Below, in pieces: positions 1 through 64,000 of a DNA stretch of 64,000 nucleotides. This stretch comes from Prionailurus viverrinus. Its lineage: Eukaryota. Location: assembly GCF_022837055.1 (NCBI RefSeq), contig NC_062561.1, positions 552,715 through 616,714 on the forward strand, read 5' to 3'. The translations under genes and the position numbers were made by a program. Position 1 is the stretch's first letter; every line of letters starts with the position of its first letter. Under the pieces are notes generated by a model. The model ran no database searches and was not told the origin of the DNA. It was given only the letters and a program-made list of their open reading frames with translations.

Positions 1-80
1 CTGCAATAATTTTGTCCGTATAAGTGGATACTAAAAATTACAAAATTCGAAAGTCTTTTCCTTCCCTTCTCCCCACTTAG

Positions 81-249
81 GTGTATATTTGCCTTGATTC
101 TGTAGAAAGTTGTAATCTGTTTAACCAGCATAGTGACACAGATGACAGTGGAGCTAGCTGGGAATCTGAGTCTGAAAGCCTTAACGAAGCACTGAGGAGG
201 TTCAATAAGAATGTGGAAACATTTCCTCTGCTGACGGATTTTAGAACAG
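81..249 (+). CDS. RNF17: Coding exon of a Tudor-domain protein (probable RNF17/TDRD4), encoding the N-terminal part of the last Tudor domain; ends in phase 1
   Basis: Strong acceptor ccttctccccacttag|GTG at 79-80 and donor ACAG|gtatgc at 250-251. Open frame [57 protein letters not shown]. The phase (ends with 1 nt, G) joins exactly to the next exon, giving GAA-ATG-CCT. Confidence 0.55.
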
Positions 250-2818
250 GTATGCTAAATTTTCTGAGTATAATAGGATCCTTAATAAAACCGTTGTTTT
301 GTTTGAATGGACTTTTGAGGCTGGGCTATTTCTAATGTTAACTGATACTTGTACACTTTATAAGCACCATCTCTTTGAATCCACAAGACACTGTAGATGA
401 AGTGTCGTTCTCATTTTCTAGATGAAGGGAAGTAACTGCCTTGGGGCATTTCCATGTTCCAGAACTCGGTCTGCATTGGAAAATTGACTGCATAAGATGA
501 TTTTTCTAAGCCTGAGGTTTTACCATAGCTCAAATTGTGAAAGTTGTCATTCAGACCTAAATGACATTAATTTTAATTACAAACCACCTAAGTTGGTAAT
601 TTTGAAGTAGGATATGGGCACTCAGATTGTGTCCTGTCTTGTCAGGATAGGTCAAATAGTGCTGTATATTTTTCTTCTAATCCATTCCTACCCATCTTTA
701 TTGTATATGTGATTCTTTTAAGAAAAAAATGCATCTCATTACTGGTGTTGACAATTTCTGAAAACCAAGAGTGGTATCTATACATTTTTATCACTATGTG
801 ATACAGAGATGTATTTTTTCTTAGTATTTTGTGTATCAGAGGATAAGCTAAAGCAAAGGAAAGCATGAGCCTAAAATCTTACCTGATTTTACTCAATGAG
901 ATTTTAATTAGTTGTGACTCATGTTTGGCTGATAAACAGCACTCGCTTTCCCTCTGTTCCTCCCCCAAACTGTACATAGCAGTTTAGATGTCTGCTCAAC
1001 CGTCCCCACACTGTAGGTGTTCCCTGCCCTCCCCATAGAAGGTAGCATTGCCCGCCACCCTCCCCTGCCCCCCCCCCCATTTTTGCTCATGCGTACTGCT
1101 TCTTTTTCAAAAAGCACTGTGAGTTGGGACTCTCTGTACCTAATTGTGTCATCAGCAATTAGAAGGGCACCTTGTGCAAGTTAGGTGCTCATAAACATTT
1201 GTTGAAGGAGTGACAAATAAATTCATGATTTTTTCTTTTTATAAACTCAGATTTATAGCCTGGATGAGATAATTCCTTCCTCATTGCGTTCTTGTCTAAA
1301 GGGAAGTCACAGAAACCTACTGTGTGTAATGTGATTATTCATGGAGCTATACATATATTGTGCATTTTCTGTGGGTATTTTATCCTTCAGTAAAAGTTTT
1401 TTTTTTAATATGCATATGTACAAGTTGATTTGTAGGCAAATGCCTATTAAAAAGTTATTTCGTAGGTTAAAATAACATGACGACTAGGTTGGTTGGGTTG
1501 TTGTTGTGTTGTTTTGTTTTGTTTTGTTTTTAATTCTATTTTGAGATGAAACTTCAGCCATGTTTTTAAGGCTGGAAATGGTAAAAGTTGGAAGGACTGT
1601 TAACAGTGATTCAGTCAATTGCTTACTATGCAGACCGCTCTATTAGAGGAGATTCTTTACTGTTTCATTGATAGTCTTCTCTATAAACTCAAATTGTTTA
1701 CAACTCTTTCATAAAAATCTTTGTACTTTAGAGTTGTGTAGTATTTAAATACCATTTGCCCACAACCACACTTTTGTGGAGATTATGTAGAAGAGAATAG
1801 GATAACATACAGAATGAGAGGGGTGGAAGTGGAAGAAGACAGGAGCCTGAAGTATGCTCTGTCTACCCTGAAATCTAAAAGTGTACGAAGAAAAGGGAAG
1901 TAGATACTATACTAATTTTTCCAGTTTTACTCAAGCGTAGCATTCATTCATTAGATTTTTTACCAAGCAATATGGTACCAGATACCATATTAGGAATACA
2001 AATATAGTTCTGCACATAAGAACTAGTGGGCTTGCTGAGAGGGGCATGAACACTAAGTTCAGTATGAAAATAACAGCTTGCATTAAAGGTGTGTTCACAG
2101 TGCCGTAGGATCACAGAGAAACCCACGATTAGTAGTAGTCAGGGCTTTGTAAAATTGGAGCTGATCTTTGAAAGAGAGGTTTATCATTAAAGGGGGCATT
2201 GAGGAACATTCTAGATATGGGGAACAGCCAGGAGCTAAAGTAGAAGCTCAAGTGATTCTAGTTAGGTAACACTTGAGGATATGTGGTAGGAGATGGTTGG
2301 GAGTAGATTGTGAAGAACCCTATATATTGCAGTACTAAGGACTTGATATTGGAGATGTTTATAATGCCGTTGAAGAATTATAAACAAGGGCAATTGAATT
2401 TTTTAAATTTAATCCTGGTGGTTTTCTACAGAATGGATTGAAGGAGGACCACATTGAAAGCAGGAATAGCAGAAAGCATCTTTTGCAGAAGATGATGGCT
2501 CAAATGAAAAGACATTTGGGAAGTCTAAGATGCAAGGGCAGTGCAAGGATGGTCTAAGCCATGGGCAGAGGAACTAGGAACTGTGAGAATGGGAGAAGTA
2601 CCTTTCTTCAGAGTTTAGTGCTTGGGAATTAGGAGAAACAGGTGCATAGACTGTAAGCAGAAACATGCAGGATCCAGTGTTTGACAAACTGTTGAGTGTT
2701 TAGTTCTGAATGATGGGTTTATGGTGTTTACGTTTTCTTTGTACTTTTCTGTATTAAAAACAATTTTGTAAAGAAAATACAAAGCAATGTTATTTTTTCC
2801 TTTTTTCTGTCTTTCTAG

Positions 2819-2954
2819 AAATGCCTTGCCTTGCTGAATATGATGATGGCTTATGGTATAGAGCAAAGATTGTGTCTGTTAAAGACTTTAATCCTCTAGC
2901 TGTCCTGGTGCAATTTGTTGATTACGGATCAACTGAAAAGCTGACAATAAACAG
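2819..2954 (+). CDS. RNF17: Tudor-domain barrel exon ([46 protein letters not shown])
   Basis: Acceptor ttttctgtctttctag|AA at 2817-2818 and donor AACAG|gtttttt at 2955-2956. Canonical Tudor signature (G..C.A.Y.DG.WYRA.I....V.FVDYG..E.V....L). In phase with the exon at 81-249. Confidence 0.65.
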
Positions 2955-3124
2955 GTTTTTTTTTTCTTTTAAGTCAACTTAGTTGAATTAGAATTCTTAG
3001 AGCTTTTTAAAATAATTATTGGGAAAGTTTTGGTTCTTATAAAAGAAAAACTATTTTAAAGCTATTTATTTATTAGGATTTTTTAAATCTATAAGTCTCT
3101 TTATTGTAAGATATAACAAACTTT

Positions 3125-3895
3125 ACCATTTTAGCCATTTTTTTCTTTTTTTTATTTTTCTGTTTCTTTTTTTTAATTTAATTTTTTCTTTTTTAAAATT
3201 TACATCCAAATTAGTTAGCATAGAGTGCAACAATGATTTCAGGAGTAGATTCCTTACTGCCCCTTACCCATTTAGCCCATCCCCCTCCCACAACCCCTCC
3301 AGTAACCCTCAGTTTGTTCTCCATATTTATGAGTCTCTTCTGTTTTGTCCCCCTCCCCGTTTTTATATTATTTTTATTTCCCTTCCTTATGTTCATCTGT
3401 TTTGTCTCTAAAGTCCTCATATGAGTGAAATTATATGATTTTTGTCTTTCTCTAATTTCACTTAGCATAATACCCTCCAGTTCCATCCACGTACTTGCAA
3501 ATGGCAAGATTTCATTGTTTTTGATTGCCGAGTAATACTCCATTGTATGCATATATATATATATATATACACACACACCACATTTTCTTTATCCATTCAT
3601 CCATTGATGGACAGTTGGACTCTTTCCATACTTTGGCTATTGTTGATAGTGCTGCTATAAACATGGGGGTGCCTGTGTCCCTTTGACACAGCACACCTGT
3701 ACCCCACGGATAAATGCCTAGTAGTGCAATTGCTGGGTCGTAGGGTAGTTCTATTTTTAGTTTTTTGAAGAACCTCCATACTGTTTTCCAGAGTGGCTGA
3801 ACCAGCTTGCATTCCCACCAAAAATGCAAAGGCATTTTGGCTTTCTCCGCATCCTTGCCAACATCTGTTGTTGCCTGAGTTGTTAATGTTAGCCA
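3125..3895 (-). mobile_element. LINE-1 (carnivore L1) 3' end: ORF2 C-terminus, 3'UTR and poly(A), seen as poly-T on the + strand
   Basis: The minus-strand ORF gives ...TMEYYSAIKNNEILPFASTWMELEGIMLSEI (L1 ORF2 C-terminus). Poly-T at 3125-3210. Confidence 0.85.
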
Positions 3896-3899
3896 TTCT

Positions 3900-4560
3900 G
3901 ACAGGTGTAAGATGGTACCATTTTAGCCATTTTTAAGCATACATTTAATTGGTGTTAAGTACATTCAGGATGTTGTGCAGCTAATGCCACTGTCCATTTT
4001 CAGGACTTTTTCCTGATCCCACACAGAAATTCTGTGCACGTTAAACAATAACATTCCATTCCTTTTCCTTAGCTACTGAACACCTTTATTCTACTTTCTG
4101 TCTTCATGAATTTGCCCTATTTTAGGTACCTTATATAAGTACTATCATAGAGTATTTGTCCTTCTGTGTCTGGTTTATTTTACTTAGGATAACATTTCCA
4201 GGGCATATTCAATTATAGCATGTATCAGAATTTCATTATTTTTATGGCTAAATAACACTCCTTTGTATATACCACATTTGGTTTATTCATATGTTGATGG
4301 ACACGTGGGCGATTTCCATCCTTTGGCTATTGTGAATAATGCTGCTTGGACATTAATGTACAAGTAGCTGTTTGAGTCCCTGCTTTATGTTGTTTGGTGT
4401 GTATACCTGGAAGTGGAATTGCTGGATCACATAGTAATTTTGTTTAACTTTTTGGGGAACTGCCAAACTTTTCTGCAGTGTCTATACCATTTTACTTTCC
4501 TGCCAGCAATGCATAAGGCTTCCAGTTTCTCCACATCCTTGCCGACACCTGTTTTTTTTC
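3900..4560 (-). mobile_element. Older LINE-1 3' fragment
   Basis: The + strand reads antisense ORF2 (gttgatggacacgtgggcgatttccatcctttggctattgtgaataatgctgc) plus an L1 3'UTR-like segment. Confidence 0.7.
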
Positions 4561-4564
4561 TAAT

Positions 4565-5030
4565 TTTTTTTTGTTTGTAATATTTGATTGTGGTAAAATA
4601 CATGTATCATAAAATTTATGATTTTAACCACTTTTAAATGTACAGTTAAGTAATGTTAACTATACTTACATTGCTATGTAGCCAACCTCCAGAAATCTTT
4701 TCATTTTGCAAAACAGAACCTTTGTACCCTTTAAACAGTATTCCCCCTCTTTTGCCCCTCATCCAGTCCCTGGCAGCCACCATTCTACTTCTTTCCCTAT
4801 GAATTTAACTGTTGTAGGTATCCCATATAAGTAGAATCATGCAGCATTTGTCTTTGTATAACTAGCTTATTTCATTTAGCATAATGTCCTCAAGGTTCAT
4901 CCATGTGGTAGCATGTATCAGGATTTTCTTCCTTTTTAAGGCTGGATAATATCCCATCATTGTATATATTACCTTTTATCTATCCATTCATCCATTGATG
5001 GATATTTTTTTTAATATAATTTACTGTCAA
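4565..5030 (-). mobile_element. LINE-1 3' fragment
   Basis: L1 3'UTR and ORF2-end antisense motifs (catccattgatgg). Poly-T boundary at about 5015-5025. Confidence 0.65.
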
Positions 5031-5034
5031 GTTG

Positions 5035-7380
5035 GCTAACATACAGTGTATGCAGTGTGCTCTTGGTTTTGGGGATAGATTCCCATGATTCATCACTTAC
5101 ATACTAAACCCAGTGCTCATCCCAACAGGTGCCCTCCTCAATGCCCATCACCCATTTCCCCTCTCCCCTGCCGCCCTCATCAACCCTCAGTTTGTTCTTT
5201 GTATTTAAGAGTCTCCTATAGTTTGCCTCCCTCGCTCTCTGTTTGTAACTATTTTTTTTCTTCTTCCCTTCCCCCACGGTCTTCTGTTAAGTTTTTCAAG
5301 ATCCACATATGAGTGAAAACATGATATCTTTCTCTGACTGATGTATTTCACTTAGCATAATACCCTCCAGTCCCATCCACGTTGCTGCAAATGGCATAAT
5401 TTCATTCTTTCTCATTGCCAAGTAGTATTCCATTGTATCTATAAACCACATCTTCTTTATCCATTCATCCATCATTGGACATTTAGACTCTTTCCATAAT
5501 TTGGCTATTGTTGAAAGTGCTACTGTAAACATTGGGGTACATGTGCCCCTGTGAATCAGCACTCCTGTATCCTTTGGATAAATTCCTAGTAGTGCTATTG
5601 CTCTATTTTTAATTTTTTGTGGACCCTCCACACTGTTTTCCAGAGGAGCTGCACCAGTTTGCATTCCCACCAGCAGTGCAAGAGGGTTCCCGTTTCTCCA
5701 CATCCTTGCCAGCATCTGTTGTTTCCTGAGTTTTTAATTTTAGCCACTCTGACTGGTGTGAGATGGTATCTCAGTGTGATTTTTATTTGTATTTCGCTGA
5801 TGATGAGTGACGTTGAGCATTTTTTCATGTCTGTTGGCCATCTGGATGTCTTCTTTGGAAAAGTGTCTATTCGTGTCTTCTGACCACTTCCTCACTGGAT
5901 TATTGGTTTTTTGGGTGTTGAGTTTGGTAAGTTCTTTATAGATTTTGGATACTAACCCTTTATCCAGTATGTCTTTTGCAAATATCTTTTCCCATTCCAT
6001 CGGTTGCCTTTGTTTTGTTGATTTTTCTTTTTTTCAGTGCAGAAGACTTTTATCTCAATGAGGTCCCAATAGTTCATTTTTTCTTTTAATTCCCTTGCCT
6101 TTAGAGATGTGTCAAGCAAGAAATTGCCACGGCTGAGGTCAAAGAGGTTGTTGCCTGCTTTCTCTTCTAGGGTTTTGATGGTTTCCTGTCCCACATTTAG
6201 GTCTTTCATACATTTTGAATTTATTTTTGTGTGTGGTGTAAGAAAGTGGCCCAGGTTCATTTTTCTGCATGTTGTGGTCCAGTTCTCCCAGCACCATTTG
6301 CTAAGGAGACTTTTTTCCATTGGATACTCTTTCCTGCTTTGTCAAAGATTAGTTGGGCATACATTTGTGGGTCCAATTCTGGGTTCTCTCTTCTGTTCCA
6401 TTGGTCTATGTGTCTGTTTTTGTGCCAATACCATTCTGTCTTGATGATTACAGATTTGTAGCAGAGGCTAAAGTCTGGGATTGTGATGCCTCCCACTTTT
6501 GTTTTCTTTTCCAACATAACTTTGGCTATTCAGGGTTTTTGTGGTTCCATAAAAAGTTTAGGATTATTTGTTCTAGCTTTGAGAAGAATGCCTGTGCAAT
6601 TTTGATTGGGATTGCACTGAATGTGTAGATTGCTTTGGGTAGTATTGACATTTTAACAATATTTGTTCTTCCAATCCATGAGCATGGAATGTTTTTCTAT
6701 TTCTTTGTGTCTTCTTCAATTTCCTTCATAAGTTTTCTGTAGTTTTCAGCATACAGATCTTTTACATCTTTGGTTAGGTTTATTCCTAGGTATTTTATGG
6801 TTCTTGGTGCAATTGTAAATGGGAATGATTTCTTGATTTCTCTTTCTGTTGCTTCATTATTGGTGTATAGAAATGCAACCAATTTCTGTACACTGATTTT
6901 GTATCCTGCACATTCATAGATATTTTGGTTGATTCCACATTTTAGCTATTGTGAATAATACTGATATGAATGTGAATGTATAAATATCTCTTCAAGACGC
7001 TGCCTTCAGTTCTTTGGGGGTATATACTGAGAAGTGGAATTGCTGGATCACATACTCGTTCTATTTTTAATATTTGGAGGAGCCAGCAAACTGTTTTCCA
7101 TTTTATACCAGGTGTCCCAGGAGTTCCAGTTTCTCTCTACATCCTCACCAACACTCATTATTTTCTGGGGTTTTGATACTAGCCACCCTAGTGGGTGTGA
7201 GGTTACATCTCATTGTGGCTTTGATTTGCATTTCCCTGATGATTAGTGATGTTGAGTTCTTTTCATGTGCTTGTTGGCCATTTATGTATCTTCTTTGGAG
7301 AAATGTCTACTTTTTAATGTATATTTGCTATCATTCTGTAGGTTGTTTTTTCACTTTGTTGATTATGTCCTTTGCACAGT
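5035..7380 (-). mobile_element. LINE-1 3' half (ORF2 RT-thumb to C-terminus plus 3'UTR), 5'-truncated
   Basis: Minus-strand ORFs at 5296-5715, 5595-5828 and 5952-6320 translate to L1 ORF2 (…[29 protein letters not shown]…, …DEWIKKMWFIDTMEYYLAMRKNEIMPFAATWMGLEGIMLSEI). Confidence 0.85.
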
Positions 7381-7604
7381 TTTTTTTTTTTTTCAACATT
7401 TTTTTTTTAATTTATTTTTGGGACAGAGAGAGACAGAGCATGAATGGGGGAGGGGCAGAGAGAGAGGGAGACACAGAATCGGAAACAGGCTCCAGGCTCC
7501 GAGCCATCAGCCCAGAGCCTGACACGGGGCTCGAACTCCCGGACCGCGAGACCGTGACCTGGCTGAAGTCGGACGCTTAACCGACTGCGCCACCCAGGCG
7601 CCCC
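7381..7604 (-). mobile_element. Carnivore tRNA-derived SINE (CanSINE/SINEC)
   Basis: Reverse complement of GGGGCGCCTGGGTGGCGCAGTCGGTTAAGCGTCCGACTTCAGCC...; poly-T side at 7381. Confidence 0.9.
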
Positions 7605-7682
7605 CTTTGCACAGTTTTTAATTTTGTTGTAGTCCAGTTTATTTTTTCTTCTCTTGTTTGTGCTTTTGGTGTCACAGCTAAG

Positions 7683-7722
7683 ACTTCATTGCCAAATCCA
7701 ATGTCCAAACCTTTATACCTAT
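7683..7722 (+). CDS. Candidate 40-nt bridging exon (R)LHCQIQCPNLYTY. Its length (1 mod 3) is exactly what is needed to connect the 2954 exon (phase 2) to the 7825 exon (phase 0)
   Basis: Polypyrimidine tract followed by cacagctaag|ACTTC as acceptor. Weak donor CCTAT|gtttta. Phase arithmetic only; no strong protein signature. Confidence 0.2.
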
Positions 7723-7824
7723 GTTTTAGTTTTGGCTGTTAGAGAATTTTAATCAGGACATTCTGAACATTTTAAGAATTTCTTTTGTGACAGACTGCGT
7801 CAGATTCCTCTTCATCTTATGCAG

Positions 7825-7983
7825 TATCCAGCCCGAGCCATAAAGGTTCTCTTGGCAGGGTTTAAACCTCCCTTAAGAGATCCAGGGAAGACCAGAATAC
7901 CATATTGTCCCAAATGGAGCATGGAAGCACTGTGGGCTATGATAGACTGTCTTCAAGGGAAACAACTTTATGCTTCTTCCATG
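7825..7983 (+). CDS. RNF17: Exon encoding the C-terminal extension of the Tudor domain ([53 protein letters not shown])
   Basis: Acceptor tcttcatcttatgcag|TAT and donor CCATG|gtaact. 159 nt, phase 0-0. Matches the extended-Tudor pattern lP.qAikc.LagikP....W...A...F. Confidence 0.55.
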
Positions 7984-8054
7984 GTAACTATCTATCTTAA
8001 TTAAATCTACTTGAAGCTATTTCTAGGGTCCCTATTAATTTTCTAAAGTACTTT

Positions 8055-8253
8055 CTTTTTTTTTTGTTTGTTTATTTTTGAGACAGAGAGTTTGAGTGGG
8101 GGAGGGGCAGAGAGAGGGAGACAGAATCAGAAGCAGGTCCAGGCTCTGAGCTGTCAGCACAGAGCCCGACATGGGGCTGGAACTCAAGAACCGAGAGATC
8201 ATAACCTGAGCTGAAGTCAGAGGCTTAACCGTCTGAGCCACCCAGATGCCGCC
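8055..8253 (-). mobile_element. Carnivore SINE
   Basis: SINEC consensus in reverse orientation. Confidence 0.85.
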
Positions 8254-8586
8254 TCTAAAGTGCTTTCAATCTATGCAACTCTAGATGCAAAAAAATTGCT
8301 TTTAAGCATATAAAGCTATAAATATTCAAGATTAATTTTAAGGTTTGTTAAAAGTATGTTTTAGTTTATATTTAGCAAACTTTTATTATAAAATATCATT
8401 GATGTGATCAATCAATAAGATGACAATGATCAAGATGAGTGTCCTGTAGTCAAAGAATTCCTAAGTCAATGAAGGAAATCAAACATTTGTAAACCATTAA
8501 TGAGGTAGAATGAAATACAGTCTATCATATCATAAAAGAAGTATAGGTAACTTGGGGAGGTGGTGTATAAGGATTGATTATTTCCA

Positions 8587-8776
8587 GGGCACCTGGGTGG
8601 CACAAACATCTGACTCTTGATTTCTGCCCATGTCATGATCTCATGGTTAGTGAGTTCAAGCTCCACATGGGGCTCCACACTGTCAGCATGGAGCCTACTT
8701 GGGATTCTCTCTCTCTTCTCTTTCTGCCCCTCCCCTGCTCATGGGCCCTCTCAAAATAAATAAATAAACTTTAAAA
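8587..8776 (+). mobile_element. Carnivore SINE
   Basis: GGGCACCTGGGTGGCAC...TCAAAATAAATAAATAAAC. Confidence 0.85.
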
Positions 8777-9039
8777 AAGGATTATTTCCATCTAAAAAGA
8801 TTAGGATATATATAGTATTTGAACTCCTCCTTAGGCATTCAAATAATAAGTAACAATAATAAAAATAATAAAAAAGTAAAAACAATAATAAGGTAGGTCT
8901 GGGAAGTGAATTGAACTGTATCTGAAAAGTAGGAAAGACCAGAATAGGAATTCTGGTCGAAGTCTTGAAAAGGATGGACGTGTACTAGTTTTGAATTTAA
9001 TGCCGTAGAACTGATCAAAAAGTCCAAATAAACACGTAC

Positions 9040-10765
9040 AGCACTCACGTTCCACACCAAGCACACAGAGAGAAACATACAACACACACTGTACTTATAA
9101 CATGCAAAATAAATGGCAAAGACACACATGCACCACATATCAGACATAAAATATACACCAAACATATACCACACAAAAAACCATGTCATAGAACACACAC
9201 TTACCAAAAACCTTTTACACAAACTACACATAAACCACAAACTTCCCACACACATCATAAAAAACCACACTCAGAGCACACATATACCACGTACATAAAA
9301 CACATTACATACCCACTTGAAATACAACAAACAAGAATTACACAAAACACACAAGACACACAAATACCGCATATAGCATGCATACCACACACATGCCACA
9401 CAACCACAAGAATACCATTCACACACACCATGTATTCACTGAGACACCAAACATAACACATGAACAACTCAAAAACACACAACACTTAACACACACACAT
9501 ACACCACCAATAACCTACACCACATATACAGCACTCACACCCCACACATAATACAGAGAAACATACAACACACACTACACATACAGAACACACACAAAAA
9601 CCAAATCACCCAAACACCATATACTCATTCAATACATACCAACCACACAAATACATCATTCAACATTCAAACATCACACACCACACCTACATCATACCTA
9701 CAACACATTTATACTATAAACTGCACACAACCCATTCATCACATATATACCATTCACACTGCACATACACCACACATAAATACCATACACCATATACTTA
9801 CCCAACATATAACACAAACACCACACCAAAAACACAAGATACCACACACATATGCCACACATACCTGTCACACAGTACACATGTACCATGTGCACACACA
9901 TATCACACAAACATCAAATATACAACACACACCAAACATATAGCACACTGATACACCACAAAAACACCACACACAAATATACAATATGCACTACAGAAAT
10001 ATCAGTCACACACCACATGGGCACCACATATAACGAACCCAACACTGGAACACCCACACTGCTCACAACAGACACTAGCATAAACCACACACTAAGGCGG
10101 GTAGCACACACACAACACACAAAACACACAGGGAATATAAACACATACTGCGTACCTGACACTAATACACTATTTACACACCACACATACCAAATATCTG
10201 CCACGCAAACATATCACACAACAAACACCATGCACACCACTCATACACCACACATACAACTCTTATACTACACACTTATACTACACACACTGCACACACA
10301 AGTATATGCCACATACACATACATGTTTGATACACCATGCACATCTCACACATAATGCACACATTACACACAACGCATACTACACACACACCATGCCCCA
10401 GTCAAAACCACTCACACTGCTCATATTACCAGACACACACAACACACAGCACACAAGCATCACATACACCAAACATACAGCACACACAAACTACACATAA
10501 CCCACATCTAACCCACAAAAACCACACCAAAATATAGCACACTACAGAAATATTATTCATACACCACATATACACCACACACATACCAACATAACACATA
10601 AACCACACACACACTAAAACACCACTCAGCACCACACATAACACACACAAAACGCACAACACATACAGAATACACATAACATACTGCACACACATTACCC
10701 ACATATCACATACACACCATGCGTACAACACACACACCACACCTATATCATGCATATAACACATT
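9040..10765. repeat. About 1.7 kb degenerate AC-rich (CA/CACAT-type) satellite-like array with apparent higher-order periodicity
   Basis: Continuous A+C-only composition on the + strand (TG-rich on the minus strand). Similar ~60-90 bp blocks recur at roughly 500 bp spacing (9040-9100 vs 9530-9590; 9940-10030 vs 10525-10575). The His/Thr-rich + ORFs and Cys/Val-rich - ORFs here are low-complexity artefacts. Confidence 0.85.
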
Positions 10766-10837
10766 TATGGAAAAAAACAAAGGTTCAAATAAGAAAGTCC
10801 AGATCATGTTTAATATAAATATTCTTTCTTTAAAAAA

Positions 10838-11048
10838 AATTTTTTTAACGTTTTATTTATTTTTGAGACAGGGAGAGACAGAGCATGAACAGGGGAGGGT
10901 CAGAGAGAGGGAGACACAGAATCCAAAACAGGCTCCAGGCTCTGAGCTGTCAGCACAGAGCCCGACGCGGGGCTCGAACTCACGGACTGCAAGATCATGA
11001 CCTGAGCCGAAGTCGGCCACTTAACCGACTGAGCCACCCAGGCACCCC
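10838..11048 (-). mobile_element. Carnivore SINE
   Basis: SINEC consensus in reverse orientation, ending ...GAGCCACCCAGGCACCCC. Confidence 0.85.
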
Positions 11049-11860
11049 TAAATATTCTTTCTTTAGAGGATTAGCATGTCACAAAGGGGTGTCCCATAGA
11101 CAGAATCTAGCCTGAACCTGTTTTATTTAGTGCAGTGTTTAAAATTGGAAAAACTCACCCCCCAAAATTCTGTATTTCTAACTTCTGGTTAAATATTATA
11201 AATTCCAGGAATCCTAGGTCTCCTGTCCAAACTGGCACTCAGCCAGAGTGGTATAGCAACAACCCCTTTGAATGGAAATACACTCTTTAATTCAGCCTGG
11301 TCCTCAACACTATTGTTTCGGCCCAACCTACCCAGGATTTGGGGATTCCTGACGTACTGGCTCTGACAAGAATGAGCTCTTAATGAAACAACTAGAAAGT
11401 ACATTTTGAAAACCCCTAGAGGTACATATCATGCTTCTGTGTGTGCAGAGTAAATAACTTATGTATGGTTTCTCTCAGGAAGCCAGTGGAAACACAGAGT
11501 TGTAAGTATTTTTACAGATAAATGTATTTATTTACCACCATGAATAACATTCAGAATTTGGTCAGTTTATGCATAAAGGTACATGGGTAGAATATAAATG
11601 AATTTTAACAGGGATGGTAGTGTTAAAGCCCATTGGCTCAATCTAGGTAAACTTTTGGGAAGACTTAAATTTTAAATAAAGTATAAGAATGGGAAGAATG
11701 GGATTTAATAGGAAACCATCACAAAGACCTCTTTAAAGTATAAATTATTAATAAATTTGGAGAATGCCTTTTCCTTCCAGTGTGATACAGGCAAAATGTA
11801 GGAGAGAAAAGCCAGCAAAGACCTTACTGTATTTTCTTGACAACTGTCTTTTAATTTTAG

Positions 11861-11959
11861 GCTCAGGCACCAGAACAAATAGTGACGTTATATGAAGATG
11901 AACAGTATCCAGTTCATATGTCATTAGTAGAAATGGGGCTGGCAGACCAAGACGAATGA
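11861..11959 (+). CDS. RNF17: Terminal coding exon ([32 protein letters not shown]) of the Tudor gene. Stop TGA at 11957-11959.
   Basis: Acceptor ttttaattttag|GCT. In phase 0 with the 7825-7983 exon. The stop codon is immediately followed by gtaagt (11961-11966), suggesting a 3'UTR intron. Confidence 0.5.
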
Positions 11960-12299
11960 TGTAAGTATCATGACTTCTTGTTCACCCTTATGATCAGCAT
12001 AAAGCATGCAACTAACATAGTGGAGATTAATACTAAATTGCCCATAAAAGCATCTTTGGATTTTCCTTGATTTCTCAAAGAATGATAACAAAGCTCAACA
12101 AGACTCTTCTAGACTTCTTTGTAGGCCCTTTTCACCTATTGAATACCAGAACCAGAGAGGATCTGCATCTGTAAGAATGCTTGGAATGGCTATCATGACT
12201 ATTCATAGTACCAGATAGTTGTTGGGGATGGGCACTAGAAGTAATTTAAGCACACAAGGATATGGTATGCACAGAACACTGTTGAACAATCCATGTCCT

Positions 12300-12305
12300 A
12301 ATAAA
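12300..12305 (+). promoter_or_regulatory. AATAAA polyadenylation-signal candidate downstream of the Tudor-gene stop
   Basis: AATAAA hexamer about 340 nt after the stop. A second hexamer lies at 12584-12589, after a possible 3'UTR acceptor at 12427-12428. Confidence 0.25.
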
Positions 12306-12920
12306 GCTATTGAACTGCTTGGGTAACCAGCTGTTTATTCATCCACATAAATGTAACAGGTGATTCAGTAACTAGTTTGAACATTAAATTAAGCAAAGGT
12401 TTTAAATAACATGCATTTTGTTTTTCAGGTAAACACTTCAGAGCATCTACAGCAGCCCAGAAGAAGGTTTTCTGTTACATGTAGGCCATTTCAGGCTTAC
12501 TTTTCTTGACTTGTTCTGCAGTTGTGCTGGCGTTTTTTTTCTTACATGTTAAACTACTAGGAATTGTTTGAAAAAAAATAGTTAATAAATATTTGCTTTC
12601 AAGTATTTTCTGGTTTTATTTTACAATAATTTCAAAAGCAAGTATTTTAGGAATATGAAAAAATGTAGTTCATTTTATAACGAATATATATTCAGTTTAA
12701 GTAAGACCTTCTTAGTACAGTTGGAAGCTCCTATAGTGACCTTCCCCAATCATTCTCTTCCCTGAAGAGGTGAACACTGTTGTGATTCTGGTGTTTATTA
12801 TTCTTACGTTCTTATTTTGCTGCATATGAATGCATCCATAAGCAAGATATAGTACGGCTGTGTATATTTTTTTAATGCGTGCACTATCGCACCTTTAATT
12901 TTCTCACTATTGGCACTGTT

Positions 12921-13019
12921 TATCCATGTTGGTATGCAGAGCTCTACTTTATTCACTTCTTTATTCTTCTATCCATGTTGGTATGCAGAGCTCTACTTTA
13001 TTCACTTACTTTATTCTTC
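12921..13019. repeat. Tandem duplication of a ~49-bp unit (tatccatgttggtatgcagagctctactttattcactt[a]ctttattcttc), two copies
   Basis: Direct adjacent repeat with a 1-bp indel, in the interval between the RNF17 and CENPJ 3' ends. Confidence 0.8.
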
Positions 13020-14263
13020 TATCTGTGCACATAATTCTGTTGCTAGATATTTAGACTGTTGCCAGTTTTTTCTCAATTACAAATATGTGTACATGTTACG
13101 GGTTTTCTAGTATATGTACTTAGTAGTGGAATTTACTAGGTCACGAGGTGATTGTTCTCCAAAAGGTGGTTCACTCCATTTACTACCATCAGTAGTCTGA
13201 GTCCCTTGGCAACATGTGGTGTGGCCAGTATATGATACTAGCATAAAAAGGTATCTTATTATTTCAATATGCATTCACTGGTTTAGTAGTCACTTGTTTG
13301 CTTTTTCATATCCTTTGTCCATTTTTGTTTTGTTTGTAATTATGTTATCTGTAGGAATTCTTTACATATTCTGGATATTAATCCTTTGTCAAGTATGTGT
13401 ATATATATATATATATCTTCTAGTCTGTGGCTTATCTTTTCTTTTTTGTGGTATCTTTAGACACACCATTCATCAAGCTGTTAAGGTTTGCGCTGTGCCT
13501 CATTTAAAAATCCTTCTCTATCCTGAGATGATGTATATAACTCTTTATTTGAGAAGTTTGCAACTTTTCTTAAATCATCTGGAATTGATATATTTAGCTT
13601 TTTTAAGGTTATTGTAGTGACTACAGCAACCTGTAATTATTATGTAAGTGCCTTGCAGGTGCCTTGTCCTTCCTTCAAGGACATCTTGCTTCTGTCAGCC
13701 TACAGTTTTATAGGTTATAACATCAGGGTACCTGTGGTTGTTCAGTTAACACCAGCTAGTTATTTTTCACACGCCCTCCATCCTCAAGTGTCCTATTCTG
13801 ACCACTTACGTATCCTCACTGTAACTTTTCTCCTGTGATGCTCTGTACTCACAGAATGAACTCTTCTACCTGTGATGTTTGACCTATTTATATTTATTCA
13901 TGGTTTTAACTTCCCATTCCATTATATTAAAGAACCTCTACAGTAGATAAATGCTTTAATTTTAGTACTAATTGAACACAGTATATTCTGACTGGAGACA
14001 TTCTCTTATTCCTTGACTAAACTTTCTGTGCAAGTCTTGTTCTGTGGCTGATGTGCTCATGAAAAATCTGTGCTATTGTATTTCTTGTACTTCTTGGTTT
14101 TTATAACCATCTTCAACAAGTAAGAGTCTCATTATTTTTACAGTCTACACAGTTCATAAAGTAATATTTCTTTCCTTAGACATGCATTCAACTGTAGAAG
14201 ACAGGTGAATTAAAAATGAAAGCTGTTCTTGTACATTTCAAAGAATATAAAAAACTATGATGT

Positions 14264-14269
14264 TTTATT
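14264..14269 (-). promoter_or_regulatory. CENPJ: AATAAA polyadenylation-signal candidate for CENPJ (TTTATT on the + strand)
   Basis: First AATAAA on the minus strand, about 130 nt downstream of the CENPJ stop at 14395-14397. Confidence 0.35.
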
Positions 14270-14394
14270 TTATAATCCAAACATAATCTCTTCCACTTAT
14301 ATATAAATGAAACCACAGAATCCACAAGAAGTGTACATTTTTTGAGAAGAAAATCAAGTTAGTGTTATTTCATGATGAGTCACATATAGGATCA

Positions 14395-14587
14395 TTACAA
14401 TTTTGTATCCATTAGGATATTACCATCCTTGTCTTTAACTCTTATTCGACCAGATGTGTACTTTGTTTCTTGATGACCATTTGTATATACGGTTTTAACA
14501 GTGCCATCTGGATATTCCCGTCTCTTGAACTGGGCAGTGTGTAGTTCTCTTTGGCCATTATTAAACTCTATGATTTTGTTGCCATCT
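14395..14587 (-). CDS. CENPJ: CENPJ last coding exon ([64 protein letters not shown]), G-box/TCP10 C-terminal domain
   Basis: Acceptor tttaaatttacag|AGATGG (minus strand) and stop TAA at 14395-14397. The translation matches the CENPJ C-terminus almost residue for residue. Confidence 0.85.
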
Positions 14588-14805
14588 CTGTAAATTTAAA
14601 ATAGAATTTATTTAAAAATATTAAATATGTAACAGGAAAATGATCTAAAAGTGGCTTTTGATTCTGACAGTTCTCTCTTTTCTTAAAGCCTCCTGTGGTC
14701 CCTTCCTTATACAATGCCTTCTTTGCAAATTCTTTCCACCCTGTTTCTGCTTCACGCTATTAGTTCCAATGATCAAATTAGCACTTAAATGTGCCCATGA
14801 AAAGG

Positions 14806-15030
14806 GGGACGCCTGGGTGGCTCAGTCAGTTAAGCGTCAGACTTCAGCTCAGGTCATCCCATGGCTCCTGAGTTTGAGCCCCGTGTCAGGCTCTATGCAG
14901 TGATAGCTCAGAGCCTGGAGCCTGCTTCGGATTCTGTCTCTTCTCTCTGCCCCTCTCCTGCTCCCGCTCTGTCCCTGTCTCTCTCTCTCTCAAAAATAAA
15001 CATTAAAAAAATAATAAAAAAGGAAAGGTG
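14806..15030 (+). mobile_element. Carnivore SINE
   Basis: GGGGACGCCTGGGTGGCTCAGTCAGTTAAGCGTCAGACTTCAGCTCAGG...CTCAAAAATAAACATTAAAAAAA. Confidence 0.9.
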
Positions 15031-15753
15031 CCCATGAAAAGTTTTTAATAAATTTATGTCGTGAAACTACAAAATCCTTAGGTTTGTTTTTTAACTTTAG
15101 ATGTATTATGCATCTAAGAAAAACTGGGCATTGTATTAAAATACCGCTTTCAGTTTTTACCTTTATTCTTTTCACTAAGTAATGCTTGCTCTTTATCAGG
15201 TTGGAAAAGAGACTTTATATTCCTGGGAAGTGGCATGACTAGACTTAAGACCTGTTCAGAAGCCGTGAAACAAAAGAAGCAGTTAATCCCAAGTGGACTG
15301 CTTGATGTGCATGCAGGACATTCAAACTGAACCCCCTAAAAATAGGTATGATGTGCTGTTAGAAACAAAGCAAGGTTTATAGATGGTAAATTACCACTTC
15401 TCCACACTGTTTTTTTGGTTATTTCTCAGATTTTATGTAAATATAGTGGCTTTGCGCCACATTTAAGTGTTAGACTTAAAAGCCATTTTGAGAGCCACTG
15501 CTTTATCATGTGCAGCCCTGGGACCAGGGATAACAGCATCACCTGAGACCTCATTAAAAATGCAAATTATCGGCATGGGGCCTAGCATTCTGCAATTGAA
15601 CAGTCCCTTCAGGTGGTTTTAATGCACAGTGAAGTTGAAGAACCACTGCTATAAATCAAAAATGCCAAAATAATCCTGAATGAACTAATATCTGACATTT
15701 GCCTGAGTTTAGATGAAAAAAGACTGGCCATGAGTTAACAACTGTTGGAAAAT

Positions 15754-15955
15754 GGGGGCGCCTGGGTGGCTCAGTCGGTTGAGCGTCCGACTTCAGCTCA
15801 GGTCAGGACCTCACAGTTGACGAGTTCAAGCCCCGCATCGGGCTCTGTGCTGATGGCTCGGGGCCTGGAGCCTGCCTCTGATTCTGTCTCCCTTTCTCTC
15901 TGCCCCTCCCCCACTCGTGCTCTGTCTCTGTCTCAAAAATAAACATAAAAAAAAA
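15754..15955 (+). mobile_element. Carnivore SINE
   Basis: SINEC consensus. Confidence 0.9.
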
Positions 15956-16903
15956 TTTTTTTTAAATTGTTGGAAAATGAACAGATGAGTACATGGAGGT
16001 TTTCATATTTTCTTTTTATTACAGAAAATTTCAAACATAAGACTTAAAAAAAAAAAAGATGGAAGTCTCTGAAATTGTTCAGAGTATAATGTACAGATAA
16101 AATTTTTCGCAAATTTTAGAAGACATTGGTATTTATTTGGTTGAGCAGCAGAGAAAGTTTCGAACCATATTCAGGAAAAACACTGCATAAGAAGTTGCTA
16201 CATTATTTGAATTAGCGTTTACTTTTTTTTTTTTTGCTGTGTCACAGAATTCAAGTTAGTTAAATGCATGCACACTCTAGGAGAGGAGGGTGCAAACTAA
16301 AGTAGGACAGTGAACTTGACAAACCTTCAGCACAGTGAGCACAAGAAACTCTGTATTATGGATTGAAGACGTCACTAGGAAGAATTCTCTAACTTCAAGA
16401 AATGTAACACTCAGAAGGATAAAGAGGTTGTTATTTTAAAAAATTGAGTCAGGGAGGCCAGGGAAGTAAAATGCTAATCAGGCTGGGACAGGGAGATCCA
16501 GCAAATCAAAATATAAGCCAGAGAAGAAATAAACAGTCTAATTCAAATACTGCTGCCATTGTTTGGTTATTCTTAAATACTGGGCAGCTTTCCTTCTTTG
16601 TGTCTTATTCACTGTTTTCCAGTTTCACCAAATTTAATTCTGTACAAATACTTGCCATTCCCCTTTTGTCATGTGCTATACAGACCTCCTTTAAGTTTCT
16701 GTAGAGTATATATTAGAACCTATACGTCTCTAACGAGATATAAACTCCAAAATGCTGAAAACTCTTCACCTGGTCTCAAAGTGTGTATCTGTGCTCAGTG
16801 CTAAACTCACAAACATTCTGAATGACTTATACAAATGTTTTAAGACTTTCAAAATTCACTTGGAAATAGAAGTTGAAAATTGACAAATCTAGAAGCAAAT
16901 TTA

Positions 16904-17041
<138 letters not shown>

Positions 17042-17089
17042 TTAAAAAAAATTACTATAAATATTTTTATTTATTTTATTTTTCTGGTT

Positions 17090-17283
17090 TTTTTTTTAAA
17101 GTTTATTCAGTTTTTAGAGAGACAGCGTGAGCAGTGGAAGGGCAGAGAGGGGAGGACAGAGGATGCAAAGCAGGCTCTGTGCTAACAGCAGCGAGCCTGA
17201 TGTAGGGCTTGAACTCACGAACTGTGAGATCATGGCCTGAGCTGAGGTTAGATGCTCAACTGACTCAGCTACACAGGTGCCCC
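17090..17283 (-). mobile_element. Carnivore SINE (in a CENPJ intron)
   Basis: SINEC consensus in reverse orientation. Confidence 0.85.
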
Positions 17284-17286
17284 TTA

Positions 17287-17696
<410 letters not shown>

Positions 17697-17746
17697 TCTC
17701 TGGAAATGTTTAAGCCATGTAGAAAAACACTGCTATGTAAACCTAC

Positions 17747-17887
17747 CACTCTCTCATCTGGCATGACTTGCTTCACATCACCATTAAAGAAAGTGACGGT
17801 GACAGTCTTCCCATCTGCACTCACTTCTTTTCGAGTTCCATTTGGAAACAATATAACATGGCACCCATTCTTATAAACCTTTTCTAT
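17747..17887 (-). CDS. CENPJ: CENPJ exon ([47 protein letters not shown])
   Basis: Acceptor tctctttttttgtag|ATAGAA and donor GAGAGTG|gtaggt. 141 nt. Matches the G-box region of CENPJ. Confidence 0.85.
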
Positions 17888-18114
17888 CTACAAAAAAAGA
17901 GAAACAAGATTATCAATATGACAGATTTCCTCCTGAGACCAGATGATAAAAATGTCCCTAACTCTTTTCCAAATTGACTACTTTGATATCTCTCATAATA
18001 CAAGCAACATTGTCACAAAAGGAGAAAAGTTAATAAACTCCCAAGTATCAACACACCACCATTCTTATGTCACCTATTCTACCAAAACCAACTCATTTTT
18101 TGCTGAATTTTCTT

Positions 18115-19640
18115 TTTTTAGAGTATAGTTGACTGTACACAATATTAGTGTCAGGTGTACAACATAGTGATCTTACAAGTCTATCCATTCTGCTCTGCTC
18201 ACTTGTGGCTTTCCCATCGGTCTCCCAACTATTACAATATCATCAACTATATTCCCTGTGCTGCACCTTTCATCCCCATCCCCATGATTTATTCATTCCC
18301 TAACTGGAAGCCTGTTTTTCCCACTCCCCTTGACCCATTTTGTCCATCCCCCGACCCCTTCCCCTCTGGCAACCATCAGTTTATTCTCTGTATTTATAGG
18401 TCTGATTCTGCTTTTGGTTTATTTATTTAATTTTTTAGATTCCACATGAGTGAAATCATATGATACTCAGTCTGACTTATACCATCCAGGTCCATCCATG
18501 TGGTTGCAGATGGCAAGATCACATCCTTTTTATGGCTGTGTGATATTCCTCTGTGTGTGTGTGATATTCCTCTGTGTGATATTCCTCTGACACATACACA
18601 CACACATCTTCCTTATCCATTTATTAATGTACACTTAGTTTGCTTCCATAAATTGGCTACTGTAAATAATGCTGCAGTAAACATAGGGGCACATACATCT
18701 TTTCAAATTCAGGTCTTCGTTTTCTTTGGGTAAATATCCAGTAGTGGAATTACTGGATCATACAGTATTTCTATTTTAAACTTTTTTAGGAACCTCCGTA
18801 CTGTTTCCACAGTGACTGCACCACTTTGCATTCCCATCAACAGTGTACAAAAGGGTTCGTTTTTCCCCACATCCTCATTAACACTTTTTTGTCTTTTATT
18901 TCAGGCATTCTGACAGGTGTAAAGTGATATCTCCTTGTGGTTTTGATTTGCATTTCCCTGACAGTGATGATGAGCATCTTTTCATGTGTCATCAGTATGT
19001 CGTCTTCGGAAAAATGCATTCACATCCTCTGCCCATTTTTTAACTGGATTATTTGTTGTTTGGGTGTTGAGTCGTATAAGTTCTTCATATATTTTGGATA
19101 TTAACACCTTATCAGATATATAATTTGCAAATACCTTCTCCCATTCAGTAAGTTGCCTTTTGTTTTGTTATTGGTTCTCTTTGCTGTGTGCAAATGCTGT
19201 GTGCAAAAGCTTTTTATTTTGGTGTAGTCCCAATAGTTTATTTTTGCTTTTGTTTCTCTTGTCTTAAGAGACATATCTGGAAAAATGTTGCTATGTCCAA
19301 TGTCGAAGAAAGTACCGCCTGTGTTCTCTTCAAGTACTTTTATAGTTTTAGGTCTCACATTTAGGTCTTTAATCCATTTTGAGTTTGTTTTTATGTATGG
19401 TATAAATAAGTGGCCCAGTTTCATTCTTTGCTGGTAGCTGTCCAGTTTTCCTAACGCCATTTATTGAAGAGACTATCTTTTCCCCATTGGATATTCTAGC
19501 CTCATTTGTCAAGATTAACTGACCGTATAAGTATGGGTTTATTTCTGGGCTGTCTATTCGGTCCCATTGATCTAGGTGTCTATTTTTGTAACAAACTAAT
19601 TCCTTCATCATGGTATAACCTCCATGCTGTTTTCTCTGAA
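18115..19640 (-). mobile_element. LINE-1 3' portion (ORF2 C-terminal half plus 3'UTR), older subfamily
   Basis: Minus-strand ORFs at 19101-19460 and 18837-19019 give L1 ORF2 motifs. A small internal 3x tandem (gtgtgatattcctct) lies at 18528-18590. Confidence 0.8.
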
Positions 19641-20890
19641 TTCATGAAAAAGACTTTTTACAGTTTATTTGATCAAAACAGGGTCACATACAACACTTGA
19701 TATATGTCTTAAATCTCAACCTTTAACAGTCCCTGCCCTGCCCCTTTTTAATGATAATTACTTATTAAAGGACCTGGGTCATTAACCATATAAAATTTCC
19801 CACACTCTGGAATTGGTTGACTGCTTTCCCATTATGGTGTCATCTAACATGTTCTCATATATCCTTATACTTCCTGGAAACAAACTAGTAGTTACATCTA
19901 GAGGTGTGATTAAATTCTGGTTGAATTATTCTGACAAGAATACTCTCTAGGAACTGATGAGAGCTGCTTATAGCTACACATTCAGAAGGCAATCCCCTGC
20001 TGTCCTCATGAACTCAAGACCATCTGAGTCACATTAGTTAGATCTGCCATGAAGCCCCATCAACCTGTCATCCATGGGTTCATGGTTTTTCATGACTACT
20101 GCCCAGAACCTGTATTTCAATTAGAGATTGCAAAGTGATGATTCTCAAGTTTTCTCATTCCTTTTCCATTTATTAGCTAGAATTCTTCTTAAAAAAAACA
20201 CCTTTTCCTGTACCAACTCTGCTTTAGTATAACAAATTACTGGTGGGAAAGTCTAACTACTTCCTTTGACTATTGTTATTTTGTCCTTTCTCACTCCTCA
20301 AGACTAGCAGTGAATTTTGGCTTTATCATTTCAATTAAAATGGGTCAAATTAAGGTATTCAGAAAAGTACATTTTCTATAAACCTGAGGAAAAACTACCT
20401 CATTCCCTCCCTGCTAACAAACCCTGTTTATGTCCCCCTTCCCTTTTCATTCTTGCTTCTAGCTGGAACACTAAGCCAGGTGATTTCCTGCTCAAAACCT
20501 TTCCTAAGCACAAGAATAAAACTGTGCAGCTAGAGATGGACAGAAAGGCTGCAGGAAGGATAAGGCCTAGAACAGAGGCTTTTAAAAAGTACCAAAGATT
20601 ACAAAGGCTTTTTAGCTATGTTTAGAGAAAGAACAGAGTTTAAACAAAGAACTGTATTCCCTCCTTTGCTGTATCCCTAAACTAGAAAGGGCAACTAAAT
20701 GCCTGTGTGTGTCTAGCATTTTTAGGAGTCCAAAGACTCAAGCTAAGGTCACACCCCAAGGAACTAAAGTTCGTAAGGTCCCTCAGTGGTCTTGAAGATC
20801 AATTATTTTAGAATCTTAAGTGTTCCAATTCTACTTTAACCTATACTTATTTCTTATAATACTCATTATTTAAAAAAAAAAAAGTTTAAC

Positions 20891-21010
20891 CTTTCCATCA
20901 GGATGACTGATTTCTCCCTGGATTTCTTCTTTTTCCTCTTTTTTGTCATCCTTTTTATATTTGGGATCTGAAAGGTCCACTGATTCAGGGGGCTCCCTGG
21001 GTGAGGCAGT
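20891..21010 (-). CDS. CENPJ: CENPJ exon ([40 protein letters not shown])
   Basis: Acceptor gtccttacag|ACTGCC and donor GGAAAG|gttaaa. 120 nt, phase 0-0. Matches human ...[37 protein letters not shown]. Confidence 0.8.
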
Positions 21011-21159
21011 CTGTAAGGACAAAAGGCTCTCTTTCATCTGTCATAAAGGACATGTAATAACATTTCAAGCAGCTAAAATTTACATTTATTTCCGAATGCC
21101 AGATTCTCCTATTATAGGATTTGACAGCTAGCATTTGGTGTTTATAAAAAACATTTACA

Positions 21160-21390
21160 GGGCGCCTGGGTGGCTTAGTCGGTTAAGCGTCAGACTTCGG
21201 CTCAGGTCATGATCTCACAGTTCTTGGGTTCAAGCCCCACATCGGGCTCTGTGCTGACAGCTTAGAGCCTGGAGCCTGCTTCAAATTCTATGCCTCCCTC
21301 TTTCTGCTCCTCCCCCACTCATGCTCTGTCTCTCTCTCCTTCAAAAATAAATAAAAACATTAAAAAATAAAAAATAAAAAAAACATTTAC
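21160..21390 (+). mobile_element. Carnivore SINE with TSD
   Basis: SINEC consensus flanked by direct repeats AAAAACATTTACA (before 21159, after ~21380). Confidence 0.9.
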
Positions 21391-21500
21391 AATGTTAGGT
21401 AAAAAACCTTTATAAATGGTTTAGAAACTTAAGTCAGTTAACTAAGCAGTTTCAAGCCTGAGTAATCTATGTTTAAATATATAAAAATATAGAGATTTAC

Positions 21501-21565
21501 TTGTCCCTTATCCAAATTGCCTAAGTCACGAGGAGGCACAGTCTTGGATCTTCGAGATGGATTAC
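21501..21565 (-). CDS. CENPJ: CENPJ exon core ([22 protein letters not shown]). The 5' boundary is uncertain because the open frame continues upstream to about 21663.
   Basis: Donor GGACAA|gtaaat. Candidate acceptor ttatattctaacag|GTAATCC at 21566-21567. Matches human [22 protein letters not shown]. The upstream in-frame extension reads ...[20 protein letters not shown], which aligns loosely with human ...VRFQNSQ...KKNYLPMQG. Confidence 0.65.
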
Positions 21566-22724
21566 CTGTTAGAATATAATTGTCGGAGTTAGTTTTCATA
21601 TTTAATTGAAAGTTTTAAATTTACTTAATATTATGGTCAAATATTTCCTTAGTTCATATCCTTTTGTGAACTACTATCCTTTACCCATCAGCTAAGGAAG
21701 TCTTAATATTTTTCTTTACTAATTCATAGGAGTTCATTATAGAACTTCAAATATTTATTCAGGCACTTAAGTCCAGTGTGACCCAAGAAAGACAAGGACA
21801 ATATCCACCTTCTGAGAATTTACAATCTGGAGGAACAGACAGGTGCTCAACTAACCTAACAGATGAATCCAAAGGTATTTTGGAGCTAATCACAAGGACT
21901 TTAGTTAGAGGTTAGATGTAGGGTAGATATAATAGAGGCATCCAAGAATACATCTCGAATTTTGCTTGACAAAATAACTGGGTATTAAAATCCAGACCTA
22001 ATTGCTGTGGTTTAAACTGTTTAGGTTATGACCAGCACACCAATCATATACTATATTAGTAATACATACGTTATAGAATAAGTGTATACACATATACACA
22101 CACTCACCAACAACAAATTAAGGTGAATTTTAAAAAATATACTGACATTCTAATATTTTTTTCCTATGATGCCCAAGGGGAGGGTGGGTGATGGGCATTG
22201 AGGAGGGCACCTGTTGGGATGAGCACTGGGTGTTGTATGGAAAACAGTGTGACAATAAATTTCATATTAAAAAAAAACAAAAAAACCATGCCCAAAATTT
22301 GCAAGTTTGTTTCAAGTACGTGCCACTGGATGCTACACAGAGAGCACACTAAAGAACAGAAGCAGAGTCCATTCAGGCAGTTGGCGGGCATCTGAGAAGG
22401 CTTGTGCAGTACCCAGGGAGACAGAAATGTTCTGACTGCACTGTGTTAAATCACTGATAGGTTCCAAAGAGCTGGGTTTCATATGGTTCAACCTAATTAA
22501 TCAATTCAGAAACTATCAACATCAGAAGGATTAGTTTAGAGATCCCTGGGAGTGCATTTTGGCTTGGGCAAACGGGTAGATGGTAGATGGTTCTGGGGAC
22601 GAGAGGAATGCTCTGTTTTGATGTGATAAACGAAGAACAATTGCCGGTACCTTACTTACATGTGCAAAGTAAGCTCTGTTGGACCTCACTCCTAAATGTT
22701 TTAACCATCCTCCATAGAAAAGAC

Positions 22725-22830
22725 TAATATCCCCATTTTAGAGGTAAGGAAAACGAGGCTGAGGTTAAATAATGTACCAAAGTTGTCAGCTAATAAAGCA
22801 AACCAGGATTCAATCCTATGAAGCTTAATT
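22725..22830 (+). repeat. MIR (mammalian-wide interspersed repeat) fragment
   Basis: ccccattttagaggtaaggaaaacgaggctgaggttaaataatgtaccaaagttgtcagctaataaagcaaaccaggattcaatcc, which resembles the MIR core. Confidence 0.6.
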
Positions 22831-24666
22831 CTTCTCTCAAGCTGTTCATGAGCAGGAACTGGAAGCCTCTAAGCAAAGACCCACTGAGAGGACCAGGACA
22901 CATGAGCAGGACATGGAGCTCTGACTCCTGAGTCTGTGTTCACTACTTTGAGTATAAATATACCTTATAAAATTACATGTCTTATAAAAGTTGGGACAGA
23001 TTAAATTATTTAATAAACAGTGCTGGAATAGCTAGATATAGACAATATAGGAGGATAGGTTTATGACCGCAAGATAGGGAAGACTTAAGAAGCACCACCC
23101 GTAAAGTAAAAAAACTGAAATTCAACAACATTAAGAATCTTGGGAATTGTGGGTAACTGTAAGGTACCATCAAGCATCATGGCAGTATAAGTCATTCCTT
23201 TTTTCCTTCCCTTTTTAAACAACTAATTAGACATCTATAACCAAATGAAAGTACCTCAGCACCTCACACCAAGGGATCTGGGAGCTTTCCTGCCCACCTG
23301 GGCATCCAAAAATAGGACCTCAGTAAGGGATGCATATCCAAGGGAGTTAGTGAACCTGCCCGTCCCCATTCACCATGACTGGAAAAGAAACCCAGAGAGC
23401 ACAAACCTTGGTGGATACTCACAGACAAAAGAGAATTTGCAGAAGTCTAGTCCACCCTGAGGGGAGATTCCAACATGCCACTGGAACAGGACAGCGATGA
23501 GTTTGGATGCAGAGAGGGAGGAACTTGCCAGAGCTGCTCCCCTCCCCAGGGAGACGCAGCATGCTAAGTTGTTTGGCAGTGGCAGTAACAACCTCTCCAA
23601 AGGAAGTGATAGCAAAGCAAAAGCAACAAGTGACTGCCCAGCTAGGCCAGTTACATGGGTTGTGGCTAAAGAAACATCTGTCTCCAACAGCACCCAGATC
23701 TCTGAGGAGAGATCCCCATGACTTGGAGAAGGAAAGAGAAAGGGAAGGAAGCATACTAGAATATCAAAGGTCATTACAGGAATGTTGTTCCTGCTGTCTG
23801 CTTCAGCACTTCAACATGAAGTCCAGAGCCAACAAGCCTCTGGTAGTACCCCACTCAGGCCCACAGGCACCCCCAAAGCCCAAGTGCTAAACCCACACCT
23901 CTCCTAACTCTGCTACCAGCTCCTTATGTGCCCTCCCAACTACAACCAAAGAGCAAGATTCAGTAAACAGGGAGCATGCTCAGAAAATAGGCCACAGTTG
24001 GTGAGCAGGGGAATAACTACAAATTTGGGCCATTTTACCACCTTCTGGAATACAGAAGAATGGTTTCTAACAGCTAGACTGGTGAACTATAAAAACCAAA
24101 GAAATCATAAAAACTAAGAAGGTATCTGCTATTTCAAATGGGAAAGCAGAAGTCCATAGCTACAAACAGTATAAAAAATTAAGGAAACATGGCATCACAA
24201 AAAGAAACTAATAGGTTTCTAGCAACAAAACTCAAAGGCATGAAATACCACATCTGATAAAGAATTCAAAATTGCTCTTGTGAAGAAATTCAACAAGTTA
24301 CAAGAAAACTCAAAGACAATTCCATGACGTCATGGAATAAAATTAATGAACAGGAGTTCTTTACAAAACAGACTGAAATTATAAACAAAAACCAAACAAA
24401 TTCTGGACCTGAAGAATTCAACAAATGAGATGAAGATGCAATAGAAAGCATCTGTAGCAGAGCAGAACACATGGAAGAGAAAATAAGTGACTTGGAGGAC
24501 AGGAATATAGAAATAACAACAGAAGAGGCATAGGAACTAAGATGAAGAAAGAGTGAGGAAAGCCAACAAGAGCTATGAGATTCCACCAGAGAGCCAAATA
24601 TTGGAAGAATTGGGGTTCCACAAGAAGAGAAGGGACAGAGAGTTTATTTAAAGAAACCATAGCTGA

Positions 24667-24895
24667 GGAGCACCTGGGTGGCTCAGTTGGTTAAGCATCC
24701 AATCTTGGCTCAGGTCATGATCTCATTGTTTGTGAGTTCAAGCCCCACATCAGGCTCTGTACTGACAGGTCAGAGCCTGGAGCCTGCTTCAGATTCTGAG
24801 TCTCCCTGTCTCTGTGGCCCTCCGCCACTTGTGCTTGCTCGCTCTCTCTCTCTCTCTCTCTCAGAAATAATAAATGAATAAACTTTAAAAAATAA
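24667..24895 (+). mobile_element. Carnivore SINE inserted in the L1
   Basis: SINEC consensus with a (CT)n stretch in its tail. Confidence 0.9.
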
Positions 24896-25086
24896 AATAC
24901 AGAAATAAGAGCTGAGAACCTGTCAAACATGGACAAGGACTTGAACAAACAAGTCCATGAAACTAATAGGACACCCTATTACCTTAATGCAAGACCTTCT
25001 CCAAGATACATTATAATGAAACTGTGAAAAATTAATCACAAAGAAGAATCTTAAAGGCAGCCAGGAGAAGAAGAAGAAAAAAAAAA

Positions 25087-25125
25087 GGTAACATACAAAC
25101 CCCCCCCCCCCCCAAAAAAAACCCC
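25087..25125 (+). repeat. C14 homopolymer followed by an A-run
   Basis: aaacccccccccccccccaaaaaaaacccc. Confidence 0.9.
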
Positions 25126-25442
25126 AAGACAAACCAAATGAGGCTACCAGTGGATTTCTCAGCAGAAACTCTACAGGCCTGGAGACAGTGGAATGACATA
25201 TTCAAAGTGATGAAAGATAAAAATTGCCAGCCAAGAATATTATATCCAGGAAAATTATCCTTCAGATATGAAGGAGAAATAAAGGCTTTCTCAGATAAAC
25301 AAAAGCAGAGGGAGTTTAATCACCTGCTGTGTAAGAAATGCTGAAAACAACTCTTCAAGCTGAAACAAAAAGATGCTAATCAGCATCATGAAAACATGTA
25401 AAAGCAAACAACACAATGGTAAAGATGAAAAATTTATAATCA

Positions 25443-25672
25443 GGGGCGCCTGGGTGGCTCAGTCAGTTGAGCATCCGACTTCGGCTCAGGTCATGATCTC
25501 ACAGTTCGTGGGTTCGAGCCCCGCGTCGGGCTCTGTGCTGACAGCTCAGAGCCTGGAGCCTGCTTCCGATTCTGTGCCTCCCTCTCTCCCTCTGCCCCTC
25601 CCCTGCTCATGCTCTGTCTCTCTGCCTCTCAAAAATAAAGAAACGTAATAAAAAAATAAAAAAAAAAAAGAA
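25443..25672 (+). mobile_element. Carnivore SINE with TSD, inserted in the L1
   Basis: Flanking direct repeat AAAAATTTATAATC on both sides. Confidence 0.9.
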
Positions 25673-27785
25673 AAATTTATAATCAAATACAGAAAACTCC
25701 AAATCTACAATAAGATGGTGTATTAACCACTTAACTATAGTATAAAGGTTAAAGGAAAAGAACATTAAATAACTATCACTCAGTGGTGAAAAGCTAAAAG
25801 TTTTTCTTTGGAGATTAGGAAAAAGACAAAGATGCCTACTTTTACCACTTTTATTCAACATAAAATTGGAAGTCCTAGCCACAGCCATTAGGCAAGAAAA
25901 ATAAAAAGCATCCAAATTTATCCAATTTGAATTAGAAGCAAAAGTTTCACTATTTGCAGATGATGTACTAAATATAGAAAACCCTAACGACTCAACCAAA
26001 AAATCTATTAGAACTAATAAATGTTGTTGTAAAGTTATAGGATACAAAAATTAACAAAGAAACCAGCTGAATTTCTATGCACTAATAACAAGCTATCAGA
26101 AAGAGAAATTTAAGAAAACAATTCCATGTTACATCAACAAGAATAAAATATCTAGGAATAAATTTATCCAAGGAGGTGAAAAACCTATAGTCTGAAAACT
26201 GTAAGACTGATAAAAGAAATTGAAGATGACACAAATAAATGGAAAGATACATTATACTTCCGGGAAGAATTAAAATGTTCATACTACCCAAAGCAATCTA
26301 CAGATTCAGTGCAATCCCCATCAAAATACCAAAGACATTTTTCACAAAACAAAGAATGCTAAAATTTCTATAGAACCACAAAAGACCCCAAATAGCCAAA
26401 GCAATCCTAAGAAAAAAGAACAAAGCTGGAGGCATCACAATTGCTGGTTTCAAACTATACTGCTAAACTAGAGTAATTAAAACAGTATGGTACTGGCGTA
26501 AAAAAGGACACACAGACCCATGGAATAGAACAGAAAGCCCAGAATTAAACCCTCACATATACAATCAGTTAATATTCAACAAAGGAGCCAAGAACACTCA
26601 ACGAGGAAAGATAGTCTCTTCAACCAATGATGTGAAAACCGAACACATGCAGAAAAGTAAAATTGGATCTCTTTTTAGACCATTCATAAAATTAATTTGA
26701 AATGGATTAAAGACTTAAACATAAAACCTGATACCATAAAACTTCTAGAGGAGAACACGGAAGTAATCCCTTGACATGGGTCTTGGCAATGATTTCTTGG
26801 ATATGACACCATAAGCACAAGCAACAAAAGCAAAAATCAACAAATCAAAAATCAAAAGCTTCTGCACAACAAAAGAAACAATTGACAAAATGAAAAGGCA
26901 ACACACAGAATGGGAGAAAACTTTTGCAGAGTTAATATCCAAAATACAGAAAAACTCATATAACTCAATAACAAAATAATGTAACTGAAAAATGGGCAAA
27001 ATTAAATAAGCATTTTTCCAAAGAAGACATACAAATGACCAACAGTACATGAAAAGATGTTCAACTTCACTAATCATCTAGGAACTGCAAATCAAAACCA
27101 CAAGATATCACTTCACACTTGCCAGAAAAGCTATCATCAAGAAGACGAGACGTAACAAGTATTAGCAAGGATGTGGAGAAAAGGAAATCCTTATGCACTG
27201 TTGGTGGGCATATAAACTGGTTCATCCACTATGGAAGTTCCTCAAAAAAATAAAAATAGATCTACCATATGATCCAGCAATGCCACTTCTGAGTACATAC
27301 TCAAAGGAAATAAAAACAGGATATTGAAGCCTATGTTTACTGCAGCATTACTCACAATAGCCAAGATATGGAAACAACCTAAGTGCCCCTCAATGTATGA
27401 ATAAAGATGTGATATAGATACACAACAGAATATTATTTTGCCATGAGAAAGAAAGATATACTGCTATTTGCAATAACATGGATGGACCTTGGGGACATTA
27501 TGCTAAGTGAGGTAAGTCAGACAGAGACAGACAAATATTGTATGATATCACTTACAAGTGGAATCTAAAGAAGCCAAACTTGTAAAACAAGAGTGAAACC
27601 ATGGTTACCAGGGAGGGGGAGTTTGGTGGATAGGGGAGATGTTGTTTAAAGGTACAAACTTGCAACAAGTAGTAAATAAGTCCTAGAACAGTATAGTGAA
27701 TATAGGTAATATTGTATTATAATGAACAATTTGGCTAAGAAACTAGATCTTAAACTCTTCAACCATTAAAAAGATATAATAACTA

Positions 27786-27990
27786 GGTGTGCCTGGGTGG
27801 CTCAGTCGGTTAAGCGTCCAACTTCGGCTCAGGTCATGATCTCATGGTTGGTGGGTTCGAGCCCCACATCAGGCTCTTTGCTGACAGCTCAGGGCCTAGA
27901 GCCTGCTATGGATTCTGTGTCTCCCTCTCTCTCTGCCCCTCCCCTGCTCACGCTCTCTCATAAATAAATGAACGTTAAAAAACTTTTTTT
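27786..27990 (+). mobile_element. Carnivore SINE with TSD, inserted near the L1 3' end
   Basis: Flanking AAAGATATAAT direct repeats. Confidence 0.9.
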
Positions 27991-28139
27991 AAAGATATAA
28001 TTATGTGATATGATAGAGGTATTAATTATCACTACACTGGCAATCATAATATATAAATACATATATCAACATTATTATATACCTTAAATTTATACAATGT
28101 TGTATGTCAAATACATTTTCAATTAAAAAAAGGAAAACA

Positions 28140-30100
28140 GTTTTGGTTCACCAAAAGATATCATAAAGAGTAAAAAGGCAGGCCACAGACTGGAAGAAGA
28201 TATTTGCAATGTGTGTAACTCTTAAATGATTACAACGGAGGGAGGGGAAATCCCCCCACAAACCAATAACGAAAAAGACAACACCACAGAATGAGTAAAA
28301 GACCTGATCAATTTTTCTCATAGAGGGAATCTAAATAGGTAATAAACATAGGCAATGGTATTTAACATATTTAGTAATCCCAGTAATGCAAATCAAAACT
28401 ATGATGAGATAGTTTTCATCCATACCAGACTGGCAAAAATTGAAGTCTGACAATACCAAGTATCAACAAGGTGTGGAGCAGTGCAAGCACTTACATTACT
28501 TTGCTGGTTAGGCAGTAAAATCATTTTGGAAAATGTCTTGGCAAAATCTATGAGTGTTAAAGACATTCTTACTGATTACCCAGTAATTGCAGTATGTGCC
28601 CTAGAGAAATGAATGTAACCAGAGACGTTTACGAATGTTCACAGCATCACTGTTTAACATCCCAAACTTAAAAAAAATTTAACCATCAACAGGTTAATTT
28701 TAATATATTCATAAACATTCAAACTGCCTTGCAGGAAAATTAGTGAACTAGAGTTGCAGATCAACATGACTCTCAAAAACAATGTACAGTAAAAGACAAC
28801 AGAATACATACAGCATAACTATTCAGAAAGTTCAAAAAGCATTTTTGTAGGACTGCACTTATAAGAGTAGAAACTACACAGATAGGGAATGTAATATGAT
28901 CATGGAGGTGAGAGCTCTGGGGTGCTGTTACTCTCTTTATCTTGCTGGTATTTATCCAAGTATTTCCTTTACAACCATCAAGCTGCATATGTTATATCCA
29001 CTTTTGTAAATTCAATTCATGAAAATAATTTCTAAAAATTCCTGGTAAATTAAAAATCTAGTTGTGAAAACAAAAGTTAATGAGAGAAAATATATATTTG
29101 TGGCCTAAGGATTGAGAAGGATTTCTTAAAGTCATAAAAAAAGATGGATAAATTCCATATTAAAAGGAAAAACATGTATATAAAAAACACAAACCGAAAG
29201 CTAAACCCGGACTGGGAAAAGATCGTGGCAGTGTTTGTAACTGAGAAAGGATTGGTACGCAGAATAACTTCAATAAAGAGAAGCCACTCCCTAAAAAGTT
29301 TTAAATGGGCAAAAGAAATGAACAGGCAATAAACAAAAGAGGAAACCCAAATGTCCATTAAATATACAAAAGGATGCTCACATGACCTTACCAGGAATCA
29401 GAGAAATGCATATTAAAATTACACTAACCCACCATTTCATGCCCATCTGACTGGCCACAGTCTTAAAGTCCGACCAGGTCAAGGGTTGGTAGGCACAAAA
29501 AGCATACTCTGCTGACAGCAAAAAAACTGGCAGAGCCACTTTGCAGAGCAAAGGGAAAATCTCCTCCAGTAGCACAAACCTGGTATGACCCAGCATCCTA
29601 CTCTTGATATGTATCCTGGAGAAACTCACATGACAGATATTTTCTTCAGCCTTATTCATTCTATTGACACACTGGGGGAAAACATGAAGTTCATCAACAG
29701 GAAAACTCAATTGTGCAAATATATATGGAATCTGTATAGCTATTAAAATCAACAAACTAGAGTTTTATATGTATTAATGTGGGTATCAAAATATTGAGAG
29801 AAAAAAGCAAATTGTAGAGGGATACATAGAAACAATACTATATTGATTTATGAACATAATGTAGTAAAAGAATGAAAAACAAGCAAAGGAATGTTGTCAG
29901 GGTGGAAGTAAGTTGGGGAGAATACATAGGGGCTTCAATGATATTTTACAATGTTTTACTTCTTATATTAGGTGTAAATTCTCTATTCTTTAAATTCCTA
30001 ATATATTTTGTAAAAATATCATGCAACTTCTTACCTTGTGTTGGCAAATGGTTTTTCTTGTATTTTTCTACCTGGGTTCCTGAAGAAATCTGACTCTTTT
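28140..30100 (+). mobile_element. Ancient LINE-1 3' fragments (ORF2 C-terminus and 3' region), heavily decayed
   Basis: Motifs atgcaaatcaaaactatgatgagata...ccagactggcaaaaattgaa and ...ggaaaatctcctccagtagcacaaacctggtatgacccagcatcctactcttgatatgtatcctggagaaactcacatgac, typical of old L1M families. Confidence 0.6.
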
Positions 30101-30515
30101 GTAATCGAACTGATGAATTCTATAGTATGAGATAATTTTGAATATAAAATTAGTGCTTGTCTACATATTAGTACAATGAATGAAACTAAAACTCAGCTTG
30201 CAAGGAGAATGGCTTAAGTTTGTTTATGTTGTTTTCATTTATCATCACTACAGGTCAGAGTGAACAAGCTATTATTTATGAATGTACTATATACACACAC
30301 ACAGACACACACACCACCTTTGGAAAAACAGATGGCCCTGAACAACGCTGTGGGGGTTAGGGGCACTGATCCCCGAAGCAGTTGAAAATCCATGTACAAC
30401 TTTGGACTACCTCAAAATGTGACTACTAATAGCCTACTGTTGACGAGAAGCCTTACTAACAGTATAAACAGATTAGCACATATTTTTATGTCATATGTAT
30501 TATACACCATATTCT

Positions 30516-30625
30516 TTTTTTTTTTTAAGTAGGCACCACACCCAGTGTGGAGCCCAGTGCAGGGCTTGAACTCAACCCTGAGATTAAGAGTCAGACGCTT
30601 AACTGAGTGAGCCACCCATGTGCCC
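30516..30625 (-). mobile_element. Partial carnivore SINE
   Basis: Reverse-orientation SINEC head (GGGCACATGGGTGGCTCACTCAGTTAAGCGTCTGACTCTTAATCTCAGGGTT...). Confidence 0.7.
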
Positions 30626-30694
30626 TATGTATTGTATTCTTACAATAAAGTTAGCTAGAGAAAAGAAAATGTTATTAAGAAAGTCATACACTCA

Positions 30695-30880
30695 GGGGCA
30701 CCTGAGTGGCTCAGTCGGTTGAGCCTTCGACTTCGGCTCAGGTAATGATCTCCTGGTTCATGAGTTGAAGCCCCACATCAGGCTCGCAGGTGTCAATGCA
30801 GTTGTCCCCCTCTCTCTCTGTCCCACCCCTGCTTGCACTCTCTCAAAAATATATAAAATGTTTAAAATAAATAAAACTTT
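30695..30880 (+). mobile_element. Carnivore SINE
   Basis: GGGGCACCTGAGTGGCTCAGTCGGTTGAGCCTTCGACTTCGGCTCAGG... Confidence 0.85.
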
Positions 30881-31049
30881 TTTAAAATTTAAAAAATGAA
30901 AAAAAATTGTACGGAAGAGAAAATATATTTACAGTGCTGTACCGTATTTATTGAAAAATTGTGTGCAAGTGGACCCACACAGCTCAAACCCATGTTGCTC
31001 AAGGGTCAACTGTATATTCATTCTTCAAGTGAGGGCATAACAGACAACA

Positions 31050-33180
31050 TAAAATGAAAGTCTGTTGCCAGATTAGCCAGAGAAGAGGGCAGTTAGTTAC
31101 TCCTCAACATCAGCAAAACCCCCTTATCTCTACCTCTCCTGTGAACACTTCTCAACCATCTTGCTCCACTTTGAGCCCTAGCTCCTTACTAAGATGGCTC
31201 ACCACTGCCTCCTTCTAGGGATGGAAATTTCTCACCCTCAGAATTTACACCCCTAGGTTTAGAGGCAGGGTACAGGTAGGTCTTCCTTGCTCCCCATCAC
31301 TGATTCCAACCAAATCTCTCTCCTGCCTAACCACCCCTGTCCTAGTTCTGTGTCTCATGTCCACAACTCACACAACACGTACTCACCTTGCCAGGAGATA
31401 ACTCCACTGCCTTAGCTTCAGTTTCCCAACCTACTCTATCCTCCTTCAGCCATGGACACCAATGGACAAACTCTACAACTGGTCATTATCAATATGTGCA
31501 ATTACCAATAACTGCAAACATCTCATTTTCAAAGCCTTTGAATCCAGAATGTGGGGAATTCTACAAAATAATTACCCTGGTCTACTGAAAAAGCCAATGC
31601 CATTTAATAAAATGCTATAGTATTCAGGGGTAAGATGCCATGATTTCTGCAATTAGCTTCACATGGTACAGCAAAACACATACACACAAGTGGTTAAATA
31701 TTAACAGTGATTGAATCTAGGTGACTCTTCAGGTGGTCATCCTATTGTTCTTTCAAATGTCTCTATTTGGGGAAGCTGTTATAATAAAAGGTTTGGGGAG
31801 ATGGGGAGAACCCCACTTTCTTCAGACTGCTATATCTAGCTCATTCCTCTAACACCCTAACTCCACCAACTGTACAGGGTCCTACAATTCATTAATCCAT
31901 GTAGATTTTCTATGTCCCTCAAAACCTTATGGTCTTATGCAGCTTAAACCAAGTTTCACCGCAGTGACTCTGGTTGCCTCCATGCCCTCACTCACTTTGT
32001 GGTATTCACCTGGATGACCACACCTCTTCTAAAATATAACTCTCTACCACCTTACAACCAAAATGCTGAACAAGAAAATAATGCAAACAACTCTCACCTG
32101 AAAATATGATCTCTAACCTACATAGGCTCCCAAAGCAGTCCAGGAACCAGACTACACTTCCCTAGTTCCTTTGCCTTTCACTCTCCTTCTCTCATCTCCC
32201 CAAACCTCCTACATCTTCACTCTCAGCTGACGACCAAGCTTTCACTTCACTGACAATACTAACATTAGGAGGGAGCTTCCTACCAACAGGTACCACACAT
32301 TGAGCCTGGGTTCCACACCTTCAACCTTCTGCTACCAGGCACATGCTGTCCATGTGTCCTGGCCAAGGCCAGACCCTCCCTTCATTCCCTAAATCCCCCC
32401 TTCTCTCATTTATGAACATTGCTCCAACAATTTCTTCCCACCTTCTCCTGCATCGGCATTTTCCTCTTTACTGAATCAATTCTGTCAATACAGAAACACT
32501 TGTTACTTTTCCCATTAAAACAAACAAAACAAAAACAAAAACAAAAACAAAAACAAAAACAAAAACAAAAACAAAACCTTTCCTACAGCCACTACCCCTT
32601 CTCTTTCCATTCACTGCAACATCTCTCCAGAAAGTTCTTATTCTCTGTCTGAAACTTCTCATTCTCTCTTATCTAGTCAGGCTTTTACTTTCAACACATT
32701 CCTACGTGGTAAATCCAATGACCAATTTTCAGCCCTCATCTAACTTAGCAGCAACCTTTGACATCGCTGGCCACTCTCTCCTCTGGGAAGTACTTTCTTT
32801 ACTTGGCTCTCAGGACACCACACTGGCTTCCTTAACTCCATCCTCTGGTTGTCAATTTTCCTCCCCCCATCTTCTCATACTCTGGCTCAGTACGTGGATC
32901 TCTTTACTACCCACGCTTTTAGCTTTGGTGAACTCCGCCAGCCCAAAGCTTTACCACACATCCTGATGACCCCTAAACTTTTAGCTCCAATCTGACCTTC
33001 TCCTGCTATGTACATAACTTCCCAGACAATATCTCAACCTGAGGGCTAATAGGCATTTCAAATTTACCCACCTAAACCTGAGATCCTAATATCCACGCTC
33101 CCAAGAAATACATGCTCTTTTCTTGTGGTCTCTTACAATAAATGGAAACTCTATTATGCCAAATCACTACACTACACTTG
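31050..33180. repeat. Cluster of ancient interspersed-repeat fragments (unclassified; MER/old-repeat-like), plus (AAAAAC)n at 32518-32578
   Basis: AT/CT-rich decayed sequence that resembles common ancient mammalian repeats. The family name cannot be assigned by eye. Confidence 0.35.
32518..32578 (+). repeat. (AAAAAC)n microsatellite, about 10 units
   Basis: aaaacaaaaacaaaaac... These create the (KQ)n and (FV)n ORF artefacts at 32419-32662. Confidence 0.95.
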
Positions 33181-33189
33181 GAAGCCATT

Positions 33190-33404
33190 TTTTTTAAAGT
33201 TTATTTATTTTTGAGAGAGAAAGAGACCGCATGAGCGGGTGAGGGGCAGAGAGAGAGAAGAGAGAGAGAAAGAGAATCCTAAGCAGGCTTTGCATTGTCA
33301 GCAGAGAGCCTGATGCAGGGCTAGAACTCACGAAACTGTGAGATCATGACCTGAGCCAAAACCAAAAGTCGGATGCTGAACCAACTGAGCCACCCAGGAA
33401 CCCT
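33190..33404 (-). mobile_element. Carnivore SINE with TSD
   Basis: Flanked by GGAAGCCATT direct repeats (33180-33189 and 33410-33419). Confidence 0.9.
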
Positions 33405-33409
33405 ACTGG

Positions 33410-33870
33410 AAGCCATTCTTGACTCCTTCCTTGCTGTCACATCCAATATCCAGCTTATCAACAAATCCTATACACTTCTCAGCCCTCCACTGCTGCTCTT
33501 CCAGTCTAAAGCCCCTCTCATCTGTGGTGTGAATAACAGTAACAATCTCCTAACTGGCATTCCCGATCATGCCTATAACCTTCTCCTCCCCATTCAGTCT
33601 ACAGTCAACAGCAGACAGAGTGACCTTACTAAAATAAAGGATCAGGCCCCCTCTTCAACCATAGCCCTCCACAGCTCCACTTCTCCCTCAGAGGAAACAC
33701 CCAAGGGCTTACAGGAATCAACTAAGGCCTAATGAACTCTGTCCCACCTCCCTCTATCACATCTCTGATCACATCCCCTACCACTCTCCCCACTTCCTCT
33801 GCTCCAGCTCTATAAATTTGAGGGCTCAAATATTTAATATCTCCCTGACTTGACGAAACTGGCTCCAAAC
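33410..33870. repeat. Ancient interspersed repeat abutting the CENPJ coiled-coil exon
   Basis: Resembles a widespread ancient mammalian repeat (…cagcagacagagtgaccttactaaaataaaggatcaggccccctcttcaaccatagccctccacagctcc…). Confidence 0.4.
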
Positions 33871-33912
33871 CTACCATGGATCCATCTTTTTTTGTGGCAG
33901 TCACACACGGAC

Positions 33913-34118
33913 CCATCCTTATGTTGCTCTCTGTAGCTTCTGCTTTCTTCCAGGCGTCTAATCGGAATCTTTCCATCACTTTTATTTCTTCCCTGAGGTC
34001 TGTGTTCTCTCTGACCAACATTTCTATTTGGCTTCTAAGACGGCCATGTGTGCTTGACCATTTTGCTTCCTTTCTTTTCAAATCTTCCTGTAAATCTGCT
34101 ATCTGCTGTTTCAAAGCC
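33913..34118 (-). CDS. CENPJ: CENPJ coiled-coil exon ([65 protein letters not shown]...). The 3' (donor) boundary is uncertain, lying between 33905 and 33913.
   Basis: Acceptor gttttgagag|GCTTTG, phase 0 after the upstream exon. Near-identical to human [64 protein letters not shown]. Donor candidates are ATGG|gtccgt (phase 1, compatible with the 21565 exon) and TGT|gtgact. Confidence 0.8.
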
Positions 34119-34635
34119 TCTCAAAACAAAACAACAACAACAAAAAATTACTAGAATAACGCAATAGAAGAAAAGAGATACATCATCAAAACATAAGTGC
34201 TGCCGTAGCACAGGCAGCAGAAAAGGGAAGGCTTGGTCAATCACATTTCAAAAACATCAAGTTTTTCATGAAAAGGGAAAGGAGTTCAGGGTAAAGACTC
34301 ACCTCATACCATCAACAAAACTGATTCCAGAAGAAGGAAGGCACTACTAAGGAGTTCACTGCAATAACACTGCCATGAGGTAATAAAGGTCTACACTAAG
34401 CTATTAATTGAAATAGAAAGAAAAACAAATGGGAGATTATCTGGTAAAGAAAAAACTAACAGGAATCATGACTAATTGAATGAAGAGCTGAGGTAAAGGG
34501 ATGAATAAAACATTCAAAGTCAAAACCACCAGCCCTGAAAGCAGATTCTGTTTCAGATTCATTAGAAGAAATGGGTTTTAAGAAACTGATCTGTTTCAGA
34601 TGGACTAAATGACATTTGTGAAGAAACTCCTAGAT

Positions 34636-34867
34636 GGGGCGCCTGGGTGGCACAGTCGGTTGAGCGTCCGACTTCAGCCAGGTCACGATCTCGCGGTCCG
34701 TGAGTTCGAGCCCCGCGTCGGGCTCTGGGCTGATGGCTCAGAGCCTGGAGCCTGTTTCCGATTCTGTGTCTCCCTCTCTCTCTGCCCCTCCCCCGTTCAT
34801 GCTCTGTCTCTCTCTGTCCCAAGAATAAATAAACGTTGAAAAAAAAAAAGAAATTAAAAAAAAAAAA
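34636..34867 (+). mobile_element. Young carnivore SINE (CpG-retaining subfamily) with 14-bp TSD
   Basis: TSD AAGAAACTCCTAGA on both sides. Near-identical to the copies at 53455 and 54155. Confidence 0.95.
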
Positions 34868-35089
34868 AGAAACTCCTAGAAATGTCTAGAAGCAATTTGC
34901 AACTGTACAAATAAAAATCAAGACCAATGTCAAAACTAAGGAAAAATTCATCACCTACATGGCTTATGTGGGTGCATGATATGGGGAGTGCCTGAAAGCT
35001 GAGGCAAGGAGCATGAGCAGAAGCAAGATCTCCTTGCCCACCACCTGAGAACTCACCTGAAGGCAGTGAGGAGCCCTAAGGAGCTCATT

Positions 35090-37135
35090 AATACGCATGA
35101 AATAAAAAAGTACATGGCAGCAAATGAAAATGAAAACATGACAGTCCAAAACCTTTGGGATGCAGCAATGGCAGTCCTAAGAGAAAAGTTTATTGCAATC
35201 CAGGCCTACCTCAAGAAGCAAGAAAAGTCTCAAATACATGACTGAACCCTACACCTAAAGGATCTAGAAAAGGAGCAGCAAATAAAGTCTAAAGCCAGCA
35301 GAAGATGGGAAATAATAAAGAATAGAGCAGAAATAAATGATATTAAAACAACAAAACCCAGCAGAACAGATCAATGAAACTAAGAGCTGGTTCTCTGAAA
35401 GAATTAATAAAATTGATAAACCCCTAGGCAGACTTATCAAAAGGAAAAGAGAAAGGACCAAAACAAATAAAATCATGAATGAAACAGATCACAAACAACA
35501 CCACAGAAATACAGACAACTGTAAGAGAATATTATGAAAAATTATATGCCAAAAACTGGGCAATCTAGAAGAAATGGACAAATTCCTAGAAACATACAAA
35601 CTACCAAAACTGAAACAGGAAGAAATAGAAAATGTGAGCAGACCTATAACCAGCAAAGAAATTGAAACACTAATCAAAAATCTCCGAACAAACAAGAGTA
35701 GTCCTGGGCCACATGGCTTCCCAAGGGAATTCTACCAGACATTTAAAGAAAAGTTAATATATATTCTCGTCAAACTGTTCCACAAAACAGAAATGGAAGG
35801 AAAACTTCTAAACTCAATCTATGAGGCCAGCATTACCTGATTCCAAAACCAGACGAAGACCGCACTAAAAAGGAGAATTACAGGCCAACATCCCTGATGA
35901 ATCTGGATGTAAAAATTCTCAACTAGATATTAGCAAATCTAATCCAACAGTACATTAAAAGAATTATTCACCACGATGAAGTGGGATTTATTCCTGGGCT
36001 GTAGGGGTGGTTCAGTATTCACAAATCCATCACCATGATACACCACATTAATAAAAGAAAAGTACAAGAGCCATATGATCCTCTCAATTGATGCACAAAA
36101 AGCATTTGACAGAATAAAGGACCCATTCTTAACAAAAACACTCAACAAAGTAGGAATAGAGGGAACATACCTCAAAATCATAAAGGCCATATACGAAAGA
36201 CCCACAGCTAATATCCTCCTCAATGGGGAAAAACTGAGAGCTTTGCCTGTACAGTCAGGAACAAGACGGGGATGTCCACTCTCACTGTTTCTATTTAAAC
36301 ACAGTACTGGAAGTCTTAGTCTCAGCAATCAAACAATGAAAAGAAACAAAAGGCATCCAAATCAACAAGGAAGAAGTCAAACAATCATTATTCGTAGACA
36401 ACATGTTACTCTATGTAGAAAACCCGAAATACTCCACCAAAAAATTGCCAGAACTAATATATGAATTCTGCAAAGTAACAGGATATAAAAATCAACATAC
36501 AGAAATCTGTTGCCTTTTTATACACCAATAATGAAGGAGAAGAAAAAGAAATCAAGGAAGCGATCCCATTTGCAATAGCACCAAAAACTGTAAGATACCT
36601 AAGAATAAACCTAATCAAAGATTTGAAAACTACAGAACACTTATGAAAGAAGTTAAAGACAACACAAAGAAGTGGAAGAACATTCCATGCTCATGGATTG
36701 GAATAACAAACATTGTTAAAATGTCTATACTACCCAAAGCAACCTACACATTCAATGCAACCCCTATCAAAATACTACCAGAATTTTTCACAGAACTAGA
36801 ACAAATAATCCTAAAATTTGTACGGAGACACAAAAGACCCCAAATAGCCAAAGCAATCCTGAAAAAGAAAAGCAAAGTGGGAGGCATCACAATTCTGGAC
36901 TTCAAGCTGTATTACAAAGCTATAGTCATCAAGACAGTATGGTACTGGCACAAAAACAGACATATAGATCAATGGAACAGAATAGAGAACCCAGAAATGG
37001 ACCCACAAACGTATGGCCAACTAATCTTTGAGAAAGCAGGACAGAATATCCAATGGAAAAAAACAACAGTGCTGGGAAAATTGGACAGTAATATACAGAA
37101 GAAAACTTTTTGGCTTTTCAAAAATAAATAAATAG
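35090..37135 (+). mobile_element. LINE-1 ORF2 5' portion (EN end through RT), antisense to CENPJ
   Basis: + ORFs at 35574-35840, 36075-36464 and 36643-37131 give L1 ORF2 motifs (...FPREFYQTFKEKLIYILVKLF..., ...[53 protein letters not shown]...). Confidence 0.85.
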
Positions 37136-37681
37136 TTAAGAGTTTGCAAGTATTAATAACTGGGGGAAAAGAAGCCCAAAAGCTATGAGAAACATCAAAG
37201 ACAAGCTAACTAAAACAGATTTTTACTACAAGACCAGAAAGTCAAACCAATAAGTGAAAGAGAAAGGTAACTATTAGAGAAAAACATACAAATGTAGTGC
37301 TGGGAAAGATTGGTGAGCAAGTGCTCTACCCAAAGGAAGAGTGCAAGATTTACAGTTAGTACAGAGGGCTTCAATTCACATAAATGAACAGAATTAACAG
37401 CATTTGGTATGTGGGACATTAAACAGGTCAATGCAACATGACACTGGTGAATTTCCAACTCTTGGCTTATTAATTCACCGATGCCGTTATTGTAGTCTTT
37501 TTTTTTTTTTTTTTTGGAAGACTTTGGTAAGAAAACAACTGATATATTTCACTCTAAAAGCCAAAACTACAAAAAATGTTCTTCATGTAGTATCTCAGAT
37601 TATTTGTTGAGTCAATGAATGATTAATAAATTGATACCCAATTTCTCTTTGACACATCATATAACTCTGAGATCCTTACTA

Positions 37682-37924
<243 letters not shown>

Positions 37925-39626
37925 CTAAAGGGACCATCTTAATGGAGTAATCCACATGTGGTACAAAACGGAACACCAGGGACAGCCTAGGGATGCAGGA
38001 ACTGCTGGTCTTAGTGAATCCATCTTCCATCCATCATACTGAAACAGCTGTCAATTAATTCCATGAAGCATTCCCCCAATAAATATTCACTGAGCATTTG
38101 CTATGAATGAAGCACTACCCTAGGTACTGGAGAAACCACAGTGAAAAAAACCAAACATCCTTATTCCCATGAAGCTTCTCATTCTAATGGGAGAGACATA
38201 ATAATAAACGAGATAAAATATATGGCACATTAGAAAAGTGTTAAGGGGAAAAATAATGCAAGTAAAGAGTGTAGGAAATAGCAAGGAGACTGAAATTATG
38301 GATGGGGTCATCTTGCTGAGATAATATTTGAAGTAAAATCTGAAGGGACTGAGAGAACAGCCACGATGATATATGGACAAAACAGCTCGGGAAGAGGAAA
38401 CACCACAGGCAAAAAGCCCAGAGGTAGGAATATGCCTGATGTGTTCAAAGATCAGCTAAGAGGCCAGGGTAGCTAAAACAGAGCGAACAAGAGACAGAAC
38501 AGCAGGAAAAAGTGTCAAAAAACAAACAAAACAGAGGGCCCAGATGAATTCAGGTCTTATAGACCAGTGTGGGGACTTTGGTGTTTAGCTTAGGAGAATG
38601 CTGATCAGAGAAACTGTCATAACCCAGGTTCATTCTGAGGCTCTGTTAAGAACATATGGAGAGTGACGCCGGCCAGATAGTGGAATAGGACGTCCCCAGC
38701 TCACATCTCCCTACACAAACAACAATCTGACAGCCAACCACAGATAAAACTGCTTTTGTGAGAGCTCTAGGATCCAGGTAGGACGTTGAGAAACCCCAGG
38801 GAAGCCTAAGGCTGAGGACAGCCACTTTGAGAAGACAGTCCCATGGCCCACTGGCAGGCTTACCAAATGTGGTCCTAGCTACAGGCCTAAAACAGCCCAG
38901 TCTGTCTGGAGGCTCAGCTCCAGCCCCATCTGCCAAAGGACCCAGGAGGAGCCACACCCAACTGTGTCCCCTGGTAACAGGCCCACAGACCTCAGTCGTG
39001 ACTATAAAATCAGAAACAGTCCTGTAACCTGGCTCCAGCCCTGCTCTATTGTGGTACTGGAGTCAGTCCTGCTCACCCAGGGACCCAGCAGGAGGACTGA
39101 GGAGCCTAGCAGGAAGCTGCTCAAAACCTGTAGGAGCCACACCCATTCTCACTCCTGGTAACAGACCCGCTGTCTGCACACTCAACAGTGGACCTGAAAG
39201 CAGCCCCACGATGTAGCTTCAGCCCTGCTGGACTCTGGTCCTAGAGCAGTCCTGTGCAACTGAGGATCTGGTAGGAACCGCATCCGTCATGTCCCTGTTC
39301 ACAGACCTGCCAATTAAGGACACTGTGGACTCAGCAGTAGGCACACTACAACCCCACTCAATTATGATCCTGGAGGCAGACCATCAGTCCAGGCATCCAG
39401 CAAGAGAAGGTCTTCACCTGCCAAAACTGGTCTGTTAAGACAAAAAGAGCTTTTTGGCCTTTCAAATGCAAAAATGTCAACACAAGAATTAGGCAAATGT
39501 GACACCACCAAAGGAAACTAGTAAATTAATAAGGCTCCAGTAACCAATCCCAAAGAAATGCAGATCTAGGAACTGACAATTCAAAATAATTGTTTTAAAG
39601 AGTAAACTACAAGAGAACACAGATAA

Positions 39627-39849
39627 GGGCGCCTGGGTGGCTCAGTCGGTTGAGCGTCTGACTTCGGGCTCAGGTCAGTATCTCATGGTTCGTGAGTTCA
39701 AGCCCCACGTCGGGCTCTGTGCTGACAGCTCAGAACCTGGAGCTTGCTTTGGATTCTGTGTCTCGCTCTCTCTCTGCCCCTCCTCCACTCGTGCCATGTC
39801 TTTCTTTCAAAAATAAACATTAAAAAATAATTTTTTTCACAAAAAAAAA
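39627..39849 (+). mobile_element. Carnivore SINE with TSD (AGAGAACACAGATAA), inserted in the L1
   Basis: Direct repeats at 39611-39626 and 39850-39865. Confidence 0.9.
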
Positions 39850-39990
39850 GAGAACACAGATAACTCCACAAAATCAGGAAAATAATACCTGGGAAAAAAA
39901 ACAAACAACAAGTTCAACAAAGAGACAGAAATCATTAAAAAAAACCAAAACTATAGTTACTTAAAACTAAATAAATAAATAAAACTTAAG

Positions 39991-40090
39991 TGGTGCCTGG
40001 CTGGCTCAGTCAGAAGACCATGTAACTCTTGATCTCAGGGTCACGAGTTCAAGCCCCACAGGGGATGTAGAGATTACTTAAAAATAAATA
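39991..40090 (+). mobile_element. Partial SINE of a divergent (older) carnivore subfamily
   Basis: GTGGTGCCTGGCTGGCTCAGTCAGAAGACCATGTAACTCTTGATCTCAGGGTCACGAGTTCAAGCCCCACAGGGGATGTAGAGATTACTTAAAAATAAATAAA. Confidence 0.7.
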
Positions 40091-41171
40091 AAATAAATAA
40101 TACAAAAACAGAAATTCTGGAGCTAAAGAATACATGAATAAAGTGTAAAATACAATAGAGAACTTCAACAGCAGACTTAAGCAGAAGAAAGAATCTGTGA
40201 ACTCAAAAACAGATAATTTGAGGTTAGCCAGTCAGAGGAGAAAAAAGAAAAATAATGAAAAAGAGTGAAGAAAGCCCATGGGATCTATGGAGCACTACAA
40301 AAGAACCAATATGCTCATTATGGAAGTCTCAGAAAGAAAAAACAAGCAAAATCAACAACCCCCTTAGAAGACTAAGAAAGACAGAAGACTCGAATAAAAT
40401 CATAAATGAAAGAGGACATGTTGCAATAGATGCCCCAGAAATAAAAAGGATCATATTATGAACAATTATATCCCCAAATCTGGATAATCTAGAAGAAACA
40501 GACAAATTCCTAGAAACATACAACCTACAAAACTGAATCTAGAAGAAACAGAAAGGCTGAAGAGACCCATAATAAGGAGATTGAATCAGAAATCAAAAAC
40601 CTCCCAAGAAAGAAAAGTTCAGGACCAGATGGCTTCCCAGGTAAATTCCAGCAAACATTCAAAAAATAATTAATACCAATCCTTCCTGAACTTCTTCCAA
40701 AAAAAGAGAAGAAACACTTCCAAACTCATTTTATTATGAGGGTAGTATCACTTAGATGCCAAAGTCAGACAGTGACACCACAAGAAAACTACAGGCCAAT
40801 ATCCCTGATGAATATAAGATGTAAAAATCCTCAATAAACACTAGCAAACCAAATCCAACAGCACATTAAAAGGATTTACACCATGACCTAGTGGGATTCA
40901 TCCCTGGAACATAAGGCTGGCTCAACATATCAAATCAATTAATGTGATGCAAACTGGTGCAGCCACTGTATAAAAGTTTGGAAGTTCTTCAAAAAATTAA
41001 GTATAGAATTACCATATGATCTACCAATTCCAACCCTGGGTATATACCCCAAAGAACTAAAAACAGAGACCTGAACAGATATTTGTACACCAATGTTAGT
41101 AGCATTATTCACAATAATCAAAAGGTAGAAACAACCCAAATGTTTAGCTGTGAGCCAAGAAATGCCAAGGA

Positions 41172-42409
41172 TTGCCAGCAACACACTTCTCCTACCCCAC
41201 CCCTCCCCGTCGGCCCTCACCTTCCCCAAGAAGATACTCTCCTCCAATACAAAGGAGATACTCTCCTCCACCTCCAAAAAGAAGAACGGCTTCTCCCCCT
41301 CCCCCTCCTAAACAAAGGGCATTGCCATCTCCACCACCAAAGTGTGGGTTCTCCCATTCTCCACTTACCAAACAAAGAACCTCCCCAGTCACCAAGAGAT
41401 ATTCACATTCATTAATATCAAAGCATAGGAAAGGGTCTTCCCCAAGCCGATCTACCCAGGAGCCCCAGTTACCACAACCAAACAGCATTCACCCTCACAA
41501 TGGCTTCGAGGTCCTCAGACCTCAAGTCCTCCACCTGTTCGAAGAGGAGCATCATGAATCACCCCAAAGTAGGCAGTCCCGATGTCCAAGTACTAGGCCC
41601 ATCAGGAGAGTCTCCAGGACTCTGAAACCCAAAAACACAAAACAGGCTGCCTCACCAAGCCCTCAGTCTGTAAGGAGGGTTTCATCCTCCCAATCTGTCT
41701 CAGGATCTCCTGAGCCAACAATTAAAAAGCCCCCACCAACTCAGTCTCCTGTCCAGTCTCAGTCACCCTTTACCAACTGGTCACCAGTGGTACCAGTCAA
41801 AAAGGCTAAAAGCCCAACACCAAGCCCATCTCTGGCGAGGAACTCAGACCCAGAAAGAGGTGGGAAGAAAAAGAAAAAGAAGGACAAGAAACACAAGGAG
41901 GATAAGAAGCACAAGAAGCACAAAAAACACAAGAAGGAAAAGGCCGTGGATGCACCTGCTGTGGCTGTTGTACCCCTGCAGCCATTGCTGCTCCCACAAC
42001 CACATCAGCACAGCCGGAACCAGAGGCAGAGCCTGAGCCTAAGGAGACCAAAAGCGAGCCTGAAGACAATCTCAACGACTGAGAAAAGCACTTGAGTGAA
42101 AAGGCACTGAGGTCGATGTGGAAGGCTCAAGGGTCCCCACAGTCTTAGGTGGGAATGTGTGTTATGATGTACATTTTATTTGGTCTGTACACAATTCAAT
42201 TTCAAAATTGCTAAAATGTGTTTGAGCTTTAGACTATAACATTTGTTGTAATAATTGCTAGGTTGAAGTTCACCATGTAAAAAAAAAAAGGGCACGGATT
42301 TGCATTGCAAACCAAAGGTGTCCACAGTGTATTAGTGACATTCTTTCATTGACAGCTGACATAAATTCATTTCAAGTGAAATATTTTAAACCAAAAAAAA
42401 AAAAAAAAT
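41172..42409 (+). pseudogene. SRRM1: Processed pseudogene (retrocopy) of the SRRM1 3' portion (SR-rich C-terminal coding region plus 3'UTR and poly(A)), 5'-truncated with a frameshift
   Basis: The 307-aa ORF (…RRYSPPPPKRRTASPPPPPKQRALPSPPPK…KHRKGSSPSRSTQE…PSTRPIRRVSRTLKPK…AASPSPQSVRRVSSSQSVSGSPEP…KKKKKKDKKHKEDKKHKKHKKHKKEKAV) is collinear with the SRRM1 C-terminus. The final ~50 aa match SRRM1 (…EPEAEPEPKETKSEPEDNLNDLEKHL…) only in a shifted frame. Intronless, with an A16 tail at 42393-42409. Confidence 0.8.
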
Positions 42410-42559
42410 CCCCTTTTAAAAAAAAGGAGGGTTTCAATATTGTGGGCATTCTTACAGTTTCTTTAAAGGCCTTGGTTATTCCTAGAGGTTTTCCTTTCTT
42501 TTGTTTTTTTTTTTTCTTTATTTTTTCTCATTTGAGTCTTAGCACCCATTTAAGTTATG

Positions 42560-45500
42560 ATGCTTGTAAACGTTGTAAACGTTGCAAGGACCACAAAGTA
42601 CCAGAGACATCACTACAAGCATAAAACCTACAGTTAACACAATGACTCTAAAACCATATCTTTCAATAACACTGAATGTAAATGGACTAAATGATCCAAT
42701 CAAAAGACACAGGATATCAGAATGGATAAAAAAACAAGAACCATCTATTTGCTGTCTACAAAAGACTCATTTTAGACATGAGAACACCTTCAGATTGAAA
42801 ATGAAGGGATGGAAAACTATCTGTCATGCTATTGGAAGTAAAAGAAAGCTGGAGTAGCCATACTTATATCAGACAAACTAGACGTTAAATTAAAGGCAGT
42901 TAACAAGAGACGAAGAAGGCATTATATAGTAATTACAGGGTCGATCCATCAAGAGCTAACAATTATAAATGTCTATGTACCGAATTCACAGGCACCCAAA
43001 TATATAAAAGAACGAATCACAAACATAAACAATCTTATTGGTAGGAATGTGGTAATTGCAGGGGACTTTAATACTCCACTTACAGAAATGGATAGATCAT
43101 CTAGACAGAGAATCAGTAAAGAAACAAGGGCCCTGAATGATACACTGGACCGGATGGACTTGACAGATACATTTAGAACTTTTCATCCTGCAGCAGCAGA
43201 ATATACTTTCTTCTCGAGTGCACATGGAACACTCTCCAACATAGATCACATACTGGGTCACAAAACAACCCTCAATAAATATAAAAGAATTGAGATCATA
43301 CCATGCACACTTTCAGATCACAATGTTATGAAACTTGAAATCAACTACAGGAAAAAGTTTGGAAAACCTCCAAATGCATGGAGGTTAAAGAACATCCTAC
43401 TAAAGAACGAATGGGTCAACTAGGCAATTAAAGAAGAAATTAAAAAATATATGGAAATAAATGAAAATGAAAATACAACAATCCAAACGCTTTGGGATGC
43501 AGCAAAGGAACTCCTAAGAGGAAAATACATTGCAATACAGGCCTATCTCAAGAAAAAAAAAATCCCAAATACAAAATCTAATAGCACACCTAAAGGAACT
43601 AGAAGCAGAGCAGCAAAGAAACTCCAAAGCCAGCAGAAGAAGAGAAATAATAAAGAGCAGAGCAGAAATAAACAATATAGACTCTAAGAAACCAGTAGAA
43701 CAGATCAATGAAACCAAGAATTGGTTTATTGAAAAAATAAACAAAATTGATAAACCTCTAGCCAGGCTTCTCAAAAAGAAAAGAGAGAGGACCCAAATAG
43801 GTAAAATCATGAATGAAAGTGGATTTATGACAACCAATCCCTCAGAAATACAAGTAATTACCATGAAATACTATGAAAAATCATATACCAACAAACTGGA
43901 CATCCTGGAAGAAATGGACAAATTCCTAAACACCCACACACTACCAAAACTCAAATGGGAAGAAATAGAAAATTTGAACAGACCCATTACTAGTGAAAGA
44001 TTAAATCAGTTATCAAAAAATCTCCCAATAAATAAGAGTCCTGGACCAGATGGCTTCCCTGCAAAATTCCACTAGACATTTAAAGCAGAGTTAGTACCTA
44101 TCCTTCTCAAGCTGTTCCAAAAAACAGAAATGGAAGGAAAACTTCCGGACTCATGCTACGAAGCCAGCATTACTTTGATTCCCAAACCACACAGAGACCC
44201 AACAAAATAGGAGAACTACAGCCGAATATCCCTGATGAACATGGATGTAAAAATTCTCAACAAGATACTAGCAAATCGAATTCAACAGCATATAAAAAGA
44301 ATTATTCACCATGATCAAGTGGGATTCATTCCTGGGCTGCAAGGCTGGTTCAATATTCACAAATCAATCAATGTGATACATCACAGTAATAAAAGAAAAG
44401 ATAACAACCATATGATCCTGTCAATAGATACAGAAAATGCATTAGACAAAATACAGCATCTTTTCTTAATAAAAACCCTCAAAAGTCGGAATAGAAGGAA
44501 CATACCTCAGCATCATAAAAGCCATTTATGAAAAGCCCACAGCTAATATCATCCTCAATGGGGAAAAACTGAGATATTTCCCCCTGAGATCAGGAACACA
44601 ACATGGATATCCACTCTCACCACTGTTGTTTAACATAGTGTTAGAAGTACTAGCATCAGCAATCAGACAACAAAATGAAATAAAAGGCATCCAAATTGGC
44701 AAAGAAGTCAAACTTTCACTTTTCACAGACAACATGATACTCTACATGGAAAACCCAACAGACTGCACCAAAAGTCTGCTAGAACTGATACATGAATTCA
44801 ACAAAGTCACAGGTTACAAAATCAATGTACAGAAATTGGTTGCATTTTTATACACCAATAATGAAGCAACAGAAAGACAAATAAAGAAACTGGTCCCATT
44901 TACAACTACACCAAGAACCATAAAATACCTAGCAATAAACCTAACCAAAGATGCAAAAGATCTGTATACTAAAAACTATAGAAACTTTATGAAGGAAATT
45001 GAAGAAGACACAAAAAATGGAAAAACATTCCATGCTCAGAATATTGTTAAAATGTCAATACTACCCAAAGCAATCTACACATTCAATGCAATCCCAATCA
45101 AAATTGCATAGGCATTCTTCTCAAAGCTAGAATAAGCAATCCTAAAATTTGTATGGAACCACAAAAGACCTCAAATAGCCAAAGTAATATTGAAAAAGAA
45201 AACCAAAGTGGGAGACATCACAATCCCAGACTTGCCTCTACAAAGCTGTAATCATCAAGACACAACAGACACATAGACAATGGAATAGAATAGAGAACTC
45301 AGAATTGGACCCACAAATGTATGGCCAACTAATCTTTGACAAAGCAGGAAAGAGCATCCAATGGAAAAAAGAAAATCTCTTTAGCAAATGGTGCTGGGAG
45401 AACCAGATAGCAACATGCAGAAGAATGAAACTAGACCACTTTCTTATACCACACACAAAAATAAACTCAGAATGGATGAAAGACCTGAATATGAGACAGG

Positions 45501-46705
45501 AAACCATCAAAACCCTAGAGGAGAAAGCAGGAGGAGAGGAGAGAAAGAGGAGAAAACCTGTCTGACCTCAGCCGCAGCAATTTCTTACTCAACACATCTC
45601 CAAAGGCAAGGGAATTAAAAGCAAAAATGAACTATTGGGACCTCATCAAGATAAAGAGCTTTTGCACTGCAAAGGAAACAATCAACAAAACTAAAAGGCA
45701 ACCAAAGGAATGGGAAAAGATATTTGCAAATGACATATCGGACAAAGGGCTAGAATCCAAAATCTATAAAGAACTCACCAAACTCCACACACAAAAAACA
45801 ATAATCCAGTGAAGAAATGGGCAGAAGACATGAATAGATACTTTTCCAAAGACATCCAGATGGCCAACAGACACATTAAAAGATGCTCAAGGTCACTCAT
45901 CACCAGGGAAATACAAATCAGAGCCACACTGAGATACCACCTCACACCATCAGAGTGGCTAAAATGAACAAATCAGGAGACTATAGATTCTGGCAAGCAT
46001 GTGGAGAAACAGGAACCCTCTTGCACTGTTGGTGGGAATGCAAACTGGTGCAGCCACTCTGGAAAACAGCGTGGAAGTTCCTCCAAATATTAAAAATAGA
46101 ACTACCCTACGACCCAGCAATAGCACTGCTAGGAATCTACCCAATGGATACAGGAGTGCTGATGCATAGGGGCACACGCACCCCAATGTTTATAGAAACG
46201 TTTTCAACAATAGCAAAATTATGAAAAGACCCTAAATGTCCATCAACCGACGAATGGATAAAGAAGATGTGGTTTACATATACAATGAAATACTACTTGG
46301 CAATGAGAAAGAATGAACTCTGGCCATTTGCAGCAACGTGGATGGAACTGGAAGGTATTATGCTAAGTGAAATACGTCAGTCAGAGAAAGACAGATACCA
46401 TATGTTTTCACTCATGTAGAACTTGAGAAATTTAACAGAAGACCCTAGGGGAAGGGAAGGGGAAAAAATAGTTACAGAGAGGGAAGCAGGCAAACCATAA
46501 GAGACTCTTAAATACAGAGAACAAACTGAGGGTGGATGGGGGGTGGGGGAAAGGGGAAAGTGGGTGATGGGCATTGAGGAGGGCACTTGGGATGAGCACT
46601 GGGTGTTGTATGTAAGCCAATTTGACAATAAATTATATTAAATAAATTTAAAAAAAAAAGAAAAGAAAAGAAAAGAAAAGAAAAGAAAAGAAAAGAAAAG
46701 AAAAG
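42560..46705 (+). mobile_element. LINE-1, 4.1 kb, 5'-truncated: essentially complete ORF2 (EN, RT, C-terminus) and 3'UTR, ending in poly(A)/(GAAAA)n. Antisense to CENPJ.
   Basis: The ORF2 start (MTLKPYLSITLNVNGLNDPIKRHRISEWIKKQEPSICCLQKTHF) lies at 42582. The RT lies at 44235-45111 ([20 protein letters not shown]...). The C-terminus lies at 45883-46224 (…[32 protein letters not shown]…). The ORFs are broken by stops. (GAAAA)9 lies at 46650-46705. Confidence 0.9.
46650..46705 (+). repeat. (GAAAA)n microsatellite, about 9 units, at the L1 poly(A) tail
   Basis: aaaagaaaagaaaag... perfect pentamer repeats. Confidence 0.95.
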
Positions 46706-47297
46706 AAAGCATAGTTCCACTGGATGCCTTGAATTCAGACTTCTGGCCTCCAGAACCATGAAAAAATAAATTCCCGTTGTTTTAAGCCACCTCATTTGTG
46801 TGTACAGTTGATCCTTAAACAACATGGTTTGAACTGCATAGATCCACTCATAAACAATTTTTATAGTACAGTACTATAAATGTATTTTCTCTTCCTTATG
46901 ACTTTCTTAACATTTTTTTTTCAGTACCTTACTTTAATCATGAGAATATGTATATAATACATATAACAAACTATGTGTTAATCAACTGTTATTGGTTAAG
47001 GCTTCCAATCAATCATCAGTAGAATATTCGTAGTTAAGTTTTTAGGGAGTCAAAAGTTTTACGTGGATTTTCGACTGTGCAGGGGTTTGGAGCCTCTAAC
47101 TCCTGCATTGTTCAAGGATGAACTGTACTTTATTACATTAGCCCTAGAAAATTAATGCATTGGCCAAGGTAGCACCTGAAATCACAGCTCCAAAATGCTT
47201 GTCAAATTTCAATTTATGAACTCATCACTAAGAGAATTCCCCTTTTAACACATTTCTGATGACAGTGGGTCATTTTAATTAAAAAATTCTTATGTGG

Positions 47298-47535
47298 TGG
47301 GGCGCCTTGGGTGGCTCAGCCGGTTAAGTGTCCAATTTCAGCTCAGGTCATGATCTCACAGTTCTTGGGTTCTAGCCCCACACTGGGCTCTGTGCTGACA
47401 GCTCAGAGCTTGGAGCCTGCTTTGGATTCTGTGTCTCCCTCTCTCTCTGCCCCTGACCCACTTGTGCTCTGTCTCTCTTTGCCTTTCCAAAATAAATAAA
47501 TGTTAAAAAAAAAAAAAAAATCTTTTTTTTTTTTA
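47298..47535 (+). mobile_element. Carnivore SINE with TSD (AATTCTTATGTGGT)
   Basis: Direct repeats at 47285-47298 and 47536-47549. Confidence 0.9.
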
Positions 47536-47671
47536 ATTCTTATGTGGTAAAGGTTTCACTTCCTTTTCCTTTTTATTATTGGATCGACAAAACTTGTTTC
47601 AAATATTCTAGATAAAATCTTAAAGATAAAAGTGAATCATTGTATCTTTTCCCAACTTATATGCAGACTTA

Positions 47672-48545
<874 letters not shown>

Positions 48546-48574
48546 CACATAGTGTTCTGCAACCATTTTAAACA

Positions 48575-48595
48575 ATTTTTTAATGTTTATTCATT

Positions 48596-48627
<32 letters not shown>

Positions 48628-48787
48628 CACAAGCAGGGGCAGAGAGAGAGGGAGACACAGAATGTCTCCAGGCTCCAGGCTTTGAGCTGTAAGCACAGAG
48701 TCGACTCAGGGCTTGAACCCACAAACCATGAGATCATGACCTGAGCTGAAGTCAGATGCTTAACCAACTGAGCCACCCAGGCACCCT
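48575..48787 (-). mobile_element. Carnivore SINE with TSD (TGTTCTGCAACCATTTT)
   Basis: Direct repeats flank the element. (GA)n in the tail region. Confidence 0.9.
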
Positions 48788-48884
48788 ATGTTCTGCAACC
48801 ATTTTTAAAATACACAAAAGTGTTTTAAAGAAATGGCCAGTGCATATTATACACCTGGTCAAAGAAGATAAGGTAATTTGTTTT

Positions 48885-49091
48885 TTGTTTTTTGTTTTTT
48901 TTTAAGTTTATTTATTTTGAGAGAAAGAGACTGGAGCACGGGGGCAGAGAAAGAGAGAGAGAGAATCCCAAGCAGACTCCACACTGTCAGCACAAAGCGC
49001 AACGTGGGGCTCAAACTCACAAACTGTGAGATATGACCTGAACCAAAACCAAGAGTCAGACGCTTAACTGACTGTGCCACCCAAGCACCCC
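48885..49091 (-). mobile_element. Carnivore SINE
   Basis: SINEC consensus in reverse orientation. Confidence 0.85.
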
Positions 49092-49119
49092 AAGAAAGAA
49101 AAGCTAAGTTTTTTTACTT

Positions 49120-49264
49120 TTTTTTTTTTAAGTTTATTTGAGAGAAAGAGCAGGGCAGCGGGGGCAGAAAGAGAGAGAGGGAGAGAATCCCACAAATCCT
49201 GAGAAAAGACCTGAGCTGAAACCAAGAGTCAGATGCTTAACTGACTGAGCTACCCAGGTGCCCC
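49120..49264 (-). mobile_element. Truncated carnivore SINE
   Basis: Reverse SINEC lacking the central part. Confidence 0.7.
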
Positions 49265-49291
49265 AAAAAAGATAAAGTCAGTTTATTTTTT

Positions 49292-49499
49292 TATCATTTT
49301 TTTAAGTTTATTTATTTGAGAGACAAAGACAGCACGAGTGGGGAGGAGCAGAATGAGAGGCAGAGTGAGAATCCCAAACAGGCTCCATGCCGCCTGCACA
49401 GGGCCCAACACGAGGTTCAAACTCACAAAACCGCGAGATCACGACCTGAGCCAAAACGAAGAGTCCGACGCTTAACCGACTGAGCCACGAGGGCACCCC
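49292..49499 (-). mobile_element. Carnivore SINE
   Basis: SINEC consensus in reverse orientation. Confidence 0.85.
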
Positions 49500-49699
49500 A
49501 ACATAAGTTTTAACAAATGTCTGTACCATATTAAAAATACATGGGAAAAATGACTGGAAGGAAAAATTCCAAAATGGTATCACAGCTACCTTTGGATAGT
49601 TCAGTTATAAACATTTTTCATTCTATACTTAAGCTTCCAAACTTTCTGCAAAAAGTACTACTTTTAAAATCAAAGTATTTTTTTAAATAGTTTAAGTTA

Positions 49700-50060
49700 G
49701 GGGCATCTGGGTGGCTCGGTCAGTTAAGTGTCCAACTCTTTCTCTTTTTTTTTTCAGGTTTGTTAATTTTGAGAGAGAAAAAAAAAGAGCACACATGTGG
49801 GCAGGGGAAGGGCAAAGAGAAGGTGAGACAGAGAATCCCAAGCAAGCTCTGCCCTGTTAGGCCAGAGCCCAATGTGGCGCTCAATTCCACAAACCATGAG
49901 AGCGTGGCCTCAGCGGAGATCAAGAGTCCAACACTTAAATCAACTGAGCCACCTGGGTGCCCCAAACGTCCAACTCTTGATCTTGGCTCGGGTCTTGATC
50001 TCACGGTCATGGGTTCAAGCCCTCTGTTGGGCTTCACACTGGGCAAGAAGCCTACTTACA
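49700..50060 (+). mobile_element. Carnivore SINE (+) split by a nested SINE insertion
   Basis: The head (GGGGCATCTGGGTGGCTCGGTCAGTTAAGTGTCCAACTCTT) lies at 49700-49740. The remainder (GATCTTGGCTCGGGTCTTGATCTCACGGTCATGGGTTCAAGCCC...) lies at about 49979-50060. Confidence 0.85.
49741..49964 (-). mobile_element. Nested carnivore SINE (-) inserted into the + SINE, with an 11-bp TSD GTCCAACTCTT
   Basis: TSD copies at 49730-49740 and 49968-49978 bracket a complete reverse-orientation SINE. Confidence 0.9.
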
Positions 50061-50082
50061 TAGCTTAAGTTATAATTTACAT

Positions 50083-50291
50083 TTTTTTCAATGTTTACTT
50101 ATTTTTGAGAAATAGAAAGATGGAGTGCAAGAAGGAGAGGTGCAGAGAGAGAGGGAGACACAGAATGCGAAGCAGGCTCCAGGCTCCCAGCTGTCAGCAC
50201 AGAGGCAATGCGGGGCTTGAACTCACAGATGGTGAGATCATGATCTGAGCCAAAGTCGGATACTCAATCGACTGAGCCACTCAGGCACCCC
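50083..50291 (-). mobile_element. Carnivore SINE
   Basis: SINEC consensus in reverse orientation. Confidence 0.85.
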
Positions 50292-50499
50292 TACAATTTA
50301 AAGCACCTGTGCTTTGGTAGGCATTCACAGTTTACTACATGATATGATGGAAAGGAGTTTTCCATGTAAGTTTTAGAAGTCCATCGCATCAACTATACAG
50401 CCATTAAATGGAACGTGACAGATGTATAAGCGGGAAAAAACAATCTCCAAAATTTATTATAAGGTGAAGAATGGCCTATAAAAAACGTGTTTTCAAAGT

Positions 50500-50700
50500 G
50501 TGTGGATTGCTCAGTCAGTTAAGTGTCCAACTTTGGCTCATGTCATGATCTCACAGCTCCAGGGTTCCAGCCCCACATCAGGCTCTGTGCTGACAGCTCA
50601 AAGCCTGGAGCCTGCTTTGGATTCTGTCTCCAGTCTCTCTGTCCCTCCCCTGCTCACACCCTCTCTCTCTCAAAAACTGAATAAATATTAAAAAAAAAAT
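50500..50700 (+). mobile_element. Carnivore SINE (head slightly truncated)
   Basis: ...TGCTCAGTCAGTTAAGTGTCCAACTTTGGCTCATGTCATGATCTCACAG... Confidence 0.85.
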
Positions 50701-51318
50701 TTTAAGTGTTTTCATTTGTGTAGAAAGAAGATTACATACCCACTCCACATATGCTTTCATATGCACAGAATCTTTTTAGAATATACAAATGAAATGGGAA
50801 TATAAGTTCCTCTAGGAAAAGGAATAGGAACCCAAATATAGGGAAGAAAGGAAACTTCAATTTTACTGTATTTCTTCTTGGTCCTATCTAGCAAGTTAGC
50901 GCATGAGTAGTAAAAAAAATAAAAAATAAAAAAATAAGTAAATACATAGTCATTTTAAAAAGTGCACACACAAAGGTTCACCTCATAGTGACACAAACCA
51001 CAGATTGGATACTCTAGTTACAAAAGAAACTTATGTTACCTCAATTCATAATGAAGCAATTAATGTTACAGCCTTGAGAATAAGACATAGGCTTAAATTA
51101 GAAAATCTGAAATCAGAATGCATCCATATCTTTTGTACTAGCGGCCATTACATTATTTAGACCCACAAAACAAATCAAATTTTAACAATCACCTACTTAG
51201 ACTTCTACTGAGCAACTAGAACGATTAGGATTTTAAGTGTTCTGATAAGATACCCCTACTGATAAGATAAATGTTAAATTTATAACATTCTGATACCTAT
51301 TTTATAATGCTGACTTAC

Positions 51319-52948
51319 CAGGTGGTTGGTCTTGACTTGGGTTTAACTTGGGTTCACTTCCCAAGTGTGAATCTGATTTGGGTTTCAGTTTCAAAGCAGG
51401 AAAGAATTTCATCATGAGATCTGACGTAGGAGGAGGGCTTGTGCTCCTACTGGATTTCCTCAAGTCTTCTCCCTTCTTGACTGGTGCGACCTTCCTTTTT
51501 ATTGCTTTGTCTGGTACACATATTTCACTCTTATTAGGATAGGCTGTCTGAGGAGTCCCATTAGTGACCTCTGTCCCAAGAACAGCATCATGTTTAAATG
51601 AATTCTCTTCAAGGTCAGTCCAAGTTCTTTCATCGTCAAAGTCAATTTTACTCATACTTACAGATGAGGGTCTTCTTGAGGACTCAGAAACTTTGTTTTT
51701 CAAGCTTTCTATTATGATAGACTCATCACTACTGTAATCTTTATCAGACAAATCTAAATCAACATCTCTCCTTTGATCTTCTTGCATCCCAGTGTCCCTA
51801 AAAGGCCCCTTACCATCACAGACCTGTGGACTGTCTTCTCTGCTGCTGAAACCCCTCTCTTTATCGTCAGTTGATGGTTTTATGGTAACATCAAGTTGTT
51901 CCTCAGAGTCGGTGCTACTGTCACTGTCCATGGCACCTTCGTCATCACCTACATTCCACCGAGTCTGATTTTCAGAAGTGCTAGTTTGGAATGCTTTCCT
52001 ACTGACTTTACAAGACTGTTCCCTATGTGCTTCAGGTGAGGACACTGAATCAGTCTGTTTGGGTGCGACCTCACACTCACACACATTATCAGGTTCAGTA
52101 CAGTCTGGAGCCTCATTGTGGTTACACTGAAGAATGGGATCCAGTGTCACCATCTTCCCCTGCTGTACGGCTTTGACAGGGGTGGAAGACAGCCGGTGCC
52201 CTTTGCAGATCTGCTGGTCCCTCTCTAAGATTTTCAGTACAAATGAAGAATTACTGGAAAATGATATTTCATCAGCAGCTTGCTCCAAAAACAAAAATTC
52301 ATCTAACTCCAAATTTTCCTTTTCCTTTTCTCGTTCCCACTTTTCTAACTTTTTCTGAAGAGAAATGTCAAGAGAAGATTCTGACTTTTTCAAGGTCTCA
52401 TTTATTGGGCTCTTAGAAGCCATGCAGCTGACCAGCCCTGCTGAAAGAGGAAGTCTGTCTCTACCTGGTGTCTTATTCCAGACTTTGCAACCAACATCAC
52501 AAGGTTTTGCACACTCGGGCATTTCTCTACTATTAGATTCAACTTTTTTTTCTAATTTGATCTGGTCTCTAAATTGCCCATCACATTTCTTCCCTGCCAG
52601 TATTTTCAATCCTGATGGAGAAAGACTTTTCCTGTTGTTACCCTTAAGCACTTTTGGCTTCTGACTAAGTGTGACAAAACCACTGCTGGCCCTAGCTTTA
52701 CTGTTCTTTTTAACAGGAGGGTTCTCTGTACACAGTTCTTTGTTTATTAGAGCAGTTTTCCGCTGGAATTGCTGTCTATCCATTTTAAACACAGGTTGGT
52801 CCTCTGAAATGCTCTGATTAGGCACTAGTTTACTTTCTCTCCCTTTCTGAGACTTAGATTTAGCATTAGTAAATCTAGCTAAACCTTCTCCTCGTTTCAA
52901 GAATGGTTGTTTTGGCTTTGCTTTGATTGGCAATGATCCTTCTGCTTC
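51319..52948 (-). CDS. CENPJ: CENPJ large exon (1630 nt, 543 codons, uninterrupted): [32 protein letters not shown]...NPSQDQPPG
   Basis: Acceptor tctttattttag|GAAGCAG and donor CCACCTG|gtaagt. The 543-aa ORF in the track is collinear with the large exon 7 of human CENPJ (about 75-80% identity by eye). Confidence 0.9.
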
Positions 52949-53073
52949 CTAAAATAAAGAATATTTTAATTAATTCTGGTATATCCAAGTTATCTCAATG
53001 TTCTTTTTAAAGCAAATTATAAATAAATCTCTAAAGCCTCATCTAACTTAATCAAGATAGTGGCGATGCCTAC

Positions 53074-53176
53074 CCTTAGTTGTTTTCGTTTCAATTCTTG
53101 TTCTTCCAGTCGAATTTGTTCTTCTAAGTAGTCTTCAAATGTCTGTTTCCTCTCTCTGATAGCAACTTTAATAGGC
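53074..53176 (-). CDS. CENPJ: CENPJ exon ([34 protein letters not shown])
   Basis: Acceptor atgattag|GCCTATT and donor CTAAGG|gtaggc. 103 nt. The intron to the large exon is only 125 bp. Confidence 0.9.
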
Positions 53177-53454
53177 CTAATCATAAAAATAAAGTTATTT
53201 AGCATGCAAGTCAAGATGTGGTGAATATCTGCCTCAGTGTGCCTGACAGAGATACCTCTGATTACACTGAGAACTAACCATTTTCAAAGTCACAGACCCC
53301 GTATGAGAATCCAAAGAAAGCTATAATCCTACCCCATCTCCCAAAATACAGAAAAATACAACACTCTACACGATTGGGAAAAAAAAAAAAAAAAAAACCT
53401 TCTGAAGTTCATTTTTTGCCTATAGATTATATAACTTTAAAATATACTTTGAGG

Positions 53455-53668
53455 GGGCGCCTGGGTGGCGCAGTCGGTTAAGCGTCCGACTTCAGCCAGG
53501 TCACGATCTCGTGGTCCGTGAGTTCGAGCCCCGCGTCAGGCTCTGGGCTGATGGCTCGGAGCCTGGAGTCTGTTTCCGATTCTGTGTCTCCCTCTCTCTC
53601 TGCCCCTCCCCCGTTCATGCTCTGTCTCTCTCTGTCCCAAAAATAAATAAACGTTGAAAAAAAAAAAT
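53455..53668 (+). mobile_element. Young carnivore SINE (CpG-retaining) with 16-bp TSD AAAATATACTTTGAGG
   Basis: TSD at 53439-53454 and 53677-53692. Near-identical to the copies at 34636 and 54155. Confidence 0.95.
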
Positions 53669-53692
53669 TTTTTTTTAAAAATATACTTTGAG

Positions 53693-53900
53693 GAGCGCCT
53701 GGGTGGCTCAGTCATTGAGCATCCAACTTCAGTTCAGGTCATGATCCCATGGTTCGTGAGTTTGAGCCCTGCGTCAGGTTCTATGTTGACAGCTCAGAGC
53801 CTGGAGCCTGCTTTGGATTCTGTATCTTTCTCTGCCCTCCCCCACTCACAGTCTGTCTCTCAAAAATGCATTAAAAATTTCATTAAAAAAAATAAATAAC
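53693..53900 (+). mobile_element. Carnivore SINE (older copy; the young SINE was inserted just upstream of it)
   Basis: SINEC consensus with more substitutions and CpG decay. Confidence 0.85.
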
Positions 53901-53963
53901 TAAGAATAAAATATATTTTGAAAATACTTCATCAAATAAGCACTTTAAGAAAGATCCTTGACA

Positions 53964-54427
53964 GGGGCGCCTGGGTGCCTCAGTTGGTTAAGTGCCAACT
54001 TCAGCTCAGGTAATGATCTCACAGCTTGTGAGTTCAAGCCCTGCATCAGGCTCTGTGCTGACAGCTCAGAGCCTGAAGCCTGCTTCGGATTCCGTCTCCC
54101 TCTCTCTGCCCTTCCCCTGTTCACACTCTGTCTCTTAAAAATAAATAAACGTTGGGGCGCCTGGGTGGCGCAGTCGGTTAAGCATCCGACTTCAGCCAGG
54201 TCATGATCTCGCGGTCTGGGAGTTCGAGCCCCGCGTCAGGCTCTGGGCTGATGGCTCAGAGCCTGGAGCCTGTTTCCGATTCTGTGTCTCCCTCTCTCTC
54301 TGCCCCTCCCCCGTCCATGCTCTGTCTCTTTCTGTCCCAAAAATAAATAAACGTTGAAAAAAAAATTTAAAAAAATAAAAATAAAAATAAATAAATAAAT
54401 AAATAAACGTTAAAAAAATTTAAAAAC
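53964..54427 (+). mobile_element. Carnivore SINE whose A-rich tail hosts a second, nested young SINE (54155-54397). Outer TSD AGATCCTTGACA.
   Basis: The outer direct repeat lies at 53952-53963 and 54428-54439. The inner SINE is flanked by AAATAAATAAACGTT(G) at 54138-54153 and 54398-54413. Confidence 0.85.
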
Positions 54428-54949
54428 AAGATCCTTGACAATGTAATAGAGCAATAATCAGAAGTAATTTGCCCATCCATAACATCTATTAAAATATGTC
54501 AAATATTTAAGAAAATAAGAAATCTCAATATTGATAGTTTATATTTGTCATAAGATTTTTAAATTCTGTAACTAAGCTTACCCAATTATAATTTATAAGT
54601 GACACCAAATGTGAGACTCAATATTAATTTGTTTTTGTCTTTGCCAAAATAGGATTTACCTAACTATTTGAGAGAAGATTAATTTTATCCAGATTTCTTC
54701 TCTTTGGTGAAAAAAGTTTGCTCAATTCTTCCAAAACAATGCAAAGCTATCTGAACTGACAGGTCTCCCCGACCACTGTCTGTTGCTGACAATATGTGGT
54801 AAGTTGTAACTTCAACACTATACTTCAAAGCATATTCAAGCAAAAACAAGAAAACCATGGGTCTTTTTTAAAAAGAAAGTGCTCTACCATAATAGCTGGC
54901 TATTACATTAAACTGTCACACTTCTTATTCCTTTCAATATGGATGATAC

Positions 54950-55061
54950 CTTTCTTCAATATTAGCCACTTCTGAAGAATCACCAATTTCTTTTATATTC
55001 ACATCTTTCCCTTCCTGAATAGGTTCGGCCACTTTCTCCCAACATGGTGAAACACCTTCTC
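54950..55061 (-). CDS. CENPJ: CENPJ exon ([36 protein letters not shown])
   Basis: Acceptor ttatcctag|GAGAAGG and donor GAAGAAAG|gtatc. 112 nt. Matches human [36 protein letters not shown]. Confidence 0.85.
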
Positions 55062-55334
55062 CTAGGATAAAAATTAGGAACAATTTAGTTCCAAAAAATA
55101 AAGAATAACATCTTAAAACCTGAGAATTTTACAAGTTACTATGCTAAAGTAATATTTATCAAAAGTAATATATGCCAAAGATTTTAGAACCCTCAAGGAT
55201 TTCTTTATTATGACTTCTTTATATGACTTTTTAATATGATTTCTTTAATAGGAGATAAACTACAAAACCCTATTTAAAACATGACACTGTTCATGAGGTA
55301 AATGTTATGGGCTTTTCTAAATTAAAAAAGACTA

Positions 55335-55540
55335 GGATCACCTGAGTGGCTCAGTCGGTTAAGCATCAGCCTCTTGATTTCGGCTCAGGTAAAGAATTCA
55401 TGGTTTGTGGGGATCAAGCCCCACTTCCAGCTCCACACTGACAGCATGGAGCCTGTTTGGGGTTCTCTCTCTCCCTTTCCTGCGCAGGCGCTCACTCTCT
55501 CTCTCAAAATAAATAAATAAATTTTTAAAAAATTGATTCA
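55335..55540 (+). mobile_element. Carnivore SINE (divergent head, GATCACCTGAGTGGCTCAGTCGGTTAAGCATCAGCCTCTTGATTTCGGCTCAGG)
   Basis: Approximate TSD ATTAAAAAAGACTA on both sides. Confidence 0.8.
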
Positions 55541-56998
55541 TTAAAAAAGACTAAAAAGAGAGCTATAACAACTGAATGTAACAGATGAACTTGACTGTTC
55601 CTGGTTTTTTTAAAAAAACACATATTTGGGACAATAGGGGGAATTCTAAAATGAATTTAAATATTAAGGAATAGTATTAGAGAATACTATCTATACAGAA
55701 GAATATCATAATTTTTACTTGATGTGTGCTGAAATATTTGAAGTGATGTAACATAATGCCTGCATATTACTTGCAATGAAATGACTGAGCAAGTTACATT
55801 TAAATGTAGGCAGAAATACAGATGTATAGATATACATACACACATAGAAAAATATGTAGACAAAGTAAATACAGCAAAATATTAACTGCTGAATCAAGGT
55901 CTATTATTTATCATTGCAGTAGTCTTTCAACTTTTCTGGATGTTTGAAATTTTCCAAAATAAAAAGGTAAGAGAGTATACTGCTTAAAAAATTTTTAAAA
56001 GGCATGTGACCTTTCCATATTCTAAATCAGAAATAAAATATTATGCACAAAGGTGCCCAATCCTAACTAGTAAGGGTAGACACCTTTTGTCATATTTTCT
56101 GCACTTTTTTAGAACTTTCTCCAAAGAACATATTCATGAAAACACCATCAAAATTGAAAATAAAATTCAAATTAAAAATACTGGAAACAACTCAGCCCTA
56201 CTGCAAAGAACATTAAATACTGATATATTATTTGATGACCAGCATGATGACAACCATTAAAATTATGGTTATGAAACTATGAAATTTACCATCATGTTTG
56301 AGTAGGAAAAGAACACATTATTTTCCATCTTGGCTGGGAAAAGAACACAATTATACAATATTTTACAGTTACAAAATGTAAAAAAAAAAAAAGTGGAAGG
56401 GGGAATGGGGCACAGAAACAGCATTTTAAAAAAGGAAAAAAAAGACCAGAAGAAACTACACCAGAAATGCCACAAGACCTCCATGAGTTTAGACCATCAG
56501 ATGCTGCCAGTTCTCTGGCAAAAACATGTTGAGCGCAAGGAATACAGAAGTACAGTGAGGGCAAACCGAGTGTCTGGGAGTGGACGGAATTTCTCTTCTG
56601 AATAATAACTGCCACCACCAACCTATTTCTCACATTTCACATCTTCGATCATGTGCCCCTCCACTACCACACATACTACATAACCTCAAACTATTTCTAA
56701 GCTCTCAGAGAAAAATAGTACACACAGAACCCACCATCCCCCTTTTTGAAGACCCCATGCTACCTTGAGAGGTTTGAAATCAGCATGAGTATTGCGATTG
56801 TTCTCAGAAAGTCACAAAATTCTGTGTCCAGTTCTGTGTCCAATCCAGGCTCAATGGTTACACAACATGTAGGGGCTCATAATTAAAGCCACAGGCACGG
56901 GGGACAGGGGAAAAAATGCAGGAAGGACTTTTCTTGTCTTAGCACAGCTTGGTAACACTGCTAGCTAAGTACAAAAGAGAGAAATAGAAGTAACTCAC

Positions 56999-57298
56999 CT
57001 ATAGGATAGTCATGGTTTTCTTCCTTCAAATCATTGTTTTTCACAAGTGCTTCTTGATATTGTGCCTCACAAAACAAAGTGAGAGGAGCACCAGTTTTTG
57101 CAGTTAAGACAAAATCTGGATGAGTAGTTCTACAGAAGTTGTTTTGTTCATCAGATAAAATGTTGGAAGTGTGTGTTTTTTCTTGGGTTTGATTCTGGTA
57201 GACATGTGACGGTAGGAAGGGCGAGGTTTTCTCTACAGTGGTTGAATTTCCTGGAGATCTATACTTCTGGCTCTGACCATCAGGCAGTAGGGTTAAAC
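56999..57298 (-). CDS. CENPJ: CENPJ exon ([100 protein letters not shown])
   Basis: Acceptor aattgcaag|GTTTAACC and donor CCTATAG|gtgagt. 300 nt. Confidence 0.85.
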
Positions 57299-57723
57299 CT
57301 TGCAATTAAAAAAAAATAGTTGAAAAAGAAAAAAAAATTATCAAAACTAATGACTTCCTAGAACATTTTCGCTTCTACCTGTTAGTGATCCCTACCTACC
57401 AGGTTTTCTCCAAAGTGATAAAAGTATTTTTTCCTCCTTATATTAGGAAACTCTATTTAACAAAATGATGAAATTTAGAAGCCCAAAATGACCGCTGCAT
57501 AATGTGAATCAAGGGTATGTTTATACGACAATTGATGTGCAGTGTAGACCTGGCACAGCTGCAACACAGCCTGCTTCTGGAAGGCACCATTCATCTTCCA
57601 TCTGTGAGCACTGCTGGAATTCTCAACTCTGCAGCCCCACAACAAACACAGAGAGCACCAATGCCAATAGCTGTAAATGATCTGAAGAGTTCCCTAAAGA
57701 CAAATAAGCTCCCTAAAGACACC

Positions 57724-57957
57724 CGGGGTGCCTGAGTGGCTCAGTTGGTTGAGCATCCACCTTTGGCCCAGGTCATGATCTCATGAATTCAAGCCCCACA
57801 TCAGGCTCCGTGCTGACAGCTCAGAGCCTGGAGCCTGCTTCAAATTCTGTGTCTCCCTCTCTCTCTACCCCTCCCCTGCTTGGACTCTGTGTCTCTCCCT
57901 CAAAAAAAAAGTAAAAAACATTGAAAAAATGTAAAATGTTAAAAAAAAAAAAAAAAG
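57724..57957 (+). mobile_element. Carnivore SINE
   Basis: GGGGTGCCTGAGTGGCTCAGTTGGTTGAGCATCCACCTTTGGCCCAGG... Confidence 0.85.
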
Positions 57958-57961
57958 CGAA

Positions 57962-58090
57962 GGGGCACCAGTTGGCTCAGTCAGTGGGGCATGTGACTTT
58001 TGGTCTCAGGGTTGTGAATTTGAGCCCCAAGTTGGGTGTAGAGATTACTTAAAAATAAAATCTTAAAAAAAAAAAAAACAAAACAAAACC
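57962..58090 (+). mobile_element. Partial SINE of a divergent older subfamily (same type as 39991-40090)
   Basis: GGGGCACCAGTTGGCTCAGTCAGTGGGGCATGTGACTTTTGGTCTCAGGGTTGTGAATTTGAGCCCCAAGTTGGGTGTAGAGATTACTTAAAAATAAAAT. Confidence 0.7.
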
Positions 58091-58093
58091 AGA

Positions 58094-58300
58094 AGGGGCA
58101 CCCAAGTAGCTCAGTCAGCTGAGCATCCAACTCTTGACTTCAGCTCAGGTCAGGATTTCAGGGTTTGTGCATTCCAGCCCCAAGTTGGGCTCTGTGCTGA
58201 CCACATGGAGCCTGCTTGGGATTCTCTCTCACTCTCTCTATCCCTCCCCTGCTCACACACTCTCTTTCTCCCTCTCTCTCAAAATAAATATTTAAAAATA
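58094..58300 (+). mobile_element. Carnivore SINE
   Basis: AAGGGGCACCCAAGTAGCTCAGTCAGCTGAGCATCCAACTCTTGACTTCAGCTCAGG... Confidence 0.85.
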
Positions 58301-58477
58301 TATAAATCGAAGAAGAGAAGACACAATGTGAAGGGTTTTATAAGAGCCATGCCACCCATCTCTCAAACCCTCTGCCTCATCCCAGATCACAAATAAAACT
58401 GGAAATGAGGTAGGTCTTCAAAGACTATCAGGCTCAAACTCCTTTCTTTTATAGAACAATACTCTCTCCATCCAAAG

Positions 58478-58679
58478 ATTTTTTTAAGTTTATTTATTTT
58501 GAGAAAGAGAGCATGAGTTGGGGAGGGGCAGAGAGAAAGGAAGAGAGAGAGAATCCTAAGTAGGCTCTACGCTGTCAGTGGAGAGACCAATGCGGGGCTT
58601 GAACCCATAAACCATGAGATCATGACCTGAGCCAAAATCGAAAGCCAGACTCAAATGACTGAGCCACCCAGCATCCCCA
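58478..58679 (-). mobile_element. Carnivore SINE
   Basis: SINEC consensus in reverse orientation. Confidence 0.85.
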
Positions 58680-59015
58680 AATGTTTCTGACTTACAGTCA
58701 CCTCACTTCAGACTAAAGATGTCTTTGATAAAAGTGCAATACCCCAAAGAAGCAGTTCTCAAAGTGTGGTCTGTAAACCCCTGAAGGTCTCTAAGATTCT
58801 TTCGGTGCATCCACAAAGTCAAATCTATTTTCATAAGATATTAAGATAGTATTTGTCTTTTTCACTTCATGCACTAATGGTGCAAGAGCAAAAGAGAAAC
58901 TCGTGGTACCTTCACTCAAAAGCAGGACAGCAAAACAGTGGCACCAAACTGTGCTAGCAGTCACTGTATTAGTCACCACAAAAAACAAACAAACAAACAA
59001 AAAACAGGGGCGCCT

Positions 59016-59165
59016 GGGTAGCTGAGTCAGTTGAGCGTCTGACTCTTGATTTTGGCTCAGGCCATAATCCCAGGGTCGTGGGATCAAGCCCCACATCAGG
59101 CTCCATGCTGGGTGTAGAGCCTGCTTAGGATTCTCTCTCTCCCTCTGCCCATCTCCCCTGCTGGT

Positions 59166-59204
<39 letters not shown>

Positions 59205-59213
59205 AAAAACAAA
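59016..59213 (+). mobile_element. Carnivore SINE with (CT)18 in its tail (59163-59205)
   Basis: SINEC head plus an expanded CT dinucleotide run. Confidence 0.85.
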
Positions 59214-59238
59214 GTTTTATTTAAGAATGTCCTAGATA

Positions 59239-59412
59239 GGGGCGCCTGGGTGGTTCAGTTGGTTGAGTATCCAACTCTTGGTTTGGCTCAGGTCAAGATC
59301 TCACGGTTGTGAGATTAAGCCCCATGTTGGGCTCCATGCTGAATGTGGAGCCTGCTTGGGATTCTGTCCCTCCTCAGCGCACTCTCTCTCTCTCAAAAAA
59401 ATAAAATAAAAA
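59239..59412 (+). mobile_element. Carnivore SINE
   Basis: SINEC consensus. Confidence 0.85.
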
Positions 59413-59799
59413 GGTCCTAAAGTTGCAAGAATTATTAATTTTTAAACTGAATTTGAACTGTTGAGTTCAAGTGTCATTTCAACATTCTATAGGACAAAAC
59501 AAAAAGCGTGCATAAATCACTTCTACTGCAAACCAAGACATAGCTTGGTTTGAGATGTAAGCTTGACTAGGCACTTCTCTCAAAGAACATCATTTTTACT
59601 TGAAAGAATAAATGACAAAACTATGATGATTTAAACTTTCGTACTTGGCAGACAGTTTCTCAAAAATTAAACAAGTGAGCCAGTCACTTCAAAAAAAATG
59701 ACCACAGTATTTAATAGTAAAACTTGAAGTCTCTAGTAAAAATTAGAATTTATTAAACAAACCTACCACCATGAGCTTGACAGCTTCATAACACTTCAA

Positions 59800-59830
<31 letters not shown>

Positions 59831-59837
59831 CAAAAAA

Positions 59838-60034
59838 TTTTTTTTAATGTTTATTTTTGAGAGAGAGAAGGAGAGCACAAGTTGGGCAGGGGCAGAGGGA
59901 GAGAGAGGGAGACAGAGGATCCCAAGCACCTCAGCGCTGACAGCAGAGAGCCCCATGCAGGCACTGACTCAAGAACTGTGAGACTATGACCTGAGCCTAA
60001 GTCAGACACTCAACCAACTGAGAGACCCAGGCAG
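59838..60034 (-). mobile_element. Carnivore SINE, adjacent to an A30 run (59796-59830)
   Basis: SINEC consensus in reverse orientation. Confidence 0.85.
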
Positions 60035-61624
60035 CACCCTGTTACTTCAAGACTTTTACGATGAGCTCTGTAGTGGTATTAATGGATATAATTTTTTGAT
60101 ATTATATGATAAAATACACTTAAGTATATTTTAAAGACCTACATAACTCAGTGAACCACTACTTTGCAAATAACCAATGCACAATTTTACTAAATCATGC
60201 ATGATAAAAGAGCCATTCAAAATGCCAAGATATTCCAATATATTTCATGTAATAGAGTATAAAAAAGTTCATTAATATAGTTTCAGACTCCATACTTTGA
60301 ATTATCACTAAGAAACGGCCAATTGTTAGGTTTGGGTGCAATATCAAAGAAATAACTACAATTATTTGAAAAGGCTATTACAGTACTCTTCTTTCCCTCT
60401 TCCAAGTAAACATCCATGTGAGGCCGAATTTTTTTTCACATGCTTCAATCAAAACAACATAACTTAAGAGAATGAATGCAGAAGCAGATAGGACAATCAG
60501 CTGAGCTTTTTTAAACCAGAAGTTAAAAGAGATGTTCAAAAATATAAAACTATGCCATTCTTCTAATTTTTTAGAAAAACCTCTTCATTAAGTTACTTAT
60601 GATAACATGTAACTGCTTTTTATTTTAATGAATTAGTTTTTTAATTTCTCCAATTTAATTTCTGATAGTTAAATATCAACAGCCATAGCCCATAGAACAA
60701 ATACTCTGGAGTCCTCATTAATTTAAGAGTGTTCAGTGGTCCTGAAACCAAACAGTGTTAAAAATCACTGTCCTAAAAGCAATGTGCCATAATTGAAAGG
60801 CGCTAGCTTTTATATCAACAATGTTGAAACTGCTTCCTTATTGCTCTACCGTAGTGCTATTTCTACCTTAAAAAGTATCACAGGCTGTTATTGAAATGAT
60901 CTGGATTATCCTCTTATGTATTCCATAAAGGAACCCTGACCCATTCAACTATTTCAAGACACACACCATGTTCTCTACATTTACTAAGATAAACGTCCTA
61001 ATTCCCTAAACCACTCTTCATTTGATACATTTCTCATCACTACCACTACTACTATTCCCTGAATCCCATCCAGCTCCTTTGCACATTCATCTGCCAATGT
61101 CTTTTATTCTTCGTATTCTCAATGCCCAGTGCAACCTCTGAACAGAACAGGCACTTTTGTGAATCAGCACTGTGTCTCTGGGAAGGTGCCATCAAGAAGC
61201 AAACACATGTTCCAGATCACTATTTCTCAAACTAAGGGATACAATCCATTAGTAATTTTATCATCAGAATCATGACTGGTACTTTTTTCAATGAATGAGA
61301 TTAGGACAAAATAAATAGAAAATATCCTTACAACATGCCAGGCACACCAATAAAGACTGATTTATGAAATTTCTTTGAAATTGTGAGTCACGATTTTAAA
61401 TGTTTTTGTTATAATGTGGTATGGTGAAACATCTCTCAAAACCACTGCTAGAGATCAAATTTACACAGGTTTACAGTCCCCTGATAAGTATATCGTGTTT
61501 TCTGTTAATTGATCTAGTATACAACAAAAGATGTGTCATCTGCCACCACAGAAAATATTTTTGGTATGGTTCCTCTGCTGACCAGAGTAGCCTCTACACA
61601 TATTTTACCATTATGACCCTGAGG

Positions 61625-61807
61625 AGTTTTTTCTTTTTCTTTTTTTTTTTTTTTTTTTTTTTTGAGAGAGAGAGAAAGAATCCCAAGTAGGCTCTGCTTT
61701 ATCAATACAGAGCCTAATGCAGGGCTCGATCCCACAAACCACGAGATCATGACCTGAGCGGAGACAAGAGCCAGACACTTAACTGACTGAGCCACCCAGA
61801 ACACCCT
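61625..61807 (-). mobile_element. Carnivore SINE with a long poly-T side (T~30 at 61633-61665) and TSD (GAGGAGTTTTT)
   Basis: SINEC consensus in reverse orientation. Direct repeats at 61617-61628 and 61808-61818. Confidence 0.85.
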
Positions 61808-61906
61808 ACGGAGTTTTTCATTCTTCAGGCAGGGGTTGTAAGCCAGTAGCCCTAGGCCAAATTTGGCTCTACATCTTTTATTCTGCTAGGTCTTTTTAAA
61901 ATTTTA

Positions 61907-62130
61907 TAGGGACGCCTGGGTGGCTCAATCGATTAAGCATCTGACTTTGGCTCAGGTCACCATTTCATAGTTTCTGAGTTCGAGCCCAACACAGGGCTCT
62001 CTGATGTCAGCACAGAACCCACTTTGGATCCTCTGTCCCCCTCTCTCTCTCTCTCTCTGCCTTTCCCCCTCTCCCCACTCATCTGCTCTCTCACTCCCTC
62101 TCTCTAAAATAAATAAACATTAAAAAAAAT
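61907..62130 (+). mobile_element. Carnivore SINE
   Basis: SINEC consensus. Confidence 0.85.
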
Positions 62131-62141
62131 CTTTAGGGGCA

Positions 62142-62370
62142 CCTGGGTGGCTCAGTCAGTTAAGCGTCCGACTTCAGGCTCAGGTCATGATTTCACGGTT
62201 CATGGGTTCAAACTCCGCGTCGGGCTCTGTGCTGACAACTCAGAGCCTGGAGCCTGCTTTGGATTCTGTGTCTCCCTCTCTCTCTTTGCCCCTCCCTCTC
62301 TCTCTCTGCCCCTCCCTCGCTCATGCTCTGTCTCTCAAAAATAAGTAAATGTTAAAAAAAAAATTAAAAA
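62142..62370 (+). mobile_element. Carnivore SINE with TSD AAAAATCTT; lies about 260 bp downstream (intronic side) of the CENPJ exon at 62628
   Basis: SINEC consensus with flanking direct repeats. Confidence 0.85.
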
Positions 62371-62627
62371 TCTTCAAACTTTCATTTTATAAATAAATAT
62401 GACTGCCGTTAAGCAGGGCACACATGCTCCAGAATGGCCCAGCTCCCACCTGTCCCAATCATATACCACCACCACCATTTCATAGTTATCTGCAAGGCCC
62501 CTAAAGAAACTGGGGTTCACCACATATGACAGAGTAATGGTAGAAAAAACCTGTCAAACAACTAAAGGTGAGAAATGTCACTGTTCACTGATGAGCTGCC
62601 TGAAGGCTCTGTGTAAGCACAAAGTAC

Positions 62628-62751
62628 CTGGGAGTGGTTGGTGCCCAGACACAGTAGTGAGCAGCTTCTCTTGTTCTTCCAGAAGTCTCTGTAGTTGCTC
62701 GAAATGCTGCCTCCTCAGCTGTTCCTGCTTCTTCTGTTGTACTTCTTTCAG
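62628..62751 (-). CDS. CENPJ: CENPJ exon ([41 protein letters not shown])
   Basis: Acceptor tttaaaaag|CTGAAAG and donor CTCCCAG|gtactt. 124 nt. Confidence 0.85.
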
Positions 62752-63249
62752 CTTTTTAAACATAAAACTTGATTAAACTAACTTTACATTTCTTTAGGGA
62801 TCTTTGCTCCTTACATTTATCTTAACCCCTCTCATCTCCCTTTTCGTATCATCTCTAATACAGAGTTTCAAAGAGTGATCCCTAAGTAACTACATCTGCC
62901 ACCCAAACTCTAAAATCCTATTTTTTATGAAGGAAACATAGAAACAGAAAAAGTCATTTGAATCTGTAGAATCTTACAATACGATAGGTATCAGTACATT
63001 TATGATCAACTTTTCCCCTTTAATATCTAATCAGCCATTTCCAATTCAGTTTTTACCAAACAAAGCAGAAACTTAAAAGATATTGTTATCTCGAGTGTTG
63101 TATGTTACATATCAGACCTGTGTTAATGTTTCACATTAGATAAAAGGCAAAATTTGGTATTTTGAGGATTTCCCAGGAAAGGGGAAGAAAACTTTCCATC
63201 AACAGAAACTTGCAATAATGCAAATACATTAGGCCAAATTCTCTTGTAC

Positions 63250-63693
63250 CTGTTCAAGCTTTTTAAAAAGTGGGTCTTTATAAGGCACTTCTTTGCATTC
63301 ACTTGAAAGATCTGAGACAATGTCATTTTTGTTATCTTCCCAGTGTCCAGGAGCACCCTGACATGCCACTATTTGTGGTTCCTCTTTAGTTAAAGGAAAC
63401 ACTGCATGTGTTTCAGACTTATTTGATTGTAGTTTATAAGGGCTGTTAGAGTCCAACTTCTGTTCTTCATGAAGTGAATCTTCTTCACTTACAAAGGTGA
63501 AGCTATCTGAAAAATGCGTGGCTTTAACAGGAAAGCTGGTAGAAATGTTCACACTTGCTCGCTGCTCTTCGTCTGCTTCCAAAATAGGAAATCCACGATT
63601 TAATATGACCCCAGCCCGAGAAGGATTGGTCATCCACTGGGTTAGGAAGCTCTGCCCACTGTTTAACTCTGAAGAGGCTGGCATCACGAACAT
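63250..63693 (-). CDS. CENPJ: CENPJ first coding exon. ATG at 63691-63693 (minus strand): [65 protein letters not shown]...DPLFKKLEQ. The exon probably extends as 5'UTR to an acceptor at about 63759-63761.
   Basis: The N-terminus matches human [46 protein letters not shown]... Donor GAACAG|gtacaag. The upstream tttctacag|GTGTTGG lies in the 5'UTR. Confidence 0.9.
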
Positions 63694-64000
63694 TTTAGTC
63701 CAACGACACTATTATATTTAAATAATATACAAGCTGGAACTGCTATTAATTTCCAACACCTGTAGAAAGAAGATGCCAACAAAAAACATCGGTTAAAGCT
63801 GTTCTACCCAAACCGCGAACCAGCACAAAAATCTACTGGATATTTCAAATTCAAAAGACTTAATCAGCAAAGCAACTGGGCAAGAAGTTACGTGGTTTGT
63901 TTTTGTTTTTGTTTTTTTTTAAGTCTTAAAAAATATCCAAATTGAGTGAATCAAAAACCTAAGTTCCTTGCTGACAGAATCAGCATATAGATGTTATTTA

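Follow-up and report, generated by a model that had tools for sequence, protein, structure and literature searches.

The 64-kb window (the whole 64,000-nucleotide stretch of DNA analysed here) holds two protein-coding genes that converge upon one another, CENPJ on the minus strand and a Tudor-domain gene on the plus strand, and its remainder consists of intron and intergenic DNA packed with retrotransposon remains. GC content varies between 34 and 45% along the window, the CpG observed/expected ratio across it is 0.23, and coding sequence accounts for 7.3% of its length. The low CpG ratio and small coding share, together with the spliced genes, the presence of SINE and L1 elements and an end-to-end alignment with camel DNA, place the mammalian origin of the window beyond reasonable doubt. 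More specifically, it is very probably ordinary nuclear DNA of a carnivoran, in all likelihood a cat-family species, in which CENPJ and the convergent tail of RNF17 are surrounded by retrotransposon debris, and the biology of such a locus is already known.

CENPJ and its plus-strand neighbour

CENPJ (CPAP, centrosomal P4.1-associated protein) is the microcephaly gene MCPH6, and its product binds tubulin via the PN2-3 region and contributes to centriole building via a C-terminal G-box. A tblastn comparison of named CENPJ/CPAP proteins with the window gave 16 collinear blocks extending from 63693 to 14395 on the minus strand, and a splice-site search joined these through 15 GT-AG introns into a single open coding sequence of 4065 nt, or 1354 aa, interrupted by nothing but its terminal stop. 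An earlier note on this DNA had assigned CENPJ to the minus strand, and this intact reading frame bears it out. The coding region runs from an ATG at 63693-63691 to a TAA at 14397-14395 in 16 coding exons, namely exons 1-6 (63693-63250, 62751-62628, 57298-56999, 55061-54950, 53176-53074, 52948-51319), exons 7-11 (47805-47673, 37898-37733, 34117-33875, 30119-30035, 21565-21501) and exons 12-16 (21010-20891, 17887-17747, 17424-17340, 17037-16917, 14587-14395).

The identity of this gene as CENPJ follows from Pfam domains, PDB matches and named homologues. The product contains Tubulin-bind_CPAP (PF25779, residues 323-389, 83.5 bits with a gathering score of 22) and, in four stretches, Tcp10_C (PF07202, 169.5 bits with a gathering score of 36), so that the order of elements is that of mammalian CENPJ/CPAP, a PN2-3 tubulin-binding region followed by Tcp10_C/G-box sequence from approximately residue 1168. 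The last exon (14395..14587, minus strand) carries the stop codon together with G-box repeats (Tcp10_C, E 8.1e-17). Among PDB entries the product matches CPAP G-box structures (4BXP, E 3.8e-85; 4LD1, E 7.2e-83) as well as human CENPJ chains (5ITZ_D, E 1.2e-52; 7Z0F_P, E 4.3e-36), and named CENPJ homologues were recovered from bat, gorilla, pangolin and camel. Collinearity with mammalian CENPJ extends over the full length, identity across the C-terminal 940 residues being 82% with bat CENPJ and 80% with that of gorilla, and no structural difference was found; at 1354 aa the product is slightly longer than human CENPJ, which has 1338 aa. The large exon (51319..52948, minus strand, 1630 nt), located within the longest ORF of the window (543 aa), has 159 CENPJ homologues at E <= 1e-20 and is fast-evolving, with 76-77% identity between it and the nearest proteins found (77% for Myotis, and 75% for gorilla).

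The end of a Tudor-domain protein is encoded on the plus strand by four exons, whose AG/GT borders are canonical and whose phases agree with one another, in keeping with the terminal Tudor exons that had been proposed for this strand. The fourth-last exon (81..249, with AG at 79-80 and GT at 250-251) has a camel counterpart and matches P0121, a protein of 206 aa encoded on a 1.3-kb Logan contig, at 82% (tblastn); the third-last (2819..2954), also bounded by canonical splice sites, contains the Tudor core detected by Pfam TUDOR; the second-last (7794..7983) supplies what follows this core in the extended Tudor domain, its identity being 95% with P0121 and 100% with the exonic portion of P0122; and the last coding exon (11861..11959, preceded by AG at 11859-11860, tblastn 91%) ends with a TGA at 11957-11959. 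P0121 matches all four exons collinearly, with 85% identity. The spliced peptide includes one C-terminal Tudor domain (PF00567, 60.9 bits, cut-off 23) and resembles the extended Tudor domains of TDRD1 (E 6.5e-11) and SND1. An AlphaFold2 model of this peptide, based on an alignment of six sequences, has a mean pLDDT of 38.

RNF17 is a germ-cell piRNA-pathway factor that begins with a RING finger and contains several Tudor domains. The window covers the last 197 residues of the Tudor gene, and the RING finger and other Tudor domains of RNF17 would lie upstream of it. The nine homologues returned by a search with the spliced Tudor peptide are all unnamed and no other database match bears the name RNF17, so that the name given here rests on synteny. 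Published gene orders position RNF17 directly beside CENPJ (PMC6369804; PMC11874128). RNF17 is identified with TDRD4, a Tudor-family protein (PMC10040813; PMC3929691). Synteny and literature thus suggest that the plus-strand gene is RNF17 (TDRD4), which it resembles both in being a convergent neighbour of CENPJ, as in the published orders and a camel contig, and in ending with an extended Tudor domain. It could be argued that the absence of RNF17 from the match names, and the presence in the window of one Tudor domain and no RING finger, fit a different Tudor gene, either another TDRD member or a lineage-specific duplicate. This is highly unlikely, given the published orders and the camel locus, where the same convergent Tudor gene lies at CENPJ with all four exons kept. 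Moreover, TDRD1, SND1, TDRKH and TDRD3, all represented in the PDB by their own sequences, are no more than distant relatives of the peptide, which excludes them as its orthologues.

Tail-to-tail arrangement and conserved synteny

The two stop codons, the TGA on the plus strand and the TAA on the minus strand, were found exactly where the earlier note had located them, and its estimate of about 2.4 kb between them agrees with the measured 2435 nt (11960..14394). This gap comprises both 3' UTRs and the intergenic spacer, and both spliced transcripts would be expected to end inside it; a motif scan detected two plus-strand AATAAA signals, at 12300 and 12584, and one minus-strand signal at 14264, which appears as TTTATT in the plus-strand sequence. 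Unique sequence within the gap, from 12276 on, is 69% identical to camel.

Conservation of the arrangement extends well beyond the gap. A camel contig contains CENPJ followed by a convergent TUDOR gene, and window positions 33 to 63967 align antiparallel with this camel CENPJ locus, introns and intergenic DNA included, at approximately 65-85% identity. At the pangolin CENPJ locus no informative neighbour was seen. The RNF17-CENPJ adjacency that the earlier note described as known in mammals is upheld in two parts, the convergent Tudor neighbour being observed in camel and the name RNF17 being supplied by the published gene orders.

SINE insertions and a probable cat-family origin

Retrotransposon content includes approximately 43 copies of a tRNA-derived carnivore SINE, occupying about 14% of the window and close in number to the forty or so previously claimed; the count derives from 48 profile-scan matches after removal of four short palindromic self-hits and merging of one split element. 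These many dispersed copies share a tRNA-related head, a CT-rich middle and an A-rich tail. A 24-nt head motif occurs 31 times at <=3 mismatches, and the tail quoted in the earlier note nine times at the same tolerance, with none expected by chance in either case; the copies have the consensus tail CTCAAAAATAAATAAACTTTAAAAA. In their tRNA head with A and B boxes, CT-rich stretch and AATAAA within the A-rich tail they resemble the feliform CanSINEs (Repbase SINEC_Fc1/SINEC_Fc2), as does a young subgroup with an A-box T>G change, and the insertion of copies in or beside older ones echoes the tandem-array habit described for Felidae (PMC4084570). Unlike CanSINE subfamily I (Walters-Conte et al. 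2014, PMC4084570), the older copies carry TCTTGAT-like motifs rather than an exact TCCTGAT. All subtypes were assigned by motifs quoted in that study, and not by Repbase consensus; the literature search found no printed SINE sequence string.

Four young CanSINEs bear on the assignment to the cat family. One, on the minus strand at 7380..7604 in the last RNF17 intron, is subfamily II type B-like, with the A-box TGGCGCAG, a GGCTCGG motif and a target-site duplication. The other three lie on the plus strand in CENPJ introns and are also type B-like: 34636..34865, with its A box mutated to GGCACAG and a target-site duplication; 53454..53683, also with a target-site duplication and directly upstream of an older SINE; and 54154..54383, starting right after the A-rich end of an older SINE at 53963-54153. 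The four are 95-96% identical in pairwise comparisons, and three of the four have a visible target-site duplication. The published type B criteria are a T>G change in the pol III A-box, a one-base indel near position 51, the motif GGCTCGG and low divergence (PMC4084570); their positions were matched here by motif and not against the figure in that paper, and on this basis the A-box change is present in three of the four elements, the one-base deletion in all, and GGCTCGG in two. The remaining two read GGCTCAG; as the differing base belongs to a CpG, deamination could account for it.

CanSINE subfamily II type B has been reported as exclusive to Felidae, all 49 type B insertions being confined to felid clades (Walters-Conte et al. 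2014, PMC4084570), a restriction that this single study drew from 93 loci and a small sample of non-felid feliforms. The markers in these four elements, taken with that literature, therefore point to a cat-family species, and the felid genome claimed earlier gains indirect support from them. A different owner of the same RNF17-CENPJ locus, whether a non-felid feliform (hyena, mongoose, civet or linsang) or another carnivore, is considered unlikely. Such an origin would be compatible with a SINE body consensus of a type common to Feliformia, and with the tracing of some subfamily II type A insertions to an ancestor shared by Felidae and Prionodontidae (PMC4084570). The collections searched returned no sequence, CENPJ included, from felids or other carnivores, and the best match to the large CENPJ exon was 77% identical. 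Weighed against these points are the four closely similar elements with type B markers, the felid confinement of every published type B insertion, and Logan contig L003, the closest non-identical relative found (~89% identical), which is devoid of the three SINEs in its span; in this orthologous contig the element at 7380-7604 is missing.

The anatomy of the locus invites two further suggestions, which we regard as improbable: that the closeness of the 3' ends, with 2.4 kb between the stop codons, could permit a germline gene of the piRNA pathway and a centriole gene to interfere with each other by antisense transcription and, separately, that the insertions of the four type B SINEs could mark single species or clades of the cat family, or even be polymorphic there. 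In more practical terms, the CENPJ gene model obtained here is clean and intact and is accompanied by a catalogue of SINE insertions that could serve felid phylogenetics once tied to a source species.

Mobile-system candidates and other repeats

The earlier note had also advised dropping any claim of a novel defence or mobile system in this window, and the spliced genes, the depleted CpG and the ORF scans, in which no prokaryotic family matched significantly, agree with this advice. For the eukaryotic features to be an artefact concealing a defence or mobile system of prokaryotic or viral origin, one would have to give weight to a weak Pfam match to MbeD/MobD on a coiled-coil CENPJ exon, dismissed here as lying below threshold (E 0.0085), and to marginal Rfam tRNA matches, which fall on the heads of three SINEs. 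The largest ORF is a CENPJ exon, GT-AG introns split the coding sequence, coding density is low, and a segment of a camel chromosome matches all 64 kb in collinear order, leaving this explanation a vanishingly small probability. The presence of a bacterial or novel system in the window is refuted, and since the window is vertebrate host DNA, defence or mobile candidates called from its ORFs or repeats should be discarded. Herein lies its value as a filter, as the would-be candidates include the 543-aa ORF, tRNA-like matches, reverse-transcriptase fragments and repeats.

What remains, besides L1 fragments and simple repeats, is one SRRM1 retrocopy. The retrocopy, an SRRM1-like processed pseudogene fragment on the plus strand in a CENPJ intron (41196..42229), matches 'serine/arginine repetitive matrix protein 1-like'; its tblastn blocks lack introns, are shifted in frame and have A-rich runs downstream of them. 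A degraded L1 element (42655..46415, plus strand) retains remnants of endonuclease (Exo_endo_phos, E 3.1e-08, at 43049-43423) and reverse transcriptase (RVT_1, E 1.1e-06, at 44626-45111), and has multi-copy matches inside the camel locus. Finally, a block of skewed composition at 9.05-10.8 kb elicited no report from Tandem Repeats Finder, and its composition marks it as an A/C-rich low-complexity stretch and not as an array of repeat units.

CENPJ on the minus strand

The earlier note's placement of CENPJ (CPAP) on the minus strand is borne out by homology blocks, an intact coding sequence, and matches in Pfam and the PDB. The longest ORF in the window (51302-52933, 543 aa) matches the Pfam CPAP tubulin-binding family, and two minus-strand ORFs (17495-17851 and 14395-14592) match Tcp10_C. 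Searching databases with the longest ORF yielded 159 protein hits at E <= 1e-20; wherever a name was given, it was centromere protein J or centrosomal P4.1-associated protein. Identity peaked at 76-77%, with Myotis at 77%, gorilla at 75% and pangolin at 67%, and carnivores were absent from the 159. With five CENPJ homologues as queries, tblastn located 16 collinear blocks running from 63693 down to 14398, and a splice-junction search that allowed GT or GC as donor and AG as acceptor linked these blocks across 15 introns, all GT-AG, into a coding sequence of 4065 nt (1354 residues) whose sole stop is the terminal TAA (14397-14395). The full protein scores 83.5 bits for Tubulin-bind_CPAP and 169.5 bits for Tcp10_C in Pfam, and in the PDB it aligns with the CPAP G-box (4BXP, E 3.8e-85) and with tubulin-binding fragments of human CENPJ (5ITZ_D, E 1.2e-52). 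A splice acceptor lies approximately 70 nt upstream of the ATG, so that a noncoding first exon is presumably located past position 64000. A minus-strand SINE (17472-17697) follows the donor of exon 17887-17747 at a distance of about 50 nt. Because the first of the Tcp10_C ORFs runs on through this donor, it joins G-box residues to sequence derived from the SINE and can mislead ORF-based scans.

The convergent Tudor-domain gene and synteny

On the plus strand, two of the ORFs inspected encode Tudor-like peptides (2821-2955 and 7819-7983), and the exon claimed to be terminal translates into a 32-aa peptide. A search with the concatenated pieces yielded nine homologues, none of them named. One, P0121, is encoded on a Logan contig of 1.3 kb; its 206 aa, with a precomputed Tudor domain, match all four pieces in order at 85% identity. 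P0121 in turn placed four exons in the window by tblastn, each with a camel counterpart: 81-249, 2819-2954 and 7794-7983, with AG/GT borders and compatible phase, and the last coding exon 11861-11959, with an AG acceptor and compatible phase. The spliced 197-aa peptide reaches 60.9 bits for Pfam TUDOR against a cut-off of 23, in agreement with the proposal that terminal Tudor exons lie on this strand. This match, together with the distant similarity of P0121 to extended Tudor domains in TDRD1 and SND1 (E 6.5e-11 and weaker), makes the gene a Tudor-family member, though no orthologue of any Tudor protein found in the PDB. Its last intron contains a strongly strand-asymmetric, A/C-rich low-complexity block of 1.75 kb (9050-10800; A 46%, C 33%, T 15%, G 5.7%), which Tandem Repeats Finder did not call as an array; segment 8758-9746, covering part of its flank and beginning, aligns at 70% with a mammalian Logan contig.

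The two genes meet tail to tail, their stop codons (11957-11959 on the plus strand, 14395-14397 for CENPJ) lying at the positions previously reported and 2435 nt apart, matching the claimed spacing of about 2.4 kb. AATAAA signals in this gap occur at 12300 and 12584 for the plus-strand gene and at 14264 for CENPJ. A 49-bp unit in 2.1 tandem copies (12921-13023, 98% identity) is possibly inside a 3' UTR. In camel contig KB016566.1, CENPJ is followed some 3.6 kb on by a convergent gene with a TUDOR product, and blastn aligned window positions 33-63967 collinearly with this locus in antiparallel order (~65-85% identity), introns and inter-stop gap included. RNF17 and ATP12A are described as flanking CENPJ (PMC6369804), and goat chromosome 12 gene lists give ATP12A, RNF17, CENPJ and PARP4 (PMC11874128); with the camel arrangement, these sources uphold the claimed RNF17-CENPJ adjacency in mammals. 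Because published gene orders place RNF17 beside CENPJ and RNF17 is TDRD4, the plus-strand gene is here called RNF17, a name derived from chromosomal position and domain type, not from direct alignment to a named RNF17. RNF17/TDRD4, the mouse homologue of Drosophila Qin, represses the piRNA ping-pong cycle (PMC10040813); the name also appears in part of PMC3929691. The annotated camel CENPJ model (10001-37843, 868 aa) appears to end before the last exon, and the window's last CENPJ exon and inter-stop gap align downstream of that end. Several window segments each align twice within the camel locus, a pattern suggestive of a duplication or an assembly artefact there.

Composition is that of a vertebrate chromosome, with GC of 34-45% in 2-kb windows and a CpG observed/expected ratio of 0.23 overall. 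Coding sequence totals 4659 bases (7.3%), and the majority of 41 six-frame ORFs of at least 100 aa look repeat-derived or low-complexity. Nothing in the window points to a prokaryotic or viral system, the former already rejected in the earlier note, whose observation is confirmed and whose interpretation is supported. The finding is correct and its biology already known, its sole use being as ground for excluding the window from a novel-system search.

SINE copies and probable felid origin

Allowing up to three mismatches, the head motif GCCTGGGTGGCTCAGTCRGTTAAG has 31 occurrences (none in shuffles), and the tail quoted previously has nine, with none expected. A profile built from window copies gave 48 hits; after removal of four short palindromic self-matches, 28 of the remaining 44 are on the plus and 16 on the minus strand, and two are halves of one element. 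The resulting count of about 43 copies (~14% of the window) agrees with the "~40 SINEs" first estimated. The only Rfam matches are three marginal tRNA hits on the plus strand (21164-21248, 25448-25532, 39631-39716; 29.4-30.8 bits, gathering score 29), rejected as tRNA genes: they coincide exactly with tRNA-derived SINE heads. About ten SINEs in both orientations, nested or abutting, crowd 2.2 kb of a CENPJ intron (48564-50713), which makes this stretch an insertion hotspot such as has been reported in Felidae (PMC4084570).

The copies form three groups: an old diverged one with an insert of CTCTTGATTT type, a main group (GACTTCGGCTCAGG), and a young group of four (7380-7604, 34636-34865, 53454-53683, 54154-54383) that are 95-96% identical to each other. 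A one-base deletion is common to all four, and the A box TGGCGCAG occurs in three; two read GGCTCGG and the other two GGCTCAG, which differ at a CpG site. Three have legible target-site duplications; the fourth starts just where the A-rich end of an older SINE stops, leaving its flanking repeats unreadable, and another lies immediately upstream of an older SINE. Insertion into existing SINEs has been described as frequent in the feliform CanSINE study of Walters-Conte et al. 2014 (PMC4084570), where GGCTCGG defines subfamily II, and a T indel near position 51 together with an A-box T>G defines type B. There, subfamily II is exclusive to Felidae, save for certain older type A insertions that Prionodontidae also have, and 49 of 49 type B insertions fall within felid clades, with ages of ~5 million years or less; a second paper likewise describes SINEC_Fc1 as the recently active feliform family. 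The type B markers of the young copies, a type reported only from felid clades, thus support a cat-family origin of the window. The nearest relative retrieved, an orthologous Logan contig (L003), shares ~89% identity and has none of the three SINEs located in the region it covers.

L1 remnants and an SRRM1 retrocopy

L1 remnants carry endonuclease and reverse-transcriptase matches. Between L1 fragments, in the CENPJ intron separating exons 47805-47673 and 37898-37733, sits a plus-strand retrocopy (41196-42229) resembling SRRM1 (serine/arginine repetitive matrix protein 1), of which it carries the C-terminal part; it is 5'-truncated, intronless and frame-shifted, with A-rich runs downstream. 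In the camel locus nothing orthologous corresponds to the surrounding 39.6-47.1 kb, and the insertions therefore postdate the split from camel.
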